Part shown: positions 1-40,214 of the stretch, in pieces
Layout of the letters: every line of letters begins with the position of its first letter
Numbering within the stretch: position 1 is the stretch's first letter
Origin: a virus
Taxonomy: Duplodnaviria > Caudoviricetes
IMG/VR virus record: IMGVR_UViG_3300030376_006444
Coordinates: 1 to 40,214 of that record
Length of the DNA stretch: 40,214 nt
Direction: 5' to 3' (one strand)
The notes under the pieces: model-generated
Seen by the model: the letters and a program-made list of their open reading frames with translations, nothing else
Told to the model about the DNA's origin: nothing
Database searches by the model: none
Position numbers and translations under genes: made by a program

Positions 1-3000
1 CCTACCTTTAACTGGTGGTCAAATTTCTGGCAATCTTGGTATAGGCGTATCGCCTTCAAGTGATTTACATATAGAAAGTGCAAGCAGTCCAACTATAAGA
101 CTTAAAGACACTACAAACAATGTATTGCTTCTTACTTATGCACAAAACAGTGATGCTGTGATTGGTACTTACTCAAATCATCCAATGAAGTTTTATAGCA
201 ATAGCGGTTTAACATTAACACTAGGTACTGACCAATTATCTACTTTTAGTGGAAACATAAAAATTGACCAAGGTTCTGCATCATCTAATCCAAGATTAAC
301 ATTTGCACACGACAGCATTGGAACTAACCATTACATTGAAATGGATAGAAGTTCAGATTATATGAAGGTTGTGGTTAATGGAGGAATTGCAACAATAATA
401 GACTCGAATCAGAGTTCTACCTTTTATGGTGCAATTAACTCATCTATGAGCAGTACATCTGTTCTTGGAAATTTAAGAAACACACACGCATCTGGTTATG
501 GATTAAAAATACAAGCAACTGATGCAAACTCAGCAAGATATATAGCAACTTTTAATGATAAGGATGACAATGTAAAGGCACAGATAAAGGGTGATGGCTC
601 TGCTACCTTTGGTGGTAATATAGTTGTTGGCGATATTACTTTATCTGGCTCAACTATATCTGATAACAGTGCATTAACTATAAGTAGTGGTGATGATATT
701 ACTATTGATGCTACATCTGATATAAATCTTGATGCAGATGGTGGTGATATAAGATTTAAAGACAATGGTACTAACTTTGTTACATTTAGTTCTTCAACAG
801 GCTCTACTTTTGCTGGTTCTGTAGACAGTGGTTCTTGGTTAAAAATAAATGGAAATAATACTTTATGGTCAGCTACTAATACTGGCACATATATACAAGC
901 ACCTGCTACTACCCAAACAATAAACTTTAGAAGCAATGGTCTTGCTATAGGTGCAGTATATGATGCGGTTAATAAAAAACTTGGTATTGGTGGAAGCCAT
1001 ACACCAAGTCATACTTTACATTTATCAGCTACTGAACCATATATAAAGCTTCAAGGAACTCATACTGATGGCTTGTACTTGATTGGTACTGGCGATGGCA
1101 ATCTGTATTTCACAGATGGGTCAACAGGTGTTCCAACAATGACTATGGACGATGCTTTCGTTGGTATAGGAACTGCTAGTCCTTTACATACTCTTCATGT
1201 AGAAAAAAGTGCTAGTAGTGATTGGATAGCAAAATTTAAAAATACAGGAACTACTAATGCTTATGGCGTTCAAATAGACACAACTGCTAATACAACTGTA
1301 GGTGAATATTCTCTTGGAGTTTATACAGGTGCAAATCTTGGATTTTTTGTAACTAGTGATAGTAAAGCTAGTATTGGTACAAATATTCCTACTCATAGAT
1401 TAACTGTAGATACTGTTGGTTCTGGAACTGATATGTGCATTGGAACATATTCTGCTGGCAAAACTGCTGGTGTATTATATACAAGTGCAGATACAAATGG
1501 GTATTTTGCTATCCAATCTTATCTATCGCAAGGTAGTACATTCGGATGTATTAATTTAAATCCTTCAGGTGGTAATGTTTCTATTGGAACAGCGTATAGT
1601 GCACCTGACCCATTATATATCACAGATGGTGCATCACCCCATGCTGGTCAATCCCATAGGATGATACAATTAAAACGAAATGCTTTAAATGATTCTAGTA
1701 ATGCAGGTGCTGATACAAGTGCATTTTGTTCTATGTTATTTAGTAATAGGTCAAATGGTTTTACAATTGGATATGGCGGTACTTCAGACAGATTTAGATT
1801 TCTTGATGGTGGCAATGTTGAAAGATTAACTATAAAAAATGGTGGGAATGTTGGTATTGGGACAACGAATCCTAGTGCTAAGATTCACATAGATGAAGTA
1901 TCTAACGCATCTTATTATATGAAATTGGGTTCATCCCAAACAGAAGATGCTTTTTTTTGGTATAATGGCAGTTCTGGAGATAACGGATATTTTGGAGGAA
2001 AAGACCAATCTAGTGGTAATGTTAATTTTCAAATTCATTCTGACGCATCTTTTAATACTTATTTTGCATCTCAAGGTGGGAAAGTTGGGATAGGAACTGC
2101 CAGTCCTCAAAAACAATTATCTGTTTATGCTGATGGCACTGCTCCAGAAATTTGTTGGGAAATTGCAGGAAATTCAGGTGCTAGAAATTGGGCATGGAGA
2201 GCAAGTGGTGCTAATTGGGGAGATTTTCAATTAAGACAAGGTTCTTCATTGGGTGGTGTTGTAGACACTCCTAGATTAACGATTCTTGATGGTGGGAATG
2301 TTGGTATTGGAACTACTAACCCCACTGGATATAAACTGGTAGTACAGGGCACTTCAGAAGATTTATTAAAGCTTCATAACGCTACAGATGGGTTAGACTC
2401 TTTAATATCATTTACAAATTCTGGTGGTACTTTAGCAAGAATACAAGGCATTGATAATGGTGGATTGGGATTTGATACAGGCAATAATGCAGGTGGCATA
2501 AATACTAATGCAATGTTTATATCTAATGATGCAAAAGTGGGTATAGGTACATTAACTCCATCAAGCTATAATGCTTTAGCAAATAATTTAGTTGTGTATG
2601 AAAACAGTAATAGTGGTATTACTATAGCAAGTAGCACAAATGGAAATGGTTCATTGTTTTTTGCAGATGGTACTACTGGTGATGAAGCTTACAAAGGTTC
2701 TATAGAGTATGCTCATTCTACTAATAAACTAATGTTTAAAGCAAATTCAGTAACGCATATGGGTATAAACCCAAATGGTGATGTTGGAATAGGAACAATT
2801 GACCCAATAAGTTTATTAAACCTATACGAATCAAATGCATCAGCAGTTTTAACTATACAAAGAAGAGAGGTTGATGGTGCTTTAACTACTGGTGATATTA
2901 TTGGTCAAATTGATTTTGTTGCAAACGATGATTCAGTATTTAGTGGAGCAAACACATTAAGAGCACAAATAAGAGCTAACATAGAAAGTTCAACATCTGC

Positions 3001-4690
3001 AACTGCTTTATACTTTGCTACTGGTAATTCAAGCACTGCGATGTCTGATAAAATGATGCTGTCTGCATCAGGTAACCTAGGTATTGGAACAACAAACCCT
3101 ACATCTCCAGCAAGTGTAGGTAAGTTTTTAAATATCGCAGATACTGGTAGTGCTGGTATTGTTTTGGAAGATACAAATGCTGGTAACTGGGAAATGTATA
3201 ATGCAAGTGGTTCTCTTTATTTTGAAGATAGAGGAAATACAGCTTTAGCATTAACGCTTAAAAATGACAAGTCAGCTATTTTTGGTGGTGATGTAAGTAT
3301 AAAAACTGGCGGTGGTAATAATGACCCAGCAACTCTTGCCTTATGGAGTTCTGATGTAAGTATAAGTGCAAATGATACTATAGGAACTATTTTAGCACAA
3401 GGTTCTGACTCTGGAGGTTCACCACCATATTTAGGTGGTAAGATAGAATTTAATGCAGATGCAAACTGGGATACTGGTACTCCAACTTATTATCCTACAA
3501 GGATAGACTTTTTTACTCAAAGCAATGCTGGAGCAGATGGTTTAGCAAGTCCAAGAATGTCCATTGATTCTGCTGGTGACGTAAATGTAGCTGGGAGTGT
3601 TGATGTTTTAGGTAGCATTATTAGAAGAAATAGTTCTGGGTCAAACAATGGTATGGCAATATTAACTACTAATGGTAATCATGGCATACTTGCATTGAGA
3701 AACAGTTCTGGCTCTTATCAAACACAAATTAATAGTGGTGGTGTTTCATATATTCGAGGTGGAAATGTCGGTATTGGTACATCTTCTCCTGATTCTTTAT
3801 TGAGTGTTCACAGTACGACAACTCCAGAATTAGGAATTTATTATGATTCAGGTGGTCATGCGAATGCAAGAAACTGGATGTTTAGAACAAACCATAATGA
3901 ATATGGTACTTTTAGGATTTCTTATAGTGATGATGTAGGTGGCGACCCAAGAGATAACGATGCTTTGACCATTAATTCATCTGGTTATGTGGGCATTGGC
4001 ACAAGTCAGCCAGATAAAACATTACACCTTGCTAGTTCTGATAATGTACTTGCTACAATAGAAAGTACAACTACTCACGCTACTGTTAGATTAATTGACC
4101 CAGATACAAGCAATCAAGCTACACTAACTAGGGTAGGAGACAACCTAGAGATAGTAAAAGATGGTGGGAATGTTAGTATTGGAAAAGACAACCCTGCACA
4201 AGCTCTTGATGTAGAGGGAAGCATTATATCTAGTGGCGTACTACTTGCTCCTACTTATGTAACATTTAATCACAGTTTCTATGACGACATAGGTACTACA
4301 GCCCATTACTTACCTTGGGGCAATCTTGCTGAAGCAACAGGCAATGATTCTAGTGCTACATCGTTTCTTGTTCCAATGAGTATGACACTGAAAAAGCTAT
4401 TTGTAAGAATAGAAAGTATAACAAATCTTGGTAATCACAATCTTACTGTTACGCTAATAAGAAAAGCAGATGGAGTTATAACAAATACTACAGTAGCTAG
4501 TGCTACTAAAGCTTTTGCATCTGGAAATAGTAATAAAACTGTTACATACCTTGAATCAGATTTTAGTGCCACACCTAGATTGACACAAAAACAATTAGGC
4601 TCATTAAAAATCCAATTTGGAAGCGATTATGGTAGCCAAACTGATTTTTTTGTTACTAGCGTATGGCAAATGAATAACAACACACTATAG
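1..4690 (+). CDS. Long tail fibre / receptor-binding protein, 5'-truncated by the window
   Basis: The frame is open from base 2 (LPLTGGQISGNLGIGVSP...), upstream of the ORF-track start at 125. It has about 14 G(N/K/D)VGIGTxxP-type repeats and a G/S/T/N-rich composition typical of phage fibres. No C-terminal S74 chaperone motif seen. Confidence 0.85.
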   Translation, partial: LPLTGGQISGNLGIGVSPSSDLHIESASSPTIRLKDTTNNVLLLTYAQNSDAVIGTYSNHPMKFYSNSGLTLTLGTDQLSTFSGNIKIDQGSASSNPRLTFAHDSIGTNHYIEMDRSSDYMKVVVNGGIATIIDSNQSSTFYGAINSSMSSTSVLGNLRNTHASGYGLKIQATDANSARYIATFNDKDDNVKAQIKGDGSATFGGNIVVGDITLSGSTISDNSALTISSGDDITIDATSDINLDADGGDIRFKDNGTNFVTFSSSTGSTFAGSVDSGSWLKINGNNTLWSATNTGTYIQAPATTQTINFRSNGLAIGAVYDAVNKKLGIGGSHTPSHTLHLSATEPYIKLQGTHTDGLYLIGTGDGNLYFTDGSTGVPTMTMDDAFVGIGTASPLHTLHVEKSASSDWIAKFKNTGTTNAYGVQIDTTANTTVGEYSLGVYTGANLGFFVTSDSKASIGTNIPTHRLTVDTVGSGTDMCIGTYSAGKTAGVLYTSADTNGYFAIQSYLSQGSTFGCINLNPSGGNVSIGTAYSAPDPLYITDGASPHAGQSHRMIQLKRNALNDSSNAGADTSAFCSMLFSNRSNGFTIGYGGTSDRFRFLDGGNVERLTIKNGGNVGIGTTNPSAKIHIDEVSNASYYMKLGSSQTEDAFFWYNGSSGDNGYFGGKDQSSGNVNFQIHSDASFNTYFASQGGKVGIGTASPQKQLSVYADGTAPEICWEIAGNSGARNWAWRASGANWGDFQLRQGSSLGGVVDTPRLTILDGGNVGIGTTNPTGYKLVVQGTSEDLLKLHNATDGLDSLISFTNSGGTLARIQGIDNGGLGFDTGNNAGGINTNAMFISNDAKVGIGTLTPSSYNALANNLVVYENSNSGITIASSTNGNGSLFFADGTTGDEAYKGSIEYAHSTNKLMFKANSVTHMGINPNGDVGIGTIDPISLLNLYESNASAVLTIQRREVDGALTTGDIIGQIDFVANDDSVFSGANTLRAQIRANIESSTSATALYFATGNSSTAMSDKMMLSASGNLGIGTTNPTSPASVGKFLNIADTGSAGIVLEDTNAGNWEMYNASGSLYFEDRGNTALALTLKNDKSAIFGGDVSIKTGGGNNDPATLALWSSDVSISANDTIGTILAQGSDSGGSPPYLGGKIEFNADANWDTGTPTYYPTRIDFFTQSNAGADGLASPRMSIDSAGDVNVAGSVDVLGSIIRRNSSGSNNGMAILTTNGNHGILALRNSSGSYQTQINSGGVSYIRGGNVGIGTSSPDSLLSVHSTTTPELGIYYDSGGHANARNWMFRTNHNEYGTFRISYSDDVGGDPRDNDALTINSSGYVGIGTSQPDKTLHLASSDNVLATIESTTTHATVRLIDPDTSNQATLTRVGDNLEIVKDGGNVSIGKDNPAQALDVEGSIISSGVLLAPTYVTFNHSFYDDIGTTAHYLPWGNLAEATGNDSSATSFLVPMSMTLKKLFVRIESITNLGNHNLTVTLIRKADGVITNTTVASATKAFASGNSNKTVTYLESDFSATPRLTQKQLGSLKIQFGSDYGSQTDFFVTSVWQMNNNTL

Positions 4691-4700
4691 GAGTAAAACC

Positions 4701-5024
4701 ATGAAAGGTTATGCACAAAAAAAGAAAGACAAGAAATGGTCTGTTGGAAAAACCAAAGAAGTGGTTTCTCCTGCAGTAACCGAAGTAAAAGATGAGAATG
4801 GTGTCGTAGTTCGTGAGGCACAAGCTGAACAATCTATAGACATTATTAAACTAAGTAAAAAACGCTATGACTCAGAAACAGGAAAAGCATTAGCAGATGT
4901 AGAAGAAAGAATGTCTGTAGAAAAATGCGATGAAGCTGTAAAAAGTCTAGATGAACAGATTGCTGAATTAACTGCACAAAAAGAAGGCTGGGTAGCCTTA
5001 AAAGCAGATATTAAAGCACTCTAA
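4701..5024 (+). CDS. Small fibre-associated protein with C-terminal coiled coil
   Basis: 107 aa, AGGAG RBS, directly after the fibre gene. Confidence 0.6.
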   Translation: MKGYAQKKKDKKWSVGKTKEVVSPAVTEVKDENGVVVREAQAEQSIDIIKLSKKRYDSETGKALADVEERMSVEKCDEAVKSLDEQIAELTAQKEGWVALKADIKAL

Positions 5025-5042
5025 AAACAAAAGGATAACAAA

Positions 5043-5288
5043 ATGCCAGATAAAAAAGAAAAAGAAAGTCAGGTAAAGGTAGTTGTCATTAACGATGTGG
5101 AATACAAAGTAGATGACCTTACTGAACAGCAAGTGATGTTAGTAAACCATGTAGCAGACCTTGATAGGAAGCTTGCACAAAGTCAATTCAATCTTGACCA
5201 GTTGCAAGGTGGACGTGAACACTTTATGAAAAACCTAGAGGTGGAGTTGGAAGATGTCGAGGGTGTTGCTATTGCTGAATCTAGCTAA
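5043..5288 (+). CDS. Small coiled-coil protein, possible tail-fibre chaperone (DUF6447-like)
   Basis: The pattern VINDVEYKVDDLTEQQ...LDRKLAQ resembles small proteins that commonly follow fibres in aquatic phages. AGGA RBS. Confidence 0.55.
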   Translation: MPDKKEKESQVKVVVINDVEYKVDDLTEQQVMLVNHVADLDRKLAQSQFNLDQLQGGREHFMKNLEVELEDVEGVAIAESS

Positions 5289-5478
5289 CGTTAGTTGCAG
5301 TAGTGGTTGGTCAGTGGGTGGGTATGAACTCACCCCTGCTGACACTACAAACAATACAGTTTTTATTGAAATTATGGATACAGACTCAGTGATACACTAT
5401 TACTATAATGGTATATATGAAACAAACTGGTGTTGGATACATGAGCAGTATGAAGATGTGAAGAAGGTAAATGAGTGA
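5254..5478 (+). CDS. Putative lipoprotein (possible o-spanin-like)
   Basis: Short hydrophobic N-terminus ending in a weak lipobox-like NVSC; lies at the start of the lysis region. Confidence 0.4.
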   Translation: MSRVLLLLNLANVSCSSGWSVGGYELTPADTTNNTVFIEIMDTDSVIHYYYNGIYETNWCWIHEQYEDVKKVNE

Positions 5479-5791
5479 AAAGCCAAATACCGCCAGAAGT
5501 TATCGCACTACCATTCTTGATGATAACGCCATTGTTTCTATTAATCTTAAATGGCTTGCCCAAGGATGTGTTCTTGTCGGAGCTCTGGTCTATGGGTATT
5601 GGCAAATTGAAAACAGGATTCAATCACTTGAAAATAAAGTTGCTAATGCAAATGAACAAATTGGGGATTTACTTAATAAGCATATCGTGGAGGAAAGGAC
5701 TCAACGAGAAGAGTTGGCAGAAAAAGTGAAGTTTTACGAAAAAGAATTAAACCTAAACCCACTTAGTTGGGGTAAGAAAAAGCGGAAATAA
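5471..5791 (+). CDS. Single-TM coiled-coil protein (possible i-spanin/holin-region protein)
   Basis: Hydrophobic WLAQGCVLVGALVYGYW followed by a heptad-rich segment. Confidence 0.5.
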   Translation: MSEKPNTARSYRTTILDDNAIVSINLKWLAQGCVLVGALVYGYWQIENRIQSLENKVANANEQIGDLLNKHIVEERTQREELAEKVKFYEKELNLNPLSWGKKKRK

Positions 5792-5792
5792 T

Positions 5793-6110
5793 ATGGATTT
5801 TATGGCAGTATATGGCGAAGCAGGTATGATAGGCGTAGTAGGCGTTATGTTTGTTTATTTAGTCATGTCTTTAAGTAAAAAGTCTGAGGCTCAGCAAGAC
5901 GCATTAGAAAGATTAAAAGTAGAAAATAGAGGGCAATCAGAAACGTTAGAAAATATGGAAGGAATGATAATAAAGCTTATTGGAAGATGGAACTCTAGTG
6001 ACGACAAGCTTGATAGAAAATTTGATGCTCTTACTAAAGAAATAAATGATTTAGACAACCAGGTATCTAGGATAGATGGCTCTTTATCAAGAATAAATGG
6101 AAAACACTAA
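5793..6110 (+). CDS. N-terminal TM plus coiled-coil protein (holin-like)
   Basis: Hydrophobic GMIGVVGVMFVYLVM; lies upstream of the endolysin. Confidence 0.5.
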   Translation: MDFMAVYGEAGMIGVVGVMFVYLVMSLSKKSEAQQDALERLKVENRGQSETLENMEGMIIKLIGRWNSSDDKLDRKFDALTKEINDLDNQVSRIDGSLSRINGKH

Positions 6111-6340
6111 TGCCAGCATTAAATGATTTTAGAAACAAAGACTTATACGCTATGATGGTAAAGCTTGATGAAAGACAAAAGACCATATTTCAAATGCTTT
6201 ATAGAGTAGAAAAACATTTAGAAAAACTTAATGGAAAAGTAGCTAATCACGATACCGCCATAACTAAACTACAAACAGTTGGGGCAGTAGCTGTAATCAG
6301 CATACCAATAATCGTAAACATAATAATGAGGATAGTATAA
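6110..6340 (+). CDS. Coiled coil plus C-terminal TM protein (holin/XhlA-like)
   Basis: C-terminal VGAVAVISIPIIVNIIM; TAATG overlap with the previous gene. Confidence 0.5.
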   Translation: MPALNDFRNKDLYAMMVKLDERQKTIFQMLYRVEKHLEKLNGKVANHDTAITKLQTVGAVAVISIPIIVNIIMRIV

Positions 6341-6516
6341 TGTTAGCAAAGTTAATCGCAGATGATTTATTGTCAGATGAGAATGGAAAAGAAGTTATTG
6401 CTGAAATAAATAAAGCAGTAGACATACCAATTATTTCAGAAAAGACTGAAGCAAAAATACTCGAAGCACTATGGAAAGTGATTAAAGGCGTATTACTTAA
6501 AAAGATTGGCTTATAA
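6340..6516 (+). CDS. 58-aa hypothetical protein (not in ORF track)
   Basis: MLAKLIADDLLSDENGKEV...LLKKIGL; TAATG overlaps at both ends, filling the gap exactly. Confidence 0.75.
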   Translation: MLAKLIADDLLSDENGKEVIAEINKAVDIPIISEKTEAKILEALWKVIKGVLLKKIGL

Positions 6517-6914
6517 TGCCCAAGTTAGGGAAAAGAAGCAAGAAAAGGTTAGAAGGCGTTGATAAAAGATTGGTTCATGTACTTGAAGAGGTGGTTAAGT
6601 ATTTTGATATCACCGTCATTGAGGGAAAGAGAAGCCAAGAAAGACAGAATACTCTTGTTGCTGAAGGAAAGAGCAAAACGAAATTTGGCAAACACGTTGA
6701 AGGAAAAGCAGTAGATATATGTCCATATCCTATAGATTGGGATGCAAGAGACGATTTTCATTATCTAGGTGGTTGGGTATTGGCTACTGCAAATAGGTTA
6801 GGCTATAAAGTACGTTGGGGTGGAGATTGGAATGCGAGTTCGCAATTCAAAGGGCAAAGAACAACTAAGGATAATCAATTTGATGACTTAGTTCACTTTG
6901 AATTACTTGACTAA
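6516..6914 (+). CDS. Endolysin, peptidase M15 family (L-Ala-D-Glu peptidase-like)
   Basis: Motifs EGKRSQERQ, KHVEGKAVD, RWGGDW and DLVHFEL match the Zn-binding H...D...H arrangement of T5-type endolysins. Confidence 0.9.
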   Translation: MPKLGKRSKKRLEGVDKRLVHVLEEVVKYFDITVIEGKRSQERQNTLVAEGKSKTKFGKHVEGKAVDICPYPIDWDARDDFHYLGGWVLATANRLGYKVRWGGDWNASSQFKGQRTTKDNQFDDLVHFELLD

Positions 6915-6924
6915 ATGAGGAACT

Positions 6925-7686
6925 ATGAAGATAAAAGAAAGAGTTGTTGTATTTCCAGATGTACATTACCCACATCAAGACGAAAAAGCATTTAGATGTG
7001 CATTAAACGTAATAAAAGAAATCAAGCCCACAGCGTTTTTACTGTTAGGAGATTTTGTTGAAGGAGCTTCTGTCAGTCATTGGCAATGGCGTAAAAAGAA
7101 ACGCCCACCTCTTGAGTACCAACTTCCTTTTATTGAAAAAGAAATCAAAGATGGCAATATTGGTTTGGATAGAATTGATGAAGCATTGGATAAAGTTAAA
7201 TGCAGGAAAAAGCAATACGCTCAAGGAAATCATGAGCTATGGTTCGACCACTTTGTCGAAGAAAACCCATACCTTGAAGATTATGCCTCAAGAAAAGCCT
7301 TCAAATTTGACGAAAGAGGATATGAATGGCATGACTATGGTGACATCTTTAAAGTGTTCGGAAGCAAGTTACACGCATATCACGGAGGACACTTTATGGG
7401 AGTTGCCCATGCAAGAACTCACGCCTTACAAATGGGATGCAACATCATCTATGGTCATACACACGACAGCCAAAAAGCAGTCATCACCCATATTAGTGGA
7501 CCGCACATGGCGTATTCAATGGGATGTTTAGCTGATATGAAGAAAGATTTCCTTAAAGGTAGACCAACAAATTGGACTCATAATGTAGGTCTAGTAGATA
7601 TCTTTACTAATGGAAACTTTAACCTTGTAGTTCTCGATATAAATAATGGCGTTACATCCTATGGAGGGAAGATAATAAGTGCCTAA
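6925..7686 (+). CDS. Calcineurin-like metallophosphoesterase
   Basis: Motifs DVH, LGD, GNHE, HG and GHTH occur in the canonical order. Confidence 0.9.
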   Translation: MKIKERVVVFPDVHYPHQDEKAFRCALNVIKEIKPTAFLLLGDFVEGASVSHWQWRKKKRPPLEYQLPFIEKEIKDGNIGLDRIDEALDKVKCRKKQYAQGNHELWFDHFVEENPYLEDYASRKAFKFDERGYEWHDYGDIFKVFGSKLHAYHGGHFMGVAHARTHALQMGCNIIYGHTHDSQKAVITHISGPHMAYSMGCLADMKKDFLKGRPTNWTHNVGLVDIFTNGNFNLVVLDINNGVTSYGGKIISA

Positions 7687-10600
7687 ACAATCAAAATCAA
7701 TTAGAGATTTTAGCGGAGGAGTTGCTAAGGGCGTAGATGCGTTATCGCTAAAAGATAATCAGCTATCGGAATGCGTTAATTTTATAGCAGATAACGTAGG
7801 TAAGCTTAAAATAATACCCGATGAAAATATTGCCTGTACTAATGAATTAAACACAGAATTACCTGATGGTTATTCAAAAAATATACACTCATGGTCTGCT
7901 GATTTTAATTTGAGTAATTCAGCACAAAGTACAAATCTTGTTGCTCCTTCAGTTACGGAAGTAAAAGTTGCAAAAAGAGCGAATATGGAATTGTACTTTA
8001 CTCCTTTTCAATCAAGTAATGATAATACAGATTATCAAGATAGAGCATTAATTATTAAAGACGCAGATAGAGATGAATATATAATTGAAACTATAGTTAA
8101 AAATCCTTTTGAATTTGGATTTCAAAGTAAAGTTCCTAAGAATTCTATACAAGGCTTAAGCTTAAATGAGTTGGAAATAATGACGCATAAACATTATTTA
8201 CCATCATCAAATGAAGGGTCTGATTATAAAGACCCTACTATCCCTTGGCATTTTAAAACATTAGCTGGTGGCGATACTCGTCCTAATGGCTCAAATACAG
8301 TTAAAGCTTCTTTTGGTCCAATAGATGCTGGTGGCAATCATGGATTTACAGCTAACAGTAGCGAAGCTACAGCAATGAATACATATAATAATCCTGCGTG
8401 GTTGGATAGCACTAAAACCTTTGAAAGCAATACAACTGTATATACAGATACTACCTCAAATAATGCAATGGGAAGAAACTTTAGATACGAAGCTAGTAAT
8501 GGCAATATTGTGTTTCCAGGAGGTCAAAGAAACGGTGGTGCCTTTAAAATAGAATCTGTTCCAAATGGTGGCACTGCAACTAATACAACAAATCCAGTTG
8601 AATTTGGCAAAACTCCTTTTAATGCCTCTGCATCTCAAGATGATGCCTATGCATATCGCATGATAATAGAGTGGGACTATTGGGGAAAAATGAATATAAA
8701 ATTCCCAAATGAGCATCCAGATGGGGCAATCAACTATGCTCGAGGGAAAGGATTTAGACCTATAGGAAATGATAATTTTCCTGCTCCAAGTAAAACTATT
8801 GATGGAGTAACATATAAATATAGAGAATTAGCTCCTTTTTTTCATGGGCACACTTTTGAAAACAAAGTAACAAATCATGTTGGCTCTAATCATATGTGTG
8901 TTGAAAGTGGTGCTTTCTATTATATGTTTAATAGAGCTCCTTCTTTTGGTCAATTTAGCGAATGGACATATAATTTAAGTAATGTAAAAAGATTTGAGAC
9001 AGCTACCTATGGCGTGACTATTGCTTACTATACAAATGTAGAACAAACCAGTGAAGCTTCAATAACAAGAAGTTACGATTTGCAACTTGCTGAAAATGCA
9101 ATGAGTGTTAAATCTGGATTATTTTATGAACCTGATAATATTTTATCAGATGTTCCTACTGACCACCAAATTAAATTTGAAATACTCGACGATAAAGTAA
9201 GAATATTTCAAGACGTAGATACATTAAAAGCTTATGGAATAAAAAACGTTTCTGTGACAAAAACCAACATCGTAGACCTTGGTGAAAAAATTACAGATGG
9301 TCAAAGATATCAACATTTAGTTGCAATAACGAATGAAGATTCTATGGCAACAGTCTACTCCATGGAAAACGACACATGGTTAGACTGGCAGATGGATTTT
9401 AAATTTGAAGAAACAGAATATATAGGCACAGTTAATATAAATAACGGTTCTAATAGTGGAACTTATAACAGCTTTTCAACCTTAGCTCACCCTTCAATAG
9501 TTGGAATGCAAGTAAGGGGAACAGGGATAAAACCTGGTACTACGGTGACTGCTCAAGATACAAGTGCTACGCCTCCTACAATACAGCTAAGTAAAAATAC
9601 ATCATCAGCGATTTCAAATGGGACGGTTTATTATTGGGATTCTTCAATGAATGTAGATGTTTCATATGTAGACGCAGAAGGGCATTTATTTGCAAGCGAC
9701 ATTACATTTAAAAGCAATAACAGACCTCAGTGGTTTGGCTATTTGGATTTAAATAAAACTTATCTAAAAACTCAATTTGATAGTGTTTCAAATAATTTCA
9801 ATAACAATACTCCTCAGGTAGAAAAAGCAAAAGGATTTAGCACAGATGCATTATGTCCTCAACCATACCGAATTAAAATTACAAATAGTCCAGCTACGGC
9901 ATTAAAAGGGCAAAATACGCATATTGCTACAAAAGTAAATGGCTTATTTAAATTTAAAGATTCATCTGGTACGGATTTATCTGATGATGAGACTTTAGTA
10001 AAAAGTGCTCCTAATTCAACAAGCACATGGGCAAGTCATCCTTTAGGAATCAAAATTCAATACGATTGGATAGATGGTCAAGAAAGTGAAGTTGGTACTT
10101 TGATGGAGGGTTCTTTTCTAAAAAAAGAATTAACAGAGTTTTATTTTAGTTACATTTATGAAGGTGGGTACGTAAGTCAACCTCAGCAGTTTTATGAACA
10201 TACGTATAATGCTGGTAATAGTGGAGCAGATTCAATAAATGTTCCATTTTCTACTGCACCTAAAGCAGATTCTTGTGCATTGGGATTGCATATTGGAATA
10301 GGACCTCAATTAATTAGCGGAAAAGGAAATAACGCTAACTGGTCAGGGTTGTCAGAAAAAGATGGTGTATTAAATGCTAGGCTAAAAGGCATTGAAATAT
10401 ATGGTCGCTTTACAAATACAGACCCTAATAACATATATCTTTTATGTGAAATAGATTTAAACAAAGGTTGGAAGTCATTTGCTACTGGAAAATGGAAAGA
10501 CTTTACAACGTTTGGTAACGTATCGCATTACGGAACTAGTTATACAAGTTCTACTGGAGGTCCAGTAACTGACCATATTATTTATAAGGCAGTACCTACG

Positions 10601-11434
10601 TTTCAGAGTTTCTTTAATAAATATCAACTAGCGTGGGATGAGCCTATTGGATTTGAAAGTGATGGTACTGGATGGAAGACAGCTTGCGTATTTAACAGAA
10701 GAGCTTATTATGGCAATGTCAGAATTAAAGGCAAAGATGACCAAATAAAATATTATCCTGATGGTATTTTAAAATCTGCATTAGGTAATTATGCAACTGT
10801 TGGAGAGAGTAATTTAATTGAAGCTACTGTGAACGATGGGGATGATATTGTAGCTCTACGAGTTATTGGTAATAAACTATGTCAATTTAAGAAGTATTCC
10901 TTAACCATAATGGGTGTTAAAACGCTAGAAAATGGCGAAAATCGTGAGGAAATTGAAGAAACCCTACATCATGTCGGCTTAGAGAGTGATAATCAAATTT
11001 GCGACACTCCTTACGGGTTATTTTGGGTTAGTAGAAGTGGAATTTATTTGTATAATGGACAAAATATTCAAACACTTACATCCAATCCCCAAGGTAGTCT
11101 TATTGACAAAACTCAATGGGAAAATTTTTATGGAAAAAGAACCCATGTAGGATATGATGCATACTGGAATCAGGCTCATATATGCAAAGACATAATGGCA
11201 AACTCTGAAGTATTAATCTATAGCTTTAATACGGGGGCTTTTACAGAGGGTTCAGATATGTATACGGGCTCAAAAAGAACTGGTTTTGTTACAGATAGAG
11301 ATGGTCACTTGTTGTGGGCTGAAAAAGTATCTGACGGAACTAGGGGCACTGCTGTAACTCCTAATAAAACAAATAAAGTAACGGAAAAAGCAAGTGATGT
11401 GCAAACTGCACCTCCACCACCTTCGGGGAACTAA
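7679..11434 (+). CDS. Tail nozzle / tail tubular B-like protein with inserted domains
   Basis: GTG start; N-terminal DFSGG motif; beta-propeller-like C-terminal region (FNRRAYYGN, DIVALRVIGNKL, TPYGLFWVSRSGIYLYNG); lies before the ejection-type genes. Confidence 0.65.
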   Translation: MPKQSKSIRDFSGGVAKGVDALSLKDNQLSECVNFIADNVGKLKIIPDENIACTNELNTELPDGYSKNIHSWSADFNLSNSAQSTNLVAPSVTEVKVAKRANMELYFTPFQSSNDNTDYQDRALIIKDADRDEYIIETIVKNPFEFGFQSKVPKNSIQGLSLNELEIMTHKHYLPSSNEGSDYKDPTIPWHFKTLAGGDTRPNGSNTVKASFGPIDAGGNHGFTANSSEATAMNTYNNPAWLDSTKTFESNTTVYTDTTSNNAMGRNFRYEASNGNIVFPGGQRNGGAFKIESVPNGGTATNTTNPVEFGKTPFNASASQDDAYAYRMIIEWDYWGKMNIKFPNEHPDGAINYARGKGFRPIGNDNFPAPSKTIDGVTYKYRELAPFFHGHTFENKVTNHVGSNHMCVESGAFYYMFNRAPSFGQFSEWTYNLSNVKRFETATYGVTIAYYTNVEQTSEASITRSYDLQLAENAMSVKSGLFYEPDNILSDVPTDHQIKFEILDDKVRIFQDVDTLKAYGIKNVSVTKTNIVDLGEKITDGQRYQHLVAITNEDSMATVYSMENDTWLDWQMDFKFEETEYIGTVNINNGSNSGTYNSFSTLAHPSIVGMQVRGTGIKPGTTVTAQDTSATPPTIQLSKNTSSAISNGTVYYWDSSMNVDVSYVDAEGHLFASDITFKSNNRPQWFGYLDLNKTYLKTQFDSVSNNFNNNTPQVEKAKGFSTDALCPQPYRIKITNSPATALKGQNTHIATKVNGLFKFKDSSGTDLSDDETLVKSAPNSTSTWASHPLGIKIQYDWIDGQESEVGTLMEGSFLKKELTEFYFSYIYEGGYVSQPQQFYEHTYNAGNSGADSINVPFSTAPKADSCALGLHIGIGPQLISGKGNNANWSGLSEKDGVLNARLKGIEIYGRFTNTDPNNIYLLCEIDLNKGWKSFATGKWKDFTTFGNVSHYGTSYTSSTGGPVTDHIIYKAVPTFQSFFNKYQLAWDEPIGFESDGTGWKTACVFNRRAYYGNVRIKGKDDQIKYYPDGILKSALGNYATVGESNLIEATVNDGDDIVALRVIGNKLCQFKKYSLTIMGVKTLENGENREEIEETLHHVGLESDNQICDTPYGLFWVSRSGIYLYNGQNIQTLTSNPQGSLIDKTQWENFYGKRTHVGYDAYWNQAHICKDIMANSEVLIYSFNTGAFTEGSDMYTGSKRTGFVTDRDGHLLWAEKVSDGTRGTAVTPNKTNKVTEKASDVQTAPPPPSGN

Positions 11435-11874
11435 TGGCAATATTACTTAAAACTACTACATCGGCTAGAAAAGATATCGCATCTGGAAAATTAATTACAA
11501 AGCATTACGATATGGGCGATGTAAGCATTAATAAAAAATTTAATAGATGTAATGTTACTTACAAGATGGAGAGTACTGGGATAACTCCTTTAAAAGTTTC
11601 ATACAGACTAGATGAGGCTGGTTCTTTTGTTGACTTTGACGCAGTAGATGACAATGCTTTTTCTGTATATGATAATGGAGCTAGGCTATGTAGGACCAAT
11701 GGAAAAATTAAAACTGCAGAATTCGATTTTGCTAAAAACAATAAATACGGTAAAGTAGTACAGATAAAGATTGCATACATTGCATCTGGTATGAGTTTCA
11801 ACTCAAGTACTGACATAGATGGGTTTGAATTATCTGATATTACTTTTACTTACAGACCAATTAACAGGAATTAA
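11434..11874 (+). CDS. Stand-alone nozzle C-terminal-like beta domain
   Basis: ITKHYDMGDVSINKKFNRCNVTY resembles the C-terminal motif of podovirus nozzle/stabilisation proteins; TAATG coupling. Confidence 0.5.
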   Translation: MAILLKTTTSARKDIASGKLITKHYDMGDVSINKKFNRCNVTYKMESTGITPLKVSYRLDEAGSFVDFDAVDDNAFSVYDNGARLCRTNGKIKTAEFDFAKNNKYGKVVQIKIAYIASGMSFNSSTDIDGFELSDITFTYRPINRN

Positions 11875-11875
11875 T

Positions 11876-12391
11876 ATGGCAAACAATCATTATTCAAAGC
11901 ATAGTAGTAGAGCCGATATCCAAAGATATTGGGATTATCACAATAATAGGGAGAAAAATATAGCTGTTGCTTCTGATGTTGGTGGTAAAGTAGCGAACTT
12001 TATGGTTCAAGATTATTTAGACACAAAAAAGAATCCACCTAAAGTCGCTAAAAATATTGTATCAACAGCGTCAAATGTTCATCCAAAACTAAATAGTCCA
12101 CAATTTGCAGGTCAACCTACTGAATCAGGACTGATGGGATTTGTAAAAAATCCTTCATGGGCTGGGTTGGAAACAGGTGTAGCAAACACATTAACAAACC
12201 CAATAACTAATCTTGGCGGTATGGCAACTAAAGCTGGATTTGCAAAAACTGGTGGATTAATAACTGGTGCTGGTACAGCTTTAAAAGGAGCATTGACATC
12301 AATGGGACCAGTAGGTTGGGCACTTTTGGCAGGAGGAGCTTTAATGCTTCATCAAGGCAAAGGTGGCGGAAGAAATAAAAGGAGATATTAA
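11876..12391 (+). CDS. Putative internal virion (ejection) protein
   Basis: The ATG at 11876 follows AGGA. Gly/Ala-rich, with a hydrophobic C-terminal GPVGWALLAGGALML segment. Confidence 0.55.
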   Translation: MANNHYSKHSSRADIQRYWDYHNNREKNIAVASDVGGKVANFMVQDYLDTKKNPPKVAKNIVSTASNVHPKLNSPQFAGQPTESGLMGFVKNPSWAGLETGVANTLTNPITNLGGMATKAGFAKTGGLITGAGTALKGALTSMGPVGWALLAGGALMLHQGKGGGRNKRRY

Positions 12392-12891
12392 TGAACCCAT
12401 ATGAATGGCTTGATAACAGACTTGGTGGCATTCTACCAGGAGGAGCCAAAACAAGCGGTATAGTAAGAGATATTCAAAAAGGATTTTTAGGAAAAAGCTA
12501 TGATGCTATTCTTGGAAGAAGGGGATTCTTTGGAGAATATTTAGGTGGAAGAAAAGCAGATAGGAAACGTAGAGCAATAGGTGGTATTGCAAAAGAGATA
12601 GCCAATATAGAAAGTCGTAAAGCAGATATTTTCCCAGATGAAATGACAAACTTTAACAGAAAAACGCTAAATGATTGGAATACACTTCAAGGAAAGAATT
12701 CTGCATCACCACTTACCATGGCAACTGACACAGGTAAAAACCAAAAATTTCAAAACATTATTAATCAAGCAATCAACAATACAAATGCTTCATTAAACAA
12801 AACAATAACTTCAGCACAAGACAGGTTATGGGGACAAGAAGACCAGATTGCCAACTTAAAAGCTGAAACACAATCAATAAGGGATTCATAA
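12391..12891 (+). CDS. Putative internal virion protein
   Basis: Gly-rich N-terminus, N/Q-rich helical C-terminus; position in the ejection block. Confidence 0.5.
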   Translation: MNPYEWLDNRLGGILPGGAKTSGIVRDIQKGFLGKSYDAILGRRGFFGEYLGGRKADRKRRAIGGIAKEIANIESRKADIFPDEMTNFNRKTLNDWNTLQGKNSASPLTMATDTGKNQKFQNIINQAINNTNASLNKTITSAQDRLWGQEDQIANLKAETQSIRDS

Positions 12892-12892
12892 C

Positions 12893-13864
12893 ATGGATGA
12901 CATAACAAGACTATTAGGCTCAATTATAAGCGGTGGCTTGGATGGATATCAACAAAATCAAAGATTAGACAAAACAATTCAAGCACAAGAAGATATAGCC
13001 TTATTAAAAGACTCTTTAAGCGTAAAAAACACACAACAATTAAATGAGAATAATAGAGAAAATGCATTATTGTCAGATTCCTTAGGGGTTAAAAACGCAA
13101 TGCTAGAAGATTCTTTAGATACCGAAAGAATGATGCGAGCAGATTCTTTAGCAAATGAAAGACATGAAGATACTCAAAGATTTCAAAAAGGAAATCAAGC
13201 ATTAGGTCTTATGACTGCTTTGGGTCCAGCAATGACAGATACAAAAAACCAAGAGTTAAGCAATCAAATAGCTAAGGGTGATTTTCGATATGAAAATATT
13301 CGTACTAAAGTACGAGAATTAGAAGATGCAAAAAGAGATGCTAGACAATGGACTCCTGATTTAAACAATTTAAACAGACGAACATTGCAGTTTAGAACTG
13401 AAAAATCTTTTCCATTTAGTGAAACAGATATGCTAAATGATTATACAGAAGTAAGAGACGATTTAGAATTGACGGTTTTGGAAGCTTTGAAACTGCCACC
13501 CAATGATATGAAAAGAGCAGGAGTCTTAAAATTTCTTAATAAGATGGTAAAAAGAGCTGGGCATACAGATTTCTTAGACGGAGATTGGGGTATATTTGGA
13601 GGCGAGGACCCAGATGGGGCACAAGCACAAGCAATTAAAGACGAATTAGAAACGTGGCAAACATTATTAAAGGATAAAAAAAGTAGCAATTCACTTTTAG
13701 ACGATATGTATAACATTTCTCCAGAAGATAGAAAGTTTTATCAAGAATGGAGAGGGCAAAGAGGTGCACTTTCTGGTAAAAAAATAGCAAACGTCGATGC
13801 TCAACAAGCTGAAATGATGAGTGTTTTAAAAACTTTAGTTGAACAATCTAATCCTAGTAAATGA
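12893..13864 (+). CDS. Putative internal virion protein
   Basis: N-terminal LLGSIISGGLDGY, internal xDSL repeats, helical; coupled (ATGA) to the giant gene. Confidence 0.5.
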   Translation: MDDITRLLGSIISGGLDGYQQNQRLDKTIQAQEDIALLKDSLSVKNTQQLNENNRENALLSDSLGVKNAMLEDSLDTERMMRADSLANERHEDTQRFQKGNQALGLMTALGPAMTDTKNQELSNQIAKGDFRYENIRTKVRELEDAKRDARQWTPDLNNLNRRTLQFRTEKSFPFSETDMLNDYTEVRDDLELTVLEALKLPPNDMKRAGVLKFLNKMVKRAGHTDFLDGDWGIFGGEDPDGAQAQAIKDELETWQTLLKDKKSSNSLLDDMYNISPEDRKFYQEWRGQRGALSGKKIANVDAQQAEMMSVLKTLVEQSNPSK

Positions 13865-16800
13865 ACCCATTTCAGACTAGGGAAAAACTAAAAAGATATC
13901 GCTTTAGACCTGAAAACTTCACTCAAGAAGAAGCAAGGGAATTAGAGCGATTTTCAAAGCTATACGGCTTTGTTCAAGAAAACCAACCACTAGAAGAAAC
14001 TTCAAGCAATAAACAAAGCAATATGCTTTCCCAGTTTAGTTCTGGGTTTACAGAGGGCTTACTTGGTCCTATTGCTATGGGTGGCTGGGCTGAAGACCCT
14101 CAAGATGAATTCCAATCTATCGCCCATAGTGCAGGGCATTTATTAGGGTTTGCATTGCCTCTGGCTGGTAGTCTTGTATCGTTTGGTGGAACTGGAATAG
14201 CAAGACTAGGGTTGATGGGTAGCGGTAGAATAGCAAAGGGTATTCAAGCTACAGGTAAAACAATAGGTGGCTTTGGTCAGGCTATGAAAAAAGGTAAGTC
14301 TGTACCTTTATTTGTAGGTGATAAAGCTGTAGATGCTACAAAAAAGATTTTAGCTAACGCTGGGTTTGAAGCTGGCAAGTACCTTGAGGCTGGTGCCAAG
14401 ATTGGGTTTAAAGCAAAAATGACTGATGTTGCATTTCAAGCACAGCATTTATCTGTAGCAAGTGCTGTAAGTGGAATGTGGAATGGCGAAGACGATGAAG
14501 TAGATAATTTAATATTTGGTGCTGTAGCTGGAGGGTTTTTTGGAGGCTTAGGAAACTTTGTGCGTGTTGGTAACATGATACAACACCCTAATAAGGTAGT
14601 ACGAGAAGCTGGGAAACGTAATCTTTGGGAATCGTCAAAACAATTATCAGATACTTTATATAATTATAGAGGTCAAATTCTTAGAGGTGCATTAGGTGCT
14701 GGTTTTCAAGGTGGAATGGCTACTATGCAAGGTGCACCAACTGCTACGCAACTATATGAATATGCATTAGGGGCATTTTTTGGTGCTGGTGCTCATGGAA
14801 TTAGGGAAAAGAAAGCATCTGAGTTTTTTAACAGTTATGAAAAAAGAAATGAAGAAGGTGCTTTACAGAAAGATTTTGCTGAGCGAAGGAATATGCTTGA
14901 GTCAGACGAGTTTAAAGCACTCCCTTTAGACTCTCAGCAATTAGTAAGAGAAAAATACACAAATTATATTGGAGATTTTTGGGATAGGTTCAAAGGAGAA
15001 GCCCTTCAAACAGATGATTCCTTACCTAGTGTTAAACTAGCAAGGGAAATACTAAAGCCCTACAACGAAGCATTAGAAAGAAAAGCACAAGAAGTCAGTA
15101 AGAAGACCGAAGACTTAGAGCCGTTTGAGATTGCCCAAGTTCAAGCTGAACTAATGGAGGTAGTACCTCAGCAATACGCAAGAGATTTAAACCTAAGAGT
15201 AATATCTGAAGGGTTATTAAAAAAGATACGCAACCCTAAGGAAAAATTAGAAGATACACAGCAAGAAATAGTAGATAAACTTACTCCTGAAGAACTTTCT
15301 CAAGTCAAAGAAGGCTATATAGAGCCATTAGAGAAAAAGATTGTTGAGTATTTTGAAAATATACCTCAAGAAAAAATAGAAACAACTGCTCAGGACATAC
15401 TGCGAGCAGAAGAGAATTTAATATCAGACCAACCTGAACTTGTAGTTGAGCCAGTTATTAGGCGGTTTCTTAATCAACTACAAAAAGAAACAGACATCTA
15501 CGAACCTAACGATGTATTAGAACACGCAGTAAAGACTTATAATGAATTACTGCCAAAGTCAGAAAGTGGTAAACGAGACACAAGATTTATCCCCGTAAAG
15601 GGAATGGTAAAAGAATACATAATGCTTCTTCAGGATAAGTTTCCTGGCATCAGAGTCACACCAGAAATGAAAAACAGCCTTACTCAAATGTACACTAGAC
15701 TATCGCAAGGCGTTATAAGACCAGTTATTAGTTACGACAAAACTACTCAGAAAAGAAAAACAATATGGGGATTTAATGTATTAAAGAGAAAAGTATCAGG
15801 TAGCGAGCCACGTTCAGCAGATGAAAAAATGTATGAAAATTTATGGGGAGATAAAGTTACAGTACGAGAATTCTCTGAATTAGTAGACAAAAAAGGCAAT
15901 ACCTACATAACATTAAAGCCTTACGACAAGGTGTGGAATGACAACTTAAAAGAATGGGTCCCTGCAATGCGTAGCAATGACTGGTTAAACATAACTAAGG
16001 GACTAGATAAAAAAGACCAGTATTTAAAAATACCTAAAAAAGATGGCGGTACTGAGCGTATATACAAGTATCACCCAAAAACAAATAGCACAGAATTAAA
16101 CACTATTGTAAAAGAAGTAGTAACGAAGTCAAAAAGTAAAGCAATAACAGAAGATTTACTTAAAAAATACATTGAAAAAGACTATAAAGTTTGGCTTGAA
16201 ACAATGGGGTTTGATTTAAAGCTGGAAAAAGACCTCATTGAAAATCAAGGGTTACGCAATTTATATAATAAAGCTTTTAAGTCTAATTACTTATACGAAA
16301 AAAACTGGAATTTTAAAAACGCAATTGCAAGAGTAAAACGTGAGGCACTACTTGCATCTAAGTCATTTTACGAGCAAGACAGAAAGTTTTTTAAAGACCT
16401 TACTAACGATACTGGCAAAATAAACATTATAGCTATAGAAGCTGAAGCCAATCTACTGGGAAAGCTTAGCAGTACTGGAAAAAGAATAGGGCAATGGCTA
16501 AATGTAGAAGGTAAAAAGCCTGAAACATTCTGGACTGTAGATAAGAATGGAAAACTAATGGAACAAGCATGGGAAAGTAAGATTGATGGTTGGTTAGTAA
16601 TGCATTCTGATTTATATAAAAGATTTATGGAAGCTAACGGATTTGATGGCGTTCAAATGTCTCATATGAAGCCTGCAGTAGCTGTTACAATGCCTGATGG
16701 AAGTCTGTTTTTAATAAAAGGTGGAGTACATCCAGGAAACAAGGCTTATAACGATGCAATGCCTAGTCCTAACTCTATGATAGTCGTGACTTCTGCTATC

Positions 16801-19800
16801 AAATCTATGCCAGAAGGTGCAAAGGTATATAAAGGACAAGCTAAAAAGAATGGTAAATACGAAATAAAAGACTACGACAAACCTTCCTTAGAAATGAATG
16901 TTGAAGACTTTAGAATAAGTTTTGGCGTATATGGAGACAAGCACTCAGCAGAACCCACTACAATTAAAAAACAAATGCATTCATTTTTTGATAGCCTAAC
17001 TATGAGTAGAGATGGTTATAGAGAATTTATGGACGCAATTCATTTTGATGTAATTAATGGCTCAAAGCAAGCCAATGAGTATATGCAAACCTTAAAAGAA
17101 AACCCTGATGCATTGCCACCAAAGGGGTTCAAGGTTACAGAATTAAGTGATAAAGATTTTATTACAGTTATAAACAACCCTAGTCACAAGCTCCACAAAG
17201 AATTAAACCTAGAAATCTTTAAGAAAATCAAAAGGATGGAAAAGGCAGAAGAATTTGAAGGTGCTGTGTATGAAGAACTAAAAGAGTATGCTAATAATTT
17301 TGAACGATGGTACCGAGCTACTGGTTATAATCCTGTATCTGCAATAATAAACAATAGTTTATATGAAAAGTCTGTGCATATATATCGTATGAATAAATTT
17401 ACTAATCCAGAATGGAAAAACTCTGGAAGCGGATGGGTAGCTGGGGTAGACCCAGTAATGGAGGCAGTAACTGGAGGTATTAAAAAGAATGCAACCTATG
17501 AGTTTTTTGAAGATGGAAAGTTAAAGAAAAGAAAAGTGGGGCATTTTAAAGTAGGTATAAGCCATAAAGACATGAAGGTTAAATGGCTTGGTGAAGGTGA
17601 ACAGATAAAACTAATCGAAGCTTGGGAGCAGTTTAAAAAAGAAAAGAATCCACACGTCAAAGCAAGAATGAGAAACAAACTCATGTTTGCTGTAATGAGG
17701 GTCCCAGCTAATGCAATATCAGGGACTAGGGCATTAATATTTGATGGATTTGTAAAAAATGACGTTGATTTATCTGATTGGGGCGTTTATATGAGAGGCA
17801 GAGACCACTTTTACATAGATGGAGCTGACGTTGATGGCGATAAAGTGTTCTTTTATCAAGGATTACCTCAGAAATACCTTAATGATTTAGTCAAAAACGA
17901 TAGTTTTTTGGAAAGGGCAAAGCAAGGTAAGAGTGTTTTCTTTGAAAATAAAGCTGAAAAAATGGATAAGTTGTTTAAAAGCGAAGTTTCTAAAGCAGAT
18001 TTAGACTACGTTAACAACAACCCATTGGCTCAATGGTCTCCTGGTGCATTACGTAAAACAGGTATAAGTGCATACACAGGAAAAAAAGGATTGGGATTAG
18101 TAGTAAATGCTAAATCGTTTTTAAATAATGTGTTAGCTGATGTGATAACCAATAAGGGTGGTAAAATAAGATTAGGGGTTTACACAACAAGTAAAGAAAC
18201 TGGTAAAAAAATACTTATAGGTGACTTAATTGGTCAAACTGACATGGCACAATTAAAATCTGAAAACGGTTATTACGTAGTAGGTACAGAGGCACATAGC
18301 AGAACAGCAGATAGTGCAAATTATTACAATATGGCAACTCCGCAAGAGATGGTAGACATTGTTACTCAAAGTGCTTTTAGGAGTTTAAAGTTTCACCCGA
18401 TTGAAGAAGGAAAAATTAGAGATGGAAGACTTAGTGATTTAAAAAACACATTAGAATATGCTCATTTAAGTGAATTGAATAACAAGTTGTATGGGTATGA
18501 TTTTTCAAACGATAGGGCATTTACTATAAGTGAAATACAAAATGCTGTAAAGCCATTTAAAGGCGAAGTAAAAACTATGAGTTCTATCGTTGATATTGCC
18601 CACAAAGTGGCACAAAACGAATTGAACATTGACCCACTCAGGCATTTTAACTACCAAGCATTTAGAGAAGCTATAAGAACTTTAAGCAATGAATTATTGC
18701 GAGACAAAGACGTACTAAAATACATTACTAGAAAGAACCTGAGGGTAATGCCATTGTACTACCACATAGATTATCAGGCAGTGTATAAAGCGATGTTAAA
18801 ACACCCAGAGTTCACTACGAAAAATGGACTAACCTTACGAGAAGTTCCAGAAAAAGGTGCTACTAAAAAAGATAAAGAACCATATAGGGAGCTACTATGG
18901 GAAGCGTTAGAACCGCCAAATAAAGAAGGGATTTCTCCATTAGAAGAAAGACTAGGAGATATCGGTAAAGGCGTACAAAAAACATTTAATAATTTATTTT
19001 CTAACCAAAGAATGGAGATAGGTAAAGCTATATCCAGATATGATGCTAAAGTTGAAAAAGAATATAAGATAAATGACTCCTACGATATATGGAGTGCCTT
19101 ACAACTCAACATAAAAGGTAAGGCATTAGATGATGCATTAAAAAACGCTGGTCACATTTCAGAGAAAGGTCAAATACCTTATGAGCGTATTAATGAAATT
19201 GCTAACAGAATAGTAAATGGTGAGCAAATAACTGGCAATAATATCGAAATGTTGGAAACTCAAAAATGGTCAAAACAGATACAAAAAGCAGTAGACGACA
19301 TACAAGCTGGCAAGCAACCAAAGACCGCTTCTGAGAGCAAATTTTTAATATTAAGAGACATTATAGCAAGACAAGCTGAAGCTGTAAAGCTCAAATTTAA
19401 TCATGCGTTTAAAAATGAAAATCAAAGAGTATTCGAGAACGAGCAAGAAGCCAATAAATTTATTAGAGAAAACGTAGTTGAGATAAGCAACATAGCAAAA
19501 GAATTAAAGATTAAACCTGAAGTAGCAGTTGATTATTATTACAATTACCTACTAAGCAGTTTACGTCCACAGCCAGTTCGATTAGAGGGAATTATTAGAA
19601 ACCTTAATGGTAGAATAGCAACTGCGGAAAAGAAAGGTCAAGCAGATAAAGTAGAAATACTAAAAAGGGAAAAAGAACGGGCAAGAGCTCAATACGAAAA
19701 TACCAGCACACCTCAATTTATATGGTCAGTGGATGCGATACCTGACCGAGTAAAATCACAATTTATGAAAGGGTATGCTGATACTTTCGATTTACTCAAT

Positions 19801-22800
19801 ACTGTTACTACTGATAAAATATCAGGAGAACTTACAGGATATTTAGCAAAATCCAAAAAAGACACTAAGCTTGGAGAGATTGAAAGCAGTATAGATGCTG
19901 AGGTAATTGCTGAGGTAGAAATTGATAGATTATTTAAACCAGATAAGCTAGGTGGTGTAGAAATTGCAAAAGATGCAAAAGGAAAAGCTGATGACGTGCC
20001 TAGTGATATACCACAAGTATTACGAGGTATTACCCAGAGTTTAAAAACATTACCCGATGGAGCTATTTTAAGATTTGAAGACCTATATACTTATATGAAA
20101 TCAGTACAAGGCGATGGTCCAACAAGTATTAAGATGGCAACTTGGGAAGACATAAGGTCATTTAATCGATTTTTAAAGGACATAGTTAACTCTACGAATC
20201 CAACTGGTAAAGTAAAAAAGATATATGACTTCCTTTTTCCAGATACAGTAGGTAAAAAACAAGCTGGGCATGACCTTGATTTGTTATTTAAAATGAAAAC
20301 ACCTATACGTAATGCCAAAGATATGGGACTAGCTACTATAAAAGTGCCATTATCCTCTATGTCATTTATACAAAAAGTTGGTGGACAAATGAGAGAACTT
20401 GAAGATTCTATTAAAAACAGTATGGTAGAATCCTTATTTAATGGCATTACTGTGAAATCTGAATTGGAAGCAATACCAAATGGTATTCAAACGTTTACTG
20501 ATTTATTTATGTTTGCTCAAAAGAAAATGAACTATGAACGTGCTGTAAAGCCTCAAGATGTTGAGTTTTATGGAAACGAATGGGCATCATCCTTAAAACT
20601 ATGGGACAGTAAATACAAAGGTAAAAAATTCAAGTTTACTAGAGCTGGTAAAGTAGTTGAAAAAACCTCTGAAGAAATAATTAGAGACATTCAAGAACAA
20701 CAAGGAAAGTTTTTACAAGGATTTTATGAAAGCTATTTAGGAGCTGGTGTTATAGATAGGTCTGGTGAATGGAAGCGTATTGACTGGAAGCGAGTTGATG
20801 AAAATGCAGAATGGGCTAAAAACGGATTGGTAATACATGACTTTATACGTTACGATAAAAATGGACGATTTGATTTAGAAAACTTTCAGAAAAAAGTAAT
20901 GGACCACGTAGAAACATTTGGCGTTAATGCATTACATAAGATGTTAGGGAATCGAAATAATCCTTTAGGTACTGAGCTATTAAACAGGGTACAGCACGAA
21001 ATAGGCTTAGAAGAGCATATACTAAGTAAGAAAATAAAGCCTAATTCAGAAGAGTCTAGAAATGTCAGACTAGAATGGAGGAAAGCTAACGAATTTTTTG
21101 GAATTGGAAGAATAGGTACGGAAGGAACAGAAGGGTTTTCTACAGAATACTTCCCTCAAATGAAACATGATACAAAAAAATTAAAACCTTGGGTGCAAGA
21201 ACAGCAGTTAAAGCTTAAAGAAAAATTAGAAAACTACGTTAATGACTTAACTCATGCTGGTAAAACAGTAATGGAAGACTCTTCTTATAAAATACCTAGA
21301 CGATATAGGTTTAAAGAAATTGAATTAGAAGCTTTAAAAGGCAAAATGTCTGATAAGCAACTAATAGACATATGGGGCGTATCTAATGTTACTATTAAAC
21401 CACATTTGATAAGCCTCAAGCTTGCAAGCCAAAATGCTGATTATCAATTGTACTTAGGGCAAAGAGTAGAAAGTGCAATGGGTCAATCAGACTATCTAGT
21501 AAACTTTTTAAACGCTGAATTCCGTAAAGGAAAAGAGCAATGGCAAGATATTAACGCTGAGTTTAGACCAGGAACTGGTAGACAAAGAGGCGATACTCAT
21601 GTACCGTATTTTAGTTACGGCTTTGAAGTTTTAGAAGCATACACTAATCAATGGGTAAGCTCCTTATTTAAAAACTTAAACGCATTAACTTTTCGTAAAG
21701 TCATAAATAATTACGAGCAAAACAATGTCTTTGCTAAAGAAAACCCTGAAATGGGAGAAATGTGGTCTAAGGAAATGAGAAGATATGCTAGTAGCTTAAT
21801 GGGGAAACCAAATGCATTACCAACAAAGTATACTGGGTTAAGTATTGTAGAAAAAGCAAAGCTTAAGCAGAGAATAAAACAAGCACCTGATGGTCCTCAA
21901 AAAGAATTGGACAAACGAAAATTAGAACGTGATGATAAACTTAAAAAACTATATGGAACTAAAGTAACCACATGGAATCCATTACAAAATATTGAATACA
22001 GAATGTCTGACCAAAATCTGGTTGAATACCTTGATGCCAAATCACAGCAATTAAACAAATGGGCGATTCCTGGCATTAGTAAAAAATTTCACGGTACACC
22101 AGAAGCACCTAAGCTATTTGGAATGGATTTGCCTACTTCCGAAAAAGCAAGACACCAAGTTTTATATCAAATCCTTAATAATATAGGTGCTTACGAATCA
22201 AAACTTTCATTGATATCACTACTAGCTCATCCAAAAACATATTTAGGTAACGTAGTAGGTGGTAGCTCTAATACCATAACCAATATGGGTTTCAGGCAAT
22301 TTAAAAGGGCGAGAGATGTAAAGTGGCTAGTAACTAACGTGTTTGCAGGTGCCAAGCTAAAAGACGGTACTCCAATTACCGATAGGAATACCATACATAG
22401 ATGGGTAGCAGAAATTGGTGCGTTAGAATCGTTCTATATCAATGAAGCTATGATGGATAAGCGATTAGACGCTAAAAAATTGAAACCATTTTTTAAAGAA
22501 GTGTTTTCTAAAAGAGATGTTACAGATGCTACAGTAATGGACTTAGCTAAAAAATACCAAGTAACAGATTCTATATTATCTGCTGGTGGCTGGTTTATGA
22601 GAGCCTCAGAAAGAACACTTCGTACCGATGCGTTTATAGCACATTATCTAAATGCAAGAGAAGCTTTGGGACAAATAATACCTAATATGCCCTTTGACCA
22701 TCCCTACCTTACAGGAATGGCATTAAAAGGCGTTGAAGCTACGCAGTTTTTATACCATAACGTTAATAGACCAGCAGTTTCTCGCTCTACAATGGGAAAA

Positions 22801-23334
22801 GTGTTTACAAGATTCCAACCTTTTATGTGGAATTCAATACGTTTTAGAAGAGATATTTATAAACAAGCTAAGATGTATGGGTTTAATGATAAAAAATCAA
22901 TGGATAGGCTAAAAAGATTGACCATTATGGACTTATCAACCTTTGCATTAGCGAATGTATTTGTAGGTTCTCTTTTTGACAGCATACTACCACCTCCTTT
23001 ATCTTACGTACAAGATACTGCCGATTGGTTATTCGGAGATAAAGTTGAAAGGGAGAGAGCGTTTTTCAGTGCCTATCCACATCCTATATTAGCACCATTG
23101 CAGGTAGCCACAGCTCCAATACATAGATATTGGATGCCACTAATGACTGCCCTAATTAATGGAGAATGGGAACGATGGGCAAATTACTATACGTGGTCAA
23201 TGATGCCATTTGGAAGACTGGCAAGAAGTACTATTATGACATTAGAAAGACCAGAAATGACTGCTGAATTCATGTTTGGAATACCAGTACATAAATTAGG
23301 AAATATGATAAGGAAAGATAACGATGGGTCCTAA
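13861..23334 (+). CDS. Giant virion protein containing a putative single-subunit two-barrel RNA polymerase
   Basis: 3157 aa with ordered motifs D909-G, K953-G, S978xxK981, R1280xP and G-A-D1323-V-D1325-G-D1327. Gly/Ala-rich hydrophobic N-terminus and helical ejection-protein-like C-terminus. Confidence 0.8.
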   Translation: MNPFQTREKLKRYRFRPENFTQEEARELERFSKLYGFVQENQPLEETSSNKQSNMLSQFSSGFTEGLLGPIAMGGWAEDPQDEFQSIAHSAGHLLGFALPLAGSLVSFGGTGIARLGLMGSGRIAKGIQATGKTIGGFGQAMKKGKSVPLFVGDKAVDATKKILANAGFEAGKYLEAGAKIGFKAKMTDVAFQAQHLSVASAVSGMWNGEDDEVDNLIFGAVAGGFFGGLGNFVRVGNMIQHPNKVVREAGKRNLWESSKQLSDTLYNYRGQILRGALGAGFQGGMATMQGAPTATQLYEYALGAFFGAGAHGIREKKASEFFNSYEKRNEEGALQKDFAERRNMLESDEFKALPLDSQQLVREKYTNYIGDFWDRFKGEALQTDDSLPSVKLAREILKPYNEALERKAQEVSKKTEDLEPFEIAQVQAELMEVVPQQYARDLNLRVISEGLLKKIRNPKEKLEDTQQEIVDKLTPEELSQVKEGYIEPLEKKIVEYFENIPQEKIETTAQDILRAEENLISDQPELVVEPVIRRFLNQLQKETDIYEPNDVLEHAVKTYNELLPKSESGKRDTRFIPVKGMVKEYIMLLQDKFPGIRVTPEMKNSLTQMYTRLSQGVIRPVISYDKTTQKRKTIWGFNVLKRKVSGSEPRSADEKMYENLWGDKVTVREFSELVDKKGNTYITLKPYDKVWNDNLKEWVPAMRSNDWLNITKGLDKKDQYLKIPKKDGGTERIYKYHPKTNSTELNTIVKEVVTKSKSKAITEDLLKKYIEKDYKVWLETMGFDLKLEKDLIENQGLRNLYNKAFKSNYLYEKNWNFKNAIARVKREALLASKSFYEQDRKFFKDLTNDTGKINIIAIEAEANLLGKLSSTGKRIGQWLNVEGKKPETFWTVDKNGKLMEQAWESKIDGWLVMHSDLYKRFMEANGFDGVQMSHMKPAVAVTMPDGSLFLIKGGVHPGNKAYNDAMPSPNSMIVVTSAIKSMPEGAKVYKGQAKKNGKYEIKDYDKPSLEMNVEDFRISFGVYGDKHSAEPTTIKKQMHSFFDSLTMSRDGYREFMDAIHFDVINGSKQANEYMQTLKENPDALPPKGFKVTELSDKDFITVINNPSHKLHKELNLEIFKKIKRMEKAEEFEGAVYEELKEYANNFERWYRATGYNPVSAIINNSLYEKSVHIYRMNKFTNPEWKNSGSGWVAGVDPVMEAVTGGIKKNATYEFFEDGKLKKRKVGHFKVGISHKDMKVKWLGEGEQIKLIEAWEQFKKEKNPHVKARMRNKLMFAVMRVPANAISGTRALIFDGFVKNDVDLSDWGVYMRGRDHFYIDGADVDGDKVFFYQGLPQKYLNDLVKNDSFLERAKQGKSVFFENKAEKMDKLFKSEVSKADLDYVNNNPLAQWSPGALRKTGISAYTGKKGLGLVVNAKSFLNNVLADVITNKGGKIRLGVYTTSKETGKKILIGDLIGQTDMAQLKSENGYYVVGTEAHSRTADSANYYNMATPQEMVDIVTQSAFRSLKFHPIEEGKIRDGRLSDLKNTLEYAHLSELNNKLYGYDFSNDRAFTISEIQNAVKPFKGEVKTMSSIVDIAHKVAQNELNIDPLRHFNYQAFREAIRTLSNELLRDKDVLKYITRKNLRVMPLYYHIDYQAVYKAMLKHPEFTTKNGLTLREVPEKGATKKDKEPYRELLWEALEPPNKEGISPLEERLGDIGKGVQKTFNNLFSNQRMEIGKAISRYDAKVEKEYKINDSYDIWSALQLNIKGKALDDALKNAGHISEKGQIPYERINEIANRIVNGEQITGNNIEMLETQKWSKQIQKAVDDIQAGKQPKTASESKFLILRDIIARQAEAVKLKFNHAFKNENQRVFENEQEANKFIRENVVEISNIAKELKIKPEVAVDYYYNYLLSSLRPQPVRLEGIIRNLNGRIATAEKKGQADKVEILKREKERARAQYENTSTPQFIWSVDAIPDRVKSQFMKGYADTFDLLNTVTTDKISGELTGYLAKSKKDTKLGEIESSIDAEVIAEVEIDRLFKPDKLGGVEIAKDAKGKADDVPSDIPQVLRGITQSLKTLPDGAILRFEDLYTYMKSVQGDGPTSIKMATWEDIRSFNRFLKDIVNSTNPTGKVKKIYDFLFPDTVGKKQAGHDLDLLFKMKTPIRNAKDMGLATIKVPLSSMSFIQKVGGQMRELEDSIKNSMVESLFNGITVKSELEAIPNGIQTFTDLFMFAQKKMNYERAVKPQDVEFYGNEWASSLKLWDSKYKGKKFKFTRAGKVVEKTSEEIIRDIQEQQGKFLQGFYESYLGAGVIDRSGEWKRIDWKRVDENAEWAKNGLVIHDFIRYDKNGRFDLENFQKKVMDHVETFGVNALHKMLGNRNNPLGTELLNRVQHEIGLEEHILSKKIKPNSEESRNVRLEWRKANEFFGIGRIGTEGTEGFSTEYFPQMKHDTKKLKPWVQEQQLKLKEKLENYVNDLTHAGKTVMEDSSYKIPRRYRFKEIELEALKGKMSDKQLIDIWGVSNVTIKPHLISLKLASQNADYQLYLGQRVESAMGQSDYLVNFLNAEFRKGKEQWQDINAEFRPGTGRQRGDTHVPYFSYGFEVLEAYTNQWVSSLFKNLNALTFRKVINNYEQNNVFAKENPEMGEMWSKEMRRYASSLMGKPNALPTKYTGLSIVEKAKLKQRIKQAPDGPQKELDKRKLERDDKLKKLYGTKVTTWNPLQNIEYRMSDQNLVEYLDAKSQQLNKWAIPGISKKFHGTPEAPKLFGMDLPTSEKARHQVLYQILNNIGAYESKLSLISLLAHPKTYLGNVVGGSSNTITNMGFRQFKRARDVKWLVTNVFAGAKLKDGTPITDRNTIHRWVAEIGALESFYINEAMMDKRLDAKKLKPFFKEVFSKRDVTDATVMDLAKKYQVTDSILSAGGWFMRASERTLRTDAFIAHYLNAREALGQIIPNMPFDHPYLTGMALKGVEATQFLYHNVNRPAVSRSTMGKVFTRFQPFMWNSIRFRRDIYKQAKMYGFNDKKSMDRLKRLTIMDLSTFALANVFVGSLFDSILPPPLSYVQDTADWLFGDKVERERAFFSAYPHPILAPLQVATAPIHRYWMPLMTALINGEWERWANYYTWSMMPFGRLARSTIMTLERPEMTAEFMFGIPVHKLGNMIRKDNDGS

Positions 23335-24952
23335 AGAAGCAAAATATTACAGAGACTTACTTGAAACAATAGGAATAAAATTTAAAAGTAAAGGAACAAG
23401 GCTTAAAGGTCCTCAGTATTATGGGATAGAAGATACTGAAATGACATCGCCTTTAAGTAATAAGGAATTTTCACGGAGAAATTTTGCATTAACTGAAGAA
23501 GGTAAAATTATACCAGCAGGTAGTCCTGCGTTAATTCCCACAGAAGTATACCCTACGCCTAAAGGTGCTATAACAAGTATTGCCACAGATGAATTAGCTA
23601 TGCGAAATCCTTGGCTTGGATTAATTGGTGGAGCAATTATGAGCAGAGGAAAGAAGTTCTCAGATAATACACCAGATACTAGAATGTATCCAAGGTACCC
23701 TGATAACTACGGTAAAGGATACGGTTATCAAGACACTCCTTATTTATATCCAACAAAAAGAACTCCTGATTTTGAGCCAGTAATACGGCACGATAATAGA
23801 TTTCAAATTCCAATGGCTCCTCCTAGGCAAAAAGTTGATTTAAACCCACAGCAACGAATAACTATGAATGCGTTAGAAAGGGCTGAAGGTAGAACAAGGG
23901 CTTTATGGGCTAAAGATAAACAGGTAATTTTAGATAATAATCAAAACCCAGTAGTTGTTCCACAAAGCGAACTAATGGAAAGACTCGATAGTCAGCTTAA
24001 AAATCCATTATTTGGAAACTATCCTTGGTTTCAAGAGGGTACAGTTGACTTAGGTGGTGGCAATACAATGTATAATTTTAATCAAGTTCCTGGGTTTGGA
24101 GCATTTAGAAACGTTCAAGACAAAAAAGCAAAAAACACACTGGCTTACGCATCAATTCCTGGCGAAATGCATGATTTAGACTTAGCTACTCCAAGTGGTT
24201 TTAAAGGAGAACATTATGATGACGCTATGCAAATTAAATATGACAATGTTGGACACGCTATGGAAGGTATTGAAAAAGCGTATAGAAATAATCCTGACTC
24301 ATATTATATAATAGGGCAAACTGGCGGAGGACTAAGAGTATGGGACGTAGGGAACACCACAGCAAGGACGCATGACCCTAAATTCCTTCAAAATAGAAGA
24401 GATGCTATGCAAGAAATGGGAAATGATGAGTTTTATACTAATATGACTATGGGTAACAATTCAGCTAGAGTTATGCAATTAGCTGATAATCTTGGAATAT
24501 CTTATGATAACGCAACGCAGGAATTATTAAGATTAAGAAGAGAAGGAATTATAGATGATAGGTTAGCAAAAGAATGGTTTGCAGGAGAAGGAGCTCATTC
24601 TGATGCTAGACTTGATGAAAAAATGGTACGATTAATGGGTTATAAAGACCCAGATTTCGACTCTGGTCCTCCAATGGGGTACCAAGAAATGTTTCGTTTA
24701 GGAAATAAAGAGAACATAAGTGCAGGAAAATACTTGTCTTATGCAACACATAGAGACCTAATGAATAGACTCAGGAGAGCTAGAGGGTTAATAGACCCAG
24801 TAAGAGACGATATGGGACTAGGTGTTTTAGATAGCAAATATTTAGATTATACAATGAAAGCAATGAGCCCTGATTGGAAAGAGCAACTTAGGAAAAACTG
24901 GAGATTAGGCTTACTTGCCCCAGCAGTATTGCCACAAAGCGAAGAAAAATGA
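23324..24952 (+). CDS. 542-aa protein with possible AEP-like catalytic domain
   Basis: Motifs HDLD, QTGGGLRVW, GNDEFY and DARLDEK; Pro-rich low-complexity N-terminal half. The CDS is solid, the function is speculative. Confidence 0.45.
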   Translation: MGPKEAKYYRDLLETIGIKFKSKGTRLKGPQYYGIEDTEMTSPLSNKEFSRRNFALTEEGKIIPAGSPALIPTEVYPTPKGAITSIATDELAMRNPWLGLIGGAIMSRGKKFSDNTPDTRMYPRYPDNYGKGYGYQDTPYLYPTKRTPDFEPVIRHDNRFQIPMAPPRQKVDLNPQQRITMNALERAEGRTRALWAKDKQVILDNNQNPVVVPQSELMERLDSQLKNPLFGNYPWFQEGTVDLGGGNTMYNFNQVPGFGAFRNVQDKKAKNTLAYASIPGEMHDLDLATPSGFKGEHYDDAMQIKYDNVGHAMEGIEKAYRNNPDSYYIIGQTGGGLRVWDVGNTTARTHDPKFLQNRRDAMQEMGNDEFYTNMTMGNNSARVMQLADNLGISYDNATQELLRLRREGIIDDRLAKEWFAGEGAHSDARLDEKMVRLMGYKDPDFDSGPPMGYQEMFRLGNKENISAGKYLSYATHRDLMNRLRRARGLIDPVRDDMGLGVLDSKYLDYTMKAMSPDWKEQLRKNWRLGLLAPAVLPQSEEK

Positions 24953-25001
24953 TAAATTTGCCCTAAGTGATGGGTAATATACGGGCAGAAATAAGGTTTA
25001 A

Positions 25002-25050
25002 GCTACGTTGACATCGTAGAGGTCGGCGGTTCGACTCCGTCATCGCCCAC
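25002..25050 (+). other. attP core: 3' portion of tRNA-Val(GAC)
   Basis: Anticodon arm CTACG-TTGACAT-CGTAG, variable loop AGGTC, T arm GGCGG-TTCGACT-CCGTC and acceptor 3' strand ATCGCCC-A. No D arm upstream. Lies about 75 bp before the integrase. Confidence 0.85.
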
Positions 25051-25126
25051 TTGACGACAAACGACTCTTTTTACCCCCACTTGATATATACAGATAGCCA
25101 TATTACAGCCATAAAGGGGGCAAATT

Positions 25127-26023
25127 ATGCGTTTAAAGCGAAATCTATACAAAGACTCGTTTGGTAATATTTTCTACAGGAAACAGATACAGGGAAAGAG
25201 AATTATCTTACCAGTCTACACCAAAAACATCAACACAGCTAATAAATTACATACAGCATTGGAATACCAAGCGTTAAGTAGTTATTACGCACCAAAACCC
25301 AAAGAGACATACGAACCTTTCTCTAGTTTAATAACTAAATATTTAAACGATGAAGAAGTTCTAAGCAAATGGTCAGACGCTAGTAGGGAAGTAACACGAT
25401 ACGTTTTACGTAGTTTTATAAAAAACGGTAAACTGCCAGATAATAAAGAAACAGCAAGAGGTTATCAATCTAGAATTAATGCTTGCGTAAATTGGGGAAT
25501 ATCAAAAGGCATTAGAACTGAAATAAACCTTATGGAAGTAAATAAAAAGGTAGGTAGAACGAGAGTTTTTACTCAAAGAGAATTAGATATAATTCTTACA
25601 GAGTTTCAAGACGATGAATTTCAACAATTTATTCGCTTTGCTTATTATACAGGAGCCAGGAGGGGAGAGCTAGTCAATATAAAACCATACTATATAGAAG
25701 CTACCAGAATGAAGGTATTTGGCAAAAGTGGAGAACGTTTCGTTAAATTGAATAAACAGGCTATTCAGATACTAGCTTCTACAGAAAAACTATGGAGCTA
25801 CAAGCTAGATTTTATTACAAAAAAGTTTAAGTGGAACACACGTAGGCTTGATATAAAAGATGCCCGTTTTCACGACCTACGTAGGACATTTGGTTATAAT
25901 TTAATACGAAAAGGAATGCCTATATATCAACTTAGTAAGCTACTGGGTCATAGCTCTGTGAAAACAACACAAGACCATTACGCACCATTACTAGTAGATG
26001 ATATAGAAGACTTTACTCTTTAA
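25127..26023 (+). CDS. int: Tyrosine recombinase / phage integrase
   Basis: Catalytic motifs YTGARRGE, FHDLRRT, LLGHSS and TQDHY. Confidence 0.95.
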   Translation: MRLKRNLYKDSFGNIFYRKQIQGKRIILPVYTKNINTANKLHTALEYQALSSYYAPKPKETYEPFSSLITKYLNDEEVLSKWSDASREVTRYVLRSFIKNGKLPDNKETARGYQSRINACVNWGISKGIRTEINLMEVNKKVGRTRVFTQRELDIILTEFQDDEFQQFIRFAYYTGARRGELVNIKPYYIEATRMKVFGKSGERFVKLNKQAIQILASTEKLWSYKLDFITKKFKWNTRRLDIKDARFHDLRRTFGYNLIRKGMPIYQLSKLLGHSSVKTTQDHYAPLLVDDIEDFTL

Positions 26024-26325
26024 CATTCCCAACAGGTTTCTTTATCTGCTGGTATATTAAAATAATGTTTTCCTAGACTCCTTGGTGACAATTCACCTCT
26101 TTCTCCAGTAATAGTATTGACCCAGTACTTTTTACATACAGGACATTTTTTAGGCTGATAAGACGAAGTAGCAACATTCCTATAGTATCTTGATTGATTA
26201 TCTGATATTATAGGATGAAAATCTATCCATTCTTTACCTAAGTAATATTCTAAGTCCTTAACCCTCGCTTTATTCTTAGAATCTTTTTTTTCTTGCCCAC
26301 TCGTTTGTTCATCAAACGGTGGCAT
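26020..26325 (-). CDS. Zn-ribbon protein
   Basis: CPVC...CWEC; GGAGAGG RBS; stop overlaps the integrase stop. Confidence 0.65.
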   Translation of the reverse strand: MPPFDEQTSGQEKKDSKNKARVKDLEYYLGKEWIDFHPIISDNQSRYYRNVATSSYQPKKCPVCKKYWVNTITGERGELSPRSLGKHYFNIPADKETCWEC

Positions 26326-26337
26326 TTCCTCTCCCTG

Positions 26338-26466
26338 TTATCTATCGAATAGAAAATCTATCCATTTCATTGTTGACAATGTGAATACACCAAATCCAAT
26401 GCCTATATACAATGTATTTTTACCTATGATTTCTAAGTACATTAACCAATCTGGACCTAAAATCAT
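26338..26466 (-). CDS. Small membrane peptide
   Basis: Start reassigned to the ATG at 26466 after GAGG (MILGPDWLMY...); hydrophobic LYIGIGFGVFTL. Confidence 0.55.
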   Translation of the reverse strand: MILGPDWLMYLEIIGKNTLYIGIGFGVFTLSTMKWIDFLFDR

Positions 26467-26594
26467 TTTATACCTCTTAGTTCTAGTTTTATACGTTGAA
26501 CTAATAAGAAGTATAACACAATATCTACTGCACAATGAAACAAGACATCAAATGCTTGAGTCTGTGCTATTTCTAGAAAATAATAATACATCAT
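26463..26594 (-). CDS. 43-aa hydrophobic peptide (not in ORF track)
   Basis: AGGAG RBS; MMYYYFLEIAQTQAFDVLFHCAVDIVLYFLLVQRIKLELRGIK; ATGA overlap with the next gene. Confidence 0.6.
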   Translation of the reverse strand: MMYYYFLEIAQTQAFDVLFHCAVDIVLYFLLVQRIKLELRGIK

Positions 26595-26616
26595 TTTCAC
26601 TCCTATTTTAAGTTAG

Positions 26617-26960
26617 TAAGGGGATTTATTGCTTAGTGCCAACCATGCGTATTACATTGCTTTTCAATTATCACGGCTTAAACGAAAGTTGGTTTTTAAA
26701 TAACGCATCTCACAAAAGTCCTGTTCGCTTATGTGTTCGGCTCGCAGGGTTATGTTAATTGAATTCATGTATTTATTATAAATCCCCTTAAATTTCTGGG
26801 TTAGCATTTGCAGTTTTTAATTTCACGTCTGTTAATATTTCGAAACATCAATCTAAACAAGTGCTAACCCATTTTTAATTCTTGGGGATATGGCGTAGGC
26901 GTTAATTCGCTGTATAGACACCAATGGAGTAAAGTTTTCTATAGCAACCATATCCCTAAG
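26617..26960. ncRNA. Three tandem stem-closed structured elements (candidate small RNAs)
   Basis: Closing stems at 26617-26629/26778-26790, 26797-26810/26858-26871 and 26881-26893/26948-26960. Confidence 0.45.
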
Positions 26961-26972
26961 ACAGACGGAGTG

Positions 26973-27212
26973 TTAGTCACACACTCCTGACTTACAATCA
27001 TCGTGATTGTAGCTTTCTATGTCCTTCGTGTCAGTCTGAAACTTTTCTGACTCTTCTTCTATGTCAATTTCTATCATTTGAGCTTCGTAGCTACCTCTCA
27101 TTGCTCTTCCCAATTGAACTAATTCATAATCATCTGCTTTTAACAAATGGTCAGCCAACTTAAAAAACTTATCTATTTGTAAGATTGGCTTGACGTATTC
27201 AACTTTTTTCAT
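26973..27212 (-). CDS. Hypothetical protein with acidic C-terminus ending CKSGVCD
   Basis: 79 aa, AGGA RBS. Confidence 0.65.
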   Translation of the reverse strand: MKKVEYVKPILQIDKFFKLADHLLKADDYELVQLGRAMRGSYEAQMIEIDIEEESEKFQTDTKDIESYNHDDCKSGVCD

Positions 27213-27213
27213 A

Positions 27214-27516
27214 TTATCCTTTTAGTCTTTTAATTAAATCAAAAAATAAGTCCATTGGCATAAGAGCATAGGTAGTACCTCTGTCTTCTCTGAATGCCAC
27301 TATATCAGTATGCTCACACTTGAGATATTTAGGTAGTGTTTTACGTCTTTTCGCTTGTACTGTAAATTCATCAATAACACAATCAACCTCATCATGCATA
27401 CCCAAAGACCTTCCATTAGACCCCCACGCCCTACGGGCTGAGAAACCCCAGCCCTTAGCGTCTTTTACAAGTTCACGTTCAAAGGCATTGCCTTTTCTTT
27501 TACTTGGGTGTGACAT
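27214..27516 (-). CDS. Holliday junction resolvase, Hjc-like PD-(D/E)xK
   Basis: KRKGNAFERE...VD...VQAK motif. Confidence 0.8.
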   Translation of the reverse strand: MSHPSKRKGNAFERELVKDAKGWGFSARRAWGSNGRSLGMHDEVDCVIDEFTVQAKRRKTLPKYLKCEHTDIVAFREDRGTTYALMPMDLFFDLIKRLKG

Positions 27517-27692
27517 TACCACTTATCCCAAGTATGTAAACTCATGGAGAATTCAACAGGTCCCACGCCTAAGCCAGCACTAAGATGCATACCATTAACA
27601 TCGTGCAAACCAAGCTCAAGGGAAAATAAGGAAAGGAGAACTAACCTTATTGACTTTCCTTTGTTAGAAGAATGTTTCTTTAGCTTAACCAT
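27516..27692 (-). CDS. Hypothetical protein
   Basis: Probable start at the ATG at 27692 (MVKLKKH...), coupled to both neighbours. Confidence 0.5.
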   Translation of the reverse strand: MVKLKKHSSNKGKSIRLVLLSLFSLELGLHDVNGMHLSAGLGVGPVEFSMSLHTWDKW

Positions 27693-29493
27693 GAAAGCCA
27701 CCTTCTCCTGAGACCTGCTTAAATCTGAAATAGTCTTTTTGAAATTCAAACATTAACTGCATATATCCTTCATCTCTTGCCTTTTCTGTAGTAAGGCTTC
27801 GTCTTCTTTCGTGCATTTCACCATTAATTACCAAGACCTTGTCAGCTTTTTGAGAAACATTACTAGTACCTTTTAAGCTACCCATACGAACTACTCCAGA
27901 ACTTTGGGCTTCTTTATTTACGTGATGTACAACAATCACAATACATTCTTGTTTCTGTGCAACAGCTTTAAGAGAGTTAATAATCTGGTTCATTTTAGCG
28001 ATTTCATCATGGACACCTTTTACCCATATCATATCGCTTGTATCTATCACAACAACTTTTGGCTTACTTCGTGCAATACCTTCAATTAACCTTGATAACT
28101 CAGGTGGCTCAGTCGTCAATTGAACGTGCTTAAAAGCTTCCATGTGTTCTCTTCTTGTAACAGGGTCTGCGTATACTTTATTTGCCTCTTCTTTTGTAAG
28201 ATTATGGCACATTTGCACAAACCTTCTTCCCGTCATATGCTGATTGTTTTCTAAAGATAGAAACATTACAGGCAAATGAGGTATTTTTGTTACAAGATTC
28301 ATTACCCACGTAGACTTACCCATACCAGTATTACCTGAAACAATTACAAGTTCACCAGGCATTACCCAGAAATCACGATTCATATCGTAAATATCTGCAA
28401 AGTTAAACGAACTTTTAGTAAAGTCTTTTTCAAGGAACTCAGCGTATTCATCAGCTATGTCATCCATGCTTTTAAGTTCTAATGAATAATCTTTATGCTT
28501 GAAGTAAATGCATTCAGGTTTACAGTGCTTAGCCATAATGAAGTCATTACAACCATACTCGTATCCAGTATCAAATACTTTACTGGCACATTCTTCAGCT
28601 TCTGCACCTAACCCTGACCAAGTGCTTAACGTATGTTTCACCACTTCTAAAGGCATTCCAGTACGTCTCATCCAAGAACCAACTCTCATCATTGTATCGT
28701 TTCGTTCACCTTCAACTGGAGGATTAGCAATTACATTTTGCATACAGGTCACTACTGAGTTAGGGTCCATTCTAAATTGACTTCTAACAGTCTCTTTAGA
28801 GGCAACACTTCTTGAGGGATATTCAATTAACGATTGCATATAAGGCTCTTTATTTGACCACTTATTACGCAATGCATTAACTACGTCAATATCATCTTGC
28901 TCAAATCCTTCTTTACTAGCTGACATAATAGAATCCATATCGCATTCATTAAAGCTGTCTACAGTAAATTGAATTTTGAAGTTTCCTTTCTTAGCGTTAT
29001 AACTAAATGGAGCACGAATTAAACGTGCCCCATCATAGATATTGTCGCAACTAGGAAATACTGCCTGTAAAGTTTCTTTTACAACTTGAGGTAAGGTAGT
29101 AGAAGGGGTAAACCCAAAGATATTTGGCATTTCAATATGGAAACCAGTTCCTGAATACCAAATAAGTATGTCATCTTTGTTAATGCCCAAGTCTTGTATC
29201 ATTTCAAAGTTCACTAACCAATGAACAGAGTCATATAAATCAGTGTTACTTAGTTCTTTTTTATCAAAGTCTAAAATGATACTGTTAATGTAGTATGCTC
29301 CAGAAAATCCTTGAATAGTACCTACGCTATCAATGTGTTGCTTTAACTGTTCGTCAAAACAATACCAACTATGATAGGTTTCATTCTTTTGTTCTGGACC
29401 AAATACGTAACTGCTAATATTGTTCAAGTTAGCAACTTGATGTCTATTAGAAACGTGACCTGTGGCAATTTCCACCATGCGGATATCGCTCAT
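27685..29493 (-). CDS. AEP primase-polymerase + PriCT + DnaB-like (SF4) helicase fusion
   Basis: AEP motifs IILDFD, YSGTGFHI and IYDGARLIRAP; GERND (PriCT-like); Cys cluster; Walker A GNTGMGKS, FLSLEN, VVIDT and ADKV. ATGA overlap at 29490-29493. Confidence 0.9.
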   Translation of the reverse strand: MSDIRMVEIATGHVSNRHQVANLNNISSYVFGPEQKNETYHSWYCFDEQLKQHIDSVGTIQGFSGAYYINSIILDFDKKELSNTDLYDSVHWLVNFEMIQDLGINKDDILIWYSGTGFHIEMPNIFGFTPSTTLPQVVKETLQAVFPSCDNIYDGARLIRAPFSYNAKKGNFKIQFTVDSFNECDMDSIMSASKEGFEQDDIDVVNALRNKWSNKEPYMQSLIEYPSRSVASKETVRSQFRMDPNSVVTCMQNVIANPPVEGERNDTMMRVGSWMRRTGMPLEVVKHTLSTWSGLGAEAEECASKVFDTGYEYGCNDFIMAKHCKPECIYFKHKDYSLELKSMDDIADEYAEFLEKDFTKSSFNFADIYDMNRDFWVMPGELVIVSGNTGMGKSTWVMNLVTKIPHLPVMFLSLENNQHMTGRRFVQMCHNLTKEEANKVYADPVTRREHMEAFKHVQLTTEPPELSRLIEGIARSKPKVVVIDTSDMIWVKGVHDEIAKMNQIINSLKAVAQKQECIVIVVHHVNKEAQSSGVVRMGSLKGTSNVSQKADKVLVINGEMHERRRSLTTEKARDEGYMQLMFEFQKDYFRFKQVSGEGGFHG

Positions 29494-29738
29494 AATACTG
29501 GCAGGCATCCTAAACTATTTGTTATGAACAATGCACCACCATCATTTCCTTCGTCATCTTTTGATGGATAACACCAAACACCATTTTCTAATTTGAACAT
29601 AACAGGACGACTCCACCAATACATCTCATCTTTTTCATCTTGACTCATGTAAGATACTTCAACAATCTTCTGATTCAACAAAACATCACTAGCAATGGCA
29701 TTCCATTTCTTTTCAAGTTTATCATAATCAATCTGCAT
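29490..29738 (-). CDS. Hypothetical phage protein
   Basis: C-terminal PSKDDEGNDGGALF; probable start MQIDY. Confidence 0.6.
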   Translation of the reverse strand: MQIDYDKLEKKWNAIASDVLLNQKIVEVSYMSQDEKDEMYWWSRPVMFKLENGVWCYPSKDDEGNDGGALFITNSLGCLPVL

Positions 29739-30042
29739 CAGATACCTTATAGTACTTTTGAGTTCCACGATTAGTCATAACTTCGTCATATGTAAGACCA
29801 CTACGATAAAGAGCTGAATTTTCTTTGTCGTTGCGATAGTCTTCTCTCATTTTTCTCCACAACCTAGATATAGTATCTGGCGTGACAGGCTTGTTAAACA
29901 TATTACGGATATATTGAACGGCATTGAGCTGTATTTCATGTGCACCAATAAGTGCATCTTTTCTGCTTTTAAACCATTCAAGGAGCATAGCTTCATTGCT
30001 ACGCCCCTTGATACCCATAACTTTTGAAAAATCGTAAGCCAT
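29728..30042 (-). CDS. Hypothetical protein, possible winged HTH
   Basis: 104 aa, TPDTISRLWRKMRE helix followed by a beta-hairpin-like end; coupled to the SSB gene. Confidence 0.5.
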   Translation of the reverse strand: MAYDFSKVMGIKGRSNEAMLLEWFKSRKDALIGAHEIQLNAVQYIRNMFNKPVTPDTISRLWRKMREDYRNDKENSALYRSGLTYDEVMTNRGTQKYYKVSDAD

Positions 30043-30623
30043 TAGAACGGCAATGAAGCCTCTGCTTTCTCTTTTTCAGCACCTTCATTCCAAAGTCCAT
30101 TAAGAGCTTTGTTAGAAGATTGATGTTTATAACCTTTAGGCGGTGACATATCATTCCACTTATCAAGTAAGAAATCTTTACCACCTTCTTTATCTCCAAA
30201 GTAGAACCATGTTTCTCTAGAGTATTTTCCATTAGAATCGTACTGTAAGACATAGACTTGTTCACCTATTAGTCTGCCTAATGTTACTGGTGCAATAGTT
30301 CCATCTTCGTTTAACTCTATTTCATTTGCTTTCATTCCTGTAGCAGTTTCAATGAAATGACATACTTTCCAACTTCCACCTCTAGTGTCATTATTACTGC
30401 TTCCCCAGTCTAACATGGTTTTACCATCTTTATGATGATTGCCACCAAGGTAAAACTTCTTTGGATAGCCTTTAACAGGCTCAGCTTCTACGAAAATATT
30501 GCAATCATTGTATTTTGATTCGCTATTTTCAGCTTTAGTGATAGTACATAAGTCAACATAAACTCCTTTAGGGAATTTACTTTGAGCACCAATACTGCCA
30601 CTTTGGCTATTAGTAAATTGCAT
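30042..30623 (-). CDS. Putative single-stranded DNA-binding protein
   Basis: Beta-rich core, C-terminal ...EASLPF tail, directly after the annealing protein. Confidence 0.6.
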   Translation of the reverse strand: MQFTNSQSGSIGAQSKFPKGVYVDLCTITKAENSESKYNDCNIFVEAEPVKGYPKKFYLGGNHHKDGKTMLDWGSSNNDTRGGSWKVCHFIETATGMKANEIELNEDGTIAPVTLGRLIGEQVYVLQYDSNGKYSRETWFYFGDKEGGKDFLLDKWNDMSPPKGYKHQSSNKALNGLWNEGAEKEKAEASLPF

Positions 30624-31478
30624 TTACTTCTCCTTTGCTTTATTTTCTACTAAATGATTTCTATCTAACTCTAGTTTATTTTTACTCAAAAAGGTATCAA
30701 CGTCGAAATTTGTTCTTTCTTTACTTGATACCCATTCAACAGCTTTCTTCTTTTTATCATCTGATAGACTAGAACTTTCAATAGACTTAATTACTTTATT
30801 TCTCCTTGGTTCGGTAATCTTACGATTGTTTGCAATTCCAGCTTTTACGTCTGCAATTAAAATCGTTGCGACTTCTTCTGTAACACCTTCCCAACCAGCG
30901 TCTTTCATCTTCTTTAGCCTTTCTTTATCTTCTTCGTTAGCTAGAGGGTCTCGACTTAATCTGTCTAATAAGACATTTTGGTCTACAGTTACTCCACCAG
31001 GCGTTGGTTTTTTACCATTTAACAAGGTTTGCTGAGGACGTTGAAGCTCTTTTATGTCTTCATTCATCCATAACTCAATACCAAATCCAGTTAACGTTGA
31101 GACACCTTTAGCAAGTGCCCTACGATATGTGTTTTCCATTTCTGCGGAATTAGGATTCAGTACTGCTTGATTTCTATTATCACGAACAGCAAGATATTCA
31201 TCATGTACAAACGTATCGCCATCTTCTGTTTCGTATGTTATTTTACAATGGACAATTACAGAGCCATCTGGTTGCATAATGCCAGCAAACGGCTTGTCTC
31301 CATATGTGTATATAATCCATTCGTGTCTTGCAAGTGGGAACAACTCTTTTAAGTTATCCCAGCATACACTCCATGAGAGGTAGGAAGCATCAAAGCTTCC
31401 TCCCCCAATGTTTTCTACGAAAGGTTTATAGTCTGTATCTCTTAAACTGTAAGCGTACAGATTTCTTTCTTCGTTCAA
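30624..31478 (-). CDS. Sak/Rad52-like single-strand annealing protein (DUF1071-like)
   Basis: SYLSWS, ENTYRRALAKG and GFGIELW motifs; TTG start after AGGAG. Confidence 0.8.
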   Translation of the reverse strand: MNEERNLYAYSLRDTDYKPFVENIGGGSFDASYLSWSVCWDNLKELFPLARHEWIIYTYGDKPFAGIMQPDGSVIVHCKITYETEDGDTFVHDEYLAVRDNRNQAVLNPNSAEMENTYRRALAKGVSTLTGFGIELWMNEDIKELQRPQQTLLNGKKPTPGGVTVDQNVLLDRLSRDPLANEEDKERLKKMKDAGWEGVTEEVATILIADVKAGIANNRKITEPRRNKVIKSIESSSLSDDKKKKAVEWVSSKERTNFDVDTFLSKNKLELDRNHLVENKAKEK

Positions 31479-31487
31479 ATCAACTCC

Positions 31488-32486
31488 TTAATTGTAAGTG
31501 ATTATTCCACTATTACTACTATGATTTGCCATTGCTTCGGCAATCCTATATGCATTCATCTTATCACGATGAGAAGCACCAAAATGAGTACCTTTTACCC
31601 AGTCTTTATGGTTCTTCACGTGGTCGTGATATTCAGCAATTGCATTATATGCATCCCACAATGTGCGACCTTTATTTCCTTTCCCGTTATAAAACAGGTC
31701 AGTAATCGTATCATAAACTGGTTTTGCTCTATTACGAACAAAGATACCAAGTTCAGGCACAGATTCTTTATGCCTATTCTTTAACCAAGGCATTACTGCT
31801 TCGATGTACAGCTTTAATGACTCTGGGGTCATTTCAACATCAACAAAACGATTCATGTGGTCCATAGCTAACGAAACGTTTCCTTTATGCTCATTTATTT
31901 TGTCAGTTAGCTCTTTTATTCGTGAATTAATAGAAGAGGTATGCCTTAATTTGTACTCATAGCCACCTTTCTTATTTAATGCCCACGTTAATGTATTATT
32001 ACATACAACACGAATAGACGTATCACGAAAACAACTACCTGATGACCCATCATGTGAGGTGTAAAGCAACACAAAACCTTGTATTGCATCATCGCCTACT
32101 TGAAAAGTGTCAGGAGTCTTTGCAAGAATCCATACTTTCTTTCCTTGGTCAATTACACCAGCAGTTTCAAACTTATATCCATAGTCTTGTAATACCTCAA
32201 ATGGTGCAAAAGCATCACGGTTTTGCAAGACTTCGTATTTGTTACCAACATTACCTATTGGCTTATTAGTGTCAGAGCGAACTGTTACAAAATGACCAGT
32301 GTCCTTCAATATATAATCACCTTCGTTATTATACATTTGATAAACAGTAGGTACTTTCTTTACTTCAAAGTTCATACCAGATAACTCTAACGCTTCTTCT
32401 ATCGAAGGAACTTCTTGTAATGGCGTTCCTAAGCCATGCCAGGGAGTCTCACCCAAGTAGAACATATTTTCAATCAGATGACCCAT
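31488..32486 (-). CDS. DUF932 family phage/plasmid protein
   Basis: GETPWHGLG, YEVLQN, FETAG, SHDGS, IRVVCNNT and GRTLWDAYNA motifs. Confidence 0.9.
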   Translation of the reverse strand: MGHLIENMFYLGETPWHGLGTPLQEVPSIEEALELSGMNFEVKKVPTVYQMYNNEGDYILKDTGHFVTVRSDTNKPIGNVGNKYEVLQNRDAFAPFEVLQDYGYKFETAGVIDQGKKVWILAKTPDTFQVGDDAIQGFVLLYTSHDGSSGSCFRDTSIRVVCNNTLTWALNKKGGYEYKLRHTSSINSRIKELTDKINEHKGNVSLAMDHMNRFVDVEMTPESLKLYIEAVMPWLKNRHKESVPELGIFVRNRAKPVYDTITDLFYNGKGNKGRTLWDAYNAIAEYHDHVKNHKDWVKGTHFGASHRDKMNAYRIAEAMANHSSNSGIITYN

Positions 32487-32676
32487 TTGTTCTTCCCATT
32501 GCTACCCAGAATAATTCTGGAGTTAATCGTTTAAGGTTTCCTTCTACACAACGTTGTGCCATTCTTTGAGCAAGGAAAACCATTTCTTTTTCTATCATAT
32601 TTACTGTCTGAGTGCCTAATTGGACACCAGCATCACTAAATATCTTTCTTATGTTTGTTATTGTTGGTCTTTGCAT
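32470..32676 (-). CDS. Putative short histone-fold protein
   Basis: 68 aa with helix1 (TNIRKIFSDAG), loop, long helix2 (TQTVNMIE...CVEGN), loop KRLT and short helix3. Spacing fits prokaryotic histones. Confidence 0.6.
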   Translation of the reverse strand: MQRPTITNIRKIFSDAGVQLGTQTVNMIEKEMVFLAQRMAQRCVEGNLKRLTPELFWVAMGRTNGSSD

Positions 32677-33179
32677 ATAGTTTCTTTATTCATGCTTTTT
32701 AAAACGTAATTTGTATCCCAATAGTCATCTACCCACAGATTCCATCCAGTTCTCGCCAAATTTTCGTATTCATCATCAGCACTATTAAACTCAATACAGC
32801 TTGTTACGTGTACATCGCTTAAATCAATTTTACTTCTGTGTTTTTCGAACTTAGAATTAATATCGAATTTCGATTGAGCAAGCCAAAAGCAAATTTCTTT
32901 CATATAAGCTTTGCTTATTGACCAGCTTTTATCATGTTGATAGACTATTGTGAAGTTTTCACCATCAAACTCTCTCATGGTGATTACGTATTTGTATTTA
33001 ACAGCTCTACTATTTCTTTTTATTATTTCAGCAGATAGATATACACAAGCATCTAACATTTCCTCAAGCGTTTCTTGAGTCCAGTTACGACCATCATGTA
33101 CATTTAATTGCTCTTTGTATTGTTTCTTGCCATGCTCTAATCTGTCTTTGATTAGCCTGACAATTGTTGTATTACTCAT
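32658..33179 (-). CDS. MazG-like (all-alpha NTP pyrophosphohydrolase-like) N-terminal domain plus unknown C-terminal domain
   Basis: RLEHGKKQY...W...LEEMLDACVY (EExxD) motif. Confidence 0.55.
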   Translation of the reverse strand: MSNTTIVRLIKDRLEHGKKQYKEQLNVHDGRNWTQETLEEMLDACVYLSAEIIKRNSRAVKYKYVITMREFDGENFTIVYQHDKSWSISKAYMKEICFWLAQSKFDINSKFEKHRSKIDLSDVHVTSCIEFNSADDEYENLARTGWNLWVDDYWDTNYVLKSMNKETICKDQQ

Positions 33180-33188
33180 AAGCTTTGT

Positions 33189-33251
33189 CCCAAAAAGAGA
33201 TACGCCCCCAATGTAGTAGTTGTAGATAGGTAGGAGGAGGCGTATCTTGGG
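33189..33251 (-). other. Intergenic hairpin with pyrimidine-rich, anti-SD-like segment
   Basis: AGATACGCC at 33198-33206 pairs with GGCGTATCT at 33239-33247; the stem extends by a G-U pair on the minus strand. Confidence 0.5.
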
Positions 33252-33260
33252 TGCTCTTCA

Positions 33261-33581
33261 TTAAGAAGCATATAAACGATTTCTAGCATAATTCATTAGT
33301 TCCATCTTTTCACGAATTTTACTGTCTAACATTCTATACACCTTTGTAGAGCTTGAGTGGGCAATCTTTGTGCCAAGTTTGACACCTTTATCATTTCGCA
33401 ATTGTTCAATATACTTAACAAGCTCATATTTACTTAAAGCTCGTATTTTAGTTACTTCATTTGCGTAATAATCTCCCTTAATCAAAGCCCTTTGTTTGTC
33501 TATATTGCTACGTTTAAGGGAAAGGGAGAACTGAATTAAATCATTCTTCGTTTCAGTAGTTAATAAGGTTTCTAATCTCAT
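33261..33581 (-). CDS. Hypothetical basic helical protein
   Basis: 106 aa, AGGA RBS, first gene of the leftward replication operon. Confidence 0.65.
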   Translation of the reverse strand: MRLETLLTTETKNDLIQFSLSLKRSNIDKQRALIKGDYYANEVTKIRALSKYELVKYIEQLRNDKGVKLGTKIAHSSSTKVYRMLDSKIREKMELMNYARNRLYAS

Positions 33582-33595
33582 ATTAATTGTCCTGT

Positions 33596-33636
33596 AAGTT
33601 AGGTTAGGTTAACATATTTATCAAGTATAAATATGT
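33596..33636 (-). promoter_or_regulatory. Sigma70-like leftward promoter overlapped by a palindromic operator
   Basis: Minus strand TTGATA-17 nt-TAACTT. The inverted repeat ACATATTTAT-N5-ATAAATATGT (33612-33636) covers the -35 element. Confidence 0.6.
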
Positions 33637-33709
33637 GGATAAATCTTGTTTATTTAGTTAACTTTGTACTAGAAGAAGTACATTATTAACAATTATAGGG
33701 GCAAATCAA

Positions 33710-34417
33710 ATGGGCAAAATTGATATGGTCAAATGGTTGCGAACCACCGACATATCTTACAGTGAGATAAGTCGTACAACAGGAATATCTCGTAACACCT
33801 TGTATTCATGGATAGCTAGTAACGCTGAAATTCGTGACAGTAATTATAATAAAATTGCTAAGCATTACGAGTCTTATTTTACACAAAAGGAGAAGATGGC
33901 TATGGACACAAGCCATGTGGGATTACTAGAAGACAAAGTACGAAGTTTAGACTTAGAAAATACAATGCTAAGAAAACAGCTAAACGACAAACAAGCAGAA
34001 AGTCACGAATTTGAAAACGTTAGATATGACTACATGGCTAACATCAAATTGAGCTTAAAAGGCTTAAAGGTCTACAGAACTGTTTTAGATGTAAATAATA
34101 TTGAATTACAAATTGAAAAACTTGGATACAGCGAAGATGAGCTAATGGAATTATGGGAAATAAATCAAAAAGTTAATCTTTCAGATATAAAAATGAACAA
34201 AATCGTTCATAACGATACAATAGATGAAATGGAGAACAAAGCAAAGACGCTTCCATATATTTTTAACGCCCTAAAAGACATGATAGGAAAGCACTATATT
34301 CCTTTCCCTATTATATATATTCACAAAAATGGAACTCGTGTTCCTGCTATTTCTTACAATTATATCAAATGGCACAAAATGGAGGTAATTGCAAAGGTTA
34401 AGTTTTTAGTTGCATAA
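33710..34417 (+). CDS. HTH transcriptional regulator with coiled-coil linker and C-terminal PAS-like domain
   Basis: N-terminal SYSEISRTTGISRNTLYSW HTH; C-terminal N...LGYSEDELM...IVHND...YIHKNGTRVP PAS/PAC pattern; the only + strand gene in the leftward arm. Confidence 0.75.
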   Translation: MGKIDMVKWLRTTDISYSEISRTTGISRNTLYSWIASNAEIRDSNYNKIAKHYESYFTQKEKMAMDTSHVGLLEDKVRSLDLENTMLRKQLNDKQAESHEFENVRYDYMANIKLSLKGLKVYRTVLDVNNIELQIEKLGYSEDELMELWEINQKVNLSDIKMNKIVHNDTIDEMENKAKTLPYIFNALKDMIGKHYIPFPIIYIHKNGTRVPAISYNYIKWHKMEVIAKVKFLVA

Positions 34418-34427
34418 GACAAGTAAT

Positions 34428-34458
34428 AATAAGGGGAGCAAATAGCCCCCCTTATTTT
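34428..34458. terminator. Probable bidirectional intrinsic terminator
   Basis: AATAAGGGG...CCCCTTATT stem with A/T flanks, between convergent genes. Confidence 0.7.
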
Positions 34459-34473
34459 ACCCACTCTTAGCAT

Positions 34474-34995
34474 CTACCAACTAGCTTCATACCAATAACT
34501 GACACCTAAGTCAGTAGGTTCTAGTTTAGAAACTATGTCTTCGTGATTGCTTAGAATTTTTCCTAACTGCTCTATAGTTTCTTCGACTTCTTCTCTATAC
34601 CATTCGTGACTTGTATCATTATGACCAAAGAAAAACCCTTCCGTAGGTGGTAAAAGTCTTTCAGCAGTATCATATTTCTTTTGGTCTAAAAGCCTTTTCA
34701 CTTCTTTGCATAACTCTAATAAGTTTTTTAATTGCTCATGAGTCACATACGCAGGTTGGCAGTTATCAACACCATCAGCACAATTTGCAACAAACCATCC
34801 GTGAATGGCATTAGCTTTACGCCAATAAGCTACTTCACTAGATATTTCATACACTTTATCAGCATTTAGATTGCTGTTCTTAGCGAAATTGCCACCAATA
34901 GACAATGTATGACCTCGTTTAGAGTTCCATTCTCCTTTCTTACGCCATTTACCACCATAATAATGTCTAGCAGTTAGATACATATCTAAACCCAT
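34474..34995 (-). CDS. Conserved phage hypothetical protein
   Basis: MGLDMY...YWRKANAIHGWFV...LLPPTEGFFFG...YEASW pattern common in phages; AAGGAGG RBS. Confidence 0.8.
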   Translation of the reverse strand: MGLDMYLTARHYYGGKWRKKGEWNSKRGHTLSIGGNFAKNSNLNADKVYEISSEVAYWRKANAIHGWFVANCADGVDNCQPAYVTHEQLKNLLELCKEVKRLLDQKKYDTAERLLPPTEGFFFGHNDTSHEWYREEVEETIEQLGKILSNHEDIVSKLEPTDLGVSYWYEASW

Positions 34996-35070
34996 TTAAA
35001 CCTCCTTTATTACGATTAAATAAAACATTACCAAACACAACAACAACAAAGAGACACCAGCAACAGCCAT
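34996..35070 (-). CDS. 24-aa hydrophobic peptide (not in ORF track)
   Basis: MAVAGVSLLLLCLVMFYLIVIKEV; AAGGAG RBS; fills the gap between two genes exactly. Confidence 0.55.
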   Translation of the reverse strand: MAVAGVSLLLLCLVMFYLIVIKEV

Positions 35071-35071
35071 A

Positions 35072-35458
35072 TTAGAGCTCCTTAACCTCTAGAATCTCTA
35101 TTTCATAATCACGAGATTCTACATTATCTATGAACTCACCATAATGGTCTTCTGCAACTTCATAAGCATGGTTTAAGTCTCTTGCTTCTATGTCAATCCA
35201 TCCATCTACAATAGCTTCATAATGAACGTCATACCTTTTAAGCTCATCCTTTTTCTTTACAACAGGATAATGAATATCAATAATAATCTGCTTATGAGGG
35301 TAAGGAGAGCTATTTACTTTTTCAGGTACAGTTGACGAAAACCAAAAAGGGCATTGTGCTAACCATTCCTGATACTGGTCTCTCATCTGAATAGCGTCTT
35401 CTTCAGTTAATTCGTTGAAATCATCAACATTTTTGATACTATACGTCTTCTTTATCAT
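35072..35458 (-). CDS. Acidic hypothetical protein
   Basis: 128 aa, AAGGA RBS. Confidence 0.65.
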   Translation of the reverse strand: MIKKTYSIKNVDDFNELTEEDAIQMRDQYQEWLAQCPFWFSSTVPEKVNSSPYPHKQIIIDIHYPVVKKKDELKRYDVHYEAIVDGWIDIEARDLNHAYEVAEDHYGEFIDNVESRDYEIEILEVKEL

Positions 35459-35663
35459 GTTTTTCCTTTCTAATTGACCAAGCCTCTACAAGACGCTCAG
35501 CTAAGTTACGAGGACAACCACGCTCTTCCATTAACAACTGAACTCCAACTCTGTTGTATATTTCTAAGCCATAGTCCTCAAATAATTCATCTAAATATGG
35601 AAAAGCGTATTCAGCCATTCCATCTACCATTATATCTAATTCACTTATAGTGTTTTTTTCCAT
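35439..35663 (-). CDS. Hypothetical protein
   Basis: Probable start MEKNT after GAGGG. Confidence 0.6.
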   Translation of the reverse strand: MEKNTISELDIMVDGMAEYAFPYLDELFEDYGLEIYNRVGVQLLMEERGCPRNLAERLVEAWSIRKEKHDKEDV

Positions 35664-35728
35664 AATTCTTTCCCTCATCTGACTTGTAAACAGATTGTAC
35701 CCTCGTTTAATACTAAAACATTAACAAC

Positions 35729-35886
35729 CTAGTGGATGCGGAGTCCTTGGTCTAGCTTAGATTGAAATAAATAGGGTAGAAGGGGATTGTAGCTTTTTTT
35801 TCGTGCTAACTGAGAGGTTAGATGGTTTGCCTACTGTCTAGCAACAGAATCCACTGTATTTAAGGCAATTTAAACGACACCACTAG
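35729..35886. ncRNA. Stem-closed structured intergenic element
   Basis: CTAGTGG/CCACTAG ends, with internal hairpins CTAAC...GTTAG and TTGCCT...AGGCAA. Confidence 0.35.
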
Positions 35887-35971
35887 ACAATATTTACTTT
35901 TAACTTCCTGGAATAAACTTAGTCAAGGTTCTCAGGACTTCGCTAACACTACCTTGATACTACAAATAATA

Positions 35972-36025
35972 TTACCACTCTCTGGTAACTTGGCTTTCTA
36001 GCCATTGAGCTTCTTCATCACTCAT
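35972..36025 (-). CDS. 17-aa peptide (not in ORF track)
   Basis: AAGGAGG RBS 4 nt before the ATG; MSDEEAQWLESQVTREW. Confidence 0.5.
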   Translation of the reverse strand: MSDEEAQWLESQVTREW

Positions 36026-36050
36026 ATAGCCTCCTTGTATAATGAAAATA

Positions 36051-36179
36051 TGCCTTGCGTCTGACATCAAGACCGTATGGAAGCCAGATAGATAGTTTTT
36101 GTGGTAACAAAATACACATAAAACACAAAGAAGTCGGATTGACTTTAAGAAACGTATCTACCAGTCCATAGACAAGGCA
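36051..36179 (-). ncRNA. Nested rod-like structured element
   Basis: Nested pairings TGCCTTG/CAAGGCA, TATGGA/TCCATA, TAGATA/TATCTA, TTTGTG/CACAAA and AAGTC/GACTT. Confidence 0.45.
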
Positions 36180-36183
36180 AAAC

Positions 36184-36480
36184 TTATTTTAACTCAATGA
36201 TTTCAATAGCCTTATTAATAGTAGCGACCATTATCTCTCTAGCCTCTACATCGCCACGATAATGGTCAAAGCTTGTTTTCATTGAATTAATAAGAGGAAT
36301 CATCTTTTTTAAGTTATGCACGCATTCCTCATCGTACATAACAAGCTCTGAGCCTTCAAAAGGTGGAGAGTTTTCCCCACAAGTGAGGCAAACACAACCC
36401 AACTCTGGAAACTCGTGAGCATGATTGATTTGAGTGTCACCACATGAACATTCGTGTTGACACTTTTTATTTTGAGTCAT
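36184..36480 (-). CDS. Cys/His-rich (Zn-binding) hypothetical protein
   Basis: Start MTQNKK after GAGG; CSCG...CVCLTC. Confidence 0.65.
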   Translation of the reverse strand: MTQNKKCQHECSCGDTQINHAHEFPELGCVCLTCGENSPPFEGSELVMYDEECVHNLKKMIPLINSMKTSFDHYRGDVEAREIMVATINKAIEIIELK

Positions 36481-36764
36481 ATTAACCTCAGTTATAAAAT
36501 TAAGCTGTGCCTCTAAGGTTAGCAGAGATATTGAATTTGACTTCAATACTGTAGATTAACCACTACAACACAGCGAAAACTTTCCCTGTCTTACATCTCA
36601 CCATATCTATGATTTCAACGGGTTTTGAACGCAGGAATTCTTGCCTATGTTAAGAATTCTCTTCCATTACTACTTAGCGAAGGCAGTAATGTATGTTGCT
36701 AACATAACATAGGACTTTATCAGATACTTTATACTCGCTAATTATCATTTTCTTACAAATTTAA

Positions 36765-36841
36765 GAGAACAGGACAGATTACCCTCATAGAGGAGTTATC
36801 CACTTAATGGCTTTTAGCGTATTCTGCTAACACCTGTTCTC
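36765..36841. ncRNA. 77-nt four-way-junction element
   Basis: The GAGAACAGG/CCTGTTCTC stem closes three small hairpins. Confidence 0.35.
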
Positions 36842-36852
36842 ACTTTTATAAA

Positions 36853-36951
36853 CTATACCAGCACCAGTAACAATCGTACAACGATATAACTCCCCCAAAG
36901 GAGGACACAAACAATTAAAACATTTTCGAGCCACTCAAAAAAGCTATCCAT
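36853..36951 (-). CDS. 32-aa membrane peptide (not in ORF track)
   Basis: MDSFFEWLENVLIVCVLLWGSYIVVRLLLVLV; overlaps the upstream ORF end. Confidence 0.55.
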   Translation of the reverse strand: MDSFFEWLENVLIVCVLLWGSYIVVRLLLVLV

Positions 36952-37078
36952 TAGCTTTATTTCGGGCTCTGGCTAACGCCTGTTGGAATTCAGGATGATT
37001 AGCACGGCTTACTTCTACCAAGCTACCGAACCAATTCTCAAATATCCAATACCTATCTGTTACGGCTCTTAAAGACAT
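36944..37078 (-). CDS. 44-aa hypothetical protein (not in ORF track)
   Basis: AAGGAG RBS; MSLRAVTDRYWIFENWFG...NKANG. Confidence 0.6.
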   Translation of the reverse strand: MSLRAVTDRYWIFENWFGSLVEVSRANHPEFQQALARARNKANG

Positions 37079-37120
37079 AACCTACTCCTTCTTATAATTA
37101 TTAATTAATAGCTTTACAGT

Positions 37121-37207
37121 TCAATTCATGTGTTTACTTCGAGACAAACAGAAACAGCCCAAGTCGCTAAAATGGCACTGGAAACAACTCTCATCTACTA
37201 CTTTCAT
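37121..37207 (-). CDS. 28-aa Cys-rich peptide (not in ORF track)
   Basis: AAGGAG RBS; MKVVDESCFQCHFSDLGCFCLSRSKHMN. Confidence 0.5.
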   Translation of the reverse strand: MKVVDESCFQCHFSDLGCFCLSRSKHMN

Positions 37208-37340
37208 AACACTCCTTTTACAGTTTCGCACTTTTTTAGTGCAAGGATTAAGAGATAAGGCGAGCCCTATCTCAAACACGTGAGCAGTTTAGCGTGATTG
37301 GAGGTTGCTCAGCACTTAACTCTGCATTTCCAGAGGTCGC

Positions 37341-37652
37341 TCAGGAAGCCATCGCCTGACGTAAGTCAGCGAAAGCATCCGAGTCGTCTCTGGCAGGCAA
37401 AGCGGATTGGGTGACAACCCAACCGTACTTTGTCGCCTTAGACTCGACCTTGCCTTGGAAATGACCAAAGAACTCAGCTATGAGTGACTTAGCCTCGTCT
37501 GCACGAGTCTCATCTTTAAGAAAGATGGACACGCCGACTGAGGTGTCAATCATGGCTTGACGTTCTTCGACAGAGTACTCGGCAAGAGGACGTTCGTTAA
37601 GCGTAACACGCTTGCCGAACTTCTCGCCAGAGATTCTGACTGTCATAGACAT
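37341..37652 (-). CDS. GC-rich hypothetical protein, first gene of the leftward arm
   Basis: Probable start MSMTVRISG; start uncertain because no SD is visible. Confidence 0.65.
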   Translation of the reverse strand: MSMTVRISGEKFGKRVTLNERPLAEYSVEERQAMIDTSVGVSIFLKDETRADEAKSLIAEFFGHFQGKVESKATKYGWVVTQSALPARDDSDAFADLRQAMAS

Positions 37653-38000
37653 AGGATACGGTAGGGGACGCCACGTAATTGTGAGAGCTGGGGACTGAAT
37701 TACTATTGAAAGTTGTCTTGATTCCTGGTTCATATACACAACAATCAACACACGTGAGTCTGCGTATCTGTGATACCTTCAGGATGTATCATTCCTGTGC
37801 GTAGCACGAAGATACATAATGAAGAAGACAGAGCGTGGGAGGATTGAGGTGTATTTGAACCGAATATTTCAACGTAATTCAGACCCCCCACACAATTCGC
37901 TGGCGGGGGTGGTTTACCTATATATCTCCCACACCCATTCTACATATAATTTTGAAAATTGACTTTTAAAGCCCCCTCACCGCAAAGGTAGTATTGCCAT

Positions 38001-38195
38001 ATGAAATTTCAACGCTGGAATGAAGAAAAACAGGTATTTGAATACGTAAAAGTCACTACTGAAGAGTATGAAGAATTGATACTAGGGTTTGGTATTGCTA
38101 AGGCTGAGATGGAAATAGAAGATTTAATTGAACTTATGAAAGATTATGATGACGACGTTTTGAAAAAATTTATTGATAATAAAGATTATGATTAA
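38001..38195 (+). CDS. Acidic hypothetical protein
   Basis: 64 aa, first gene of the rightward packaging arm. Confidence 0.6.
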   Translation: MKFQRWNEEKQVFEYVKVTTEEYEELILGFGIAKAEMEIEDLIELMKDYDDDVLKKFIDNKDYD

Positions 38196-38232
38196 AAAAC
38201 ACTTGCAAAGTTGCCCTCCGCAGTTGTTTTTT

Positions 38233-38370
38233 TTACATAATGTATACATAACGTTGTGTACACTACTATTAATTCTATATATACATTACGTAATGTATAC
38301 TAACGTAGTGTACACTATGGTACTGGACAAAAATGTCCACTTTTAGCCCATGAAATTGGACAATAATGTC
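38233..38370. repeat. Imperfect 32-33 bp direct repeat with embedded palindromes, plus two TGGACA-N4-TGTC boxes
   Basis: Repeat copies at 38233-38265 and 38286-38317; perfect 20-bp palindrome at 38280-38299; boxes at 38324-38339 and 38357-38370. Confidence 0.75.
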
Positions 38371-38616
38371 TCATTCAAGAAAGGGCATAAGCATCCTGAC
38401 GATAAAATTGTTTTTTATAAAGGTACGGCAATGACGTACTACGATTGGATGTTAATGGGCTTGCAGTTTTTCTTAAATGAAGAGCGTATATACCCTAGAC
38501 CACGATTTCAAGGTGGTTACTACCTATTAAAGGCATTCATAGAGATTTGTTTAAAGGGTAAGATGTGCCGTGATACGCTAAAAAAGTACAAAATACCTCA
38601 TGGATTTAATAACTAG
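38350..38616 (+). CDS. Hypothetical protein
   Basis: 88 aa, overlaps the next gene. Confidence 0.55.
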   Translation: MKLDNNVSFKKGHKHPDDKIVFYKGTAMTYYDWMLMGLQFFLNEERIYPRPRFQGGYYLLKAFIEICLKGKMCRDTLKKYKIPHGFNN

Positions 38617-39499
38617 ACGGCTAAAGGTCAATAATTGGAATGATGTTACCTATTTTGTGCATACAGAACAGGAAGCAATTGAAAGACAGTTAGAGTATAG
38701 CTACTGGAAAGACGCAAAAGCTGGTGATTTATGCATTTCTGACGATGGATACGTATCAGAATGCATCCAAAGGAACAAATATAAAGATGCGGAACAGATT
38801 GTAACTCCTTATGCCAGAATGTGGATTAGTGACCGAGCAAAATTAACTTATGAAAATCACCGAGATACGGGTGAATTTGGTCAATGTGGTACTTTGTCAT
38901 GGGAAGAGAGAGAAAGTCGCCAGACACGTGCAAAAAACGCCGTTAGTGCCTATGTGCAGATGATGATGACATCAGGAAAGATAGATTGGCACAAATTAGG
39001 CGAAATATACAGGAAAGACCAAGCCAAACCAGACCTCACAGCCAAAAGATTATTTAAAACGGAGACAATTAAACGTATGGTTGATAAAAAAATACAAGAA
39101 TACCTAGACGAAAGGGACATGAATCAGGGCGATGTGCTTGATATTATCTCTGAAGCTATTGAATTAGCAAAACAAAACGGAGACCCAAGCAATATGCTAC
39201 GTGGTGCAGAGCAGTATATACGTATTATGGATATGTTACCCAATAAAAGTCAGGTTACAGATACTGTACAGATTGATGTAACAAAAAAGATATTAGATGA
39301 GATTGAAACTGAAGAATCTCGACAATTAAAGCTAGAAAGACCAAACCCAAAAGAAAAAAGACACGTAATAATCGAAGCAAACGCTATTGATGCTAAAAAA
39401 TTAGAATCATTTATGCGTGTGATGCAGGATGTAGCTCAAGATATGGGCTTGAGAGCATATATGGACACTACAGAGTATTTAGTTGGCAAAGATTACTAA
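38600..39499 (+). CDS. terS: Probable terminase small subunit
   Basis: Directly upstream of and coupled (TAATG) to terL; helical region TAKRLFKTETIKRMVDKKIQE...VLDIISEAIELAKQNGD resembles TerS. Confidence 0.55.
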   Translation: MDLITRRLKVNNWNDVTYFVHTEQEAIERQLEYSYWKDAKAGDLCISDDGYVSECIQRNKYKDAEQIVTPYARMWISDRAKLTYENHRDTGEFGQCGTLSWEERESRQTRAKNAVSAYVQMMMTSGKIDWHKLGEIYRKDQAKPDLTAKRLFKTETIKRMVDKKIQEYLDERDMNQGDVLDIISEAIELAKQNGDPSNMLRGAEQYIRIMDMLPNKSQVTDTVQIDVTKKILDEIETEESRQLKLERPNPKEKRHVIIEANAIDAKKLESFMRVMQDVAQDMGLRAYMDTTEYLVGKDY

Positions 39500-40214
39500 T
39501 GGATAAGAAAAATCATAAAGAAGTACTGCGAAAGCTGAAAGACGACATGATGTTATTTGGAAAAGTGTGTATTCCCAATATGTTTTCAGCAAAATCTCCT
39601 GATTTTCATTATGATTTGACCAAACATATTACTAATCACAACAATAAGCAGATAAATATTATCGCACCTAGAGGTCATGCTAAGTCATCTATTGTAGGCG
39701 GTATCTTACCTATGCATCATTTATTTTTCGGTGAAGGTAAAAAATTAATTGTTTTGTGTTCGAGAACTCAAGACCACGCAGTAAAGCTATTGGGATTAAT
39801 AAAAGATACGCTGGATTATAGCGATTCTCTCAGGCAGTTGTTTGGATACTGGGGGTCTCATTCAGCGAAAAGCTGGGCAAAAACAGAAATTGAACTGAAG
39901 GATGGGTCTATGGTGCTGTGCAAAGGGACAGGTCAGCAGTTAAGAGGGATAAAAATAGGGAACCAGAGACCTACGCTCATCATCGTAGATGACCCAGAGG
40001 ATGAAAACAACACCAAAACAGCCGAGGCTATGGAATCTAACCTTAGATGGCTATTACAATCGGCTGTTCCTTCAGTCGACCCACGTAAAGGTCGAATTAT
40101 TGTTATTGGAACACCTCAGCATGAACGTTGCATGGTGGAAACATTAAAAGAGATGAAAGGGTGGAAAAACTTGTCGTATAAGCCTGATATAGAAAAGGGC
40201 GTTGCTTTATGGGA
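39499..40214 (+). CDS. terL: Terminase large subunit, 3'-truncated by the window (not in ORF track)
   Basis: Hand translation gives Walker A APRGHAKS, Walker B LIIVDDPE and coupling motif IGTP; the frame is open to the window end. Confidence 0.95.
   Translation, partial: MDKKNHKEVLRKLKDDMMLFGKVCIPNMFSAKSPDFHYDLTKHITNHNNKQINIIAPRGHAKSSIVGGILPMHHLFFGEGKKLIVLCSRTQDHAVKLLGLIKDTLDYSDSLRQLFGYWGSHSAKSWAKTEIELKDGSMVLCKGTGQQLRGIKIGNQRPTLIIVDDPEDENNTKTAEAMESNLRWLLQSAVPSVDPRKGRIIVIGTPQHERCMVETLKEMKGWKNLSYKPDIEKGVALW

Follow-up and report, generated by a model that had tools for sequence, protein, structure and literature searches.

Virion-borne RNA polymerases (RNAPs) built on two double-psi beta-barrels (DPBBs) have been characterised in crAss-like phages, P23-45-like siphoviruses and jumbo phages. 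The crAss-like enzyme, gp66, is a single chain of 2180 aa in which a connector joins two DPBBs; its gene lies close to that of the muzzle, in the structural region of a ~100-kb genome, as one of a block of three that encode giant cargo proteins. The protein is nearly free of cysteine, with Cys only at its ends. gp96, the virion RNAP of the Thermus phage P23-45, likewise has a single-chain two-barrel core fused to a DNA-delivery protein, the tape measure of a siphovirus. The Schitoviridae N4 and DEV carry Cys-free virion RNAPs (gp50 and gp71) of ~3200-3500 aa, in which a membrane-leaning N-terminal domain, the RNAP and a large helical C-terminal domain follow one another, with smaller Cys-free ejection proteins encoded before them; the N4 core is a T7-type (right-hand) polymerase. 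The locus analysed here would bring two-barrel virion RNAPs, in an N4-like three-part layout, to marine phages of 47-51 kb that form an unannotated group.

The window, by which we mean the whole 40,214-nucleotide stretch analysed (IMG/VR record IMGVR_UViG_3300030376_006444), contains an open reading frame at 13861..23334 on the + strand that encodes a giant protein of 3157 aa with no internal stops. This frame is not an assembly artefact, since the same 3157-aa frame is present on a separate IMG/VR contig (L048) and the gene is tiled by contigs from run X6, for which no indel is listed within it. An earlier note on this DNA had read a series of motifs in the protein as the signature of a two-barrel RNAP, and all of them occur in order just as described: KIDGWLVMHS (aa 907-916), FLIKGG (aa 950-955), VVTSAIK (aa 975-981), MRVP (aa 1279-1282) and GADVDGD (aa 1321-1327), with 43 aa between R1280 and D1323. 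DxDGD occurs once in the protein. In 5000 residue shuffles of the sequence DxDGD was seen 174 times, RxP and DxDGD spaced 35-50 aa apart 6 times, and the full series never, although the pattern was derived from the finding itself and its rarity is somewhat overstated.

These residues are strongly conserved across a family that a profile search resolved into 241 clusters (50% identity), mostly of ~3000-aa proteins. R1280, P1282, D1323, D1325, D1327 and D1484 are kept in 52/52 close homologues, K953 in 51/52 and D909, K937 and K981 in 50/52, so that the conservation of three Asp and two Lys, proposed beforehand as a check, is upheld. Among 121 distant homologues, D909 is found in 114, K953 and K981 in 115 each, D1484 in 117 and K937 within 112-115; the catalytic Asp, the Lys and the RxP loop persist at ~20% identity. 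The G-x-DxDxD loop was identified in 186/195 homologues, the other 9 being fragments without the site. Position 4 of the loop varies between G, I, S and A, with 24 such changes on the tree: DVDGD belongs to this protein and its 53-member clade, and Ile is found in 39/174 family members. The proposed SxxK motif is retained mainly in its Lys, the Ser being only partly conserved (68/121 distant homologues). K937, Q1038 and D1484, which the earlier note had missed, are conserved as strongly as the Lys residues it named.

The predicted fold points the same way. An AlphaFold (AF2) model of aa 790-1760 (pLDDT 80.6, pTM 0.74) was compared by VIA with 48,161 PDB chains, and ranks 1-17 were all two-barrel RNAPs. 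QDE-1 was the best match (Z 16.4-16.6, rmsd 4.2-4.4, 472-473 residues); the matches also included RDR2 (Z 13.5-15.6), P23-45 gp64 (Z 13.1), P74 gp62 (Z 12.9), crAss gp66 (Z 11.5 over 574 aa) and gp96 (Z 11.3), and YonO was not among the structural matches listed. Foldseek gave gp66 (E 5e-7) and QDE-1 (E 5e-6) as best matches, at low TM-scores of 0.25-0.36. In the predicted model, positions 17-801 cover both QDE-1 barrels (472 aa, rmsd 4.2), placing the polymerase core at 16276..18630 (+; aa 806-1590, aligned to QDE-1 646-1182). The first barrel, DPBB-B (16414..16929, +; aa ~852-1023), holds D909, K937, K953 and K981, and its model positions 63-234 are aligned by the isolated DPBB chain 7bkb_J (Z 5.8). 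The second, DPBB-A (17422..17865, +; aa ~1188-1335), holds R1280-V-P1282 and D1323/D1325/D1327; model positions 399-546 are aligned by the VAT DPBB 7dbo_B (Z 7.5), and hhalign sets this barrel in register with the DFDID of gp66 (E 0.022). Within it, GADVDGD (17821..17841, +) is the candidate catalytic metal-binding loop. A long helix (aa 1394-1431, model 605-642) and the conserved D1484 (together 18040..18315, +) both lie inside the range aligned by the structure search, and may represent the bridge-helix position and the base of the trigger loop, respectively. The core is thus predicted to be a single-chain two-barrel RNAP with its catalytic site intact and both barrels in a QDE-1/gp66-like arrangement, and model fold and residue conservation together support the original identification.

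The similarity lies in structure: by sequence, the giant protein matched no known RNAP in Pfam, PHROGs or PDB, and for this protein and its core and C-terminal profiles Pfam and PHROGs had no match, and PDB none that was meaningful. Nor did 14 distant homologues match any RNAP PHROG, and Pfam and VIA yielded no PF00940 or T7-type match in the giant protein, setting its two-barrel core apart from that of N4. The nearest named ESM cluster is PF05183 (0.80), a lead only. This is the family of QDE-1 and plant RDR2, the eukaryotic RNAi polymerases with the highest Z-scores against the model, at 11-13% identity and with no Pfam match; here the enzyme is phage-encoded and fused to ejection-type domains. 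By spacing, D709, K743, K767, R962-x-P964 and D1007/D1009/D1011 of QDE-1 would be equivalent to D909, K953, K981, R1280-x-P and D1323/D1325/D1327. gp66 likewise has its RxP and DxDxD in register, but carries Ile at motif position 4, where Crassvirales virion RNAPs have Ile/Val (bioRxiv 2020.03.07.982082) and this protein the canonical Gly. A 174-sequence core profile reached gp66 only at hmmsearch E 7 and hhalign probability 2%, with DPBB-A alone aligned. In contrast to the crAss type, there is one giant gene, its product is longer and lacks even terminal Cys, and its N- and C-terminal domains match none of gp65, gp66 and gp67. Portal and capsid of the relatives are P22-like (P22_portal) and SU10-type (SU10_MCP), unlike those of crAss phages, of which there were none among 4 capsid tblastn matches. 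Judged by these sequence markers, the relatives are not crAss phages.

Gene order around the giant gene, which makes up about a fifth of the genome, is conserved in 25 loci, and the relatives (47-51 kb) are podovirus-type, with a P22-like portal, an SU10-type capsid and a terminase. The giant gene lies in the late block, 3' of a likely tail nozzle or muzzle (7679..11434, +; 1251 aa), an identity that draws on a weak PHROG 'head closure' match and on ESM features, which reach 0.92 against crAss_MUZ_C clusters. The muzzle-like cluster (c0) is present in 21/25 loci, and a 146-aa ORF (11434..11874, +) clusters with the 1251-aa protein. Three Cys-free ORFs (190, 166 and 323 aa; 11819..13864, +), likely small ejection proteins, come directly before the giant gene, as in N4 and DEV; Cys is absent from position -1 in 23 loci and from position -2 in 21. 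The giant gene had been taken as the last of its run; it is in fact followed by a variable, Cys-free 542-aa ORF (23324..24952, +), likely further cargo, and then, at the end of the late arm, by a tyrosine integrase/recombinase (25127..26023, +; PF00589 E 1e-15; 16/25 loci; integrase scan, 12 loci).

Across five adjacent ORFs including the giant gene (4378 aa), 0 Cys were observed against 42 expected, with Cys at 0.97% elsewhere in the window and 2.2% in opposite-strand genes; giant homologues are Cys-free in 48/49 close and 101/108 distant full-length cases. Cys suppression marks the ejection operon of Schitoviridae (PMC11445570), and Zobellviridae are reported to have Cys-free internal virion proteins (PMC10747016). 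In a close relative (G006), the giant gene's slot is filled by a Cys-free 1799-aa protein that lacks the polymerase core and gave no alignment to the family's C-terminal profile. Cys loss shows passage through the envelope, not transcription. Because of the Cys-free block, the place after the muzzle-like gene and the Cys-free substitute in G006, it is likely that the giant protein travels in the particle and is then injected.

The opposite strand carries the early/replication arm (26020..37751, -), with an Hjc-like resolvase, a primase-helicase, Sak and DUF932, which is the polymerase's likely template. At its head lies a conserved non-coding element, E1 (37869..37942, -), found in 39/68 terS loci and 0 times in a 991-kb control, and likely a packaging or terminus signal. 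E2 (37225..37280, -; 31 loci), a hairpin plus AATCC.TGCA..AAAA, follows the first early ORF. Both were considered as polymerase-specific promoters and ruled out, since both occur in G006, which has no core. Beyond them, 38600..40214 (+) holds what is likely, from its position, the terminase small subunit, together with the start of the large subunit, and a full-length relative matches phrog_38 and PF17289 (terminase).

The domains flanking the core give the protein a layout like that of the N4 and DEV enzymes, which it also resembles in size and lack of Cys. The N-terminal domain (13978..14850, +; aa ~40-330) is Gly/Ala-rich and weakly hydrophobic, with two hydrophobic 19-residue stretches, at aa 95 and aa 216, that score 1.4 only, and likely inserts in the membrane once ejected. 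The C-terminal domain (22138..23310, +; aa 2760-3150) is helical, as had been proposed; its ejection-like character, in the sense of T7 gp16-type proteins, finds a weak echo in one structural match, to the PhiM1 ejectosome (8vb2_A), with Z 5.5 and rmsd 7.8 over 284 aa. This is the sole long alignment listed for the C-terminal third, which had no Foldseek match at E<=0.001. The C-terminal part also weakly matches the unnamed phrog_11358 in 9/24 members. Each of the two domain profiles matches 106/108 distant full-length homologues, fixing the three-part layout across the family, and the C-terminal domain was found on 415 IMG/VR stretches.

We consider it probable that this Cys-free chain, with its predicted two-barrel RNAP, is carried in the head, leaves by way of the short tail and then transcribes the early arm. 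In such a scheme, it would be expressed late and loaded together with the three small upstream Cys-free proteins, and would leave ahead of the DNA, crossing the periplasm unfolded, a passage that could account for its loss of Cys. The Gly/Ala domain would anchor at the inner membrane, and the C-terminal domain may join the ejection channel or regulate the enzyme, as proposed for the N4/DEV vRNAP. The core would then refold to make rifampicin-resistant early transcripts, and may help to pull DNA in; by analogy with QDE-1, D1323, D1325, D1327 and D909 would bind Mg2+, K953 and K981 would bind phosphates, and the R1280-x-P loop would select rNTPs. We infer the early-gene role because gp66, gp96 and the N4 vRNAP are analogues. 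Late transcription and DNA synthesis would fall to host enzymes, the latter proposed because four near-complete relatives yielded neither PolA nor PolB.

An injected, active enzyme might have a main job other than early mRNA, acting as a DNA-pulling motor, making primers or short regulatory or antisense RNAs, or copying RNA templates, and leaving the early arm to be transcribed by host RNAP. QDE-1, the best structural match, has both DdRP and RdRP activity, and G006 retains E1 and E2 and therefore a related early-arm head can work without the two-barrel enzyme. Furthermore, no repeated phage-specific promoter motif was found in the early arm: sigma-70 sites are not enriched (43 vs 52.9 in shuffles), a scan of 32000-39600 gave no convincing repeat family, and, unlike in N4, no repeated hairpin promoters were found. 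We nonetheless judge such a role unlikely, since gp66, gp96 and N4, all three characterised ejected RNAPs, transcribe early genes, gp66 early transcripts likewise lack a common upstream motif, and the phage encodes its own primase-helicase.

It is less credible still that the protein stays out of the virion and is a polymerase produced in the infected cell to serve middle or late genes, in the manner of P23-45 gp64 or SPbeta YonO, the latter having a late role. The non-virion gp64 and P74 gp62 do score above gp66 (Z 12.8-13.1), but the gene sits inside the late structural block, 3' of the muzzle-like gene; its product is Cys-free like its neighbours, in contrast to the opposite-strand genes, and joins the core to ~2400 conserved residues outside the polymerase; and another Cys-free giant takes its slot in G006. 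The P23-45 comparison is also one of virion type, a siphovirus as against a short-tail type virion in which one RNAP gene was found.

Comparison with one homologous locus (L008) raises the question of whether the polymerase fold is dead or vestigial within a structural ejection protein. The C-terminal domain has 124 synonymous and 22 amino-acid differences over 397 codons, compared with 135 amino-acid differences over 789 codons in the core, and is on these sequence counts the most constrained region of the giant protein, above the core. Together with the variability of loop position 4 this might speak for a vestigial fold, which we hold to be very improbable, as the catalytic Asp, Lys and RxP are all kept at ~20% identity and Ile at position 4 also occurs in active gp66. 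A PolD-like two-barrel DNA polymerase serving as phage replicase, which the lack of PolA and PolB in 5 genomes searched (4 near complete) might suggest, merits almost no credence, given that the three-Asp loop is accompanied by the RxP arginine that reads the 2'-OH in QDE-1, and that many small phages rely on the DNA polymerase of the host; PolD is not among the 50 rows listed for either VIA search.

If the protein is an ejected early RNAP, as we favour, its family offers new, expressible enzymes bearing on the proposal that RNAi polymerases came from phages and on transcription-driven DNA entry, and the core-less G006 implies that the polymerase module is exchangeable. More tentatively, and with doubt outweighing conviction, a widespread family of small-genome marine podoviruses may have built an N4-style ejection motor on a QDE-1-like polymerase independently of N4 and crAss, one membrane-anchored chain opening the way, transcribing and reeling the genome in. 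The family might then be closer to the eukaryotic RNAi polymerase than gp66 is, because of its canonical GADxDGD loop and its best structural fit to QDE-1/RDR2; if so, the Gly/Ile/Ser/Ala loop switches would form a natural series on how virion polymerases stay switched off.

No cultured member was found by tblastn or blastn with the core, the C-terminal domain or two distant homologues, and GTDB searched with core patterns for a host gave no match. Three GTDB contigs carry the C-terminal domain, from a Prochlorococcus single cell (46 kb), a Saccharibacteria MAG (47 kb) and an Arcobacter MAG (17 kb); they look like stray phage DNA and disagree with one another, and therefore we claim no host. 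CRP-810, Mel-JY34 and LS06-2018-MD01, the three phages closest in capsid, each have a Cys-free giant of 1579-2026 aa; these giants gave no match to the core, N or C profiles (CRP-810 over bases 8000-57692).

The open reading frame at 13861-23334 (+) encodes, as the earlier note had reported, a 3157-aa protein with no stop inside it, and all five polymerase motifs singled out there lie where they were placed. In 5000 shuffles of this giant protein, DxDGD arose 174 times, RxP together with DxDGD 6 times, and the entire motif series not once. The 40,214-base IMG/VR record is 81% complete; contigs from run X6 tile the gene, with no indel listed within it. Among the matches listed, at least half of the record's words were present in 11 of 24 rows of marine metagenome DNA runs, and three of the marine runs at that level are possible sources.

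An AlphaFold2 model of aa 790-1760 (pLDDT 80.6, pTM 0.74), which spans the polymerase core at aa 806-1590, supports the proposed relationship to two-barrel RNA polymerases. Foldseek placed gp66, the virion RNA polymerase of phi14:2 (a phage of the crAss-like group), first (E 5e-7) and the eukaryotic RNAi polymerase QDE-1 second (5e-6), at TM 0.25-0.36, and in VIA-align two-barrel polymerases took ranks 1-17 of 48,161 representatives (QDE-1, Z 16.4, rmsd 4.4, 473 aa; RDR2, Z 13.5; P74 gp62, Z 12.9; gp66, Z 11.5 over 574 aa; the tape-measure-fused gp96 of P23-45, Z 11.3). Isolated barrels matched model residues 63-234 and 399-546 separately, in line with the predicted pair of double-psi barrels. 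In BFVD the top seven matches were unnamed viral proteins, with crAss-type polymerases next. Passages of PMC9508822 describe the QDE-1 site as D709, K743, K767, R962-x-P964 and D1007/09/11; judged by their order and similar spacing, D909, K953, K981, R1280-x-P1282 and D1323/25/27 would be the positional counterparts. It is nearly certain, as far as a predicted model can indicate, that the core is a real single-chain two-barrel polymerase.

That QDE-1 has a higher Z score than gp66 should not be read as a phylogeny: the gp66 alignment covers more residues, and gp66 is the first match in Foldseek. The protein does not qualify as a gp66 orthologue: hhalign aligns RxP and the Asp loop in register, but at a probability of 2%, and the core family profile does not detect gp66. 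Because of these two results, we assign the two to one superfamily but to separate families. The giant protein would work like gp66 in an N4-like chassis.

A word-index search retrieved 53 proteins, the query's own record included. R1280, P1282, the three catalytic aspartates and D1484 are present in all 52 close homologues, K953 in 51, and K981, D909 and K937 in 50 each, the misses being gaps, so that the conservation expected of the catalytic Asp, RxP and Lys residues was found. A profile built from 25 core sequences matched 241 clusters at E<=0.001, mostly 2600-3900 aa long among the 150 listed. The G-x-DxDxD loop was found in 186 of 195 proteins, the other nine being fragments in which the part that matched does not reach the site. 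As the 121 distant homologues were chosen by this loop, an Asp count among them is circular; they retain D909 (114), K937 (112), K953 (115), K981 (115), Q1038 (112), R1280/P1282 (121) and D1484 (117). Profiles of the N-terminal (aa 40-330) and C-terminal (aa 2760-3150) domains each matched 106 of 108 long distant homologues. A C-domain search yielded 415 IMG/VR stretches; at the 83 loci inspected (80 of these plus 3 from GTDB), core and C-domain share one ORF in 63, the locus is truncated in 19, and the pair is split over two ORFs in 1. In locus L046 they occupy overlapping ORFs (2-5053 and 4887-8294), through a natural split, frameshift or assembly error. Some homologues (P0012, P0115, P0188, P0140, P0089, P0067) carry inserted cpYpsA/YAcAr SLOG, NADAR, DUF7831, C-terminal REase or DprA-like domains, resembling polyvalent injected proteins, and two (P0095, 5249 aa; P0128, 5818 aa), whose core starts near aa 2450, are larger fusions.

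Position 4 of DxDxD varies among 174 cores (G 108, I 39, S 16, A 11). On a FastTree whose deep nodes are weakly supported, parsimony needs 24 changes at this position, compared with at least 53 and on average 61 in shuffles. The crAss-type Ile, which bioRxiv 2020.03.07.982082 links with a loop of gp66 in its inactive state, thus arose repeatedly within the family. The window phage's clade (53 members) retains Gly.

The giant protein is very likely ejected from the virion. Together with four neighbours it contains no Cys in 4378 aa, where the window's rate of 0.97% outside this block would predict 42 (opposite-strand genes have 2.2%), and long homologues are likewise Cys-free (48/49 close, 101/108 distant). 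Two distant homologues, P0084 and P0108, have a single Cys as last residue, comparable to the Cys at the ends of crAss gp66/gp67. The block shares this suppression with the Schitoviridae ejection operon, in which, according to sections of PMC11445570, it is conserved and ascribed to periplasm passage; the protein also has the three-part layout of N4 vRNAP (membrane N-domain, polymerase, large C-domain) outlined in excerpts of PMC13434306. Two results weigh against packaging: of the hydrophobic N-terminus and ejection-like C-terminus claimed earlier, the N-terminal hydrophobicity is modest, and the C-terminal model (pLDDT 72.8) has a weak likeness to the PhiM1 ejectosome (Z 5.5) but no Foldseek match at E<=0.001.

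Contrary to the earlier note, the block continues beyond the gene with a 542-aa ORF and an integrase. Across the window and 24 further loci, the order endolysin, metallophosphoesterase, ~1100-aa protein, small ORFs, giant protein, variable ORF and converging replication arm is kept, with a tyrosine integrase (window 25127-26023) between the last two in 16 of the 25; GTDB scans found no integrated phage copy. Language-model features of the ~1100-aa protein score 0.92 to crAss muzzle C-domain clusters. Four near-complete relatives (47-51 kb) each carry a terminase, no tape-measure or sheath-sized candidate was seen by size among their listed ORFs, and the two scanned (G002, G004) match a P22-like portal and SU10-type capsid. 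PolA and PolB were found in 0 of 5 genomes searched, with controls detected. The window's terS-like ORF (38600-39499) encodes 299 aa, compared with ~251 aa in relatives, which have a second ORF of ~64 aa that matches the tail of the 299-aa ORF, indicating fusion or frameshift in the record. Upstream, an AT-rich palindromic cluster (38230-38320) holds TAACGT.GTGTACACTA twice and nested inverted repeats, with similar low-complexity patches in five relatives, and is a possible replication origin.

The opposite-strand arm (26020-37751, (-)), carrying replication and small early-type genes, starts next to terS. Between the two, in loci L128-L205, lie two conserved, single-copy, non-coding elements on the (-) strand: E1 (37869-37942; C-run/G-run with flanking inverted TTTTCAA/TTGAAAA) and E2 (37225-37280; a hairpin and AATCC.TGCA..AAAA), found in 39 and 31 of 68 loci, respectively, and nowhere in 991 kb of control. 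Among the best 80 terS loci, 17 contigs reach at least 31 kb, and all but one of them (16) were also among the polymerase loci. The exception is a close relative, G006, whose TerL is 79% identical. The giant protein's slot is filled there by a Cys-free protein of 1799 aa that lacks the core (L212:1609-7008), and its early arm is a different one. Since G006 also carries a second phage gene set (terminase/portal/capsid-like), this contig may be chimeric. E1 and E2 both persist in it, and we therefore rejected them as polymerase-specific promoters; they are probably packaging/terminus or host-RNAP transcription signals. Early transcripts of gp66 likewise had no common motif, according to bioRxiv 2020.03.07.982082. 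As E1 and E2 are not specific promoters, it is from precedent only, by analogy with gp66 (same source), gp96 (bioRxiv 2022.12.01.518664, in part) and N4 vRNAP (PMC4496689, in part), that the giant protein would, most likely, transcribe early genes.

No description of the family was found in the open literature; term searches of the PMC10770324 supplements, excluding the 23-family alignments, gave no family motifs or labels, and tblastn/blastn found no cultured member. As putative host links, distant members turned up in a Prochlorococcus single-cell genome, a Saccharibacteria MAG and an Arcobacter MAG, each time on a contig of its own (L044, L045, L046). Bacteroidota make low use of Shine-Dalgarno sequences; with Shine-Dalgarno-like words ahead of 13 of the 32 genes, against a 7% background, the gene starts weakly argue against a Bacteroidota host.

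Follow-up and report, generated by a model that had tools for sequence, protein, structure and literature searches.

The window, by which we mean the whole 40,214-nt stretch of viral DNA analysed here, carries a giant open reading frame for a candidate virion RNA polymerase (RNAP) close to a tyrosine integrase with a tRNA-type attachment site, followed by a replication operon, a divergent regulator and a distal arm of small genes. According to a completeness estimate, it represents 81% of the genome of a marine phage of roughly 49 kb, and the missing 9 kb, where the genes for terminase, portal, capsid and further structural proteins lie, are supplied by a 99.9% twin record (G007). Relatives with the same layout have genomes of 46 to 51 kb and extend down to about 30% RNAP identity.

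7679..13864, + strand: late genes 5' of the giant ORF (1,251, 146, 190, 166 and 323 aa), in conserved order
13861..23334, + strand: giant ORF, candidate virion (ejected) RNAP, 3,157 aa (ORF list, fold, motif)
15958..18660, + strand: predicted RNAP core, residues 700-1600 (AF2 model, Foldseek, VIA, motif)
23324..24952, + strand: last late gene, 542 aa, variable among relatives
25002..25050, + strand: att core, 49 bp, exact match to tRNA-Val(GAC) of Marinimicrobia over its 3' half, from anticodon stem to discriminator
25127..26023, + strand: tyrosine integrase, 298 aa (PF00589, E 1.3e-15)
26020..33581, - strand: replication/recombination operon (Pfam/PHROG, relative comparison), which also holds a 101-aa conserved ORF (- strand, relative comparison)
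27214-27522, - strand: RusA-like nuclease (Pfam/PHROG)
27685-29508, - strand: primase-helicase (Pfam/PHROG)
30042-30623, - strand: 193-aa ORF (ORF list)
30624-31478, - strand: Sak (Pfam/PHROG)
31488-32486, - strand: DUF932 (Pfam/PHROG)
33261-33581, - strand: operon head gene, 106 aa (relative comparison)
33596..33624, - strand: predicted sigma70-like promoter TTGATA-17-TAACTT (positional conservation)
33710..34417, + strand: divergent regulator, likely lysogeny repressor, with N-terminal HTH, coiled coil and, as a lead, a PAS-like C-terminal part (domain search, co-occurrence)
34428..34456, no strand assigned: hairpin terminator where the HTH gene and the distal arm converge (top terminator-scan match)
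34474..37751, - strand: distal arm, whose genes are small and variable and may form the pre-early unit of an injected RNAP (relative comparison)
37869..37961, no strand assigned: conserved single-copy non-coding element where arm and terS diverge (relative comparison)
38600..40212, + strand: terS-like gene and the first part of terL, which is truncated where the record stops (PHROG search, relative comparison)

Much of this gene content had been proposed in a preliminary description, and the integrase, the divergent HTH regulator, Sak, DUF932 and the primase-helicase were all recovered, while the label "SSB" for the 193-aa ORF is unconfirmed because it has no Pfam or PHROG match. The absence of a DNA polymerase from the window was likewise confirmed and extends to the complete relatives, none of which encodes PolA or PolB (0/5; positive controls were detected in 10 and 5 of 14 genomes). 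The late genes at 7679..13864 have no Pfam or PHROG match and would occupy the position of tail and ejection proteins; for the 542-aa gene, no family was found either. A P22-like portal and a short-tail gene block point to a podovirus morphotype, with the complete relative G024 encoding this portal (PF16510, E 7e-59) together with an SU10-type major capsid protein, and no tape measure or sheath match was obtained among the proteins scanned. PADLOC gave no matches for the nine proteins examined.

Replication operon, distal arm and early transcription

The sigma70-like site at 33624-33596 had been proposed to serve the replication operon and to offer an induced prophage a second route into early transcription. 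It scores 8/12 and is absent from the promoter-scan list, with the scan count in this region at chance (56 vs 58.9), and its prediction draws on positional conservation only. Such a site heads the operon in 21/21 records, counted with a pattern derived from these same sequences, compared to 0 to 2 at nine control genes and at most 2 in shuffles. Since all six integrase-less records keep the site, it would be the family's default replication start, so that its proposed link to the operon stands but its role as a special route for induction does not.

At the head of the distal arm, a sigma70-like site was found at the same spacing in 0/16 records and anywhere in 2/16. One arm ORF (35072-35458) was considered as an "RNA polymerase inhibitor" and rejected, as the PHROG match is weak (E 3.9e-4) and has no PDB support. 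The hairpin at 34428, described earlier as the terminator closing the arm, is indeed the top terminator match in the window but is not generally conserved, with a comparable perfect hairpin at this position in only 7/21 records.

The non-coding element beyond the arm consists of TCAAC, 32 to 36 nt and then GGGGG..TATAT..CATTCTA..AATTTT. An inverted repeat adjoins it in most relatives, and the window's own short 81-nt hairpin at the element does not rise above shuffles (z 0.63). Both strands fold about equally and with few G-U pairs, and a reading of the element as strand-specific RNA was therefore discarded. We regard it as a candidate site for packaging and/or RNAP entry. Since the transcripts of the phi14:2 virion RNAP, in the accessible part of that report, have no common upstream motif (10.1101/2020.03.07.982082), it may be no more than a packaging site.

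If the phage is temperate and its polymerase injected, this enzyme could also transcribe the arm and read on into the replication operon in the manner of phi14:2, leaving the sigma70-like site for middle expression and induction. The virion-packaged gp66 of phi14:2 transcribes the whole early class, with host RNAP used for middle and late genes, as far as the available text of the report goes (10.1101/2020.03.07.982082). Arm and operon are also co-directional here, and few records have a strong hairpin between them. Yet the sigma70-like site is just as constant in the six records that lack an integrase and so have nothing to induce, and in temperate members the convergent HTH gene separates the arm from the operon. 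We consider such read-through unlikely and favour a start of the replication operon at its own predicted host-type promoter.

Integrase, attachment site and regulator

The integrase begins 1,793 bp past the end of the giant ORF, in line with the spacing below 2 kb and the intactness noted earlier, and all of its catalytic motifs (R, K, HxxR, H and Y) are present. The tRNA-type attP is likewise borne out: in 25 genomes the tRNA-Val(GAC) gene has a 3' half that matches the core at 49/49 bp, and all 13 named genomes among them are Marinimicrobia; ARAGORN found no full tRNA in the window. This core matched only two other viral records, both known relatives, while the tRNA-Gly core of other relatives matched five. 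The tRNA-Gly and tRNA-Pro att fragments of relatives match Marinimicrobia genomes at up to 100%, and related integrases reside in Marinimicrobia chromosomes (41-51% over long alignments), making Marinimicrobia (SAR406) the likely host. A tRNA 3' fragment adjoins the integrase in 10/15 records and occurs in 0/6 of those without integrase. The integrase itself is split or short in some relatives (G019, L090 and L096), and G022 retains a 29-aa remnant.

Scoring the co-occurrence of these genes across relatives, as had been suggested, showed that integrase and HTH gene vary as one unit although they lie 8 kb apart: both are present in 15 and both absent from 6 of 21 informative records, with none discordant. 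Counting the second phage of G031 gives 15/0/0/7 (Fisher p 5.9e-6), with six changes on the tree, over which the records without integrase and HTH gene are scattered; the independent pairs are concordant in 5/5 cases (tree-corrected sign test p 0.0625). From its position and its co-variation with the integrase, the putative regulator is likely the lysogeny repressor. It has no S24 peptidase match and weak matches to PDB entries, its Atlas neighbours are from Marinimicrobia, and no operator word is shared in the switch region. As integrase, att site and likely repressor are kept or lost together, the phage probably lysogenizes, and we infer that the relatives without repressor, which also lost integrase and att site, are virulent derivatives that arose several times.

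Integrated relatives at tRNA-Val, which the preliminary description had suggested looking for and whose absence it had named as a ground for refutation, were not found in the genomes searched. In these genomes, which are fragmentary MAGs and SAGs, the att sites were unoccupied and without phage genes in 25/25 cases, the RNAP profile matched 0/401 genomes of the phylum Marinimicrobia (positive control 5/5) and the primase-helicase 0/233 genomes of the order (a search run without positive control). A scan of genome collections returned no RNAP relatives among the at least 600 candidate stretches listed. The host integrase loci had no family neighbours within about 1.5 kb (15/15), and the integrase of G004 (51%) was dismissed as a prophage trace, since its gene lies in an island, is frameshifted and has no phage genes beside it. 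HTH matches occurred in 15/401 Marinimicrobia genomes; among eight loci inspected, seven are stand-alone host genes and the one in L182 sits on a fragment of some other phage-like element, so that none was retained as a trace of a prophage.

These results agree with a phage that rarely or never integrates, carries integrase and att site as an island-type passenger and lives lytically or persists without integration. The related integrases in host islands devoid of phage genes, the HTH family members standing alone in host chromosomes, the variation of the att tRNA among relatives (Val, Gly or Pro) and a ParB-like arm gene in 13 records would all fit this explanation. It does not sit well with the complete agreement between two genes that far apart, with intact catalytic motifs, or with an att core that is identical in L010 and L013 while its flanks have diverged. 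We therefore think a passenger module rather improbable and prefer a phage that probably lysogenizes.

The giant protein and its link to the integrase

The earlier suggestion that the giant protein is an RNA polymerase was corroborated by motif and by predicted fold. Its N-terminal region is hydrophobic and rich in Gly, its C-terminal region is helical and conserved, and its RNAP core is of the two-barrel type. This core combines the DxDxD motif with the upstream conserved Arg-x-Pro of two-barrel enzymes (MRVP at 1279-1282; GADVDGD with D1323, D1325 and D1327), the G[AM]DVDGD motif being invariant in 56/56 homologs. The AF2 model of residues 700-1600 (pLDDT 87.5) has the virion RNAP of phi14:2 as its top Foldseek match (6VR4; E 9.2e-8, TM 0.42), and in VIA it aligns to 6VR4 over 653 residues (Z 11.1, rmsd 4.7) and to QDE-1 over 530 (Z 16.9, rmsd 5.0), with the core fold common to both lying in one chain. 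The giant protein is thus predicted to contain a crAss/QDE-1-type two-barrel RNAP core. Searches with its sequence gave no Pfam or PHROG match and PDB matches at chance level only, and PF05183, the closest of the named Atlas clusters (0.81), is a lead only. One RNA run was examined and contained two short contigs only.

Gene position and homology are the two grounds on which we consider this RNAP likely to be packaged into the virion and injected with the DNA. Should it be a genuine two-barrel enzyme of another kind, it could be a non-virion polymerase for late genes, or its main task could be to drive DNA entry or to make primers. A precedent for the former is YonO of the temperate Bacillus phage SPbeta, a prophage-encoded single-chain two-barrel RNAP in the available part of its description (PMC5467207), and the best Z-scores of the core are those of QDE-1 and RDR2 rather than of a virion enzyme. 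For the last 808 residues the model is of middling quality (pLDDT 65.6), and a fold search with it gave no Foldseek match (best Z 7.2) and no resemblance to any solved ejection protein, which in itself weighs neither for nor against a virion role. On the other side stand the sheer size of the protein, its hydrophobic N-terminal segments, its place inside the late block in all records, at the end of that block and hence poorly suited to driving late transcription, and the fact that its longest structural alignment is with the virion RNAP 6VR4. We judge a non-injected enzyme to be improbable and retain the injected polymerase as the better account.

That RNAP and integrase were joined by a chimeric assembly at the tRNA repeat near 25000, a concern raised earlier for 24950-25130, is scarcely credible: unitigs do break at the 49-bp core, which they cannot bridge and which hosts and other phages have in common, but independent records show this gene order at RNAP identities from 79% down to about 30%, read depth is alike on both sides of the junction in two runs (53.5 vs 54.3 and 21.5 vs 25-26, with small-share sequencing runs left out), and integrase-less relatives have the same two flanking genes joined directly.

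Life cycle and relation to known phages

Crassvirales have genomes near 100 kb with their own DNA polymerase, the virion RNAP of N4 is a T7-like single-subunit enzyme encoded in genomes that are larger and also carry their own DNA polymerase, and YonO is a non-virion late-gene enzyme of about 100 kDa. Our phage resembles the crAss-like Cellulophaga phage phi14:2 in the single-chain two-barrel fold with DxDxD, the giant size and late-block location of the polymerase, and the predicted use of host RNAP for later genes. It differs in that the two proteins share about 10-12% identity and have 2,180 (gp66) and 3,157 aa, that the relatives of 46 to 51 kb lack PolA and PolB (5/5 complete records) and combine integrase, att site and likely repressor, and that the host is predicted from the att cores to be of Marinimicrobia instead of Bacteroidota. 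The motif reads DVDGD here, without the Phe of the crAss-like DFDxD (DFDID in gp66) as given in the accessible part of that study (10.1101/2020.03.07.982082), and a tblastn search of the RNAP core against 50,697 deposited phages gave no match.

The closest model for the arm is the two-barrel virion RNAP gp96 of Thermus phage P23-45, whose transcription is confined to pre-early genes adjoining the genome end; in this siphovirus, however, gp96 is fused to a tape measure and a second, non-virion RNAP comes after it, and the paper uses neither "temperate" nor "prophage" (10.1101/2022.12.01.518664). Virion-RNAP phages had been characterised in the preliminary description as mostly non-integrating, and the pairing with lysogeny is in fact not novel. 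It has precedents in the N4-like (Schitoviridae) lineage, where 40 proviruses and integrase-bearing genomes are on record in the text at hand (PMC10654107), and in Epsilon crAss-like phages, which join a two-barrel virion RNAP with repressor/anti-repressors and have incomplete related prophages in Parabacteroides, though in the available part of that study the authors found no integrase, the hosts are gut Bacteroidota and an att site is unreported (PMC11054128). What is new here is the joint presence or absence of integrase and HTH gene in 15 and 6 of 21 records.

On balance, and with reasonable rather than firm confidence, we favour a phage that unites a two-barrel RNAP with a likely working lysogeny module and in which early transcription is likely split between injected and host polymerase. 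The giant protein would be packaged and ejected with the DNA and, in what is the weakest step, would use the element at 37869-37961 as its start for transcribing the distal arm; this arm would be the last part packaged and the first to enter if packaging proceeds to the right from near terS. Host sigma70 RNAP would start the replication operon at the predicted 33624-33596 promoter, which the HTH protein may repress, and the integrase would insert the genome into tRNA-Val(GAC), whose 3' half is supplied by the phage so that the tRNA would be restored. Upon induction, loss of repression would open the same host promoter, so that replication would not depend on an injected enzyme and the arm would be specific to infection.

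A bolder version, which we offer as a doubtful possibility, sees a family of small phages, widespread and infecting Marinimicrobia, with true lysogeny and an injected crAss-type RNAP limited to the entry-side arm with a structured DNA start. Their repressor would be a PAS-like sensor without RecA-cleavable domain through which a host metabolite decides between lysis and lysogeny, and joint loss of repressor and integrase would have made members of the family virulent on at least five occasions.

If the split of early transcription is true, infection and induction would start from different gene sets of one genome. This would separate the purpose of the injected RNAP from the needs of DNA replication, which are mixed in crAss-like phages, and the separation would be directly testable in a genome of 49 kb whose replication promoter is of the host type and whose polymerase-side arm is small. 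The phages would further extend crAss-type virion polymerases beyond Bacteroidota hosts, provide the abundant uncultured Marinimicrobia with a phage family, attachment sites included, and open repeated natural switches from temperate to virulent life within one family to comparison.

Genome layout and the giant protein

The window, a linear IMG/VR record, has a completeness of 81%. Its twin record G007 (99.9% over 24 kb) carries the 9 kb absent from it, with portal, capsid and the remainder of terL, and thereby suggests a genome near 49 kb. Its main features are the following:

2-4690, tail-fibre gene with at least eight GNVGIGTT-type repeats
13861-23334 (+), giant ORF of 3,157 aa
between giant ORF and integrase, 542-aa ORF
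25127-26023, tyrosine integrase of 298 aa, 1,793 bp past the giant ORF
after the integrase, leftward replication genes (RusA-like, primase-helicase, Sak, DUF932)
33710-34417 (+), divergent HTH regulator gene
34474-37751, leftward small-gene arm
37869-37961, single-copy non-coding element between arm and terS
beyond the element, terS/terL

The preliminary description had correctly placed the integrase less than 2 kb from the candidate virion RNA polymerase (RNAP), and the divergent HTH gene, Sak, DUF932 and primase-helicase were all located; the ORF that it labeled SSB has no family match. As to the lack of a DNA polymerase, neither PolA nor PolB was found in any of the five complete records. 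Within the arm, 35678-37341 is long, variable and poorly coding; 481 bp of this stretch, with the 120-aa ORF, are missing from a strain present in two runs. At about 39330-39340, the window is ca. 50 nt shorter than G007 and the run contigs, so that terS (252 aa) and the 65-aa ORF behind it read as one frame of 299 aa; this is either an assembly slip or a strain variant.

Family and sequence searches with the giant protein gave no identification, and a model of its C-terminus had no structural match. The AlphaFold model of residues 700-1600 (pLDDT 87.5, pTM 0.86) found the phi14:2 virion RNAP 6VR4 as best Foldseek match (E 9.2e-8, TM 0.42), followed by QDE-1 and RDR2, and VIA-align superimposed it on QDE-1 (Z 16.9, rmsd 5.0, 530 aligned) and 6VR4 (Z 11.1, rmsd 4.7, 653 aligned). 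G[AM]DVDGD is kept in 56/56 homologs found, with an almost invariant MRVP upstream, and crAss-like proteins are among the viral-library matches. Predicted fold and conserved motif thus bear out the earlier proposal of a polymerase, and we are nearly certain of a two-barrel RNAP core. Its size, late-block position and homology suggest that it is packaged in the virion, and we propose that it would work like gp66 of phi14:2, though the phage differs from Crassvirales in three features (motif wording, host, and size together with DNA polymerase). The RNAP family is broad, given that a profile search hit 242 clusters at E up to 0.001. Some homologs carry a cpYpsA (SLOG) domain inserted at differing places (P0006, 1396-1529; P0011, 829-974).

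Attachment site, host and the integrase junction

The tRNA-type attP reported beside the integrase is real: 25002-25050 is the 3' half of a tRNA-Val(GAC), and the exact 49-bp core occurs in 25 genomes, of which 13 are named and all Marinimicrobia, the other 12 being titled only as bacteria. ARAGORN found a full tRNA-Val at 21 of these 25 host sites (the remaining four are cut or masked), and no phage genes adjoin any of them. The att core is identical in two relatives (L010 and L013) with diverged flanks, and fragments of tRNA-Gly or tRNA-Pro are present in other relatives, with up to 100% match to the same host genomes (based on 22 of the 25 host loci). Related integrases are encoded in 13/401 genomes of this phylum, and the neighbors of the HTH regulator in the Atlas cluster resource come from Fidelibacterota, the NCBI name of the Marinimicrobia phylum. 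We therefore predict a Marinimicrobia host.

Some neighboring observations concern tRNA remnants. The att regions of four relatives (G024, G017, G025 and G031) contain a complete host-identical tRNA-Gly(GCC) rather than a 3' half (e.g., L026:18796-18869), and at host loci L047 and L037 a degenerate second tRNA 3' end just downstream of tRNA-Val resembles the scar of an earlier integration. A distinct phage-like element in a Marinimicrobia genome (L182, G232:C38, 4,490 bp) combines a RusA-like gene, a related HTH, a 516-aa integrase and a tRNA 3' end.

The junction between RNAP and integrase is not a chimera, a concern raised for 24950-25130. The RNAP is encoded at 27 loci in viral records and 41 in metagenomes (42/64 metagenome parts scanned), with overlap between the two sets, and the order of giant gene, optional 542-aa-type gene, att/integrase, 101-aa gene, RusA and primase-helicase is kept down to ca. 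30% identity. Unitigs end at the shared att core, but depth on one side of it matches that on the other in two runs, of which one belongs to a different study. All contigs with RNAP homologs are at most 53 kb except for one two-phage record, G031 (88,986 bp), which joins two related phages with a giant RNAP gene each, the second without integrase and HTH. Another record, G021, has two tandem integrase genes (10953-12714; L023:18401-20162).

Integrase and regulator as a putative lysogeny switch

The integrase family is present in 15/27 records and 9/12 near-complete ones. For the co-occurrence scoring suggested earlier, 21 of the 27 records were retrieved in full and their proteins clustered with those of the window; the other six were fragments of 15-24 kb and were set aside. 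With G007 falling short of the region, 21 records were informative. Fifteen encode both integrase and HTH, six neither and none only one, with absences upheld by six-frame profile searches. The integrase and HTH genes are separated by 8 kb, with the conserved replication operon in between. Including the second, distant phage of G031, the table reads 15/0/0/7 (Fisher p 5.9e-6). On the RNAP tree, there are six changes of the trait, and independent pairs were concordant in 5/5 cases (two-sided p 0.0625, not significant at n=5). A tRNA 3' fragment adjoins the integrase in 10/15 records and is found in 0/6 integrase-less ones, while a 29-aa integrase remnant in G022 points to loss there. This co-variation is the best evidence for a module functioning as a lysogeny switch, and we consider lysogeny likely.

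The HTH of the regulator is N-terminal, and no peptidase domain was matched. A clear PAS domain in 1/15 members (E 1.9e-8) and Atlas neighbors combining CI-type HTH with PAS_3 (scores 0.81-0.91) provide a lead that the window's copy may carry a PAS-like sensor. The family also occurs stand-alone in Marinimicrobia chromosomes (L181:7696-8454, L183:9330-10076 and L186:237-701), and these host copies might cross-repress phages of this family.

Combining lysogeny with a virion RNAP is not without precedent, as accessible parts of the literature describe 40 integrated N4-like proviruses (PMC10654107) as well as Epsilon crAss-like phages, for which repressors and related incomplete prophages but no integrase are reported (PMC11054128). 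Possible crAss-like prophages are mentioned once in the available text of PMC7886860, that of PMC4611503 covers viruses of Marinimicrobia without any mention of RNA polymerase, and the portions of PMC12160551 and PMC8987985 at hand add nothing further. No description of this phage family was found in open PubMed Central or bioRxiv main texts.

Routes into early transcription

The element at 37869-37961 is present in all 19 records spanning the place and consists of TCAAC, 32-36 nt, and GGGGG..TATAT..CATTCTA..AATTTT (0 matches in shuffles); 26/26 viral matches to the motif lie beside terS of this phage family. An adjoining inverted repeat of 50-220 nt, free to vary in sequence and length, folds on either strand; in the window, the short hairpin lacks significance, though a longer stretch reaches z -4.3 against base shuffles. 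The element may serve for packaging, for RNAP entry, or for both. Most records also have AT-rich tandem TACAGTA/TACTGT-like repeats before terS (window 38230-38330), possibly origin iterons or terminase binding sites, and in 13 records, temperate and integrase-less, though not in the window, the last arm gene is ParB-like (520-566 aa; e.g., G024 43264-44958, L112:11764-13458).

The sigma70-like promoter proposed for the replication operon (33596-33624, minus strand) scores 8/12, and the whole promoter scan is at chance level. In 21/21 records, the 106-aa head gene is preceded by a T[TG]G..W-17/18-TA...T site whose end lies 10-18 nt from the gene start. Nine other genes, tested likewise, have 0-2, and 200 shuffles yield no more than 2; the 21/21 count is optimistic because the pattern was drawn from the same sequences. 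Its placement is thus upheld but not a special role in induction, since it is kept in 6/6 integrase-less records and would be the ordinary entry to replication. The arm's first gene has such a site in 0/16 records at that spacing and in 2/16 anywhere between the motif of the 37869-37961 element and the start (a start could be called in 16/19 records, all but the window, G012 and G024). The terminator proposed at 34428 has a counterpart in just 7/21 records.

The fold, the motif, the identity of the att core, the co-variation and the conserved promoter position are shown, while the following chain of events is inferred, and we slightly favor it as a whole. The RNAP would be ejected with the DNA and read the arm, similar to the P23-45 vRNAP, which reads end-adjacent genes only (10.1101/2022.12.01.518664, in the part available), while host RNAP would read the replication operon, which the HTH regulator would repress. 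The integrase would insert the phage at tRNA-Val and restore the tRNA, and induction would require derepression alone. Against this mechanism counts that phi14:2 early transcripts have no common motif according to the accessible text of 10.1101/2020.03.07.982082. A further point against it is that integrated relatives, which the preliminary description had proposed to look for, were not found in the searched genomes, which are fragmentary and one per species, and that apart from G031 no contig with an RNAP homolog exceeds 53 kb. The replication genes seem never to depend on the injected enzyme, which would answer how an induced prophage without injected RNAP can enter early transcription.
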